Assembly (NCBI GenBank): GCA_001724265.1
Contig: MEDY01000157.1
Location: forward strand, 62,001-106,588
DNA: 44,588 nucleotides
DNA from: Rhizaria sp. SCN 62-66
Taxonomy: Eukaryota
Direction of reading: 5' to 3'
Part shown: positions 1-44,588 of the stretch, piece by piece
Layout of the letters: each line of letters opens with the position of its first letter
How positions within the stretch are numbered: position 1 is the first letter of the stretch
The notes under the pieces: model-generated
What the model saw: only the letters and a program-made list of their open reading frames with translations
Database searches by the model: none
What the model was told of the DNA's origin: nothing
Program-made: the position numbers and the translations under genes

Positions 1-1187
1 TCGAAGCGGACCTTGCAGTTCTCGGGCAGCACCTCGCTGGCGCCGTTCTTGCCGATGCCCGAGATGCCGCCGGGGCCGCCGGGGCCGGCGCGGACGGTGT
101 TGTAGGCCACGGCCAGGAAGGCGACAGAGAGCAGCGAGATGATCAGGTTCAGCAGCGAACGGAAGGAGATCGGCGGCGGAGACGCGATGGTCGAGCTGTC
201 TAAGGGGCGCACTGGGGAGCTGAGCGAGAAACCGCCGCCGTTGCTGCCGGCGCCAGCGCTCGAGCCGAACGACGCAGACGCGTTGCCGGCGCCGCCGGTG
301 TAAGCGCCGGTGTGCGAGCCGGTGTAGGTGTTGGTGGTGGAGTGGGGGACGCCGCGGATGGAGGCGAAGTGAAGGCTCTTGGCGGTGTCGTAGAGCTCCG
401 CCACGACGGGCGTGCGGGGGAAGGCGCCTGACTCGTAGCGGGCCAGGAACGCAGAGGTCGAGTACAAGCACAGCTCGCGGGCCAGCTCCTCCTGCAGGGC
501 GACGTTGGTGGGGTCGGCGGCCGCGCGGCGCTCCAGGGACAGCAGCAGCGAGACGTAGGGGTCGGTGACGTTGGTGCCAATGTCAGAGTAGAAACCGCTC
601 GCACCATGGGCACTGTTTGTGGCGTTTGTGTTGGAGATCATGGAGAAGAGACGTGTGATGGACGCAACAGTGGGCAGCGGTGGCTGGTGCTGTTGCGCGT
701 GGTTCGAGGCTAACCCACCGCGGCGTCCACGGACCACAGACGACGAGGACGACGAAGAGGATGACACAGTGACTGTGGGGGGAGCGAGCGCTCGGGCGAG
801 AGCGTTATTGTTAGTGGCGCTGGAGCTGGCGCGGATGCTGTTGGTCGAGTTGCCATGAGCACGGGTGCCAGCGTTAGCGCGAGCGCAGCTGCCGCTAGCA
901 GTCGCCACAGTAGCAGTCGTCGCCGCAGAGAGAGAGAGGGCGGCGGCGGCGGGCAGCGTGATAGGGCCGATCAGGCTCGCGACGGTGGGGCTCTGGTAGG
1001 CGGCTGATGCTGACGACGCAGCGAGCAGCGACGCGCTCGCGGTCAGCATGACACTCGCAGTCGCGGTGGCGCTGGCGGGGACGTTGACGCTGGAATAGTG
1101 GAATGACGCAGCTGTCGGAGCAGAGAGAGAAAGAGACGAGGAGAGCCCGGAGGTCGCTCGAAGCAGAGCGCGACTGCGACAGAGCAT
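1..1187 (-). CDS. YME1: Mitochondrial i-AAA protease (YME1/FtsH4-like), 5' part; the gene continues beyond the window edge
   Basis: Not in the ORF track because the stop lies outside the window. Hand translation from ATG at 1187 is open to base 1. It gives an Arg/Ser/Ala-rich presequence-like start (MLCRSRALLRATSG), then LERRAAADPTNVALQEELARELC...FLARYESGAF (like the YME1 N-domain), a TM helix (LLNLIISLLSVAFLAVAY), and GKNGASEVLPENCKVRF(D), which matches the start of the FtsH AAA domain. The AAA and protease motifs themselves are outside the window. Confidence 0.7.
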   Translation of the reverse strand, partial: MLCRSRALLRATSGLSSSLSLSAPTAASFHYSSVNVPASATATASVMLTASASLLAASSASAAYQSPTVASLIGPITLPAAAALSLSAATTATVATASGSCARANAGTRAHGNSTNSIRASSSATNNNALARALAPPTVTVSSSSSSSSSVVRGRRGGLASNHAQQHQPPLPTVASITRLFSMISNTNATNSAHGASGFYSDIGTNVTDPYVSLLLSLERRAAADPTNVALQEELARELCLYSTSAFLARYESGAFPRTPVVAELYDTAKSLHFASIRGVPHSTTNTYTGSHTGAYTGGAGNASASFGSSAGAGSNGGGFSLSSPVRPLDSSTIASPPPISFRSLLNLIISLLSVAFLAVAYNTVRAGPGGPGGISGIGKNGASEVLPENCKVRF

Positions 1188-1839
1188 TGCGGTGGGGTGG
1201 TCTGAGGTATGAGAGAACGTGAGCAGAGCGAACCGGTGATGAGAGGGCAGTCGGCGTGAGGGGCAGAAAGCATGTGGGCAAGAGGTGTCACAAAAAAGGT
1301 GATATCTCACCAGAACAAGAAGATATGAAAACAATAAAAAGATATAGTATCATAATACTACGATTGCCAACTATAATACTATACGAGAGCAACTGTGCGA
1401 TGGTGCGGGGTTGTATGCGAAGCTTCTGGTCTGGCCTCGCTTGTGGTGGTGGAGTTCCAGTCATCGGTCAGACAGACGTGACTGTGGGCAGGCGGTCGGC
1501 TGGGCACGCCCACGGTCAGTCGGCTTGGTGTTGGACGGCCAATACGCACTTTACTTTTGACAACTGTTTTGCACCTGGCACCCGCTCAGAATAGCGATGT
1601 AGATAATCAATCTGGATGCAATGCGCACTAGAAAATTTACCATATTCATAAAATGCTAAACCATTCATGCCTCGTCGTGATTTGTTTCGTCGAATCCGTC
1701 TCACCTGCTTGTTGTCCCAACGTTCCCCCGTCTCGCCTTCCCGCGCCCTACACGCTTCCCCAGGACTGGGTTTTCCTCCCTTTCCTCGCCAAACTCGCTT
1801 CTCCCTTCCCGCAGAAGCGTTTTATACCACTTCTTTGCA
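1188..1839. promoter_or_regulatory. Divergent intergenic region, putative bidirectional promoter between the YME1-like and uL3m genes
   Basis: The two start codons point away from each other across 652 nt, with an AT-richer core and pyrimidine-rich leaders before each ATG. Inferred from layout only. Confidence 0.45.
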
Positions 1840-3106
1840 ATGTTCCGCTCCGCCCTCGCGAAGCAGTCGTGCCTTCTCGCCGGCAAGGCCTCAGCGTCTT
1901 CCAGCTCGTCGGTCGCGCTGCTCTCCGCCTTTGCCCCTGTCGCGCGCTTCTCCGCCGCCGCCGCCGCTGCCGACAGCACCGTCTCCGACGCCGCCGCCGC
2001 CGCCGCTGCCGCGGCGTCGTTCCCGCTGTCGTCGACGGCGCGCCACCGCCAGCGGCGCGTGCAGCCGCCGACTGCGCGCGGCGAGGCGTGGGGTCAGGTG
2101 CTTGTGAGCAACAAGGACCTGGTCGTGCCCACCGCGGTCTGGACGCCTAAGTCCGTCCGCACGGGCGTCGTCGGCCGCAAGGTTGGCATGCTCTCGCTCT
2201 GGGACGGCCACGGCCGCAACATTGCCTGCACCGCCATCCAGATTGAGGACTGCCAGGTACTTTTTTACCCATCACTTTCCTGTGAATATATCTCGCGTGC
2301 ATCAAATTCGCGAGTTACTATTGTCTACACATTGATTTATAAGAGCAGTACATACCTATTGTTATGACCCTTTACCTCACATTTATCATCTATCTTTGTG
2401 GCATTTTGCTTCATTTTCCATTCGTTATCTTTCCTTCCGTTCTCAGGTCCTCGACGTCAACCCCCAGGTCTCGACCCGCCGCCACACCCAGACCATGTCC
2501 CTTGGCGCGGTGAACCGCAAGGAGAAGAACGTGACGAAGCCGATGCTGGGCCACTTCCACCGCGCGCGCGTCGCCCCGAAGCAGTTCATCCGCTCGATCG
2601 AGGTCACGCCCGACGCCGTGCTGCCCGTGGGTTGGAAGATCGACGCGCGCCACTTCGTCGCCGGCCAGTTCGTCGACGTCACTGGCAACACCACCGGCAA
2701 GGGCTTCCAGGGCGGTATGAAGCGCTGGGGCTTTGGCGGTCTCTTCGCCTCACACGGTGTGTCCGTCTCGCACCGCTCCATCGGTTCCACTGGTATGCGT
2801 CAGGACCCCGGTCGCGTGTTCAAGAACAAGATGATGCCCGGTCACATGGGCTGCGAGAACCGCACGACGCAGAACCTGCGCGTGTTCAAGGTCGACCCCC
2901 GGCGCAACGTCATCTTTGTCATCGGCTCTGTCCCGGGCCAGGACGAGCACGAGCTGATCGTCACGGACGCCGTCAAGCGGCCCTTCAACCCGGACTCGCC
3001 GCCGCCGTTCCCGACGTTCGTGGCGCCCGCCGACGACGCGCTGGCCGAGGTCGTGATGCCCGACTCGCTGCTCGGCCCCGACCCCTTCGCCGGCGGCGCG
3101 GTCTGA
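1840..3106 (+). CDS. MRPL3: Mitochondrial ribosomal protein uL3m, 358 aa; exons 1840-2256 and 2447-3106
   Basis: Bacterial-type L3 motifs RTGVVGRKVGM, GQFVDVTGNTTGKGFQGGMKRWGF, SHGVSVSHRSIGSTG and PGRVFKNKMMPGHMG. N-terminal presequence-like extension. Phase-0 intron 2257-2446 (gtactt...ctcag). Stop TGA. Confidence 0.93.
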
Positions 3107-3551
3107 GCGCGCTGTCACTACAGCTTGTAGTCGGCTGTGCTACAGTCATTTCAGCGCACTCGTATGCGCTGTGGTGTTGCGGTTGCGGTTGTCGGTGCTG
3201 TTCTTGTCACGAATGCTCTTGTTTATGCTGTGGTATTGCTGCTCTTGGCTATGGGCGTTGCTTAAGGGTGAAGAGATGATCTGAATGATGATGGTCAGAT
3301 GGGAATAGGGTGGTTTGCTGACTCAAAGAATGTGGAGGCAAGTCACGACAAACAAACATATCTATTTTATCATATCTATTTGTTATATCATCCAACCAAT
3401 ACATTATCTAAGTTAATAACACCAAGAGCATCGTTATATTTTGTTTCTAAACTCATATATCACTATGTATTCATTCAAAGACTGACGCAAAAAGCACACA
3501 CTCATTTTGCATCAAAAGAGCTATGGGAGATGTTCCTTGCTGTTGTTTTGC

Positions 3552-4150
3552 TTAGTCGGAGACGGGCTTGAGCTCGCCGCTGAGCTCGGCCTTCTTATCG
3601 GCCTCCATGAGCTCGGCGAACTGCTTCAGGTTGTCGATGAAGACCGCGCGCTCCTCGCCCTGCTTCGCGCCGACGAGGTAGGGCACGACCACCTCGCCGG
3701 TGGACTTGCTCCAGAGCTGCGCAACCGAGCCCTGCTTCTCGCAGTCCTTGCCGTGTGTGGCGCAGATAAAGCCGGCGTGGTCGTGCAGCGTAAGCGGGAC
3801 GCTGGCGCAGAGGCGCAGCACGGCGGCGCGGCAGTCGGCCTTGTCGATGAGGTCCTCGAAACGCTTCCACTGCGTGCGGATCAGGTGGTCGGCGCAGCCG
3901 GAGCAGAAGCGAGACGGCGTCCACACAGCATCTATAGGTAATATGAGGACATATCAACACATTTAGTATACAATAATATAAAATGAACGCGGTCTGTTGC
4001 ATAATCACTGAGACATGCGTGAATTATATGACTGATGTGGGACGGACCGGTATCGTGGATCTTGTACTCCTGGTAGGTGTCGGCGTCGATGTCGCCCATG
4101 CAGACGATACACTCGGCGCCACTGGGCGGCTCGGCGTGGTCAGCGGACAT
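3552..4150 (-). CDS. Hypothetical 160-aa protein with RING-like CxxC...CxxC motifs; exons 4150-4048 and 3931-3552
   Basis: Splicing intron 4047-3932 (gtccgt...tatag, phase 1) joins the two ORF-track fragments: MSADHAEPPSGAECIVCMGDIDADTYQEYKIHDT/DAVWTPSRFCSGCADHLIRTQW...KADCRAAVLRL. Strong GC3 bias. Stop TAA. Function unknown. Confidence 0.75.
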
Positions 4151-4729
4151 CTATTAAGCCGGAGGAGCGGTGTGCGTTAGATATCAGAGACAGGGAAGGT
4201 TGGGTCAGAAAGGGGAAGGAAGACGTGGATCGAGAGTGTGAACGAGGATGTGGCAACTCGAGGGCTGGAAAGTCACGAAGATTGACGTTTGGTGGTGTAT
4301 AATAAACATGTTATTTACAAGCAACTAATATAATCCCGAGCAAAGTAGCTAACAGCTGTTTAAGGGAAGATCCGCGATGATATGCCTTCACGAACTTTGA
4401 TGGTCACTCCCACCAACGAGCACCACACTGAAGAGCTCACAGTCACTTTGCCGCTCGCTCGCTGACTTGGACTGGCTGGGACTGTGACCGTGGGCGATGG
4501 CTGCCAGAGGCGTTTGCGCTTTCTCTCGAAGACCCCTCGCAAAAGTTTCTGCGGTCAACGAGCGTCGTGCTCACTCATTCACCGAACTGTACTTGCACTA
4601 TATTTACTATTTTATATTTCACATTCCGCCCAGCTGCGTTCTTGCCCTTACATTGCTCACTTCTCAACTCTCGGTCATGCTGTTCAACCTTGCTTGCCCT
4701 TTGCTCTTCCCGACGCGCAGTCCGCGTCC
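4151..4729. promoter_or_regulatory. Divergent intergenic region; includes a probable 5'UTR intron of NDUFA6 at 4589-4720
   Basis: Head-to-head genes. The segment 4589-4720 (gtactt...cgcag, 132 nt, AT-rich core) ends 9 nt before the ATG and fits the donor and size pattern of the other introns. Confidence 0.4.
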
Positions 4730-5580
4730 ATGCTGAAGCGTACCCTCGCGCGTCTTGCCCCGAACCCTTCCCTGCCGGTGATTGAGCCCGCGGTGAGCCA
4801 GTCTGCGTCCGCTCTGCGCCAGCTGCTCACCATCGAGTCAGCTGACGTGCGCAAGGGCCCCCAGTACCACTCGAGCCAGTACACCGACATGCAGCTCGAC
4901 GACTGGGCCACGCAGATCCGCCTCTCCGACGATATCTCCCACGCCCGCGGCCAAGCCCGCGCCTTTTACCGCCGCATCCTGCGCCGTTTGCCCTCGCTTC
5001 TCATTCACTACAAGTTCCACGAGATTCCCCCTCAGGAGGTGCGTCAATCCTCACTCTTACACAGCTTTGACCTCTACACTATGCCTGACTCCATTAATGA
5101 AGTCTTGTGGAGATTCATCTCTGTATTTCGAAACATCAGGATATTCTCTAGACTTCTCCCAAATATTTTCGCTATTCGCTAATGTCTTGTATGCTGTATT
5201 TTACTTTTCTCATCAATACCTTGCTCTTCAAACCAACTCTTTGCATTTCGTTCGCGTTGCACCCCCCACAGGCTGTCAAGGCGGTCAAGTTCTACTTCAC
5301 CCAGTTTCCTGCCAAGGACGCCGCGACGATGGACCGTCTGCGCTGGCAGGGCGAGGTCATCATGGCCGACGTCGTGCGTAACTACCTCACCTACTCCCAC
5401 GTCTCGGCGCTGCTTTTCCCCGACGTCTCTTCCGCGCCCCCGCTGCCCGCATCCGCGCTGCCATACAACGCTAGCACGCTCAAGGCGAACCCGGACAACA
5501 CGTCGTTCCTCGACGAGTTCCTCGACACCCGCGCTTTCAAGCCTAAGGTCGAGAAGTTCTCCGGCCCCGTCATCGTTTAA
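4730..5580 (+). CDS. NDUFA6: Complex I accessory subunit NDUFA6/B14 (LYR family), 205 aa; exons 4730-5038 and 5272-5580
   Basis: The spliced product SDDISHARGQARAFYRRILRRLPSLLIHYKFHEIPPQE/AVKAVKFYFTQF...DAATMDRLRWQGEVIMADVVRNYLTYSHV...SFLDEFL follows the NDUFA6 pattern (LYR-type FYR motif, downstream F, D-x4-G, HV, terminal FLxxFL). Phase-0 intron 5039-5271 (gtgcgt...cacag). Presequence-like N-terminus. Stop TAA. Confidence 0.75.
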
Positions 5581-6713
5581 GTACGCGTCCCACCGCGAGA
5601 CCCTTAGACGGCGATGTCAGAAGACAACGACGACACCGAGAACGCAAAGAATAACATGTTGACCAGGAAGGAGTGGTTCAACTAGTAGCTGTAATACGGG
5701 CAGAAGAATGCAGAAACCTACGGGCCCGAGTGTGATTCAGAACAATATTATTCGGGAGTGCTCTTTGCTCTCTGCCCGTGACTGTTGCTGTTGCTGTTGC
5801 TGTCATTGCTAACGATGTTGATGTACAACACCGCTGTGTGTTACGCACACATACCATGGTTGCGTAATACTTACGTATCGTCTCAGTCTCATGCTGCGAG
5901 TCTCATGCTGCGACAGTATCACACAGCAGCAACACAGCACACACATTTATCTAAGAAGTTTGAGTGGGTGAGTGAACGACGCAAGGAAGCACTATCACTA
6001 AACACTAAACACGAAATTAAGAAAAAACAAACAAACAAATTCTATTAACCCCCAACAACGACAACGAGACGAGATGTTTACAAAGACCTAAGCTCTGCGC
6101 TGGTAACATCGATCGAACGTTGTCGGGTTTTTATCTTGCGACAGCGTACATATCAGCAGTATCAACAGTCATATGCGCCAGTGAAGTACTGGCACAGCTG
6201 TGTATATTCGGTATGTATGCGTGTTGAACGTTACAGAGGAGGACGAGAGTCTGGTTTTAGTATGACTCCGCACCCACCCTGAGCGCAAAACAGGGCATAT
6301 TTGCGCACTGAAGCCAAATTGCAATCAAGATATCAACACATTTTTCGTTTTAATCAAATATATACATATATTATAGTTCGACATGTCTTCATCATCTGCT
6401 TATCATTGTACTTTAGTAAGCCATTTTGCATGCTCGCTTATGTTTTCGTCCTGCTTCGCTTTTGTGGTGGCTGTGGGGGGTGACTAAGCCCAACTCGGAG
6501 CCGGAACTGTTTCACTTTGCAGCGTCATAAAGCATCGATACATTTACAAATGGACAACAGAATGCAAAGTAAATATGTGATGATCTATTTGAATCTTTAA
6601 TTATAAGTCCTTGGCACTTGCTTCGTTTCCCACGCTAACCGTCTCCATCATCATCCGTTTCGCCGCCCCAGTCTCTTCCAGAACACTTCGCTCCGATTAG
6701 TATCACGCCTTCA

Positions 6714-8149
6714 ATGAGCGCATCTGCCGCTGCTGAGCGCCCACAAACCGCGCCTTCTCGCCGTGGTTACCCTAGCCAGGCTCGTACGCGCCCTTCCAGC
6801 GCCGCTGTACACTCTAACAACAACAATGACGGTACGTTCTCGCATACCTCTTCGCTCTCACCAACTTTGCCCCATTAAACCACATATGTCTTTCTCAAGT
6901 GACGTTAGATCTCAACTGTATCACCCAAAATGGTATTGAAACACTTACTATGTATCTAATAACTGCGTTTTTAACTTTATTCAATTTGTTTGTGCGATGC
7001 TTGACAACAGGCGAAAAGAAGCGCAGTAAAGAGGAGCAGGACAAGTACTACTCTAGCCTCGCGACGCCAGTGAACCGCGACTACCCGGACATCATCTCCG
7101 GCATGGACAGCGAGGTTAAGAACTGCACATTTCAGCCGTTTATTAGCAAGGAGTCGCGCAAACTTTTCAGCACGCTGCGCAGCTTCGACGACGGGTGGCG
7201 CGAAGACGTCAAGGCCCGGGAAGAGGCCCGCAACGAGACGCCGCCACTGGACCAGCACTGCACGTTCAAGCCGGCGTTGTCTTACACGTTCCGCGGCAGC
7301 AGCAAAATGCGCCCCGCAGTTGAGACTAAGGAAGAGTGGGCGGCGCGCATGTCGCGTTACAGCAACCGCAGTGCGCAAGCTGGCGGCGACTTCACTGCCA
7401 CTGCGAGGTACGCTAGCTAAACACTTCAATCCATGATATATCCGTTAAAGGTGATCATTGAGAGATGTTGTTGTATAGCATATTATTTAATTTAGATTCT
7501 TATTTATCAACCGAAACTAACATCTTAGTCTGTGTAATTTGTGTTTCCCAATCTCATTTGTTTCCTCCTTAGGCCCGAGTGGAGCAAGGACCTGACGTTT
7601 CAGCCGCGGCTCAACCTGGCCAAGACGAAGGAGATCCAAGACCGCAACAATGACCACCGTGACTTCCTCGCGCGCTACGCGGACGACATGGCGCGCCGCA
7701 AGCAGGCGATGAAAAGCCGCGAAGAGGCCGAGAGAGCGCGCACCGGCACCTTCCACCCGGCCACCACGGGTGGCGCTGCTGGCGCGGGCGCGGGCTCCGG
7801 CGCCGGCGCGGGTAGCGCTGCAGCGGGCACGGGCGTCAGCGCCGCGCTCGCAGGCTGGTCGGGCGCGGGCGGGCCACGCAGCGTCCTGACGAGGCGCGAG
7901 CTGGACGCCTTTGTGTACCGCATGGAGGTCGACAGCGAAAACCGCGCGCAGCGGTTTTAGGAGCGCAACCGGCTGCTCGGCGTTGGGCTCAGCGACGACC
8001 CCAGCAAGCGGCGCGTGGACCTGCGCGCGATTGAGGTTGCGATGGGCCGCGAGAGCGATGCCGACGGCGGCTATGGGGGCAAGGGCGGCAAGAGAAGCGG
8101 CCACAAGCGGCCCAAGAGTGCGAAACGCGCCCAGAGTATCGGCGTATGA
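6714..8149 (+). CDS. Hypothetical 363-aa protein with (C/L)TFxP repeats; exons 6714-6831, 7011-7407, 7573-8149; internal in-frame TAG at 7958-7960
   Basis: Introns 6832-7010 (gtacgt...acag) and 7408-7572 (gtacgc...ttag) keep the frame. Repeats CTFQP, CTFKP, LTFQP and GTFHP. After the TAG, 62 more codons with the same GC3-rich bias run to TGA at 8147-8149, where AT-rich sequence begins. Confidence 0.72.
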
Positions 8150-9026
8150 GCAAAACTCAATACCCACTCTCAGTCGTAAGCTCTATCCCTAGTACAAAAA
8201 CAGTTGACAAGCTATGTCTTCGGAGTATGCTTTTTTTAATATACTGTCATGGTTGCGGTGTGTTTTGTCCTAGTCGATTTGTGATCGCAAGTATAGCAAG
8301 TTTGGAAGTTCATGCTAAGATGTTTCGTGATCTCTGGGGCCAACGTTTTTCTTATCCAACATTATTATTTGTAAAATTATGTTTTTTGTTTTTTGTTTTG
8401 CAGTGCCAATATATTCACTCACTATGGGTTTGCTGCTTTATCTCTTTCGCACAATTAATACAACATGTTACGGTTCTTACATTTCTGACAGGATCTTGCG
8501 TGCGAAAGAATATGTATTGACGACCAGACAAAAAAATTGTTCAACTTTTAATCAAGTCACCACTCGCAGCAACAAGATGTACAACTAAAGCTCCCAATCG
8601 GTATTTGAGGCAGAGTTTTGGATCGACGAGTGCTAACAGAGAGAACAAGGGTGTCTTTGTTTGTATTCTTGTGGGACTAATTATAATGACCCTTATATTA
8701 TTGGTATTGCAAACTAAATGATGATACACATACTAGGTTTTGTTGAGTTATATAAACTAATACATTAACCACTATCGACGACCTGCCAACGACAAGCAAC
8801 GCAAAAAGCAGACAGCTAGAAAACAAGGCATAGCAAGACAATAAGCACTCATACAGAATGCAACATTCAACTCATACAGCTAGATTGACGCAAACGCCAT
8901 CCTTGGATGCTCCGTTGCAAGTCCAGTGGTGATTGTGCGTCATTGTTGCATGTCGTGTAGCAAGTGCTCGAGTTAGCGAGGCCAAGTTCGTTCTTTGTTG
9001 CTAATGTGCATGTTTCCGCTCCGCGC

Positions 9027-9752
9027 TTAGTTGCGGCCGCGGCCACCGCCACGGCCACCACGGCCGCCGCGGCCGCCCCTGTCGCCGCCGCCGCCGCGGC
9101 CGCCGCGACCGCCGCCGCGGCCACTGGCACCACCACGGCCGCCGGCGCCGCCCCGGCCGCCGCTGCGGCCGCCGGCGCCGCCCGCGCGCGCGCTGGCCGT
9201 GGCGGCAACCTTGTTGGCCTTCTTCTCGGCCTCCTCGAGCAGCGCGTCGAGGTTGAGCGAGTCGGGGAGCAGGTAGTAGCGGATCGTGCTGCCGCGGACT
9301 GAGAGCGTCTTGAGCTCGGTCGGGTTGCGGTTCTTTACGACGCACTTGACGTCCTTGAGGTGCGTGTTCATCGAGTGGTCGACGCCCACGACGGTGCCCT
9401 CCAGCACGGTGCCGTTCTTAAGCTCTGTAGCGTGGGGGCGGTCGGAGGGCGAGGGAGCGAGATGCGGGAGCAGGAGCGAGGAACGTGAGCGCGAGGGTGA
9501 GAACGGAAACAATCCTGGCGAGGTTTAGGGAGGATGAAGATTATGAGATGATGAAAGATGATTGAAGAGATGAAACGTACCAAGAGTGACCGTCTCATTC
9601 GTCAGCCGCATAAGGAAGCTATATCATAGAAAATACAAAAGAGGATGGAGGTGAGATTCAAAGCGAGAGAACGCGCGGCAGTGGATAAGGTTGAGCGGGA
9701 AAGCGATGACAAAGAGGGTTGTGGAGCGAACGTACCGGACAAGATGCTGCAT
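9027..9752 (-). CDS. SNRPD1: Small nuclear ribonucleoprotein Sm D1, 150 aa; exons 9752-9736, 9618-9581, 9424-9027
   Basis: The spliced product [45 protein letters not shown]...[23 protein letters not shown] matches the SmD1 Sm1/Sm2 motifs and is followed by a Gly-Arg tail. Both introns begin gtacgt. Stop TAA. Confidence 0.95.
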
Positions 9753-10162
9753 TGTACTTAATCACCGACAGGTCCTAGCTACTATACACAAAGTGTCAAA
9801 GCTGTTGCAGGTTAAATACACGGATCTGCGTGACGCAACAGACGTTTCAAATATCGGGTCCGTTCGTCTCTCTTAGCGGCTGGTGGCTGCTGGTTGCCAG
9901 AGGCAATGGACCGAAAAAACTTTCTTCGGTCTCCTTCTTTAAATTGAATAGGAAGCACTCCAAACGTGAATTTGAAAATAAACGCATCATATGTATTTAG
10001 GACTAGATAGTATATATTTTTGTTCAGTTAACAGGTCACACAGCCACATGGCAGGCTGTTATTAGTGCAAACATCGTACTCACAAGCCCTTCGCCACCGA
10101 GTTGGCGCTTTCAAAGAGTGACCGTTATGACTTCAATGTTTGTCTAACTTCCATGCATCTTT

Positions 10163-13100
10163 TTACTTCTGTTGCAGCGAATTTTGCATCTGTTGCGCCA
10201 TCATCTCAGCATCCTTGGCAGTACAATGCGCCTGAATCACACCCCAGTACTCCGCATTCTCGTGATACGGAGGTGGCATTAAGACGTAATCGATACCGAA
10301 CTGCCACCGCAGTGCGAGACGCTCCATCAGCACCTGCGACACGAAGTTAAGCTGCCCGTCCACATTCGCACCGCCAACAGTGCTCGCAGCAATACTCGCT
10401 GCAGAGCTGGGACTCGTACAGGGAGTGCAAGCGGCCTCGCTGGCGGGGTTGTTGAGGGTGTCCGATCGAGCAACCAGCGTGGTCACCTTAGGCGTGAACG
10501 CGGCAGATCGAGGGGATAAGCTCGAGAGGCTCTGCAACGCCGTGGTGTTGGGGGTCAATGGGGGCTGCTTAGCTTCCCGCGCCACGTTATCACCAGAATC
10601 GCTATGCGCTGCACTCGCGAAGCCGCTTGCGCCGTGCGTGCTAGAGTTGCTGTTGCAAGGTGTGTTGCTTCCAGTCCCAGGCGCAGTTGTGACAGTCACG
10701 CTCACGTTGCAACGGCTGCCTTTCGGCACATTCCCCGTCGTGTTCCTGTCACCGTCAGTGACCGCGAGCACTGAGCCCATTTCGCGGTCGTGCACAGAGT
10801 CAATGTCGCTCATCGTCATCGCTGCTTGCAGCGGCTGCTGCGGCGCCAGTTCATAGGCCTCGCGCAAGTCGCGGACAACGTTGTTGTGCACATCCTGGAG
10901 CACAAGAAACGAGCGCTGCATGTCGGCGCGCATCTTGGCCCAGCCTTCAACGCGCACGCTCTTGGCGACGTTGAGGTCGTTGCTGCTGGCGTTGACAATG
11001 ATCAGCGGCGGGTTCGGCGTGCGCGGGTGCACGTCGACACTTACACTCGACCGCGGGACTAAGTACCCCGGCAGAGCAGCTGTGCTCGCGCTCTTGAGGT
11101 TACTAGTGCCGGGGACGTGGGTACCCGCGAGCGATGCAAGCGGAGGCGGGCGAATGGCGTGCACACTGGGGGCGAAGTACGTGTCTGAGTGGAAGTAACG
11201 GAAAAAGCGCAGCAGCAGTGTCTCCATCGGGAAAAGCATCTCAGCAAGATCATGCGGCGACGGGATCTGCACAGGAACGGAAGAAGCTTCGGCACTCGCA
11301 GTCGCGACGCTGTCTGCAGTGGCGGGCTGCGTCTGCGCCTTGGCTTCATTCTCGCTGTCATTGATGCACTGGACACCCGCAATCTCAGCAGCAGCAGCGG
11401 CGGCAGCAGCAGCAACGGAGGCAGCATCAGCATCAGCAGTCATCGGCGTATCTGATGCAAGGGGCTGAGGTTTCGGTGACTTGATGTTGAGCCGATCAAG
11501 CAGCGGCGTCATCATCGAGCGCTGGCCGTGTAGAGAGTTGCCGATGCTGCTATCGTCGCTGCTGTTCTTGCTCGCATGGATGCCATCCTTGTTCTTGCCC
11601 TTGTTCGCAGACTTGAGACCGTTGCTCAAAACTAAGCCGCCGTCCTCACCGTCACTGTCAGCATAGTAGTCTTCATCGTCCTCATCATCGTCATCATCGT
11701 CACTGCTATTCTTGCCGCGATTGCGGCCATTAACGCCACCATCATCATCGCCATCACTATCCAGATCATCGTTACTCCCGCGGGTATTCGCCGCCTTGCG
11801 AATGCTGCTGTTGTTCACAGAAAACCTCTGCTGAGCTGCACCACGTGTGTTGGCGCCGGCGGGCGTGTGGTGGCTGTTGAAACTTGAACTTGGACTCGGC
11901 CTTGGGGGCGCAAACGACGGCAAACTCGAGCTGTTGCCAGCGCTATTCTTGTTCACAAGATGCGGCACCGACTGCGACGCCGTGGGAATGCACAGCGACA
12001 GCCGGGCACTGCGCCGCACGCCGCTGGCGCTCACACCGCCTGCTAAGATACTCGCATCCTGCGTCGTGTTATCCATATCTGTGATGCTATTGTCGTTGAC
12101 GCTCGCGTTTGCGCTCTCGCGCTGGCGTTTTAGCGGCGTTATCATGTACGTCTGTTCACCGCCAGTAGTTGCGTTCACGTCGTTGTTGTTGTTGCTGTTG
12201 CTGCTGTTGTTGTTAGCGGCGATTATAATAGAGCGAGAACGCGAACGGGTTACTGAGCCCGGCACCAGCAACGGCAACACAGACCCATTGCCCGCACTGC
12301 TGCTGTTGCTGTTGTGGCTGAGCACTGATGAGACAGAAGCCGACGCAGTCGGGAGTTGCGGCAACGGCAGAGGCAAAGTCACATCGGCATCGTCGTTGTT
12401 CTTACGACCAGCAGGCGTCGTCGCGGTCTGGCTTTGCGACAGCGAGATCTGGCTGAGTGACAGCACAGCTTGGCTGACCGAGCGCGTCACGCGCACGGGC
12501 TTGAGCGGCGTGACAAGCGAGGCCAAGCTTGACGAAACATCGATGATGTTGCTCGCGTCAATAGCGTTGCCCGCACTGTTGCTCGCGGTATTGATCGGGG
12601 TCTTGGCCGTGGCTTTCTGACTGCGCTTGCTGTCATTATCGTCGTCATCATCATTCATTACCGGCTTGTTTGCAGCCTTGACCTCAGCTTTGTCGTTGTC
12701 ATAACTCGCCGCCTTAGCATTGTTATGAGTCGCAGTTTTGGAGCTCGCGTTAGCAGCGGTGCTTGCGCTCAAGCCAAAGCTTGACTCGACGGCGAGAAAA
12801 TGCGCCACCAACATCGCATAGCCAAACGAGTTGAGCGTGCCGTCATACGCGGAGTTGTTGCCGTGCATGCGCGCCCAGTGCTTGATCAGAATCACCAGCG
12901 GCCGCAGCCGCGGGTCCCGGGCAACGAGCGCGCGCAAATACTCGGCGTTGGTGAAGGCGCATGGGTCGGCGGGCGAGAGGTCCACGGCTTGCTCGCCGCA
13001 AAACATGTTGTTGGCAGCAGGCGCGGCGTCGAGAGAGGGCGCGAGATAGGGCAGGAGGTACTTGAGCTTGCTGCGGTCGGGGATTGGAGACACGTTTTGC

Positions 13101-15019
13101 AAGTCCTCGTATTTCCGGAAGAAACGCATAAGGTAGGAGACGACTGCCATGCTCGCGGAGACAAAGCTAGACCCCTCTGCAACAAGCTGCTTCTTGGGGT
13201 CAATCGCGATCTCAGGGATCGGACCGAACGCAAGCTCGATAGCTGTTTTCGCGTCCTGCTCAATCCAGTCTTCGTTCTGCGTTCCTGTTTCAGTCTCTTC
13301 AGTGTAATCCGGGTTGGTGTTGGTGGCCGTGCCCCAGCGGCGCCAGGCCCGCTCTGCGCCGACGCCGCTCCTCAGCACGGCCTGCTGCTCGGGCCCCAGC
13401 TGGCGCGGCACCAAGACGCCCAGGTCGGCGTCCGATCCCGCCATGGCGAGCCCCGCGGCGAGCGAACCGTAGGGCCGCGCGCTCGCCTGCGGGTGCCAAG
13501 CGCGCAGCGCGCGCGTGGGCCGCCCGGCCGCGGCCCAGAGCAGACGCGACTGGTGCGGCGACAGCAGCAGGCGCGAGAGCAGGCCCAGCGCGGGGGAGAA
13601 GGCGAACGGGCCGGGGCAGGGAAACGACGTGATCGTGGGGTCTTTAAGGGCAGACGGAGATCCACCGTTGCCGCTGCGTCTGCTATCGCTCTTGCCCTGC
13701 GCCTGTGTCGTTGCTACAGGGAACGCCGTAAGCGTGCGTAGCTGCGCGAGCGCTTGGTAGTTAATGAATGGCTCTTGGTAACGACTTGATGTGCTCAGGT
13801 TGCTGAATGCACTTAGAGCATGGCTATCTGTGCTTAGATTGATTCTAAACTGACTGGCACCGTCGCTGGCGTCAGTGTAAGCGCCCTAAGAGTACTGGCC
13901 GCCATACATGCCATCAACGAACAAGCCTTGCCCTTGCTGCTGCAGCAGCAGCTGCTGTTGCTGGTCCTGATGCTGATTCTGTTGCTGCAGCTGCCACTCT
14001 GCGAGAGGCGGAAACTTTTGGGGATCGTTGTAGGGATGAACCGCGTTGTTGTTACCGACTCCGCGACCCTTGTTGTTGTTGCCCCGGCCACCCTTTTGCT
14101 GCTGTCTAGTCGGCGCCTGACGAAACGTCTGCTGCTGCTGTTGCTGCTGGCTCTGCTGCTGAGGCTGCAGTTGGCCCGGCATGAACGGCCGAGAGCTCGC
14201 GTTGATATTGCTGTTGTTGGTAGCGCTGTTGTTTTGTGCGCGACTACGAGTGCGTTGGTTGCCGTTCCAGGGGCCGTGGCCGCCGGGCGCCGCGAAGTGG
14301 GCATGGCCGCCGCCGCCGTGGTTGCGGCCGGTGGTGGCGCTAAACGTCATCAGTGCTGGCTGCGACTGTGAGTGCGGCAGCGCTTGCGCGTCCGGTGCAG
14401 GCGGCTGACTGAACAGCAGTGGCGCCTGCTGCTGGTGGTGGTGCCACGGCAGCGGCTGAGGCTGCTGGTACTGCTGCTGCGGGTACTGCTGCTGATACTG
14501 CTGCTGCCGAGGATGGCCGTTGCTGTTATCGCTGTAGAACGGAGTCACGGGGACTGACGCATCGGTCCGACTCGCGACGCCGTCAGTCGGGCCGCTCAGA
14601 CTGGTTACCATTCCGCCCGCGTCCACGGGCGTGGTGGCCGCGGAGGCCGGGGCAGAAGCGGAGAAGTGACCATGGGCGTAGGGGGCGCCGGCGACAAACT
14701 GCTGCTGCTGGGGATAGTAGTGCGGCTGCTGCTGTTGATACTGCTGGTGCTGGGGCGGATACGCGTACTGCTGCGGCTGATTGAACTGAAAGTCGCCTAT
14801 ATTGTGCCCGGGAGGAGCAATTGTGTGACTGAACCCACCACCAGACGCGTAATCCCGTGGGTGTTGGTGCTGCATTTGCTGCTGCTGCCGCTGGTTGTTG
14901 TATCCTCTGCCGCTAGCACCACTACCGGCAGTGTTGCCCGCATTCGCACCACTGCCGCTCCCATTCCCTGGATAAGGCGCGTGTGGCGGGCGCTGTTGCG
15001 AGTTTCCTTTTGGGGGCAT
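10163..15019 (-). CDS. Non-canonical poly(A) polymerase / terminal nucleotidyltransferase (Cid1/GLD-2/mtPAP superfamily), ~1,618 aa, intronless; internal in-frame TAG at 13886-13888
   Basis: ORFs 13886-15019 and 10163-13444 share a frame, and the 147 codons between them are open. Pol-beta NTase motif PYGSLAAGLAMAGSDADL, third Asp in QAVDLS, RPLVILIKHWARMHGNNSAYDGTLNSFGYAMLVAHFL, and PAP-associated LLLRFFRYF...LIIVNASSNDLNVAKSV. Q/N/G/P/Y-rich N-terminus. Stop TAA. Confidence 0.85.
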
Positions 15020-15613
15020 TGTGCGCGCAGAATAAGCAATGCCTACTCACGGGGCAATGCGCAATATCCGCGGAGTAACAGATTCAATACGCACAAGGGA
15101 GGAGAAAAAACTGTGCAGTAGGACCGAGAGCAGCGTTTGAGGAGCGGAAGATAAATATGATTGGCGTGAGACATTTTGATCGTCAAGAGCACTGATATAA
15201 GAGCCATGGTTACAAATGTACACATAAAATATAGCTCGAATGTAGGCGTTTAAATATGCTGAGTTATGTACGTGCTAGCCTTCCTTGAAGTCCCGCACCT
15301 GCAGAGCAAGTTTGCCGTTGCTCCGATGCAGCAAAGAGTGAGTGACTGTGATCACGAGGTAAACACACACATTTTCAGCAGAATATATTGATCTATCAAC
15401 ACATCTGCATATGAAAACAATGCGAGAGTGTTATACATAAATTCAAACGTGTGTATATAGATAATTTAGTCGTGTCGCCCTCGCGGCTATGCGCTGGCAC
15501 TCAGTTTTGTTAACATAAAATCAATTCTGCATCATAACTTATCAGTCGTATCTTGTTCATCGAACCTTCACAAGCACAGCAAATCACCTGCATCAGAAGA
15601 CATCCGTCATTCT

Positions 15614-18600
15614 TTACCGGCGGCGGCCACCCTTGCCACCCTTGCCCTTCCCCTTGCCCTTGTGGTTGTTGTTGTTGTGCTGGCTACTGTTACTGTTACC
15701 TTTGCTCTTTTCAGGCTCAGGTTCAGGCGTAATCGCAGGCACGTCCGCGTTGTTGTTGCCGTTACTTTCGGCGGCATTGTCGTCGTTATCGTTGTCGTAG
15801 TCTAGCTTCTTCGCAACGCTGCGGCTCTGGCTCAGACTCAAGCTCTTGCTGCCCGCCTGGCTCTGGCTCTGGTCCATTGAGCCGCTCTGACTGCCGAAGT
15901 TGAAGCTGCGCTGGTTCTGGCTGTCAGGCGACTGGTTCCCGCTCTGACTGTTGCTGTTGCTGGTCGCGTTATTGCCGATCTCGTCGTCGTAGAACGAGCC
16001 CATCAGGTTGTTGAACGAGTCGACGCTGGCCGAGCCCACAGTCGTCGCCGCAGTACTCGCGCTCTCGGTCACAGTCGCTGCAGCACCCGCGACAGGAGCA
16101 GAGCCGTTGTCGTTAGCAACCACAGAGCTGCTCGAAGTGCTCACGTCGCTGCCGTCGTTTGCAGGAGCCAGAGCCGCAGAAGCGAACTTGACGCTCTTCG
16201 AGGCGGAGTTGGCAGCCGCTGCCACCTTAGGGGTGGCGGCAGGAGTGGCAGCCTTGGTAGTGGCAGCCTCGGCCACCTCACCTTCAGCGGGCGCGGCTGT
16301 AGCAGCGGCAGCGACAGGGACAGGAGTCGCCGCATCGGTGGCGTCCGCGTCGTTCTCGTCGTTGGTCTCACCCGCCACGCTCTTGCTAAGGGTGGGGGCC
16401 ACTATCGACGGCGGCACAAGGCCCAGCGGGAGAGGCTCCTCGTTGACGTTGTCCACATCACCCGCAGCATCACTCTCGTTGCTGTCACCGTGCTCAGTGT
16501 TGTTGTTGTTGTCACCCTCGACGACCTTGCCCTCAGTCTCGGCCTCGGCCTCGGCGGCAGCGGCCTCCGCATCGGCCACGGCGCCCACAGAGTGCGTGAG
16601 CGAGTGAGCCAGGGAGTGCGACAGCGCCTCGGCCGCGTGCGCCGACTGCGACAGCGCCAGCGACTGCTGCTGCAACGTCGACACGACCTCCTCCCAGTCG
16701 CTGGAGCCCGACTTAGCATTGTTGTTTGTCGCAGTGCTCGCGGAGAGGCTGTCCGTGTCGCCTTCGCTGCTGTTGCCATTCTTGCCGTCGTCGGCATTCG
16801 CAGTGCCGGTCTCATCATCGCCGTCATCGCTGTCGTTGTCGAGGCTGTGCTGCAGCTTGCCAGCAGCAACGGCCACGCCGCTCGCGTTGCCGTCGCCGCG
16901 GCTTCTCGCCTCGTCCGCGCGGCTCGAGGTGCTGAAACTCAGACTGCTCGCCAGAGCGTGGGTGCCGTTGCTGGCGGTGAGGCTGTGGCTACGGCTGCGG
17001 CTTCGGCTGCGGCTGTCGCCGCGCCACGGCGACAGCGCCTCGACAGCGGCCACGGCCTCGGCACGGCCGCTGGCGCTCAGGCGGCCGACGCTGCCGAAGC
17101 GGCTGCCGCTGCCGGCCGCAGCGCCGTAGACCGCGGTCGCGCCGGGGCCAGTGCTCCCGGTGAGGAGGTCGACGGCGGTTGTGTTCTCGTCGTCGCCCTC
17201 GCCCTCGCCGTGCTGCTGCTGCTTCTGCTGCTGCTGGGCGAGTGCGGCGGCGCTGGAGCGCAGGCGGGAGCGCGAGCGAGAGGACTCGCCCAAAGCCGCA
17301 GCCGCGCCGGGGGTGTCAGATACGGTGACGGCGGGGGCGAGGAGAGACGCGACCGCGGTGGTGTTCTCGCCGTCGTCGGCGGCGGCACTGCTCTTGCTGG
17401 CCTTGCTGTTGTTGCGGGCGTTGGCGGCGGCAGCAGCAGCGGCGGCGGCGCGCTTGATGCCCGCGACCGCGGCGGCCGTGGCGGCGACGGTGTCATCGTC
17501 GTCGCCGTCGTCGCCGAAGCGCCGCACCTCGCCGCCCTTGCCACCCGCCCGCTCGTCGCCCTGCGGCGCGGCGCCGGCGTCGCTCGCGCTCGCGGTGGCG
17601 CCGTTATCCGCGGCGCCAGCGTTGTTCGCGCCGGCGTTGTGGTCGCCATTGGAGTCGCTGGCCTTGAACGTGCCCTCCATCTGCTCCGCGTACGCCACGA
17701 GCCGGACCACAGGCCGCGCCGCGGGCGTCGCCGCCGCCACGGCCGCCGCGAGCGTCGTCGGCGTCGTCGTCGCAGAGTCAATACTAGCGCTCGCACCGGC
17801 GCCCGCGCTCGCGTGGGTGCTGCTGCGGTGAGTGGCGTTGGACGGGGTGGCGTAGACGCTGCCGCTAAGGTTGTTGCTGCTGCTGCTGTCGATGCTGTCG
17901 CTGCCGGCGGTGTGCGTGGCCGAGCCGGGGGTGGCCGCCACTGTCGCAGCAACGTTCGTGCCCGCGCTAGCGTTCTGCTGGGCGGGCGTGGCAGTGCCAG
18001 TCTGGTAGCTCAGGTGACTGACAGGAGACGTGATGTTGCTGTTGCCGGACTTGGAAGCAGACCCCTTAGACGCGGAGCCCTTAGACTTGGTGCCCTTAGA
18101 TGCAGGCGTGGCGGTCTGCGAGCTGAAAGCGGTCTCATCAGGGGCGATCAGCGTCGTGTTCTCGTCGTCGTCATCGGCGTTAATCACTGCAATGGCGCCA
18201 GTCGCCGTCTCAGCGTCGCCACTCTTGCCGTCCTTCACAGCACTAGCGCCCTGGTTGCTCGCGCCGCCCGCCTTCTCTGGTGTGCCGGTGGCCGAGTTGG
18301 CGCCGGAGCCCGCGGACGCAGTGTCCTCAGCCTCGCCCTCGCTGCCGCTGCCGGCGCTGCCGCTGGCGCCCTCGGTGGGGACGAAGAACCACTTGGTCTC
18401 GCCCACGCCGCGTGCCAGCCCCGCCGTCGGGGACGCGGGGCCCGCGGGCGTGGCCGCCTTGGACGGGCGCTTGCTGGCCTTGGACTTGGCGGAGGTCTCA
18501 GCGGCGCCGGCGCTGTTGGCCTGGTTGGAGATGGCGTCGGAGTTGGCATCGGAGTCGGACTCGGAGGCGGAGTCGGTGACAGTGAGAGTGGCCGGGGCGG

Positions 18601-21600
18601 CAGCGGGCGAGCTGGCGCCGGCCTTGTCAGCGGCGGCGTTGTCAGCGGCGGCGTTCGCGGTGCTGTTTGGGGCGAAGGGCGAGTAGAACGAAGAGCTGGA
18701 GTTCTTCACAGTGCTGCTTGCACTGCTGCTGCTCTTGCTCTTGTTGGTGGGCGTAGAGGGCTGCGGCAGAGTGAGGTCGTCATCGCTGGCAGGGAAGGCG
18801 CTGGGGCCACCCTTCGTAGGACCGGCGCCGTCCTCCTCCTCAGCCTCCTCAGTCTGCGCCTGCTGCTTCGCCTTAGCCTCTGCAGCAGCAGCAGCAGCGG
18901 CGGCGGCCTCAGCTTCGGCAGCAGCCTTAGCATCGGCCTCGGCCTTCGCTTTAGCGGCCGCGGCCTCCTCCTCAGCCTTGATACGGGCAGCCTCAGCCTC
19001 CGCAGCAGCCTTCGCCTCAGCATCAGCCTTCGTCTTAGCATCAGCAGCAGCCTTGGCTTCGGCCTCAGCACGCGCTGCCTCAGCCTCAGCTGCAGCCTTG
19101 GCGTCGGCCTCAGCCTTGAGGCGAGCAGCCTCAGCGGCAGCCTCCTCTTCGGCCTTCTTGATACGAACAGCCTCGGCCTCGGCCTCAGCAGCAGCCTTGG
19201 CGGCAGCGGCGGCAGCCTCCTCGGCAGCCTTGCGCTCAGCAGCGGTTCGCACGGCCTCAGCAGCAGCCTCCTCCTCAGCCTTGGCTTTGGCATCTGCCTC
19301 TGCCTTGGCCTTAGCCTCAGCAGAGGCCTGTGCCTCAGCCTTCTTGGCAGCCTCAGCAGCAGTCTTGGCCTTGGCAGCAGCCTCATCGTCGGCCTTAGCC
19401 TTGGCAGCAGCCTCGGTTTCGGCTTCGGCCTTGGCCTCCGCATCAGCAGCAGCCTTAGCAGCAGCCTCAAAAGCAGCATTGGCAGCAGCCGCCTCAGCAG
19501 CGGCGGCCTCGGCGGCGGCGGCCTCGGCGGCGGCGGCCTTGGCGGCGGCGGCAGCCTCGGCAGCAGCCTCAGCGGCGGCAGCAGCCTCGGCAGCAGCCTC
19601 AGCGGCGGCAGCAGCCTCGGCGGCGGCAGCAGCCTCCGCCTCGTCGTCGCCCTCGACCTGCACATGGGGCAGCGTGGCGGCGACAATGCTGGCGTCGTCC
19701 GCGAACAGCAGCAACGCGCTCATCAGCAGCGGCTGCGCCAAAGGGCGCAAGCCCTTGGACTTGCCCGACTTGTGCGACTCGGTCTCAGTCTCGGTCTCGG
19801 TGATCGTGGCGCGACTGCTGTGGCTGCCGAGGGTCCCGTGGCTGCCGTGGTCTGGCAGCACCGTGACCGTGGGCGCGGGCACGGGGGTCGGCAGGTCGTC
19901 GTCGTCCGCTGCCGCCACGCGGGTGCCGTTAGTGCCCATACTGCTGTTGTTGTAGAAGTAAGGCAGCGTCGACGCCAGCAGCTCCGACTGCGCGGTCGTG
20001 TTGAACGACTCCGTCACAGACTGCTTCTGCTCCAACTCGGTGTCAGCGTCGCTGGCGACAGCGACGGTCGCGTCGTCGTCGTTGCCAACCTCATCGTCGC
20101 TGCTGTGCGTCGAGTCCGTGGTCACGACGTCTCTATGGCCCTTAGACTTGCCACCGTTAGCCTTAGACTTCGCCGAGGAGCGGCCGCTCTTGCCCTTACC
20201 GGAACCCTTCTTGCTGCCCTTAGACTTGGGCTTAGCAGTCTCTCCACTAACAGCAACGGTCTCGGACTCAGCCTCGACCGCATTGGGCTCAGGCGCAGCG
20301 AGTGCAACCGCAGCAGCGTCAGCAGACTCAGCCTCGGCGGCCGCAAACTCGGCCTCAGACTCGGACTCGTTCTCGGCATCGGCGCCAGCCTCGGCCTCGG
20401 TAGCCTTGCCCTTGCCCTTGCCCTTCTTGCCCTTGCCCTTCTTGCCCTTCGCGCTGGAGCTGCGACTACGGCTCTTGTTCTTGCCCTTGCCCCGCGCGCT
20501 CTCCGCGCTGGGCACAGCCTCGGCCTCGGCCGCAACAGCGCTGGCTTCGGTCGCGGCGCCGGCGTCCTGCGTCTTGGTCTTGCTGTTGCTGCGACTCGTG
20601 CTGCTGGCGAGCGCGCTGAGGTCGCGGCGGCTCGGCGACCGCCCGCGGGCCTTGCCACTCTTGCTCGGGGCCTCGGCGTCAACGTCAGACTCGTCGGTCG
20701 CGTTCGCGCCCGTGTTTGCACCCGCGGCATTGCCACTGTCGATGGGGGCGACCGGCGTGACCGGCGCGACGGGAGAGCGGATGCTCGAGTGTGGCGACGG
20801 CAGGCGCGGCTCGAAGCGGCGCTTGTGGCTCATCAAACTCTTGTTCCCCACGACGCCGCTGCCCGTGGCCTTGCCCTTGTTCTTTGCCTCGGCGTTCTCG
20901 GCAGCAGCGGCGGCGGCGGCAGCGGCAGCGGCCTCGGCCTCGGCGTCGCCCTCGGAGCCAGCGACATCGTTGTCGTTGTCGCTCTCACTCTCCTCTTCAG
21001 CGGCGTCGCCCGCAGCGGCAGCAGCAGCAGAGGCGGCCTTGGCACCCTTGCGCTTGGCGCTGCCGCTGCGCCGACGGCTCCCGCTGCGGGCGCGCGCGCC
21101 GCCCCTCTTGCCGCCGCGCTTGCCGCCCTTGCCGTGGGCCGGCTTCAGCAGCTTCGCCGTGTCGACCGGCACAGGCGCGTGCATCGCCTCCCAGACCGTG
21201 ACGCCGCGCTTGAACCGCTCCTCATCCTCGCGGCGGCGTTTCTCGCGCTCGAAGATGTCCACGTCCTCATCCCCGGGCTGCTCGCCCTCGGGCGCGTCCT
21301 CACCGAAGAGCCGCACTAGCGCGCGTACAGCCGCCAGGTCCTCCGACGTCGCCTTGCGCACGCGCGGGCCCGTGGGCGAGAGCGCCTCCGAGGCGTCGAT
21401 GCGGCCCTCGGCCGCCAGGTGCGCCATCAGCAGCTCGATCGCCCGAGCCTGTGATAGAGAAAAAAAAAAGAGAGGCAATATCGCGATTTGATGAGCGTAG
21501 TTCGGTTTAAAAAATATACAGAATATATAACAATACCAAATATCCGTTATTGTCAGAGGTTAATCCATTAAATTCGTTGGGCATGTCAAACAGCTTGCTG

Positions 21601-24600
21601 TACGTACCTGTGCGTCTGCGTGGAGCACCGCGGCGCGGAACTCGCTGGTGAAGGACGACAGCCAGTGGGGTGTGTATGACGGGTTGGGGTCGTCGAGGCT
21701 GTCCGCGAGCGCAGAGAGGCCGCCGGACATGTAGATGTCGCCGGCGCCGGTGATCGCGCCCTCGCCGTCCTCTTCCTCATCCTCATCCTCCTCCTGGCCC
21801 TCGCCGTCCTCGCCAGCTCCTTCGCCAGCGCCCGCGCCCTCTTCGCCCTCGGCGCCGCCCTCCTGGCCGCCGCTGAGGTTGAAGTTGACGATGCCGGCGG
21901 CGAGCGCGTCGGCCACGCTAATGTCCTTTCCGACGCCCTTCTTGCGCAGCTCCTGCTTGACCACGGTTACGATCTCCTTGGCCTCGTCGGGCGTCAGGTC
22001 GTGGCCCGCCTGCTTGAACACGGCGCGCACGGCAGACATCTCCTTGGCCAGCGACGCCGACGCACCGCCGGCGCCGCCCTCGGACTGTGAGGACTTCTTC
22101 TTGTCTGAAACAAAGCCGCCCTTTGACGGCGCGGCGAACTTAGACCCGGCGCCACCACGGCGGTGGCGGCGGCTCTGGGCGGCGCCCTTAGCCTTGCGGC
22201 CTCTCGCACCAGCACCAGCCTCAGCGTCCGCAGAGTCATCGAAGGCGCCGTACGGGTCCGCCTCAGCCTCCTCAGCGTCGACATCGTCCTCAGCAGCAGC
22301 GACACCGGCGGCATCAGCGTCCTCAGTGTCCGCTGCGCCCTCTGCCTGGGCCTTGGCGACGGCCTCCTGCATCAGGCGGTCGGCCTCGGCCTCAACCTCT
22401 GCCTCGGCGGCCTGCTGCTCGGCCTCCATCTGTGCCCAGAGCGTCGTGATGTCCTTCTCCGCCAGGTCCTCAATCCGCGTGGCGCGGGCGCGGACGCGGT
22501 CCAGCCACGCGCGCACCGCGAACGTGAGCGTGAACGGGCTGTAACGGTGCAGCAGGTGGCTGTGCGCGCCGTGGGCAAGGCCGGCGACAGTAAGATCGGA
22601 GGTGCGCACTGCGGGCTCACGAACCAAGTCGATGCCAGTGTCAACACGACGCGCGCCCTCGTTCTCATTGACATTGGCGTTGTTACTGTGTTGCTGGAGC
22701 TTCTGCTTGAGGTTGAGCGCCTTGGTGAGCGGGATTGTCGACACGAGCACGGGCACCGGCGGCGGCGGCACCAGCGCCGACAGCATCGCGCTCGTGAAGG
22801 TCCCGCCCGACTGGGTGCGCCACGGCGCGTTGGCGTCGAGCGTCAACGGCCGGTGCAGCGGGAACTTGGTGTAGGTCAGCTGCTTCGCGGTGAGCTCGCG
22901 CGCAGTCTGGTGCACCAGCGACGCCACCGACTCGCCGTCCTCCTCCTCTTCATCGCCATCGTCGTCACTGGCGCCGTCGTCGCCGTCGCCGCCGTCGCCG
23001 AGCACGAGGTCGCTGGGGTCGACGCCCGAGAGTGCGGCAAGCAGCTCGCGGAGCTGGATATCCTGCGTGGGCGAGGGCGCCGAGTGCAGCAGGCGACGAC
23101 GCACGGGCCACGAGCCCACGGGGCGGCCCGTGTGGTCCGTCACACGCACGCCACGGTAGCCCAGGTCCTCGACCAGCGTGTCGATCAGCGCGCTCAGCTG
23201 CGCGCTAGTCACCTCGGTCACCTCCTCGTCTTCCTCGTCACCGTCCGCAGCCTTCGTGGCAGCTTTAGCATCGCTAGCGTCTGCAGTGTCGCCCTGCTTC
23301 TGCCCTCGCTCACCAGCAGTCGTATCAGTCTTAGCCTTAGAACCCTTACTGTCCTTTGCAGCAGCAGCAGTACCAGCGGCAGGAGTCTTGCTGCCGTCGT
23401 GAGCCTTGGCGTCGTGAGCCTTGCCGCTTCCGAGCACGGTGACGACGGTGCGGGCCTTCTCGATCGCGACGGCCATCGCCTCGCCCTCGCTCTTGCCCTC
23501 CTTCATCGCCGCCTCGGCCGCCGCCTCGGCCGCAGACACCACGGCCTTGACCGCCGCGCGCGGGTCACGGCCTTGGTCCTGCGCGCCCAGCGCGGCCGCC
23601 TGCGCCAGCGCCATGAGCTGCGCCGACGCCTCCTGCGCGTCGACGCCGCCCAGCCCCGCACCAGCGCCGCCAGCGTCCGCGTCAGCGTCGTCGGCGTCGT
23701 CGGGGTCGCCGAAGTCGCCTTCCTCGGGGCTGGTGATCTTCTCGCCCGCGAGCAAGTGTGCGCCCAGGAACATCATCGCCCGCTGCGCGCCGCTCCCGGA
23801 GGCCCACACGGGCGGCGCCTGCGAGCCCTGCTCGGCGTCGCTGCGGTCGTCCTCGTCCTCGTCCTCGTCGCCGGCGATGATAGACAGCGAGTCGTCGTCT
23901 AGCCCGATGGCGCGCGAGCGGCGGCGCGCCTCGCGGCGGTTGCGCGCGTGCTTGAGTTCGGTGCGCCAGTCCTCGGCGATGCGCCGCACGCTGAGGATGA
24001 TGTTGCCGAGGAAACCAGCGTCCTCCTGCTCCTCCTCTTCTTCTGTAAAGTGACATGAAAGCAGTGAAGGCAAGAAAATAGCATGTGAAAATACAGAATA
24101 TGAGTCAAAATTGCGAATTTTGTGCGAAAAGTATAATTAAACAAACAGTACAAGGTCATGAAGCAATGTTAGTATAATTAATCTCGAATTGTAAACGTAC
24201 GGTGCACCTCGACTTCGTCGTCATCATTGTCGTCGTCATCGTCGTCGTGGCCATCAGCGTCGTTGTCGTCTTCGTCGTCGCCGTCGGCGGTGGCCTCAAT
24301 CGGTTCGTCGTCAATCAGCGCGTAAGTCTTGGTCCCCTTGAACAGGACCGAAAAAATAGAGGTCGAGTTGAGGCTGTGGTTGTACCCCACGTCACGCTGC
24401 TTCGACTCGACGGCGGGATCGATCAGCACAGTCGCAGAGGAGCCTGTAGCCGTCACCGCGGCGTCAGAGCGGGTGCTGCTAGCCGTAGCGGCGTCGGCAT
24501 CCTGTTGTTGTTGCTGCTGCTGTTGTTGCTGCTGCTTGAACTTCTTGGTGCTCTTGTTGGCGTTGTCACGGTAGCGACGGCGCCACAGCCGGCGCTGTTC

Positions 24601-26403
24601 CTTGGTCTGCGTCTTGCTTTCCTCGACCTCGCCGTCGCTCGAGTCAGCGGTACCCGCAGCAGGCGAAGCAGCAGCGGCAGCGGCAGCAGCGGCAGAGTCG
24701 GACGTGGCATCCTCGCCCTGCGGCCCACAGTCGGCGGAGTGCTTGTGGGGCTTCTTGCACTTGGGCTTGATGCGGCGCAGCGTCAGCACCGGCTTCGTCT
24801 TGGACGTGGACGCGTCCCCGTCTCCGGCGCCGGAGAGCAGCGACTCGGTCTTGCTCACGTACTCAGCGTCGTCAAACGTGGTTTGAGGGGTCTTAGCCTT
24901 ACTGCTGCTGTTTTTGTCGCTTTGGTGAGACTTGTTGGTGATGACGGTGTTACCCTCATCATCGACGGCTTCCTCGCCACGGGAGCGCCTCTTGTTCTGC
25001 TGTTGCTGTTCCTGCTGTGACTTATCCTCGTTCCGCTTCTGCCGCAGCTCCTTCTGCATCTGTGTGAGTGACACGAGGCGCAGCAGCGTCTCGTGGTCAA
25101 TGTCGCGCAGCATCATGCGATGGTGGTACAGAGTCACTGCGACGCCGTCGTCATCGTCGTCCTCCTCCTTCTGCTCGTCCTCGTCGTCGTCGTCCTTGTC
25201 CTTGTCGGACTCGGAAGCGGAGCCAGACGCCTCGGAATCGGCGTCGGCGTCGGACTCAGTGGTGCTTGTAGTCTTGTTCTTGCTGCCCTTGCCGTGATCC
25301 CGCGGTTTCATGAGCTCCTTCTTGAGCTCCACGAGCGCCTCCTCGAGCTCCTCCTCCGTCGCGCCTTCGAGCATCTTCTCGTCGATGTTCACCACCATCG
25401 GGATCTGCAGGCTCGGCGCATCCTCCATCTGGTCGCTGTGCGGCGGGTCCGGCAGCAGCTTCGGCGTCGGCGTCTTCTTCGGCTGCGGCTTCCCATGCGG
25501 CTTATGTTTGTGTTCGTGCTCTTCGTCGCCGTCGCCATCGACCTTCTTGCCGTCTCTATCCTTTCTCGTCGTTCTGCCGGCCGCTCTCCCGCCGGCCTCG
25601 GTTTCAGACTCGGACTCGGCATCCTCGTCCTCTTCCTCGGGCTGTTCGTCGCCCTCGGTCTCCGAGTCACCGTCCGCCGCCGCGGCCTTGGCCTCCTCCT
25701 CGCGGAGCTTCTTAAGCGCCTTCATGAAGTTGCCCTCCTTGGCCGGTTCCGAAAAATCCCTCGGCGCGTTGGCCATCTGCCACAGGCTGTCGACCGTGGC
25801 CGCCAACACGGCGGCCGCGCCGGCGAAGATGAGCACCTTCGCCCACTCAGCGCGCAGGGCCAGGAACACGCGCCGCCACAGCGCCGCCGCCGTCGCCGCC
25901 AGACCGGCGCCCGCTGCAGCGCCAGCGCCCGCCGAGCCAGCGTGGGCACCGTGGACGCCGTGGTCGCTGTGAAGTGAGGAGAGGATGCGCTTGCGGCGCA
26001 CGGCGAGGAGGTCGCGCACCGTCAGCGCGCGCTTCTCGGCTGCAGCGGCGGCCAGCGCGGCGGCGGCGCTGGCGTGCGGCGCCGCGGGGGGCTCGGCGTG
26101 CAGCGCGGGCGGCGAGAAGAGCGAGTATGGGGACACGGCCGCGGACGGCGTCACCGCGGCGAGCTGGTTGTTGGGCCCGATAGACGACTGAGATGCGGAG
26201 CCCAAGACGACGGCATCGTGGGACGCGCCGGCCTCGTCGGCGTCGGCAGGGAAGACGGGGGCCGCGGGCGGCACGTAGTTGGCAAAGAGCGTCGGGACGG
26301 CGCCGGCGTTGCCGCTTGTGACGACCGCAGCCGCAGAGGACTTAGTCGAGCCACGCAGCGCGAGGCCGCCCTGGGCCTTCTCAAGCTTATTGCCGCTTTT
26401 GCT

Positions 26404-26437
<34 letters not shown>

Positions 26438-27909
26438 CCGGCAGAGCCGCGGATCATCTTGGTCTTGCCAGACGTCGCGCTGGCGCTTGCACCGGCTGCT
26501 GCGGCGAGCGCATCGATCTCGTGCGCCGCGGCGCCGGGCTGGCTGCGGCCGTGGCCGTGACAGTGGCCGTGGTGGCCGCTCGAGCGCGGCGCGCGCTGCA
26601 GCGGGCCCGCGGCGGCCGGGCCGGGGGCGACCGTGGGCGCGAGGCCCATGCCGGCGCACTGCGGGGCCGCGCTGACGGCCGCCGGGCCGCCGCCGTGGCC
26701 ACGGTGATGAGCGGCGTGTGCGTCAGCGTCGGCGTGCGGGGGCGGGAGCGCGGCGGCGAGCGGCGCGACGGCGGCAGCGGCGGGGTCCGAGCCCGAGTGG
26801 GGGGCCGCGGCGGCCAGGGGCGTCGCGCGGCGGTGCGGGGACAGAGCGGTGCGGCGGTGGGCCGGGGAGGAGGAGAACAGGCGGCGCGGCTGCGAAGCCA
26901 CACTGTTCAGACCCGCACTCGCAGTTGCGGCGCGCGTCTGTTCCTGGGGCTGGGGAAGGGCAGGCGGGTCGAAGGAGGACATGGGCGGGGTCGGGGGCAG
27001 CGCGAACGCACGCTTCTGACCGCCGGTCACACTGGCACGGGCACTGACACTGGCACTAGCACTCGCGCTGGAACTCGCGCTGGAACTCGTGCTGGCACTG
27101 GTGCTCACGGTGGCGCTCGCACTAGCGGGAGAGACAGCGTTGTTGTTGGGGTTCGCAGGAGCAGAGCAGGACGAGAACGAGCGGGTGTATGAGCCCCACA
27201 TACCGCCGCCGTGGGCGTTGGCATTGCGACCGTGAGCAACAGCGGCACTAGCAGTACGCGCGCTGGGACTGTGGGTGTTGCTGTTGCTGCTGTTGGAGTT
27301 GTTCTTGTTGCTGGCCTTGAACGCATTGTGCGCGGCACGGCGCGCCTGCTCCTGGGTGACGCCCGCGGAGCCGGGGCTGGAGAGGGTGGCCGCGCCGGCA
27401 CGAGCGTCAGCGTGGGCGTGAGTGTGACCGCGAGCAGGTGAAGGACTCAGAGTCATGGTGGCCATGCGAGACTCTGAGGCCTTGTGGAGGTTGCTGCCGT
27501 TGCTATCGCTGTGCGCATATACTGCGCGGCGCGAGGTCTGCGGGGACATAGAAGTATTCGCATGTACGATGGCATCACTAGAGCTGACAGTCTCGGCTGT
27601 CTTGGCGGTCTTGCAAGATTCAGCAGAAGTCTCAGCTTCAGCCTCTGCATCAGCCTCGACAGCAGTCGTAGCAGTCGCAGACGCGACCATGCTCTCATGC
27701 TGCTGCGCGCACTCGCTACTAACGGTAGATTCACCAGCAAAAGACACGACAGCAGCAGCCTCAGCGTCTGCCTGAGTGCATGAGGTGGAGGTTGAGTGGG
27801 AGTGGGAGGTAAGCGATTGGGTGACTGTGCGGACTGCCTTTGCGGCGGCTCCTAGCGCGATAGGAGCAGCCTTAGCAACCGCAACGGTAGCCTTCGTAAT
27901 TGAAGACAT
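15614..27909 (-). CDS. Giant (~3,992 aa) low-complexity Ala/Ser/Glu/Asp-rich protein with one predicted TM helix; exons 27909-24201, 24042-21608, 21448-15614
   Basis: Three long ORFs are joined in frame by introns 24200-24043 and 21607-21449 (both gtacgt...cag). Exon total 11,979 nt is divisible by 3. Hydrophobic stretch WAKVLIFAGAAAVLAATVDSLW at ~25780-25846. No recognisable domain. Stop TAA. Confidence 0.72.
18860..19640 (-). repeat. Coding imperfect tandem repeats producing an Ala/Glu/Lys helical rod (AEAAAAAEA / AEAKAKAEA)
   Basis: Recurring gcagcctc(a/g)gc units on the + strand, including a 30-nt unit repeated in tandem near 19551-19620. Translates to ~260 aa of A/E/K repeats. Confidence 0.8.
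26404..26436. repeat. (AGC)11 trinucleotide microsatellite encoding poly-Ala on the minus strand
   Basis: Perfect agc run read directly from the sequence. Confidence 0.85.
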
Positions 27910-29013
27910 CGCAGAGGTGCTCGGTGAACGTGGTTAGAAAAGAGGTCGCAAGTGAACTGAAGCTGTGTCAAATGGAATCAAGTAAGAAGGTCGATGAGCA
28001 CGCCCGCGGGCGAAGAGCTTCTGCTAAGGAATATTCGCAGCAGAAACAATGTTACAAGGAGTGTGAGTACGCTATGTTGATAGGATAAAATGGTTTAAAT
28101 TAATCTCTGCAATCACATGCAAAATTATGAGCATTCGCACCCTGTTTAAGACATAGAATGATAACAGGGGTGACGGCAGTGGGAGGGCCAGCGAGAGAAG
28201 AGTGTGTTCGGATACACTATTGATCGAGATAGCAACTGAGTTTAGACTCACAAACAAATGCATATATGTGACCCCTCGTAGAGTATACAAAATAGTTGGT
28301 AGCTTCTTATATTGTGTCAATGGAACAGAACAAACACCATTTCTGTATCCGCTTGAGTATCTTTTTCAAGCGGGGTCAGAAGTAATCCTTTTACCTGATT
28401 AGTTGAGACCACCAAAGATAACAACACCACTTCGGGTGGCGATTTCTAGACTGGCAACTAGCGCCGTAACACATGAATCGTGTGGCATGAAGTGTGTCGA
28501 TTGAAGAAATAGTACACGATGTATTGATATGTGTCCTCATCTCGAGACAGTGCAGTCGCAGTTTAAGAAAGGCAGACGTTTTGTAGCATGAATGCCAAAG
28601 ACCAGCACTAGTTGACAGACGTACAGTTGCGCTTGCATAGATACTAGCACGTATAGTAGTACACGTGTTAGTATTACTAAAACTCGTCACCAATATAAAC
28701 ATTGTGATACTGCGCTTCTTGCTTCTAAGAAATATGGCACACCTCGAGCTAATTGTACTAGTATACGAAAAAGAATAAGACCATGAAGACACACAGTGAT
28801 GCCAAAAGAAACGAAATGTAATAGTAAAACAGCTTGACAGAAAAGGAAATTGAATAAAATCGTAGAAGACTTATATAAACAATGAAAAAACGAAGTGTAC
28901 AACCCATTATTCGGAATGAAGGCTTTGAAATCAGTGCTAAAACACTCATGTCTCATCACCTGAAGAACGACAAAAGACCTAGTACTCGCCGCTGTTGGAA
29001 TCAAAATGACACA

Positions 29014-32000
29014 TCACTGCTTATCCGGAGAGTGATACTCCGGCTTAATGTGACCCGGCAAGGGCATCGGCACTCGCAGCGACGGCTGCGCACTCGCGCT
29101 CCCGGCGTTTGCGCCGCTGCCAGGTGCGTTCGCATTGCTGCGGCTGACTGAGGCAGAGGCCTCGCGCTGCTGGTACGCCAGCGCAGACCGTGTCCCCATT
29201 ACGGGCACGCCACCAACGGGTGCAGGCAGCGCCGGCACCGCGGGCGCGCGGCCCGGAGGCGGCGAGTCAGTTTCCCCGCGCTGCGCGTCGTGCAGTGCGG
29301 ACAGCGGCGGCGGGGGCACTAACAGACGTGCAGGCGGCGAGCCCGTGGCGCCAGCAGTGGCATGTGTGGAGGATGGATTGGGCAGCTGTGGGGGCGGTGA
29401 TGCGGCTGTGGACGTAGAATGATGACGCGGCGGCGTGGCAACAGCAACCGTACACTGTGATGTTGCATCAAACGTGTTGCTGCGGGCTTTGTTCCAGTCA
29501 TCGTTGTTGCCATTGCCGTTGATATGATGAGTGGTATCCACGTAATCGTGGCAGCCATCGTTGTCAGCGTACGGCACCGGCACCACAGGCAGTGTGGGGC
29601 CAGTCAACCGCGGTGCAAGCTCAAGCACCACATGTGAAGACGGAGACGAGTGCACTGCCTCGTATTCCACTCCGCTAGAGCTGTGATTCGCGGAAGCACT
29701 AGCGAGCGGCATCATCTCGACAGCAGCCGGCACAGCACCGTTGCGTTCATCGTTACGGCTGACACTATTGTTGTAGCCGTCGCTGGTACGATTCATGGTG
29801 AAGTTAGAACTTGAATTCTGGAGCGTAGCGTAGTTGTCATCATCAAAACCGCCATTAGGCGCAACAAAACCGTTTGCATTGACAGCGACAGCAGGCTCAA
29901 CGTCAAGTGCGAGATTATTAGCGACGTGTTTATGACCCCTGCCGACGCCGGATGCTGTAAACATCTCGATGGCGTTGTACAGAGTGAGGTTGTCGTCGGG
30001 GGTTGACTTGGAAGCCGGGCCCTTCGGCTTGCCGTTGCAGCAGCAGAAAGAGACGACGACCAGCACAAAAGCTTTGACGCAGATACTTACGGGCTTCATG
30101 GCAAAGATCTCAATCACGTTGGAGATCGCAGAAGCCTGAAGCCATTGCTTGGTGTTGTCGCTGTTGTTCCGGTCGAGCTGGATGCCATACACGATGATCA
30201 GCAGCGCAAGAACAATGACGTAGATCCAGAGCAGCACGAAGCCAAAGAGGCGGAGACCGAGCGGGAAGGACCACGACTCGCGGAACCAGACCATGAACAA
30301 ATCATAGTCGATGTGCACGAGCAAACGCAGCTGGTTGCGCAGCTCGCGCACGTCACGAATCCCGCGGGCGTTGTCAGGAATCAGCGCATTGCCAGGGCCG
30401 TGTGTCCAGCCTCCAGCTTGCGCGATCGAGTGCAGGAGTACGCGTTCATCCTCGTCACTAATGATCGGGTTCCGTTTCATGCGGTGCTCATTGCGCGTCG
30501 CATACTGCATCTCTGAGATGCGGTCTGTGTACTTGAGCTGCGCCACGTGCTCCGCGTAGCCGTAGATCGCAGACTTGAGACGGCCCTGCTGAGAGCGGCC
30601 AAAGAGCAGGCTAATGAGCACACCGACAGGGATAAGGATGGCGGCAGAGATTACTGAGGTGACAATGGTGCTAAAGCCGACGCTGCCGTCAGCACTGCCG
30701 AAGAACAGCGCGTTGATCATGTAACCTGTGAGCACGAGCACAAAGCCAGCCGTGATGCGGCCAACAGAGGAGAACGCGTTGGTGTCATAACGCAACACGA
30801 CAGAGAGCCAGAGATGGTCGTGCTTGAGCAAATGGCGCGAAAAATCAATCCATCGCTCAGTGAAGGCCATCTTCTCGACGCCAGCGTCGGGGTTGAGCAC
30901 GGCCGACGACGGGAGCGACGCAGACGTGTCGCCCGAGACGGCGTCCCACTGCTTGCGCTGCGGGTCGCTCCACTCGCCATGGTAGTGGCGCAGTGCACGC
31001 GCATCTTTGCGGCGGTCAATGAGTGCCGCAATAAACGCAAAGATCAGATAGGCCACAAACCAAACAGCGCATGTGATGAGCGGAAGCGGGTGTGCCTGGA
31101 TGTTGGCCCATGTAAGGTTCTTGAAGTCACTCGCAGAAAGCGTGTTAAACCTGGGTAGGAAGTTATTGAAGTCAAGTCGGACACGGAACAGAGTCAGGTG
31201 CGTGCATTGGCACGTCGTCGTGGTGTTGGTGCTTGAGACGGAAACAAGCTTGCAGCCCGTAGTGCTCCACTTGCCGCTAACGCCACTCGGGTCGGCCTTC
31301 CACCACTCGCATGTAAAGCTGACGTCAGGCCAGGTTGGCTTCGGGTGCGGCACTTCAAGCGTGAAGAACTCGCCCCCAGCAGCGGCCAGTGTCGCAAAGG
31401 GGCTTCCAGCATGGTAGTACGCGCCGCTGCTGGTGCCGTTGAGATTGAAGTTCAAATGCTGCTGCGCAGGAACAGTGACACCGTCGGCCACAGTCATGTC
31501 GGTCACGTTCGAGAGCGTGCGGTTGAACACGGTGAACGCGAGTAGCGGCGACGACTGTGAACCGTTGAGGTACGTGTCAGCGCCCATGCCCGCAAGGTTG
31601 AAGATGGCTGAGTCCTCGATCATGGCCATGACGACCTGCAGAGCGCTAACATTGAGCGACTGCATCGACGGCGGCATTGTCACACGCGCCATAACAGGCT
31701 CTGCCCCCGTCCCCGCAGCGGTGTTGGGCATCGGTGCCTCCATGCTCGACGGCGCTTGTGCTGTCACAAAGGCCTGCGAGGCAACGGATAAGCCAGCGAA
31801 CTTCACGGTCGTTAGCGCGTCTTGTCCGACGGCTTGCTGCGAGAGCGAGCCCATCGCAAGCACGTTCATCTGCTGCGCAATCGCATTCACGACGTTCGTA
31901 GCCTCGTTCTTGAGCGTGACCATGCGTGCGCCCTCACTATTCGTGTCAGCAGTCGCGTTGGTAAGCGTCATGTTGTGGTTGAGAGCACTGAGCTCGCTCG

Positions 32001-35000
32001 CAAACGCGTCAATTAGCATCTGCGTCGCCACCAACGCGGAGTCTGCCGTCGAAGCCTGCATGCCGTTGAACGCATCCAGTGACGCCAGGGACGACGTCTG
32101 TGCAATCAAAAGTTGCATTGCTTGAATGCGCGCATCACTGTCCAGATGCTTGCCGTCAGCACAAAGCTGTGTAAGCAGCTCAATTGCCACCTCGGAGTAG
32201 CCCGACACCCTGTTGAACTGGTTCGTATCTTCGGTTGTCGGCTCAGGGCTACTACCACCACTATTAGCTGACTCCTCAAGCGCAGCTGCAGCGCGGCGCG
32301 CGTCCTGGGAGACTGTGAGCATTTCTGCCACGCTGCGCACCGCAATGAGTAGTCGTGCGCGGAAAGCGGTGTTCTCCGCCGCGGTGATACTCGCAGTGTC
32401 AAGCGCATCAGTGATGCGCAGGGTAGTTTGGGTCACGGTGGCGACATCTGAGAGCTCAGCGGCTGCGTTAAGCAAGGTGAAGAGATCCTCTATCTCTGTT
32501 GCGGTCGACCCATTGTCGGCGTTGTCAAGTACGTTGTACAGAGACGGTGACACACGCCGCCGTGATGACTCAGCCGGCGGGATGAAGGGCACCCTGATCT
32601 CAACACGCGTCCGAGAGCCCCAGATGTCGGTGATATACACAGCGACCACGCGCACAAAGTCGTCATCCGCTTGGCCCGCGCGCAAGGTGGCGTTGAGCGT
32701 CGACAGCGGCAGCGGCATGCCAATCTCAACCCACGTGCTCTTGCTCACACCGTGCACAACACGCTTGGATTCAGCGTACCAGTGGTATGTCAGTGGCAAA
32801 TCCTCCGGGTCATCCTCCCAGCCGCTGCATTGCAACATAAATGGAGTGTCGGAAACAGCATGAGTGGCGTTGGCGTCAGCAAACGCTGCAGTACAAAGAC
32901 CAGAGCGCGGGGGTACGTTAAGATGAAAGCTCCCAAACCCAGACACAAGCTCAGACGGTAGTGTGCCAACTGGCAAATCTTGAATCTCAGCCTGGGTGGG
33001 CACAACCGTGCCATCAGTGGAGTTGTACAGTGAGAGCCGCATCGTGTAGACCACGCCGGGCAGGAGCTTCTGGCCGGCGAGGGTCAGCGTGTGCACCATG
33101 CGACCCGAGCCGTCACTCGCGGGCGCCGCGCCGCGGTGCAACACCAATCCGGGCTCGTCCAGGTTCGCATTGCGTGTGTCGCACGACCATAATGCGATTG
33201 GTTTGCGCGCTTCATTCGCGGCGGTGCTGGAACCGCCGTCTACGCGTGACACGTATGCAGTCAGTATCAGGGGGTTCTGCTGGAGCAACTGCGCTCGGTC
33301 TGGCGGGGCGACTGTTACCGCGTACTGAGGGGGATTAGGCACAAGGGTTACAACGGTCGCTGCGCTAACAGTGGGGCGGCCAGCCTCCTTGCCCACGGTA
33401 ACAGAGAAACGAAGTGAAGTCATCCCTTCGGGTACGTTGGAAGTCAACCTTTCCGCAGGCACAGTAAGTACGCTGGGTGTCGCTGAAGTAAGATTTGCCA
33501 AGAGCATAGCTGTGTTGACACCGAAACAAAGTTCAGTCGGTGTTAGGTTGTCCACGCACGTCCACACAAAGGTTAAGTTCGCAGACGGTGCGTCGGTTGC
33601 TGGGTTAACGTCGGGGTCACGAGAGGCTGCAGCAGAGAGAGTGAGGGGTAGTTGCACCGCGTGAACACGGTCACCGCCAGTCAACGATGCACGCAGTGGA
33701 GACGCATTCACGGTCACAGAGACAATGTCTGAGTTAGGATAGAGGTGGTCGGTAGTGTTATCGGTCACAGAAACTTTGAACTTGTACGGTGCGCTACGCG
33801 CTCTCATTGCGTATGCGCGAACACGAAGCGGCGCCAAGTCTCCCGTGAAGTCGACATCGACAAGAGTGTTGTTGTCTGCATCCACTTGTTCCCACGAGTA
33901 CGTAATGCTGTAGCGCGTCGTCATCTCGTCGCACAAACCGACACGCGAGACCAGCGCATTCACGAACAGGTTACGCGAGGGCAACGTTGCGACGTCTTTG
34001 CTGCCCGCAATGGCAATCTGTGGCAGCGGTGCTTTGGACCGCGTCACAGAAACGCTCGTTTGTTCCGATGTACCATACCACGTCGTTAGTTTCAGTGTGA
34101 ACGTGCTAGTCTGCCCCTCGTCAAGAATTGTCGCAAGCACAGACGGAGTCAGAGTGAGCAGAGGTGCATACATCGGAGACTTGGTCGCGCGGAACTGCGT
34201 GGACGAGTTGTACTCACCAAAAGTTGTCTTTAAATAGTGGGTAAAGTTGGTGACTTGCTCCGTCCTGCCCGTGACAGACCACTCGTAGACAAAGGCGAGC
34301 CCACCGTTGTTGGTGCTAGCTGCGGTCGACAGCGTAAGGCTGTCACAAGGTCCCACCGTCGTTTGAGCTGTGATGACGGGCACAGGGACGAGGGTCAGGT
34401 CGACAGGAGCCACGATTAAGAGCGATGTGCGCGGGAGGAAAACTTGGCCTTCACCCTCGATTGCGGTGCTGCCGCGGCGAATGACACTGCTAAGAAGGGT
34501 CAATACAGTACCGACGCGGGCAGTGAAGGAAGCACCGAGCACGATGCTGAAGACTATTTGTGCAGGCATTGGACAGAATACGCAGAAACAATGTGGATAA
34601 TAGATAAGACACAACGTTCGCAGGATGTCACAAAAATGAAATGCAAAATGTGCTTCATAGACAAAGTTCAGCAGTGCAAACAAAACACGGACTCAAATAG
34701 AATGGTTGATGCAATATCATGTGGTAGCATTGCAGGAAAAAACGTACCAGTCGGGGAAACCCACGCACACGTTGGCTTATCGCCGAGGGTCGCAGTAGAC
34801 AACACCAAATCACAGTTCTCTGTCGACGCGGACGTCGTGTTGCGCGGCTGCTGCGTCGGGAGATCAAAGACAATCCGCAACTCATTCATGGCCGTCGTAA
34901 AACGCGGAACCTGGGGCTCGGGATAAGGTAGCCGAGGAACGGCAAATGCAGTGTATGGGGGCAGGCCATTGCCAGCGTGAAGGACCTTGATGTTGCACAT

Positions 35001-38000
35001 GGCATACCCACTGCAAAGAAATGAGATCGGGTGAAGCAGCGTGAGATAAGATTTGAAATCTAGAAATCAGGTTTGATATAAAATGTTATGTTGACAGAAA
35101 AAGTGGGCATCCCGTGATAATTCTAATGTCGTACCTTGATTGCGGCGGCGATGCCGCATTTGTCGCTGCCCTAAACGTCGTGAAACCGGCTATCTGGTCC
35201 ACGGGATCTGTCGCCATCGTCTCATACGGCGTCTCCTGCACCCACCGGCCGCCGTAGAGCGTGAACGCAGGGATGCCTTGCATGGCGTACTGCGCGGTCG
35301 GATCATTCACCAGCGCAAACGTATGCGACGCAAGCGCAGGCAGAGTGGTCGGGAGTAGACTGTAGTTCGCGGGCGCCGATGGGCCAGGGTCGGGGACAAT
35401 CGCGTCCGCCCACACCGCGCCGTAGCCCAGCTCGGCGTCCTCGATCACGGGGTCGCTGGCGTAAGCGCTGCTCACAACGATGACGGACAGCGTTTTGGAC
35501 AGCACCGCGGCGGACGGGGCCGCGCCGGTGGGGGGCGCAAACATGGCAGTAAGCTGGCCCGTAAGTGTGTTGATGACAAACATATCCGAGCTTGAGGCGT
35601 GGCCCTGAGTGAGGCCGCCGCCACGGGGAGAGGCGTGAAGACGCATCTGGGGCACAAGTGAAGATTCGTAGACAAGCTCGCCTCCAGCTGCCGATGTGGT
35701 GAAGTGAGTGTTTTTGGACCTCGGACCGCTGTACAAGGTCAGTACATCATTTGTAGGGATCCCGGGTGCAAACGAACTATACGCAAGCGACTCCTCAACT
35801 CGTCCCCCGCTGCCAAGTCCGGCTTTACTGATCGCATTGGACCATAAAGCAATAATAAGACCCGCGCTATCTGCTGTAAGGGTGATTGGAGATTTCAGAG
35901 GCAGCGTAAATTCGGTGCCGGAGGTGCCGAAGTCGGCGCGTGTGTGTTCTTTGGTCGAATTGTCAGCAGGGAGGTAGTCATTCAACTTGGCATTTGGCGA
36001 ACTATTCAAGCTCATGACACCAAGTTTAATCAACACAGACACATCGGCATCCGCTGGGCGTGTGAGATAAAAGGTGATATTCCGTAATGTCATTCCGGGG
36101 AGCAGTCCTGCTTGTCTGAGCAGATCGCGCGGCAGGAAACTCACAACTTTACTGGGAGCGGCGTTGCTGCCTAGAGAGTCGAGCGGGTATGTCAGCGTCG
36201 TCGGGTTTGCGATTGTGGCGAAATGAGTAGGGCGGGACAGTGTGATCGGCGCCGCAGACCGATAGATGTCAACATACACGCCGCGCGCAGTCATGCCGCC
36301 AAAGCAGTACACCTTGGTGCTGTTGGGTAGAACGTCGCAACTGTGGTCGTAGCGCGAACCCATAGTACGCGCAGACACACTGCCGGTGAAAACCGGGATA
36401 ATAGCAGCGTCAGTGATAGTTGGCTGGAGCTTAAGGCTGTGGCCAGCAAGAAGAGTCCACGTTTCCTGCACAGTGTCAAAGCGCCAAATATCGTCAAGCG
36501 CACCGTGCGCGCCGACACCGCCGCTGAGAATGAGATCCTCGCCCACGGACACAAGAGAAGCGCGAGCGCGGGCTGACGGGCAGAAGCTTGCGATGCCGAC
36601 AGTGCTCCCGACAACAATATCAGACTCCATGGCGATGTAGTCTCCATTCGTAGAGCAGCCGACGTACTGCCAAGTGATGGCACCGGTTACTTCCGCGCGA
36701 TACCGCCACAGATCAGCGCGGTAGACAACCTTCAAGGTCGCGGTGTTAGGAATAAGGCCGCCGTAGGTGTACACCCAATGTTGGTTATCATCGGTGCGTT
36801 TCAGGATCGCAGAGCTGTGAAAAGCGCGGGCGCCAGGATAGCCGGGCGAGTAGGATGCGGGATCGCGGCGGCGCTCGTGGCCGTTGGAGCCACCTGAGAC
36901 AATCTCCGTGGGCGGTAAGATGGTGGGAGACGGTTTGGCACCAAAGGGGTCGCGACCGGGGACAAGCTCAGGTGGCACTTGAAGGGATGACGCAACCACC
37001 TGGATCCGCCAGAGACGCTCGAAGTACTCTCGCTAAAGTAAAACAAAAACAAACAAAAAACACGAATATATCGGTGAGATTCTTGAGTCGAATTGCGGAT
37101 GAAAACACTCAGCGATGCATGAAAGCATTGTAAAAATGAAGCAAAGCATGATTAAAAAGATTATTGTAAAACGTACCTTGCCGTCTCCTGTGCTGACAAT
37201 GCCACCGAACAGGAAAAGGCAGTTGCCCGGTGGGTAATATACCAACGACGCGCCCATATATTGCCCTGTGTATGCCACCTTGCCTTCGGTCGCATTCGTT
37301 TCGAGCACCGGCACCTCAGCTGCAGAGCTACGGTCCTGTGCAATCAACACGCTGCTGCGCGCAGACAGTAGGTGCGCTGAAATGACAGCAGACATCCCTG
37401 TCGTATCTGCACGGTCTGTGCCGCCCGCAATAAATGTCACCGTAGAGCCCAGGGGCATTCCCAGAGTGATCGCTGCCGTCCCGGTCAGACTGTGCGTTGT
37501 CGTGCTGGCGGCGTAGAAGCGCGGCTTACCACCAGGCAGTGGTGTGCCGTCAGTGTCGACAAGAGCGCGCACGGTGAGTGGGGAGCAGAGCCGGCCGACT
37601 GTGCCGGTCATGCACGAGCATGGATAGGCAAGGTCGTTGGTCGGTGTGCTAGTGTTGCCCATACACGTCAGGGACTGCACTGCCGGTGCAGTCGGTGGCG
37701 CATACGCGCTACGGCTGGTCTCGCAGTGTTCGCCGTAGAAACCAGTGGAGCAGTGACACTTGTAACTCTTGGTACTTAGACCAACAAAGAGCGTCGGCGA
37801 GGTAGAAATACAAGTCGCGGAATTGCAGACAGAGCAAGTGCCCCCATTCACGCACGGGTTGGTTGCGCACGGCGACGTGAGCGCAACCAGTGCGGATTGA
37901 TCGACGTCAGATGCCATTTGGCTAAACTCGTAATACGGGTATGAGGAAGTCACACCGCTCGCATGATAACTGGTGGGGTAAGTTAATCCACCGGTGCGCA

Positions 38001-41000
38001 TGAGCACGGCAGTTGGGTTAGTGTACGCTGCGTTCACAGAACCGACTGTGCTAGGAAGCATCAAGAAAGAAGCTCCAAGCCTGGCATCGTCACTCGTAGT
38101 TGCCCATGTGAAGCTCTGAGACGGGGGCGTGGCGTTGCTCGTGGGGTTCTTTAACCACGCCCACGCTGCAACCTCCGAGCCGACGCTGTGCGACAAAGGT
38201 GCAGCAGCTTGCGCGATGAGTGACGTGCGCACCCATGAGCTGTTGTGTAGTTGCTCTGCAAACACTGCGAACACAGTGCCATCAAGACATGATTCATCCT
38301 CGTTGTCTGCATAAATTCCGTCGTTGATCGTTGTGCCCGGGTTCAGCATTGGCCGCAATCCGTAGCCGACGTACAAAAGCCCCTCCGCGTCGGCGGTCAT
38401 GCTGGCGTAGGCGCGCGCGCCGGGGGCCTGTAGCCGCGAGGGGGCACCAATAGTGACAGCAGTGCTGCGCGCGTGCGGGCTGCCTTGGACGGCCCAAGTG
38501 AGCGGGCCGGAGAGGTACGCCCACTGCTTCTTGGAGAACGAGAACACCCAAAGGTCGGACATAAACGCCGGCCGCGGGAGCACCCCGCCGGAGCCCAAAG
38601 GCACACCGTGAAGAGAACCGCCGAAGAGATAGAGATAACGGCCGTCGTGTGAAAAAGTCATGCTGGCGCCGAGGCGACAGCCAGGGTTGTTGGTGGAAGC
38701 GTAGGCGCCCGGTGCGCCGGCGGAGGGCAAGTAATCACCCTCGCCAAGGTTGGAGAGGCCGGACATGCGTGCCCACCTAGAACAATACAAAAATATGGAG
38801 CGACATGCAGAATTGTGAGTGATTGAGCAAGGTTCAGTGCAAACCATCAAGCATAGCTGAGCTGAGGGGTCCGTAAATTAAGTAGAGGCATCTCTAACAC
38901 AACACAAAGTGAAACGTACACTGCGTCATGAATTGCAGTTGATGAGTTTATCTTAGTGTACAGGCACCACAAATCTGTGTTATATGAGTCGCCGTAGTTT
39001 CCGGACATATATGTCTGCGTTCCCGAGTACATGCAGAACATTGAGTCGTTGTCGGCAGCCGTTGATCCTGAGAAGGATGCCTTGGCAAAGCCCTGGCGCG
39101 CGCCAGGATGGTAGCTGGCATCCGTCTCACCATTAGAGCCGTACACACTTTGATAAGGGTCAGTGCCTGCTGGGTATGATGTTGTGTTCAAATGGGGGAA
39201 GCCTGTCGTTGTCCAGATCTGTAACAAGAATTGGCAAAGCAAAATCAAGCCAAAGACAGTAAGAGTGAGCATTAATAAACAAATGTAACCACAACGCGCG
39301 CATGTCAACTAAAAATAGATCTGTCTCATAAATGGATGTCAGAATTTCATTAACCGTAAAGCACTTTGAGTACCTGAAACGAGATCGAATACACCCAGAG
39401 GCCCGGCTGTGCCACAAAACTATCTGCGTACAAATACATGTACTAGCCATCAGGCGAAAACCAGGCATGTGATTCCAGACTCGGCGGTGGTGCAGTCGCA
39501 TTCACATATGTTTTGCCGATAGAAAATGCCGGGATCAACGCCTGCGTGAAAGTGTGCGTCTCCGCGTAGGCCGAATTGCGCGGCATTGCAGTCATAGTGT
39601 TCGCAATCAAGTTCACCCGCGTGAACGCCGCACTGGCGGTTGCTACTCCAGTCACAGAGTTGATTGTCATGCCACCAAAGCTGTACACCTCACCTGTGCC
39701 GGGCCGGTGCGCGACGGCAGCGAAGGGCAGCACAGTCGGTGCGGTGTTGCCCGCGAGCAAAACTGAACCGTGTCTGAGCTCGAACTTAGCCTTTGCTGCA
39801 TCGACTGATACGTTGCCATTAGCGCACTGCGCGCCCTGTGTGTAGCTGTTGCAGTGGCAGAATGATGACCCGCCACCGGCGACGCAAGCGCCCATAGCGC
39901 CACAATAGATGAGAGAAAAAGATGATGGACATGTGTTGCCCTTAGAGCTTGTTAGTGAAGTGCGGATCTGCTCTCCGTAGACAATATCGTTTTGGGGCAA
40001 CCATGGCGTGAACAATGCATTCATATTGTTCTGCAATGTGGAGTTATGGCAAGCGTCTGAGCCGTAGGCTGTGCTATCAATACATGTCAAATTAGTAGGG
40101 GTATGGATGACGTCAATCGTCCATAAGTCGTCATGTACGGTCAGCTGCTCGCAGCTCTCGAGACCACGTTCCACTGCCGGGTTTGCAAAAAACGCCTGCT
40201 CAGCCACGTGGGTCGAGCCCACAGTCCAGCCGCCGCGGAGAAAAAGCGACGTGTCCGTGGTCACCCGCGCCGAGAGCAAACTTGAGGACGGGATCGACAG
40301 TGTGGCGCCAAGGCGCGCGCCGGGCCAGTACGGAAACGGAACCTCACTGCCTGGCACTCCACTGCGGGTGACATTTGAGCCGGTGCGCGTAATCGGCGCG
40401 CTGAAGGCGCGAACAAGGCGCCAGGTCAAGTTGGCACGGAAGAACTGCCACAAATCGTCCAGCTGTGGGGCCGCATGGAGCGCGATCGTGACCGGGGGCT
40501 GCGTCAGCGGGTGGCTATGCAGGGGGGACCGCAGCAGCAGAACGGGACGCGCGGTGTACCGGTCGAAGTTGCGGGATGTCTTTGAAGCTTCGGGTGTGGC
40601 ATACTTAAGAAGAGACATGGAACGCACTGTTTGGCCCTCGTGCATTGCAAGCCCGAATTTGACTGCCTGTGATGTATCTATGCCAGCACCTACAAAGACG
40701 TACTCAATAGCCATGTAGAGTATGGCGTTTCCGGACGACAGCGTCGAGGAGAGAGTATCGGTATCGTCTTGGACGTCCTTCATATAAGGGGTATTGATGG
40801 CCATAAAAGTTCCAGGCGCCCAATTTAACGGATCAATCATGACGCCAGGTTGTTTGAGCAAAGAAAGCTCAATAGCATCAAGATAATGCGGGCCTGCGTT
40901 GTCAAAGTCTCCCAACAATGTCGGAACTAACAGCGTACGAACGCGGAAGCGACTGCTTCTATCCCACGTTCCGGACTCGGACAACATTGAATGTTGGCCT

Positions 41001-44000
41001 AGTTTGACCATAATGTCCAGCGAGGGCAGGTTGGAATCAACCGGCAGACCTGCAGCGAGGAACTCGTCACTCGAGTACAGAAACGCATGCAGCGACAACG
41101 CGTTGCTCTCGGTCACAGTGGAGTTGAAGCGGCCCTTAAGCGGCAGCGTGAACGGCGCAGCAGCCGGCAGCGCATCGATCGCTGTTTGTACACCATCAGT
41201 GCCGTCAGGACGCACGAACGCGCCAAGACCGTGGCCGCGGCCGCCGTAGAGGAAGATGTCTCCGTTGGCCGCAGTGTTCATGGCGTGGAACACGCGGCCG
41301 CCGGGGAGGGACGGAAGGTTGGAGCTGGCGGGAAAGATCACGCGCGGCTGTCCGCGCTCACCAGCAGTCGGCGTCCCCGCCTTTTCATCCAGCCGCTGCC
41401 ACGCTGCGAGGGCCGGGGGCGTGAGGCTGAGCAGCCAGAGACCGGCCAACACGCCCGAGTCGTTTTCGGGCCCTGGAGCCGTCTGCAGCGTCGTGTCCAC
41501 TGCGCTGGGGGCGGAGAGCAGCAGCGCGGAAAGCGTGCCGCCGTACATGACGAGGGTGTTTGCCGTCGCCGTGTTGTGCGTCTCCCACACCAGCGCGGCG
41601 TAGGCGCGGGCCGCCGGCGTGGACGCGCCACCGCGCAGAGGGAGGTTGCTATCGGAGCTCGTTTCGGAGCCTAAGACGCGGTGCCAGGACAGGGTCGTCC
41701 CGTCCGAAAGATTGTCGGCGATGTACATCGAGTCAGACTCGTAAACGGAGTTGTAACCAGCCGGATTTTGAGTCGATGCCAACTTGTACCCGCCGTAGAT
41801 GACGATGATCTTTCCGTGCGCAGCCATTGCAGCTGCGGCAGTGGGCGGGGGTGGAGACAAGTTGTCGATTGCGCTGGCCGAGGAAGGCCGCGGCTGTGCC
41901 GCTGTGTTGCCGCGCCACCACGCCCACTGCCGCTTGTCGAGGCTGAACGACCACATATCATCAAAGAATGCCTGCTTCAACACGTTCGCGGTGATGATAG
42001 GATAGTAAGCGCCACCAAAGAGCCAGATTATGCGCGTGGATGCGTCATACGCTAGCGACGCTGAGTGCCGCGCCGCTGGCCACAACGACGGTGAGTAAAT
42101 CCCGGAAACCAGCCCGCCCACGCCGAGACCGGCGGGCAGCCGGAGCAGCGCGGGGTCGCCGTGCAGCAGCGTCGTGGTGTTGGCCAGCGAGTCGACCATC
42201 CACAGGTCCGACAGCAGCGCGGGCTCCGCCATTGGATACTTTGCTGGGGAAGCAAGTGGGAACGTTTGCAGGGCAATACCGCCGAAAAAGAACGAATACT
42301 GACCTGACAGAGCCGCTGTGCGGAGGGGGCTCTGCGGGCCGGCTGCAGCGCCAGAAGCGGTAGCATGTAGGTAGCGCGGGCGCGGGCGCGGGGCCGGGCG
42401 CGCAGCGGAGACGGACAGCGGCAGCTGCGGCGCCAGTGAGTACCAGTCCTGAAGCGGCACGGGGAACTCCACTGCGGAAATAAACGGGTTCGACGCGCGG
42501 TGCGGCTGGTAAAAGTTGCGGGGGGTAAATGCAGAGATGGATGCGACTCCGGACGAGGCCGACATTGGACCCATTTTCAAAGTCTGATAAAGCGACACAG
42601 CAAAGAGATGTGAGTGAGCATTATTTTTACAATCATAGCAGTAAAAAACGCGTGTTGAGTGAGTACTAGTCGTACACGTAATGACGTACCTAGTTGAGAG
42701 TGTATGTGGTCGAGAGCCATCCGTCAGCAGTAAATCCCAGTGTCGGGTCCGAAGTGAGCTCCGACGGGGCGGACACAAAGTACATCGACAACACAAGATA
42801 AAAACTGTTCGCGTCGACGCCACTGACGCCGTGGATGTGCAGACTCGAGATCGGGATTTGGCAGTACCCTGAGATCAGGATCTCATGGGGCGCGACCGGC
42901 GGCACCACGGATACGGTGGCTGAGCCGCCGTCGAGGACCCCGGCGGTGTTGGCGGGCCGCGCGCTGACGGTGCAGAACGTGCCCGGCGCGCCGCGGTACG
43001 TCTCGGTACTGCTGCCGCCGCGCTTGAGCCCCAGGCGGAGGTAGCCGCCGCCGTTGCCCTGGAGCCCGTAGTCTTTCGCCAACCAGTTCGCTGATGCTGC
43101 GGAGAAGTCAACCTGCCAGCCGTCGGTGGTGGTTGATGCGACGGTGTCGAGTCTATACACGGGGGCCGACACCGTCAAAGTGCCGAACTTGAGCGCTGGC
43201 GTGACCGTAAACGCGTTGCTCGCCACAGGAACGGTCTCAGTGCTGGAACGCCAAGGCACAATGCAGGAAAAGATGCCAAGATACATATCCGGGATGTCGG
43301 CCGTGATGCTTACCGTGGGGATCTCCATGGTCGCCGTGAGGCCGCCAACGATCGCGGGCGTGCCGAGCGTGATCACACTGCTCTGCAGGGGACTATAGTC
43401 AAGATAACACGCGATGTTGGTGGAGTTAAACGAAAACGTCGCATTTGCACTCAGTGTCAGGACAAAATATGCCGTGCCCAGCGCCGCAATGGAGCGTTTG
43501 ATGCTGCCGCTGTACGAGAAATGGATATCGACACGGTTATTAGTGCGAATCCACTGGTTCTGGTAGTACACTTTAGGACCCCTAGGAGCAGTCAGCTAAG
43601 GCGCGCCAAAGATATTAAACGTTGGTGAAGCTGTAACTATCGAGACGTTGTTGAAGTCGGTCATTACCGCCATCGTGTGAGAGTCTGTCAATGTTGACGA
43701 GGGAACCAATGAGACTTGGCAGGAGAATGTGATGTTTGTGGCAGGCGCAGTGGTGCGAAATACAATATCTTCGCTCGCAAAATTGCCAATAGTGCCAACA
43801 ATTGTCACAGTGGTAGTCACTGACTCGATGCGGCAGTTACGCATGGTGCCCGTCTGGATGACGATGAAGGAGGAGGAGTCCATTAAGGAAAGCTGAAGTG
43901 TGGTGATGCCAACTTCGAGCGAGGCCACTGTGCCGCTGAAGGCCACAGTGGAGCCGCTAAGGCCATTTTCGATCGTGAAGGCGTGCAGTGCCGTTGGGAA

Positions 44001-44193
44001 GGCCACGTAGAAGAAAAGAATGAGGGCGACTGCGTGCCCGGAAGAGTGTGAACATACTGTTCTCGTTGTGGAATGTACGTGAGAAAGGCGTTCCTGATGT
44101 TGGTGCTTCGCGGCTGTGGAGAGCACGACGATGCATAAAGTCGCAGGAACGCCACTGTCCTGTGCTCTGCTACGCGGTACCGTGCTGGTGCAT
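29014..44193 (-). CDS. Giant (~4,730 aa) polycystin-1/PKDREJ-like receptor: signal peptide, beta-rich region, Kelch-like repeats, EGF-like domains, REJ, GAIN/GPS, 5 TM; three internal in-frame TAGs
   Basis: Exons ~44056-42690, 42583-39374, 39218-38920, 38776-37177, 37032-35135, 35010-34748 and 34553-29014 are joined by six phase-compatible GTAC...AG introns. The 5' end is tentative: mini-exon 44193-44181 plus intron 44180-44057 would give MHQHVCSHSSGHAVALILFFYVAFPTALHA. Kelch-like P.AR...h.h.GG...DLW units; EGF CATNPCVNGGTC...CHCSTGFYGEHC; REJ-type LTLSAAASRDPD, LTFVWTC and NVPPRSGLC...CSGWEDDPEDLPLTY; GPS CEWW...WSTTGC...CQCTHLTLF; PKD1-type HLWLSV...F...R TM block. TAGs at 43596, 42690 and 39443. 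Stop TGA. Confidence 0.8.
31185..31312 (-). other. GPS autoproteolysis motif (C-C-T-H-L/T-L-F) within the polycystin-like gene
   Basis: CEWWKADPSGVSGKWSTTGCKLVSVSSTNTTTTCQCTHLTLF has the four Cys, the conserved Trp residues and the HL/T cleavage consensus. Confidence 0.9.
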
Positions 44194-44588
44194 AGCAAGC
44201 AGGATGATCAGGCCTCTATAAGCACGCAGTCAGAGGTCGAAAGAAGTTAAGCTGTTGCTTGTGCGCTGCCGTCTGAGGTTGCGCGTTATCGCAAGGTGGG
44301 TGTGGCGAGACGGACTGATTGAGGAGCGATGCTCGGGTATAATAAGAGTGTAGTCACGTGTGCTTAATTCTTATTCAAGCAACTGTGGAGCGACACGAAT
44401 CATAAGGGGAGTCGCGAGCGTCGCGGCGCACGCACAAAAGAAGGAGAAGGGTTAAAAATGTGGTCGGTTTTACAGAGTATATACGGGTGTCTGTTACCGT
44501 CGACATTCTGCATAAAATTCCAGTCGACAGCTTTTGCCGGTCGCGATTTAAAGGTGGCGTTTCTTGTGTATACACACTTCGTTTTCCT

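Follow-up and report, generated by a model that had tools for sequence, protein, structure and literature searches.

In-frame UAG codons inside conserved genes suggest that UAG is probably translated as an amino acid

The window, i.e., the whole stretch of 44,588 nucleotides analyzed here, raises the question of whether UAG ends translation in its host or stands for an amino acid. A preliminary description had reported five in-frame TAGs across three genes and proposed that UAG is non-terminating here, with UAA and UGA as terminators. Indeed, TAG is present at five of the five positions, on the strand given for each below, and every one of them lies in frame within one of three genes that were modelled end to end. 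The genes and codons concerned are as follows.

29014–44055, minus strand: giant gene, seven exons (44036–42690, 42583–39374, 39218–38920, 38776–37177, 37032–35135, 35010–34748, and 34553–29017), TGA at 29014
43596–43598, minus strand: TAG, codon 147 of the giant gene (4,718 codons)
42690–42692, minus strand: TAG, codon 449 of the giant gene and final codon of exon 1, abutting the GTACGT donor
39443–39445, minus strand: TAG, codon 1496 of the giant gene, within a conserved Kelch-type blade (AWFSPDG-TAG-YMYLYADSF)
10163–15019, minus strand: low-complexity gene rich in Gln, Asn, and Ser, single exon, 1,618 codons, TAA end
13886–13888, minus strand: TAG, codon 378 of 1,618 of the low-complexity gene
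6714–8149, plus strand: gene A, exons 6714–6831, 7011–7407, and 7573–8149, 363 codons, TGA end
7958–7960, plus strand: TAG, codon 301 of 363 of gene A

The spliced coding sequence of the giant gene comprises 14,154 nt, or 4,718 codons, once six GT-AG introns are removed, and its sole stops are three TAGs. Pfam searches detected Kelch, EGF, and GPS domains in ORFs of the window and REJ, Kelch, and GPS domains in the orthologue P0106, a protein of 4,671 residues encoded by a single ORF. BLASTP aligned the giant gene with P0106 in one segment (query 13–4712, subject 72–4653) at 43% identity, and beyond the last TAG the two are identical in 1,619 of 3,304 columns (49%). All three TAGs lie inside this end-to-end alignment, each occupying one residue column, also in comparison with closer homologues. 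For TAG 39443, the flanks on both sides are conserved in all six homologues that cover it. Among the strain differences listed in the giant-gene exons, 25 of 38 are synonymous, and 36 of the 38 sites sit 3′ of all three TAGs. Three introns bear on the reading frame of this gene.

42584–42689, minus strand: intron 1, 106 nt, GTACGT...CAG, splices in frame
37033–37176, minus strand: intron 4, 144 nt, its terminal in-frame TAG not counted
35011–35134, minus strand: intron 5, includes TAA 35086

A sixth in-frame TAG, at 37033 on the minus strand, was discounted, as it forms the final three bases of intron 4 (GTACGT...TAG). Likewise, TAA 35086 appears to end the gene in the raw ORF list and is actually intronic. 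The introns measured or placed in the window are AT-rich and 106–194 nt long.

Coding-like sequence persists beyond the TAGs, as had been proposed. The in-frame coding log-odds over 30 codons are 0.40–0.52 bits per codon past four of the four TAGs tested, and the other two frames past the same codons score −0.44 to −1.27. Past nine tested TAA or TGA codons, eight of the in-frame scores fall between −1.51 and −0.03; the ninth is +0.41, at a site where an in-frame stop comes after. Gene A, with a spliced coding sequence of 1,092 nt, contains TAG as its sole internal stop. The 62 codons that follow have a GC3 of 0.83, their coding score across a span of 60 codons is 0.61 bits per codon, and GC drops to 0.34–0.44 beyond the terminal TGA. 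The 1,618-codon gene also has TAG as its sole internal stop, with in-frame scores of 0.29 upstream and 0.23 downstream of TAG 13886 and with both other frames negative and stop-containing; the next Met lies 147 codons downstream (protein P0004). Neither gene has a Pfam match, and no homologues were found for their TAG regions, the last exon of gene A included, in the protein search. The 1,618-codon gene does contain the sequence ...YGS...SDADL..., which we take to be a candidate motif of a Cid1/Trf4-type nucleotidyltransferase.

The eight complete genes of the window end in TAA (five) or TGA (three) and never in TAG, again in agreement with the preliminary description, and TAA is the leading terminator despite a GC3 of 0.74–0.88 in coding ORFs. 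If TAG terminated 20–30% of genes, zero TAG ends out of eight would have a probability of 0.17–0.06, and the observed count is compatible with a TAG share of up to ~31% at the 95% level. Within genes, in-frame TAA or TGA is found 0 times in 10,833 modelled codons; UAA and UGA are thus never internal and serve as terminators at the eight ends.

UAG lies within conserved, selected reading frames. Because in-frame UAGs occur in intact genes and the gene ends are only UAA and UGA, UAG probably encodes an amino acid and termination is left to UAA and UGA. The core proposal of the preliminary description is thus supported by the orthologue alignment, the coding signal, the synonymous differences, and the TAG of a homologue described below. 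Such a reading would represent a rare change of the genetic code, albeit of a type already known. A host tRNA with a CUA anticodon would decode UAG and eRF1 would be poor at recognizing it; UAA and UGA would keep their terminator role, and UAG would insert an amino acid. The window itself holds no tRNA genes detectable by ARAGORN, no Rfam matches, no rRNA, and no eRF1 gene. In-frame TAG is infrequent, with five occurrences in 10,833 modelled codons (~0.46 per thousand); even ATA, the rarest ordinary codon, is commoner at 1.07 per thousand. With so few occurrences, the reassignment may be young or little used.

The amino acid was approached through the homologue residues that face the TAGs. Opposite TAG 43596 stands Val (P0002). 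Opposite TAG 42690 stand Leu (P0002, by eye), Ala (P0106), Val (P0005), Thr (P0007), and Arg (P0013), and opposite TAG 39443 stand Leu (P0108), Ala (P0107 and P0011), Glu (P0106), His (P0005), Asn (P0009), and Asp (P0015). The 14 residues facing TAG belong to 11 kinds, with Leu, Val, and Ala found twice each and Thr, Arg, Glu, His, Asn, Asp, Ser, and Phe once each. Homologues more than 50% identical to the window contribute four residues opposite its TAGs, i.e., Val, Leu, Ala, and Leu. Leu is mildly favoured because it accounts for two of these four residues from the closest relatives. On the few aligned residues, Leu, or else some other residue that is small or aliphatic, may be mildly preferred over Gln, Glu, Lys, Tyr, and Trp. 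Gln appears at none of the 14 aligned residues, and the mild preference for Gln expressed earlier is therefore not sustained. Contig L002 encodes a homologue that is 52% identical to the N-terminal exon of the giant gene and bears an in-frame TAG of its own (L002:545), which is located elsewhere in the sequence, where the window has TCG (Ser). Seryl-tRNA synthetase does not use the anticodon to recognize its tRNAs.

The host, an uncultured eukaryote, is characterized by GC-rich exons, few introns, GTACGT intron starts, and a mitoribosomal gene. The mitoribosome gene noted earlier was confirmed as uL3m, and an LSM/Sm protein was also confirmed among the window genes. The complex I genes mentioned together with it were not recovered, as the two small genes match nothing in Pfam or PDB sequences. 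One further large gene was modelled.

15614–27909, minus strand: Ala/Glu/Ser-rich gene, 3,992 codons, two introns, TAA end, no in-frame stop

Pfam searches of this 3,992-codon gene were empty. The runs that contain host DNA derive from bioreactor and wastewater samples. GC-rich exons, introns of 106–194 nt, and genes up to 14 kb do not look like features of ciliate macronuclear genes and would set the window apart from ciliates.

To date, several systems in which UAG alone has changed meaning have been described. In the rhizarian exLh (Sainouroidea), UAG encodes Leu and UAA and UGA are stops, its terminators being UAA (56) and UGA (15) and never UAG (PMC5304391). The window resembles exLh in the reassignment of UAG alone, in the order of terminators (five TAA over three TGA), and in Leu, the residue mildly favoured here. 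Relatives of exLh live in dung (PMC5304391), which would make a wastewater habitat plausible. Highly expressed genes of exLh are poorer in UAG (PMC5304391). Usage differs, however: in exLh, 71 genes contain 384 in-frame UAGs, roughly five apiece, at conserved Leu positions, whereas the five TAGs among the 10,833 codons modelled here occupy variable positions, and the exLh evidence comes from transcripts only (PMC5304391). Iotanema spirale (Fornicata) and Protocruzia tuzeti, as summarized in parts of PMC5304391 and PMC11687900, share with the window a change limited to UAG, with UAA (and UGA) still a stop, but read UAG as Gln, which is opposite TAG in 0 of 14 cases here. In addition, Iotanema is an anaerobe (PMC5304391, in part), whereas the host of the window has the mitoribosomal uL3m gene. 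In phyllopharyngean ciliates, UAG has become Leu or Gln with several independent origins, and these share with the window a UAG-only reassignment and UAA as the chief terminator (PMC11687900, in part). The green alga Scotinosphaera, as cited in PMC11687900, reads UAG as Ser and retains UAA as a stop; in the window, Ser faces the TAG of the homologue, although this is a single residue only. The window shows no sign of a plastid-bearing alga.

Four other readings of the TAGs were weighed. In an ambiguous code, UAG would have a dual meaning or be leaky, ending some genes while a weak suppressor or near-cognate tRNAs allow readthrough at the sites seen here; we consider this unlikely. The extreme rarity of in-frame TAG would fit such a state, as would its poorly conserved, permissive positions (14 aligned residues of 11 kinds), the room that only eight terminators leave for TAG ends, and the context CCY TAG CTG ACT, common only to TAG 43596 and the TAG of the homologue. 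Yet the 3′ contexts of the remaining four TAGs are unrelated. Furthermore, three leaky stops in 4,718 codons would compound their losses and leave little full-length protein, and both the 49% identity over the columns past the last TAG and the mostly synonymous strain differences listed count against such losses. Programmed stop-codon readthrough, for which a common 3′ context is expected, was rejected separately, as the codons 3′ of the TAGs differ (GAG, GGC, TAC, CTG, and, once spliced, ACT), which had also been observed in the preliminary description.

Under the standard code, the TAGs would be true premature stops, i.e., nonsense alleles of dispensable or fast-evolving genes in a decaying or highly variable population, which we judge to be improbable. 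For TAGs 42690 and 43596, assembly error can be rejected, since two other assemblies carry both codons unchanged: a contig of run X3, from a different study, shows 0 differences over 1,591 nt (42194–43784), and the JGI contig L001 matches exactly at both codons. The preliminary description had argued that the absence of internal TAA and TGA speaks against decay. This argument is weak, because ~66% of random nonsense mutations would yield TAG under the codon usage of the window, and five TAGs out of five by nonsense mutation alone would have a P of ~0.12 (0.66 to the fifth power). Its count of no internal TAA or TGA holds for the 10,833 codons; its count of no frameshift does not, as there is one beside the ATG of the giant gene.

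44037–44039, minus strand: GGG run, just 3′ of ATG 44055

In the window, the only ATG of the giant gene (44055) misses the frame of the ORF by one base. In run X4, one contig (depth 6.7 of 6.7) lacks a G at 44037, which would restore the frame of the ATG; the X4 version would read MFTLFRHAVALILFF..., a signal-peptide-like start resembling that of the L002 homologue. This frame problem is in keeping with nonsense alleles, as are the fast evolution of the N-terminal part of the giant gene (52% identity to the homologue P0002) and three frame-breaking indels in giant-gene exons of X4 contigs (+5 at 34074, −1 at 36307, and −14 at 42914), which could point to decay of the gene in some strains. Against this, three unrelated genes out of about ten would be affected, yet none of them shows TAA, TGA, or a frameshift in its interior across the 10,833 codons. 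Truncation as early as codon 147 of 4,718 should relax selection downstream, yet the listed differences there are mostly synonymous. The 1,618-codon gene is without a Met between its TAG and its conserved-looking core, TAGs 42690 and 43596 recur unaltered in the sample of another study, the extra stop in the homologue is again TAG and neither TAA nor TGA, and TAG terminators are lacking at the eight gene ends. A pseudogene would carry mixed TAA, TGA, and frameshift lesions under relaxed selection; the giant gene has one frame problem, at 44037, no TAA or TGA, and largely synonymous differences, which does not fit this description, with the X4 indels left unexplained.

Correction of the TAGs in mRNA is very improbable, whether through A-to-I editing that turns UAG into UGG (Trp), known from filamentous ascomycetes, or through editing of another kind. 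It would account for the TAG-only pattern, and the ascomycete cases share with the window genomic in-frame TAGs in genes that nonetheless yield full-length protein (PMC11156358 and PMC10776026). In fungi, A-to-I editing favours sites with U at −1, with UAG often among its targets (PMC11156358), and it restores 71 premature-stop "pseudogenes" in Fusarium graminearum (PMC10776026). However, restorative editing of this kind leads one to expect Trp in relatives, and it leaves TAG in place at gene ends, so that the lack of TAG terminators would stay unexplained. Trp faces TAG in 0 of 14 cases, which speaks against UAG to UGG and hence against the Trp option of the preliminary description. In addition, three of about ten genes here carry TAG, as opposed to 71 edited genes in the whole Fusarium genome (PMC10776026, in part), and a giant REJ/GPS/Kelch gene together with introns of 106–194 nt was judged unlike a sordariomycete. 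Finally, that the TAGs lie within unrecognized introns or other spliced-out segments is hardly credible: although TAG 37033 truly ends an intron and a donor site adjoins TAG 42690, each giant-gene TAG is one column in gap-free alignments with close homologues (FGAP-X-LTAP versus GSH-V-LNTP; SPDG-X-YMYLY versus SPDG-A-NMYLY and SPDG-L-FMYLY), excision would disrupt conserved blocks, the TAG flanks are GC-rich whereas the introns of the window are AT-rich and of the length given above, and TAGs 7958, 13886, 39443, and 43596 have beside them no GTA[ACT]G[TC] donor with AT-rich surroundings, the combination that marks introns of the window. Among the pieces listed from the poly(A) RNA run X5, zero of eight span a TAG, and the X5 contig at 36950–37321 retains an intron.

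In the organism represented by the window, UAG is probably translated, while UAA and UGA serve as stops. The window comes from the nuclear genome of a eukaryote and spans 44.6 kb, with a GC content of 55–70% in exons and AT-rich spacers and introns. The same DNA turns up in metagenomes of bioreactors and wastewater sequenced in several studies (2015–2025). Introns are few; the eight that were measured or placed are 106–194 nt long, and nearly all have GTACGT or a close variant at the 5′ end and YAG at the 3′ end. Rfam gave 0 matches in the window, and ARAGORN gave 0 tRNAs. The genes considered here are as follows.

Features of the window
29014–44055, minus strand: giant Kelch/EGF/REJ/GPS membrane protein, with TAGs at 43596, 42690, and 39443
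15614–27909, minus strand: Ala/Glu/Lys/Ser-rich gene of 3,992 codons, two introns
Gene A, TAG at 7958, plus strand: three exons, 363 codons, TAG at codon 301, ends in TGA
1,618-codon gene, TAG at 13886, minus strand: single exon, TAG at codon 378, ends in TAA
Mitoribosomal uL3m: Pfam PF00297 and PDB sequence matches to mitoribosomes
LSM/Sm protein: PF01423

Gene A, the 1,618-codon low-complexity gene, the 3,992-codon Ala-rich gene, two small genes, and the partial first gene had no family match. The two small genes had been taken for complex I subunits in the preliminary description, an assignment for which Pfam and PDB sequences gave zero matches. Opposite the 3,992-codon gene, the plus strand also has long open frames (1,812 codons), which reflect the base composition of this region (70% GC).

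All five in-frame TAGs reported previously are present and remain in frame after the gene models were rebuilt. In the rebuilt model, those at 43596, 42690, and 39443 belong to one single gene, rather than two or three. This giant gene has seven exons, from 44036 to 29017, joined across six GT-AG introns, and its spliced coding sequence of 14,154 nt is a multiple of three (4,718 codons), and no stop interrupts it other than TAG at codons 147, 449, and 1496. Exon 1 ends with TAG 42690, next to a perfect GTACGT donor, and removal of the 106-nt intron preserves the frame. The TAA at 35086, where the raw ORF ends, was rejected as the gene end since it sits within intron 5, and a further in-frame TAG at 37033 was not counted, being merely the 3′ end of intron 4. 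The encoded protein (~4,700 codons) comprises an unknown N-terminal domain, Kelch propellers, EGF-like, REJ, and GPS modules, and a multi-pass membrane tail. Its relatives in metagenomes are single ORFs of 1,888–4,671 residues, and the Atlas cluster closest to the tail holds records mostly of Nucleocytoviricota. A close relative (proteins P0010/P0008) carries an extra GTACGT intron in the blade ...IVIYGG|Y(K/A)LAST..., where the window is without an intron; intron positions therefore vary among the relatives. A relative’s ORF end was not accepted as a sign of more TAGs, since without DNA it is indistinguishable from an intron; the P0010 terminus ...GG-TL, for example, is a translated GGTACGT donor.

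Codon usage, homology, and selection are three independent lines of evidence that the sequence past the TAGs is truly coding. A codon log-odds score trained on 9,387 codons picked away from the TAGs gave in-frame values of 0.49, 0.52, 0.40, and 0.52 bits per codon over the 30 codons past four TAGs (7958, 13886, 39443, and 43596), and the two other frames were negative; TAG 42690 was left out because an intron directly adjoins it. Past nine TAA or TGA codons, one of which proved intronic afterwards, the in-frame score was below zero in eight and +0.41 in the ninth, which has an in-frame stop after it. With exon 2 of the giant gene, a full HMMER scan gave 101 protein matches, including 10 with E-values under 1e-30. 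A member of the matched cluster, the orthologue P0106, is a single ORF of 4,671 residues, to which the spliced giant gene aligns as one segment (query 13–4712, subject 72–4653) with 43% identity; past the last TAG, 1,619 of 3,304 columns are identical. Around TAG 39443, both flanks of the motif AWFSPDG-TAG-YMYLYADSFVAQPGLW are conserved in all six covering homologues, and the TAG takes up exactly one column. Contigs of other samples differ from the window; among the 40 best-supported differences (194 more were present beyond these), 38 lie in giant-gene exons, and 25 of those 38 are synonymous third-position changes. As protein-search queries, the last exon of gene A found 0 homologues, and the stretch around the TAG in the 1,618-codon gene matched solely the window’s own ORF. 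A metagenome scan with the ORF at the left end of the window gave 343 pattern matches, 0 of which were confirmed.

The TAGs at 42690 and 43596 are not assembly artefacts. A contig of the public DNA run X3, from a different study, spans 42194–43784 with 0 differences from the window, and the JGI contig L001, one of two short contigs (L001 and L002) found in a second metagenome scan, is an exact match to 41418–43753; therefore, both contain these two TAGs. A contig of another DNA run, X4, spans 39443, with six differences from the window at unlocated positions. Records of P0004, the exact ORF starting past TAG 13886, on four contigs lend this TAG indirect support. The poly(A) metatranscriptome X5 yielded shallow contigs, and among those listed none runs across a TAG. 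One X5 contig (36950–37321) is unbroken through intron 4 and may represent unspliced RNA or DNA carried into the library.

A further in-frame TAG occurs in a homologue. This homologue, P0002, lies on contig L002 and has 52% identity to exon 1 of the giant gene; extension of its frame upstream reaches a signal-peptide-like ATG via one in-frame TAG (L002:545). This TAG lies at another site than those of the window, which has TCG (Ser) opposite. For P0002, its neighbor P0107, and the window’s own P0004 alike, the longest contig on record has 36,383 nt; therefore, P0002 may come from the same genome, as a divergent allele or a nearby paralogue, and not from another species. Seemingly, a 52–62%-identical version of the giant gene shares that 36,383-nt contig with an ORF identical to the window’s 1,618-codon gene. 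The context CCY TAG CTG ACT (Pro-TAG-Leu-Thr) is common to 43590–43601 (minus strand) and L002:542–553 (11 of 12 bases); these two TAGs are not at aligned positions, and the other four TAGs of the window are without it. This may be chance or a favored context.

A recount of the eight complete genes agrees with the terminators first described, namely TAA in five, TGA in three, and TAG in none. TAA is the commonest despite a GC3 of 0.74–0.88 in coding ORFs, a pattern consistent with TAG being avoided at gene ends, although eight genes are a small sample. The earlier argument that only TAG occurs internally is weaker than claimed, since 66% of single-base nonsense changes give TAG; with the codon usage of the window, the chance of TAG only under random nonsense is P ~0.12 for five of five and ~0.08 for six of six. 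Counting against translation of UAG are a one-base frame problem adjoining the ATG of the giant gene and three frame-breaking X4 indels within it. The gene has a single ATG, at 44055, whose frame is off by one base from that of the long ORF (44037–44055, minus strand). In X4, the GGG run at 44037 is one G shorter, which would bring a signal-peptide-like start into frame; the problem reflects an assembly error or else a null allele. The X4 indels in giant-gene exons are a 5-nt insertion at 34074, a 1-nt deletion at 36307, and a 14-nt deletion at 42914. Together with the 44037 difference, they may be low-depth contig errors or real null alleles, i.e., strain-specific inactivation. The case for a sense UAG rests on a combination: TAGs in three unrelated genes; 10,833 modelled codons with 0 TAA, 0 TGA, and 0 internal frameshifts; conserved and selected downstream sequence; alleles recurring across studies; the lack of TAG ends; and the TAG of the homologue. 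Collectively, this evidence supports the core claim of the preliminary description, that UAG is not a stop and UAA and UGA are.

The residues facing the three giant-gene TAGs and the L002 TAG in homologues were tallied (n = 14).

Homologue residues opposite TAG codons
TAG 43596: Val (P0106 has a gap)
TAG 42690: Leu, Ala, Val, Thr, Arg (Leu read by eye near the P0002 terminus, where ...SLD-L-VR... meets the donor site)
TAG 39443: Leu, Ala, Glu, His, Asn, Asp
TAG L002:545: Ser, Phe

Gln, Trp, Tyr, and Lys were each opposite a TAG in 0 of 14 cases, and the homologues more than 50% identical have Val, Leu, Ala, and Leu facing the window’s TAGs (n = 4). The initial lean to Gln is thus not borne out, and the missing Trp counts against restorative A-to-I editing of the TAGs (UAG to UGG, Trp). 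The alignments, at variable sites, mildly favor Leu or another small or aliphatic residue.

UAG-only reassignment is reported in the sainouroid rhizarian exLh (Leu) and in Iotanema (Gln) (PMC5304391), as well as in Protocruzia (Gln), several phyllopharyngean ciliates (Leu, Gln), and Scotinosphaera (Ser) (PMC11687900). Nuclear codes with a changed UAG and UAA kept as a stop were unknown before 2017 (PMC5304391) and are as yet few (PMC11687900). The organism of the window shares the UAG-only working of all these cases and probably adds one more to them. However, its GC-rich setting sets it apart, and sense UAG is rarer (0.46 per thousand codons) than in exLh (about five per gene). A tentative reading is that UAG is at a very early stage of capture, reached independently, in a previously unsampled, aerobic, GC-rich, wastewater-derived eukaryotic lineage, the amino acid being perhaps Leu. 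UAG would already have gone from gene ends and come back into coding sequence about once per 2,000 codons, with re-entry limited to tolerant sites. If so, no known case would come closer to the ‘unassigned, then recaptured’ step of the codon-capture model, and this in a genome rich in GC, for which UAG is not the stop codon that theory expects to be lost. Each new independent UAG-only case tests the coupling of UAG and UAA and how stops are lost and recaptured; this one would stand out for its extremely rare sense UAG, for TAA-dominated terminators despite high GC3, and for evidence in genomic DNA, beyond transcripts. In practice, standard-code gene callers split the genes of this organism, and public protein sets list the post-TAG pieces P0001, P0004, and P0002 as separate proteins.

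Follow-up and report, generated by a model that had tools for sequence, protein, structure and literature searches.

A change in the meaning of nuclear UAG that leaves UAA in place as a stop codon was for a long time regarded as constrained, and few lineages have been found to carry one, at least as the subject is outlined in the report on exLh and Iotanema spirale (PMC5304391). In exLh, a rhizarian, UAG is described there as encoding leucine, with 384 in-frame UAGs in 71 genes, of which 56 end in UAA and 15 in UGA. In Iotanema spirale it is described as encoding glutamine, and it makes up approximately 8% of the glutamine codons. Both organisms, in the account given, use UAG as a sense codon and keep UAA and UGA as stops (PMC5304391). 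UAG reassignments are also reported in phyllopharyngean ciliates, where, as would be the case in the DNA described here, UAG alone is altered in meaning, so far as that report extends (PMC11687900).

The DNA in question is a 44.6 kb stretch of genomic sequence, referred to in its entirety as the window. It resembles exLh and Iotanema, as these are portrayed in the report cited above, in that its in-frame stops are exclusively TAG, in that they occur in several unrelated genes, and in that it apparently does not derive from a ciliate; as in exLh, its genes end only in TAA or TGA, with TAA predominant. It differs in that TAG is far rarer, at 5 of 10,885 codons, compared with 384 codons in 71 genes in one published case and approximately 8% of glutamine codons in the other. 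The evidence also differs in kind, consisting of genomic DNA and de novo gene models, whereas the published cases, as presented, draw on transcriptomes aligned to orthologues. Set against the phyllopharyngean ciliates, the window stands out for its spliceosomal introns of 106-179 nt, its GC content of 50-70% and its coding sequences of up to 12 kb per gene; the macronuclear DNA of ciliates is not known to look like this. If UAG is translated, as is argued below, the window would be a further case of a known but rare type of code variant, the reassignment of UAG alone.

Genomic setting and the interrupted reading frame

The window is nuclear DNA of a fairly GC-rich, intron-poor eukaryote present in activated-sludge data. 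Its gene models were built de novo from splice consensus and frame logic, and the intron set comprises ten introns whose removal restores long frames. The GC content of these introns ranges from 0.32 to 0.56, and the donor reads GTACGT in eight of the ten, with GTACTC and GTACGC in one each. The idea that the stretch might be a trypanosomatid polycistron was dropped because the window contains canonical introns. After removal of introns, the gene that runs from 27933 to 15614 measures 12,003 nt, is divisible by three and has one terminal stop; the Kelch/EGF gene from 44207 to 35086 comprises five exons and 8574 nt, likewise divisible by three. Further genes encode SmD1, mitochondrial uL3 (a family confirmed by an Atlas search with the exon) and a GPS-motif protein. 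Neither the plus-strand gene nor the Kelch gene's N-terminal exon was assigned to a Pfam family, and a tRNA scan and an Rfam scan of the window produced no match of any kind. The sequence is present in runs labelled activated sludge and wastewater.

The gene of interest occupies a single minus-strand frame from an ATG at 15019 to a TAA at 10163 (Table 1). Its sole interruption is the TAG at 13888-13886, hereafter TAG 13886, with 377 open codons before it and 1240 after it. A preliminary description of the locus had placed this TAG in frame after GMYGGQYS, and the minus-strand translation (...GMYGGQYS-TAG-GAYTDASDGASQF...) agrees. The same description had stated that no in-frame ATG, GTG or TTG lies between the TAG and the methionine at 13444; a listing of open reading frames that allows these three starts indeed gives 13444 as the first one. 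The codons on the 5' side of the TAG are rich in glutamine, glycine and asparagine, and the bases directly 3' of it are GGCGCT. Past the TAG, frame 0 has no stop in 147 codons and the best coding score of the three frames; the other two frames contain four stops each within the first 60. Over 13939-13700, which includes the TAG, the coding score falls to 0.29 and 0.08 bits per codon, and the GC content just past the TAG is lower, at 0.52. The dip is attributed here to a low-complexity linker, and it keeps the possibility of an intron alive at a low level.

Table 1. Positions of the nucleotidyltransferase gene, its predicted functional elements, the in-frame TAG codons and the control introns, in window coordinates
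Feature	Position	Strand	Remarks
Putative Cid1/TENT-like nucleotidyltransferase gene	10163..15019	-	1618 codons plus TAA, single exon
In-frame TAG, codon 378	13886..13888	-	In predicted disordered linker
Predicted N-terminal helices and first strand of catalytic domain	13445..13600	-	pLDDT >90; lost if the start is Met 13444
Predicted catalytic motif G518 S519 ... D530 x D532	13424..13468	-	G140 S141 D152 D154 when counted past the TAG
Met codon 526, first ATG/GTG/TTG past TAG 13886	13442..13444	-	Start of public call P0002
Putative third catalytic Asp, D302 past the TAG	12980..12982	-	Invariant column; modelled strand E299-305
In-frame TAG, first long exon of Kelch/EGF gene	43596..43598	-	Open codons: 203 before, 301 after
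In-frame TAG, last codon of exon	42690..42692	-	Adjoins donor GTACGT 42689
In-frame TAG inside Kelch-like blade	39443..39445	-	23 open codons, then donor 39373
In-frame TAG, exon 3 of plus-strand gene	7958..7960	+	Exons 6714-6831, 7011-7407, 7573-8149; 1092 nt
Control intron, 144 nt, GTACGT...TTTAG	37033..37176	-	Apparent in-frame TAG 37033 is the 3' splice site
Control intron, 159 nt, GTACGT...CACAG	21449..21607	-	Contains apparent in-frame TAA 21560

TAG 13886 is identical in a separately deposited metagenome contig of 5427 nt (L001, 100% identity over window positions 11412-16838) and in a 337-nt contig from run X3 (13656-13992, 0 differences), whose library may hold DNA or RNA. These assemblies may share samples, and the recurrence of the TAG therefore speaks to the reproducibility of assembly and not to independent biology; a one-off assembly slip is excluded by the two contigs, and not much beyond that. 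Public gene calls split the locus, with P0027 and P0153 stopping at ...GGQYS and P0002 (1093 aa) starting at the methionine at 13444. In the poly(A) RNA run X1, whose library may include carried-over DNA, the contigs listed include perfect ones at 12686-13033, in the catalytic domain, and at 14702-15118, which spans the N-terminus together with 99 nt upstream of the ATG; among those listed, none crosses TAG 13886 or the control intron at 21607-21449. From run X2 came a single piece of 237 nt (13087-13325), along with a handful of approximately 30-nt pieces on low-complexity sequence, and next to nothing of the locus was recovered from run X4. The joints listed for these runs include no credible splice joint, and long-range read joints were disregarded because their sides measure only 20-24 letters and lie in low-complexity sequence.

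The encoded enzyme

From sequence comparison and structure prediction, the gene product appears to be a Cid1/TENT-type RNA-tailing nucleotidyltransferase of the Pol beta-like NTase superfamily. In the predicted layout, the N-terminus is Q-rich and disordered; it is followed by a linker, also disordered, that carries the TAG, and then by a Cid1/TENT-type catalytic domain, within which there is a low-complexity insertion of approximately 530 residues. In HMMER comparisons with PDB sequences, YGSLAAGLAMAGSDAD aligned to FGSLESGLALKNSDMD of Cid1 over a stretch that covers the hG[GS] motif and, downstream of it, the DxD pair, and ...ARPYGSLAAGLAMAGSDADLGVLV aligned to ...FGSLESGLALKNSDMDLCVLM of the Schizosaccharomyces pombe protein. 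The central domain of Cid1 was matched by ...DPRLRPLVILIKHWARMHGNNSAYDGTLNSFGYAMLVAHFL (E 1.6e-12), and ILIKHWARMHGNNSAYDGTLNSFGYAMLVAHFL, aligned to Cid1 at E 1.6e-12, carries the central-domain motif KxWAKxR...GTLSSYGY, which in this protein takes the form KxW...GTLNSFGY. An alignment of 26 sequences (25 library homologues and the window protein, A1) was numbered from the first residue after the TAG; in it, the columns of D302, K335 and W337 are invariant, and those of G140, S141, D152 and D154 nearly so. Library proteins that match the enzyme at E <= 0.001 number 706, mostly over the central-domain stretch. The Pfam families NTP_transf_2 and MTPAP-like palm were matched below threshold, at 15.3 bits (cut-off 21) and 15.1 bits (cut-off 27), respectively. 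PAP_assoc does not figure among the Pfam matches listed, and the C-terminal stretch at 10580-11230 has no significant match among PDB sequences. By eye only, LLLRFFRYFH resembles the PAP-associated domain.

The AlphaFold model built on the 26-sequence alignment has pLDDT values above 90 at residues ~96-165 and ~300-370 past the TAG, and residues 1-95 are predicted to be disordered, which would place the TAG in a disordered linker approximately 95 residues ahead of the start of the fold. A Foldseek search with this model returned 83 PDB matches at E <= 0.001, and those listed are mtPAP, Cid1, URT1, TUT1, TUT7, GLD-2 and RET1, with a probability of 1.00; the TM-scores (0.25-0.43) are depressed by the disorder of half of the model. 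The window protein thus has in common with the Cid1/TENT enzymes (TUTase, GLD-2, mtPAP) the GS...DxD motif, the third aspartate, the central-domain motif and the predicted fold. It differs from them in its 377-residue Q-rich N-terminus, in its approximately 530 low-complexity residues, in Pfam scores that fall below the gathering cut-offs and in that a PAP-associated domain was not detected by sequence.

The methionine at 13444 falls inside YGSLAAGLA-M-AGSDAD, between GS and DxD, at position 148 past the TAG. Its location inside the active-site motif had already been proposed, and is upheld by both the Cid1 alignment and the 26-sequence alignment, in which GS lies upstream of it. Since pLDDT exceeds 90 from residue 96 onwards, the three helices, the first strand and the GS motif would all precede this methionine, and on the model the enzyme would need at least approximately 52 residues upstream of it. 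The broader claim, that the catalytic motif can be reached only through the TAG, is supported as well, given that there is no downstream start, that the fold is predicted to require these ~52 residues and that no plausible intron is present (see below). The case for reading through the TAG is strengthened further in that the window has four other in-frame TAGs and no TAG at nine gene ends.

Other in-frame TAG codons and gene ends

In-frame TAG codons number five and are distributed over three of the six modelled genes; in the 10,885 codons of these models, TAA and TGA are exclusively terminal. Out of frame, the same six sequences contain 105 TAG, 143 TAA and 472 TGA. At all five TAGs, the downstream sequence is stop-free in frame 0, which outscores the other two frames.

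Three of the five belong to the Kelch/EGF model, in which no other stop occurs ahead of the TAA. At the first of these, TAG 43596, the best intron pair scores 13.8, which is inside the range of true introns and leaves an intron there conceivable. The second, TAG 42690, directly precedes an intron (42689-42584, 106 nt) that restores the frame of the next exon, which has 1070 codons; a donor at 42783, considered for this TAG, was dropped because by frame arithmetic it breaks the frame. The third, TAG 39443, is followed by an intron of 155 nt (39373-39219, donor CAG/GTACTC) that also restores the frame. The blade that contains it reads SPDG-X-YMYLYAD...GLWVYSISF, with X as the TAG, and can be compared with SHDG-R-YLYLFGG...DLWVFSFSK and with three more blades; the DLW-type motif of this blade lies past the TAG. 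In the plus-strand gene, the 62 codons past TAG 7958 have a GC3 of 0.84 and the top coding score of the segments tested (1.05 bits per codon), and GC content falls only past the TGA at 8149.

Nine gene ends could be assigned, six of them to TAA (10163, 15614, 35086, 9027, 3552 and 5580) and three to TGA (29014, 3106 and 8149). None of the nine is a TAG, a count with weak statistics in so small a sample. Past eight of these nine stops, the in-frame coding score is negative.

Decoding of UAG

The reading preferred here, with a probability of roughly three in four, is that nuclear UAG specifies an amino acid in this organism, that UAA and UGA still act as stops, and that TAG 13886 is translated. 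Translation of the internal TAG is most likely because TAG seems to serve this organism as a sense codon, and reassignment of UAG is the simplest account of the five TAG sites and the nine gene ends. At the level of mechanism, the ribosome would insert an amino acid at UAG by way of a cognate or near-cognate tRNA, and the release factor would ignore UAG, with termination at UAA and UGA only. Such decoding would hold genome-wide, and the machinery may comprise a tRNA(CUA) together with an altered eRF1. The nucleotidyltransferase gene would then be one uninterrupted exon of 1618 codons.

An alternative that seems improbable is that TAG 13886 lies in an unrecognised intron or that the gene model differs, either with GTACTC 13895 as the donor and a weak acceptor or with the TAG as the 3' end of an intron, so that the mRNA would lack the TAG and the standard code would apply. 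Two other apparent in-frame stops do sit in introns, the hexamer at 13895 is the same as the donor accepted at 39373 in the model, and the GC content of 0.52 and weak coding score just past the TAG would fit as well. However, GTACTC 13895 is the sole GTAC near the TAG, which would occupy intron positions +8 to +10; the acceptors that keep the frame for this donor are not preceded by a pyrimidine tract, and the stronger ones (13703, 13642) break it. The 10-nt gtac...tag that had been pointed out earlier is present, as GTACTCTTAG (13895-13886). When GT..AG pairs across the TAG were scored with position matrices from the ten introns of the window, the best frame-keeping pair reached 7.9 (339 nt, GC 0.54) and the best pair in any frame 13.0. 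The control introns score 35.3 and 36.9, the ten introns 5.2-32.1 when each is left out in turn, and 120 random coding positions have a median of 5.4, a 90th percentile of 10.5 and a maximum of 17.9. The GC content of the candidate introns is 0.51-0.55, to be set against the 0.32-0.56 of the known introns and their lengths of 106-179 nt. The preliminary description had found no plausible intron over the TAG, a view with which these scores agree, and splicing from an upstream donor to the TAG itself, which it had named as a case that would speak against translation, gained no support from them, since no candidate of that kind ranked higher than the pairs given above. Beyond splicing itself, frame 0 is open for 147 codons past the TAG, compared with stops in the other frames, and the four other TAGs would each need a special explanation.

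Slightly less credible still is that the TAG reflects a sequence error, a nonsense allele or a gene that recently became a pseudogene, all under the standard code, with CAG to TAG in a CAG-rich gene as one likely route. CAG is abundant (101 in the nucleotidyltransferase gene and 315 in the six models), and C-to-T changes in CAG-rich genes would yield mostly TAG, so that the restriction to TAG is not decisive alone; the assemblies that repeat the TAG may also stem from related samples. Against this, the window, L001 and the X3 contig all agree at the TAG, the downstream catalytic residues are all intact, and the models carry five nonsense codons in three genes but not a single frameshift and, over 10,885 codons, no internal TAA or TGA, a pattern at odds with decay. 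An equally small chance is given to ambiguous or gene-specific decoding, in which TAG would mostly be a normal stop and would be read through at some sites, so that the gene would yield both a short, Q-rich product and the longer enzyme. Very rare use of TAG would suit leaky sites, as would the position of TAG 13886 in a disordered linker between two modules. None of the nine gene ends uses TAG, but nine ends hardly separate this alternative from full reassignment. The TAG within a Kelch-like blade and the one that closes an exon argue for efficient decoding, as truncation at either site would hardly give a sensible product. In addition, the GGCGCT that follows TAG 13886 differs from CARYYA, the readthrough context 3' of a stop codon, and an enzyme made solely by readthrough would probably be unusual. 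The least probable alternative, and a very unlikely one, is that there are two genes, with a 377-residue Q-rich protein that ends at the TAG and an enzyme translated from its own message from a non-AUG start between 13885 and 13600. Public gene callers divide the locus in just this way; yet the interval contains no in-frame ATG, GTG or TTG, both parts lie in the same frame with no intergenic space between them, and elsewhere in the window neighbouring genes are separated by AT-rich spacers whose coding scores are negative.

If UAG is reassigned, glutamine is a weak favourite for its meaning, at a little over even odds. In the Kelch-like blades, the column that holds the TAG otherwise holds Q, R, R and N; these blades are paralogues and provide the only alignment over any TAG. 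The hints towards glutamine come from the polar residues in this column, from the abundance of CAG, which is one transition away from TAG, and from the precedent in other lineages. The preliminary description had favoured glutamine for TAG 13886 on account of its Gln-rich surroundings; translation of the codon is supported, and glutamine as its meaning is tentative. No orthologue aligns across any TAG in the searches made. A word-based search for relatives spanning the TAG retrieved only the 1093-aa call from the window itself, and an exhaustive search retrieved the two window fragments, the tandem-repeat protein P0003 (a spurious match) and distant TENT enzymes that match in the conserved core only. 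A metagenome scan for such relatives added one identical contig and two core fragments of 40% identity, and the plus-strand gene's exon 3, used as a query, had no match.

The use of TAG is very low in these models, and would amount to 1.2% of glutamine codons if the amino acid is glutamine. It may be, as a tentative proposal with odds somewhat short of even, that the DNA represents an undescribed eukaryotic lineage, distinct from those few already on record, whose only captured stop codon is UAG, so far used at a frequency of approximately one codon in 2000, as an early stage of codon capture, in a GC-rich and intron-poor genome with near-invariant palindromic GTACGT donors. For annotation, standard callers yield a Q-rich fragment (P0027/P0153) and a truncated enzyme without GS (P0002), and the organism's other TAG-containing genes are probably mis-called likewise in public protein sets. 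If UAG is indeed translated here, an environmental genome with very sparse TAG would provide a data point on the start of stop-codon capture.

Intron signature and neighbouring gene models

The ten introns modelled across the window share an almost invariant donor, which begins with GTAC in every case and extends to GTACGT in eight. A CTCAC-like element is also frequent in these introns, located 25-45 nt upstream of the YAG. The Kelch/EGF gene model combines Kelch-like blades with Cys-rich EGF-like stretches, and its protein comprises two paralogous halves (residues 631-780 versus 1657-1822, 32% identity, E 4e-13). The model has a signal-peptide-like start, and the start Met must be located in an additional exon further upstream. 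The 4000-codon gene is rich in low-complexity repeats of Ala, Glu, Lys and Ser, and no Pfam family was found for it.

Neighbouring genes and example introns (window coordinates)
Feature	Position	Strand	Description	Terminator
Mitochondrial ribosomal protein uL3	1681-3106	+		TGA
SmD1	9027-9752	-	LSM domain, RG-rich tail, two introns	TAA
4000-codon gene	15614-27933	-	two introns: 24200-24043, 21607-21449	
GPS-motif protein	29014-34692	-	1892 codons	TGA
Kelch/EGF gene model (very large)	35086-44207	-	5 exons, 2857 codons	
Example introns (starts)	42689, 38919, 37176, 24200, 21607, 9735, 9580	-		
Example intron (start)	6832	+		

A repeat protein among the search matches

In the exhaustive search for relatives of the nucleotidyltransferase, the second-ranked match is P0003, an 888-aa library protein built of tandem 80-residue repeats, which aligns eleven times to a single 41-residue stretch (LKDPTITSFPCPG...LLSRLLLS). 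The match was taken as chance or low-complexity rather than as a sign of homology.

Sequence variation among runs

A 237-nt contig (depth 2.3) from X2, a wastewater run of a second study, matches the region of the catalytic domain (window 13087-13325). Two letters are missing at 13175, which would shift the frame; the contig is otherwise identical to the window. Given the depth, this gap may be an error, or it could be a sign of a related strain. Contigs from X3, the run that otherwise agrees best with the window, carry single-letter differences at 13159 (A>G) and 16249 (C>T), which suggests strain variation within the source community.

Follow-up and report, generated by a model that had tools for sequence, protein, structure and literature searches.

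In-frame TAG codons in a very large Kelch-repeat gene point to a nuclear code in which UAG is probably sense and UAA and UGA still terminate

The in-frame TAG at 39445..39443 (minus-strand reading), the third in its gene, is very probably a translated codon of a nuclear code that has reassigned UAG while UAA and UGA are still terminators. The TAG lies in frame with conserved sequence to either side of it, the 4713 homology-supported codons of the gene hold three TAGs and not a single TAA or TGA, and TAG is absent from the ends of the genes that we could place in the window (the whole stretch of DNA analysed, 44,588 nt). Translation of a TAG well inside a large, conserved, receptor-like gene means that the organism uses an altered genetic code. 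Code changes of this kind, with UAG alone reassigned, are already known. Nuclear codes that treat UAG and UAA differently are few, and another case bears on how stop codons get captured; this one is especially useful in that TAG is still rare and found at tolerant positions only.

Results

The gene is nuclear, intron-poor and very large (about 4700 codons or more). Its product would be a secreted or membrane protein, predicted from its sequence to carry Kelch-type propellers, EGF-like modules, a GPS motif and a polycystin-like membrane part. The elements on which the argument depends are the following.

43596..43598, minus strand: in-frame TAG no. 1 (..FGAP-x-LTAPRGPKVYYQNQW..); P0100, the closest relative there, aligns through it with V
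42690..42692, minus strand: in-frame TAG no. 2, final codon of its exon (AAC TAG|GTACGT); P0100 has L
42584..42689, minus strand: phase-0 intron, 106 nt, GTACGT...TTATCAG
39374..42583, minus strand: large exon, 1070 codons long, that encodes Kelch-type repeats plus an EGF-like cysteine module and holds TAG no. 3
39374..39490, minus strand: first part of the blade with TAG no. 3, PPPSLESHAWFSPDG-x-YMYLYADSFVAQPGLWVYSISFQ, from coordinates and the closest relative, P0008
39443..39445, minus strand: in-frame TAG no. 3, very probably a sense codon, from frame reading and homologue alignment
39219..39373, minus strand: phase-0 intron, 155 nt, GTACTC...TTACAG, from homologue spacing
38920..39218, minus strand: next exon, IWTTTGF...AIHDA, its last codon split, which completes the blade
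38777..38919, minus strand: phase-2 intron, 143 nt, GTACGT...TTCTAG
38518..38661, minus strand: paralogous blade MTFSHDG-R-YLYLFGG...DLWVFSFSKKQWA (MTFSHDGRYLYLFGG...DLWVFSFSKKQWA), in an ORF with Pfam Kelch families above cut-off
29017..34692, minus strand: last open frame, 1892 codons, with GPS motif and multi-pass membrane part, free of TAG, TAA and TGA
29014..29016, minus strand: TGA ending the gene after ...EYHSPDKQ; GC behind it falls from 0.65 to 0.42

TAG no. 3 is codon 1144 of the frame opening at 42874, within the translation ...PPPSLESHAWFSPDG-TAG-YMYLYADSFVAQPGLWVYSISFQ. It lies 23 codons ahead of the phase-0 GT..AG intron (39373..39219), and its residue directly precedes the second strand of a Kelch-type blade. 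A preliminary description had put it in frame, mid-repeat in a beta-propeller motif followed by a phase-0 intron; position, frame and homologue spacing agree with this, and the blade is conserved. The exon ends at 39374 in TTT CAG|GTACTC and coding restarts at 39218 in ..TTACAG|ATC TGG, to give IWTTTG; within the intron, a CTCAC motif lies 51 nt ahead of the 3' end. In P0003 and P0012 exactly three residues lie between the last aligned residue before the intron and the first one after it, matching F, Q and I of the window, which confirms the splice at 39373/39219. The ORF of the closest relative enters an intron at the same place (..VYSVQNK, then VRIEH..), and in tblastn P0002, P0003, P0006 and P0012 align to 39215..38955, in the exon that follows. 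A tiny intron excising the TAG was rejected by eye: the sole GT..AG around it is 19 nt long, and its removal would shift the frame and destroy the blade.

The blade shares with propellers of the Kelch or galactose-oxidase type (Pfam Kelch_1-6, Beta-prop_ATRN-LZTR1) the pattern of a strand, a turn, a hydrophobic strand, LW..(Y/F) and W, and differs from Kelch repeats in having YAD (AD, ME or AE in homologues) in place of the GG doublet. The paralogous unit with MTFSHDG-R-YLYLFGG that had been proposed in the same protein is indeed there, at 38661..38518, and the ORF containing it (35089..38877) matches PF13964, PF13418, PF01344, PF07646, PF13415, PF24981 and PF24681 above cut-off. In the exon with TAG no. 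3, PF24681 reaches 33.7 bits and PF24981 21.9 bits, against 50, both below the curated cut-off; the blade itself matches no Pfam model, its Kelch assignment being by paralogy and pattern only. AlphaFold2 models the 255-residue exon end with low confidence (mean pLDDT 34.7); of this model only the secondary structure agrees with a blade, with a strand, a 5-residue coil ending in the TAG residue, and then two strands. As the last turn residue before a beta strand, this position would prefer a small or polar residue.

Five homologues of 97 matches cover TAG no. 3 (P0002, P0003, P0006, P0008 and P0012) and all five run through it without a gap, each in one single ungapped tblastn alignment (E from 9e-28 to 0.0), so that the in-frame continuity is more than chance. 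Between TAG no. 3 and the splice site, 17 of 23 residues are identical in P0008. The facing residues are A, H, E, N and D, different in each homologue, and the column is a fast-changing turn position that carries little information. A search for longer homologous proteins with residues 880-1174 returned none.

The rest of the gene behaves similarly. Downstream of its first TAG the gene has open frames of 1143, 614, 648 and 1892 codons. P0100 aligns without gaps through TAG no. 1 and no. 2, and past no. 2 enters an intron of its own (VR..); at the junction of the 106-nt intron, P0010 spans DGWL to AFTP with the same residue count, 33, as counted by eye. The last open frame contains a GPS match (PF01825, 33 bits, cut-off 22.5), and P0012 is 60.6% identical over 34575..29032, with its C-terminal end at the place equivalent to the TGA at 29014..29016. 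In a protein atlas the cluster nearest to the gene product is a GPS-domain family; a pattern scan of genome contigs with the membrane part gave 17 pattern matches and no relatives. All of the TAGs fall in variable loop or linker positions. One more TAG, at 37033..37035, was examined as a further sense stop and discarded as intron sequence, being the acceptor itself.

The same feature occurs in two other genes of the window.

13886..13888, minus strand: in-frame TAG of a second gene (..GGQYS-x-GAYTD..), joining open frames of 386 and 1240 codons
7958..7960, plus strand: probable in-frame TAG of a third gene (..ENRAQRF-x-ERNRLLG..)

The second gene terminates in a TAA at 10163..10165. In the third, 62 codons of high GC follow the TAG up to a TGA at 8147..8149, where GC drops; a homologue search with this gene (7538..8146) returned none. 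At four of the five TAGs, GC is the same on both sides, and the fifth is followed by an intron.

These observations bear on whether the TAGs are real stops after all, be it in a pseudogene or null allele, through sequencing error or with occasional programmed read-through. About half of random nonsense mutations in the gene (~52% of new stops) would yield TAG, and for all three to be TAG has p ~0.14 (~0.04 for five sites), a weak statistic by itself. However, three TAGs in 4713 codons are accompanied by no TAA, TGA or frameshift, about 4500 codons behind the first TAG are open and conserved, and a decaying gene with three nonsense mutations should carry indels too. Termination at TAG no. 3 would halve a propeller blade, and the database has this ORF too, as P0099, which stops at TAG no. 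2 and corresponds precisely to the stretch from TAG no. 1 to it. Recurrence in two other genes also speaks against real stops, and the triplets downstream of the five TAGs all differ (CTG, GTA, TAC, GGC, GAG), so that they share no read-through signal. We therefore hold real termination at TAG to be highly improbable. Insertion of pyrrolysine was dismissed, that system being bacterial and archaeal, and for U-to-C editing of the mRNA (TAG to CAG) we know of no precedent in nuclear genes.

If UAG is sense, the question is whether UAA is sense as well, with both codons read as Gln (UAR = Gln) and TGA as sole stop. Gene ends were placed from ORFs, composition and, for one gene only, a homologue C-terminus: five of the eight are TAA, three TGA and none TAG, although absence of TAG from eight ends would have p ~0.17 if it normally ended a fifth of genes. 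Behind four of the five TAA ends an in-frame TGA follows within 7 to 29 codons, as complete UAR reassignment would allow, and the lack of sense TAA in ~4700 codons is not significant (~1.7 expected if TAA use paralleled that of CAA). Against it, at least six of the eight gene ends have a fall in GC behind them (e.g. 0.66 to 0.35, 0.65 to 0.42), and it comes directly behind most TAA ends just as behind TGA ends (0.66 to 0.35, 0.57 to 0.39). The homology-supported exons are free of in-frame TAA, and many TAG and TAA triplets crowd the region behind the TAA at 5578. The only in-frame TAA that joins long frames (21560..21562) was tried as a sense codon and turned out to be intron sequence. On this balance a code with both codons reassigned is distinctly unlikely, and UAG reassigned with UAA and UGA as stops is the reading that we retain.

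When every stop was scored for the coding potential of its flanks, 30 codons each, the TAGs at 43596, 39443, 13886 and 7958 ranked first, fourth, sixth and eighth; a TGA (9624..9626) and a TAA (21507..21509) also came in the top four, so that stops were not cleanly separated, and as one training block was out of frame the scan was set aside as evidence.

The preliminary description had regarded TAG no. 3 as the best clue to the amino acid and had read it as favouring Gln over Leu. The first of these does not hold, the column being variable and different in every homologue, and one variable turn position cannot name a residue. As to the condition attached to it, that a hydrophobic residue in homologues would favour Leu or Trp, the residues A, H, E, N and D are small or polar, and none is bulky and hydrophobic. 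As for Gln over Leu, the claim cannot be made, since the turn counts go one way and the likelihoods that take in the closest relatives the other.

The turn counts come from 56 comparable blade turns, defined by the pattern G-x1-x2-four hydrophobic residues-GG-like. Position x1, said earlier to be usually K, R or Q, is in this count mostly N, Q, D, S or K. Gln occurs there seven times and Leu never (Ser six, Ala two), and where the next residue is aromatic, as at TAG no. 3, the count is Q 3, R 1 and Y 1; five of the seven Q, however, come from one blade that recurs across the family and are not independent.

At TAGs no. 1, 2 and 3 the residues of the closest relative are V, L and A. In MAFFT alignments of the three TAG columns, all of them variable, Gln is found in 0 of 15 cases and Leu in one (the closest relative, at TAG no. 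2). The log-likelihoods below the best residue are given here in the order LG+G4, LG+C10 (fixed branch lengths, 15 of 20 residues scored), empirical table, and closest relatives removed.

Ala: 0, 0, -1.3, -0.2
Leu: -1.4, -4.7, -0.4, -2.5
Ser: -2.7, -2.7, -3.3, 0
Gln: -5.4, -5.9, -5.5, -2.1

Each of the three analyses with the closest relatives included places Gln under Ala, Val, Leu, Ser and Thr, and Leu leads it by 4.0 (LG+G4), 1.2 (LG+C10) and 5.0 (empirical table); once those relatives are removed the ranking is nearly flat. A further comparison can be made with the 34 Gln of the window that align to the closest relative, which face V in no case, L in two and A in one.

Discussion

Which amino acid UAG would specify can only be ranked. 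Leu comes first as a single residue, tentatively, then Gln, Ser and Ala in descending order, with the other residues sharing the rest.

Leucine, as in the rhizarian exLh, would be read by a tRNA-Leu that arose from tRNA-Leu(CAA) and carries the anticodon CUA. The anticodon is ignored by LeuRS, as it is by the Ser and Ala synthetases, and TTG to TAG is a single change. Leu is what the closest relative has at TAG no. 2, with V at no. 1, and it stands above Gln wherever the closest relatives are included; precedents are exLh (PMC5304391) and a phyllopharyngean ciliate (PMC11687900). On the other hand, Leu is absent from the comparable blade turns and from the column of TAG no. 3, it faces just one of the three TAGs, and it stands at -2.5 with the closest relatives left out. 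UAG is also abundant in exLh (384 in 71 genes; PMC5304391) and rare here (3 in 4713 codons). We consider Leu possible, and would not put it more strongly.

Serine and alanine, taken together, are a slightly less probable choice. Ala takes first place or comes close to it in each of the four analyses, Ser scores acceptably throughout, and both suit the turn position; UAG = Ser has a precedent in Scotinosphaera, cited in PMC11687900. However, no residues are more exchangeable than A, S and T, which score well at any variable column, so the preference may carry no information, and the ranking comes from three sites only. Assignment to Ala would be unprecedented: to our knowledge it was never reported for a nuclear stop codon.

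Glutamine, read by a tRNA-Gln that descends from tRNA-Gln(CUG) and has CUA as its anticodon, would give a code of the Iotanema type (NCBI table 15), and is the commonest outcome of UAG or UAR reassignment in the nuclear codes described in PMC11687900 and PMC5304391. Besides the turn counts, it gains from a by-eye alignment that sets a Q of P0002 opposite TAG no. 1 (where MAFFT sets V), and from the position of the TAG at 13886 in a low-complexity stretch rich in Q, G, S and Y. Against this stand the absence of Gln from all five homologues at TAG no. 3, the V, L and A of the closest relative, residues that the window's own Gln rarely face there, and the low likelihoods. Gln is accordingly doubtful, somewhat more so than Ser or Ala as a pair.

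Mechanistically, known cases suggest that UAG would be decoded by a tRNA with anticodon CUA, able to pair with UAG and not with UAA, and that eRF1 would no longer recognise UAG. The 44,588 nt of the window contain no tRNA gene detected by ARAGORN, no Rfam family and no eRF1 gene. Reassignments of UAG only, with UAA kept as stop, and the argument from the CUA anticodon are documented in PMC5304391 and PMC11687900; the nuclear codes in which UAG and UAA are split comprise, as described in PMC11687900, those of a rhizarian, Iotanema, Scotinosphaera, Protocruzia and some phyllopharyngean ciliates.

Several of these invite comparison. The nuclear code of Iotanema spirale, an anaerobic fornicate, has UAG = Gln with UAA and UGA as stops (PMC5304391). 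It resembles the window in having UAG as sense, UAA as stop and, by the same reasoning, a putative CUA-anticodon tRNA, and differs in that Gln is doubtful in the window. The window encodes a uL3 ribosomal protein with an N-terminal extension, which a PDB search relates to mitochondrial or bacterial-type L3. This mitochondrial-type uL3 makes a fornicate lineage very unlikely.

In exLh, UAG = Leu and the 71 stops are UAA in 56 cases and UGA in 15 (PMC5304391). The window is alike in that only UAG would have changed its meaning and TAA outnumbers TGA among the stops (5 TAA, 3 TGA), and the closest relative's Leu or Val at two of the three TAG sites is a further exLh-like trait. The UAGs of exLh, however, are abundant and sit on conserved Leu, at 82 of 86 hyperconserved positions (PMC5304391), whereas those of the window are rare and at variable positions only. 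The green alga Scotinosphaera, where UAG = Ser and UAA still terminates (Li et al. 2021, via PMC11687900), likewise shows a nuclear reassignment of UAG only, although no feature of the window links it to green algae. Codes with UAR = Gln (NCBI table 6; Amoeboaphelidium protococcarum, ulvophycean algae, hexamitids, many ciliates) share the in-frame TAG with the window, where in contrast TAA terminates (five gene ends and none in frame, a small sample).

A more specific scenario, which we consider rather unlikely as a whole, is that of a eukaryotic lineage for which no departure from the standard code is yet known, and which has mitochondria, ordinary spliceosomal introns and a genome rich in GC. 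It would have recently captured UAG (and not UAA) for a small or aliphatic residue, with Ala, Ser or Leu more likely than Gln; the rarity of TAG and its restriction to unconstrained loops would then reflect an early stage in the reassignment of a stop codon.

The reassignment also has a practical side. Gene callers that assume the standard code fragment this gene of ~4700 codons or more, P0099 being one such fragment, and annotation of the genome as a whole needs the right translation table.

Results

The window carries at least five in-frame TAGs, at least three of them in a single minus-strand gene of very large size, which extends from about 44100 to its TGA at 29014..29016; together they point to a reassignment of UAG alone among the stop codons, a code change that is rare but not new in kind. 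The three in the large gene are TAG no. 1 (43598..43596), no. 2 (42692..42690) and no. 3 (39445..39443), and downstream of no. 1 the gene has open frames of 1143, 614, 648 and 1892 codons.

Parts of the large gene
First part of the gene, minus: N-terminal domain, preceded by a signal-peptide-like stretch
42689..42584, minus: intron, 106 nt, GTACGT start, AG end
42583..39374, minus: 1070-codon exon, Kelch-type blades and EGF-like cysteine module
39373..39219, minus: intron, 155 nt, GTACTC start, AG end
39218..38920, minus: short exon
38919..38777, minus: intron, 143 nt, GTACGT start, AG end
Within 38776..35089, minus: two further large propeller and EGF exons
Ending at TGA 29014..29016, minus: final 1892-codon open frame, GPS motif and multi-pass membrane part

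TAG no. 3 is codon 1144 of the frame opening at 42874, flanked by ...PPPSLESHAWFSPDG before and YMYLYADSFVAQPGLWVYSISFQ after (minus strand, 5' to 3'). Its exon ends at a GTACTC donor at 39373 and the 155-nt, phase-0 intron at a TTACAG acceptor ending at 39219, after which the frame restarts at 39218 with IWTTTGFPH... The paralogous unit MTFSHDGRYLYLFGG...DLWVFSFSKKQWA lies at 38661..38518 in the same gene, so that everything observed in the preliminary description (the in-frame TAG, the phase-0 intron and the paralogous unit) is borne out, with positions, frame and splice sites located.

All three exactly placed introns begin with GTAC (GTACGT in two, GTACTC in one) and have a CTCAC lying 31-51 nt upstream of the acceptor, likely the branch-site motif of the organism. 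The signal-peptide-like stretch ..AVALILFFYVAFPTALHA (44040..44210, minus) has no in-frame ATG up to the upstream stop at 44208..44210, and the nearest ATG, at about 44054, is in a different frame; the start codon probably lies in an upstream exon, or else there is a one-base error. The membrane part found no relative in the prokaryotic genome collection.

We searched the 1174-residue frame against 1.84 billion representative proteins and obtained 97 matches, ten of them at E < 1e-30. Residue 1144 is covered by five (P0002, P0003, P0006, P0008 and P0012), each of which aligned by tblastn to the window in a single ungapped stretch across TAG no. 3 (E 0.0 to 9e-28), with H, E, N, A and D among them opposite the TAG. 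From the TAG up to the splice donor, 17 of 23 residues match the closest relative there, P0008 (63% identical), whose own ORF enters intron-like sequence at the position of the 155-nt intron. The next exon (39218..38920) is also matched by four homologues, and in P0003 and P0012 the room left for the intron-straddling F, Q and I is exactly three residues. Residues are thus conserved past TAG no. 3 and homologue spacing is exact; therefore the downstream sequence is constrained in this frame at the level of the protein.

The other two TAGs are spanned as well: P0100 (51% identical by tblastn) is ungapped through both. TAG no. 2 closes its exon as the final codon (TAG/GTACGT, a good AG/GT donor); P0100 has Leu there, its ORF then continuing VR.. 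into an intron of its own. A further database protein, P0099, derived from a 2336-nt contig, is 100% identical over 293 residues to the window's own ORF between TAG no. 1 and no. 2 (43571..42693, minus); cut exactly between the two, it indicates that a standard-code ORF caller fragmented the large gene. From these comparisons, TAG no. 3 is very probably real and translated. The strong support for translation is conservation across the TAG sites and intact frames, rather than stop-codon counts: the 4713 homology-supported codons of the gene contain three TAG, no TGA and no TAA (this zero is not significant, about 1.7 being expected), and since a random nonsense mutation in the gene would yield TAG about 52% of the time, 'all TAG' has p ~0.14 for the large gene alone.

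Two in-frame TAGs lie in other genes.

In-frame TAGs outside the large gene
13888..13886, minus: in-frame TAG, ..GGQYS-x-GAYTD.., joining 386- and 1240-codon frames; gene 10166..15046, TAA end
7958..7960, plus: probable in-frame TAG, ..ENRAQRF-x-ERNRLLG.., in frame 7538..8146

The second is followed by 62 codons at GC ~0.7, then a GC drop behind TGA 8147; this gene has repeated C/L-T-F-x-P motifs and found no match in a homologue search. Gene 10166..15046 has no Pfam match; its N-terminal frame is Q-rich and begins MPPKGNS, and by eye its 1240-codon frame has a nucleotidyltransferase-like motif, ..YGS..GSDADLGVLV...

Eight gene ends could be placed in the window, five TAA, three TGA and no TAG, with a GC drop behind at least six; across four of the in-frame TAGs GC does not change, and an intron follows the fifth. 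The pattern, on few gene ends, matches a code in which UAA and UGA remain stops and UAG has been reassigned. Two candidate sense codons were rejected: TAA 21562..21560, the sole TAA joining two long frames, lies inside an AT-rich in-frame intron, and TAG 37035..37033 (minus), seemingly linking the 614- and 648-codon frames, is a splice acceptor. Introns ending in TAG number two (37033..37035 and 38777..38779, minus). In a crude 30-codon scan, TGA 9624..9626 and TAA 21507..21509 (both minus) had coding-like flanks; the former is upstream of an LSm exon and the latter adjoins the intron at 21560. That intron falls in a 12-kb stretch at about 70% GC (15617..27933), in which both strands have very long open frames (1981, 858 and 1251 codons, minus; 1812, plus) and nothing matches Pfam; the stretch resembles one or two giant genes of low complexity, with a TAA-bearing in-frame intron at about 21560.

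As to the amino acid, we counted blade-turn residues in the register G, x1, x2, four hydrophobic residues, GG-like pair, x1 being equivalent to TAG no. 3. Within the family (24 blades) x1 is Q in 7, N in 3, T, S and D in 2 each, and H, E, Y, V, G, A, K and R in one each. Other Kelch proteins among the matches (32 blades) have N 9, D 5, S 4, K 4, G 3, R 2, E 2, T 2 and A 1. Leu occurs in 0 of 56 blades. The counts lack independence: a single blade, recurring across family members, supplies five of the seven Q, and the V is a false match to an EGF-like stretch. In a low-confidence AlphaFold2 model (pLDDT 34.7) the residue is the last of a five-residue coil between two strands. The local structure at the site argues against Leu, and the homologue column (A, H, E, N, D) agrees with the polar residue first proposed there, or a small one.

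Following the idea in section 6 of PMC5304391, we ran a 20-way residue likelihood on two MAFFT alignments.

Log-likelihood of the UAG residue relative to the best
LG+G4: A 0, V -0.2, L -1.4, T -2.1, I -2.2, S -2.7, E -4.6, K -4.8, Q -5.4
LG+C10 profile mixture (15 residues compared, branch lengths fixed): A 0, V -2.7, S -2.7, T -2.8, L -4.7, Q -5.9
Empirical table (1252 residue pairs aligned between window and relative, identity 60.5%): V 0, I 0, L -0.4, A -1.3, S -3.3, Q -5.5
LG+G4 without the two closest relatives: S, T and A about 0, Q -2.1, L -2.5; nearly flat ranking

Gln is not favoured by any of these analyses, and Leu only via the closest relative, which has V, L and A at TAG no. 1, 2 and 3; more distant homologues have V, T and S at no. 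1 and G, A, T, R and N at no. 2. Opposite the window's 34 Gln in the empirical table, the relative never has V, and has L twice and A once. All three TAGs of the gene fall in loops or linkers, at variable positions, and A, S and T score well at any such column; therefore the residue cannot be named. The earlier preference for Gln over Leu at TAG no. 3 is thus not established, Gln falling below Leu whenever the closest relatives are included, and the site, taken at first for the best clue to the amino acid, is a weak one because its position is variable.

Discussion

The window is eukaryotic nuclear DNA, and also encodes an LSm protein and a mitochondrial-type ribosomal protein uL3. Fornicates are not known to have mitochondrial ribosomes; an origin from the fornicate Iotanema is very unlikely because this uL3 is encoded.

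By analogy with documented cases, decoding of UAG would require a tRNA whose anticodon is CUA, the only one pairing with UAG and not UAA, and an eRF1 that no longer recognises UAG (PMC5304391, section 9). The window itself contains no tRNA gene, no Rfam match and no eRF1 gene. UAG-only nuclear reassignments listed in the PMC11687900 discussion are to Leu in the rhizarian exLh, to Gln in Iotanema spirale and Protocruzia, and to Gln and Leu in phyllopharyngean ciliates, with Ser in Scotinosphaera as cited there; UAR is reported to encode Gln in Amoeboaphelidium (PMC6299283 and PMC5304391). Literature searches yielded no further lineage with a fitting code, which is no proof of absence in print. 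With the known cases as prior, Leu ranks first at well under even odds, Gln slightly below it, Ser lower and Ala lowest of the four; bulky aromatic residues are unlikely. In-frame TAGs are far rarer here (3 in 4713 codons) than in exLh, for which section 6 of PMC5304391 gives 384 in 71 genes.
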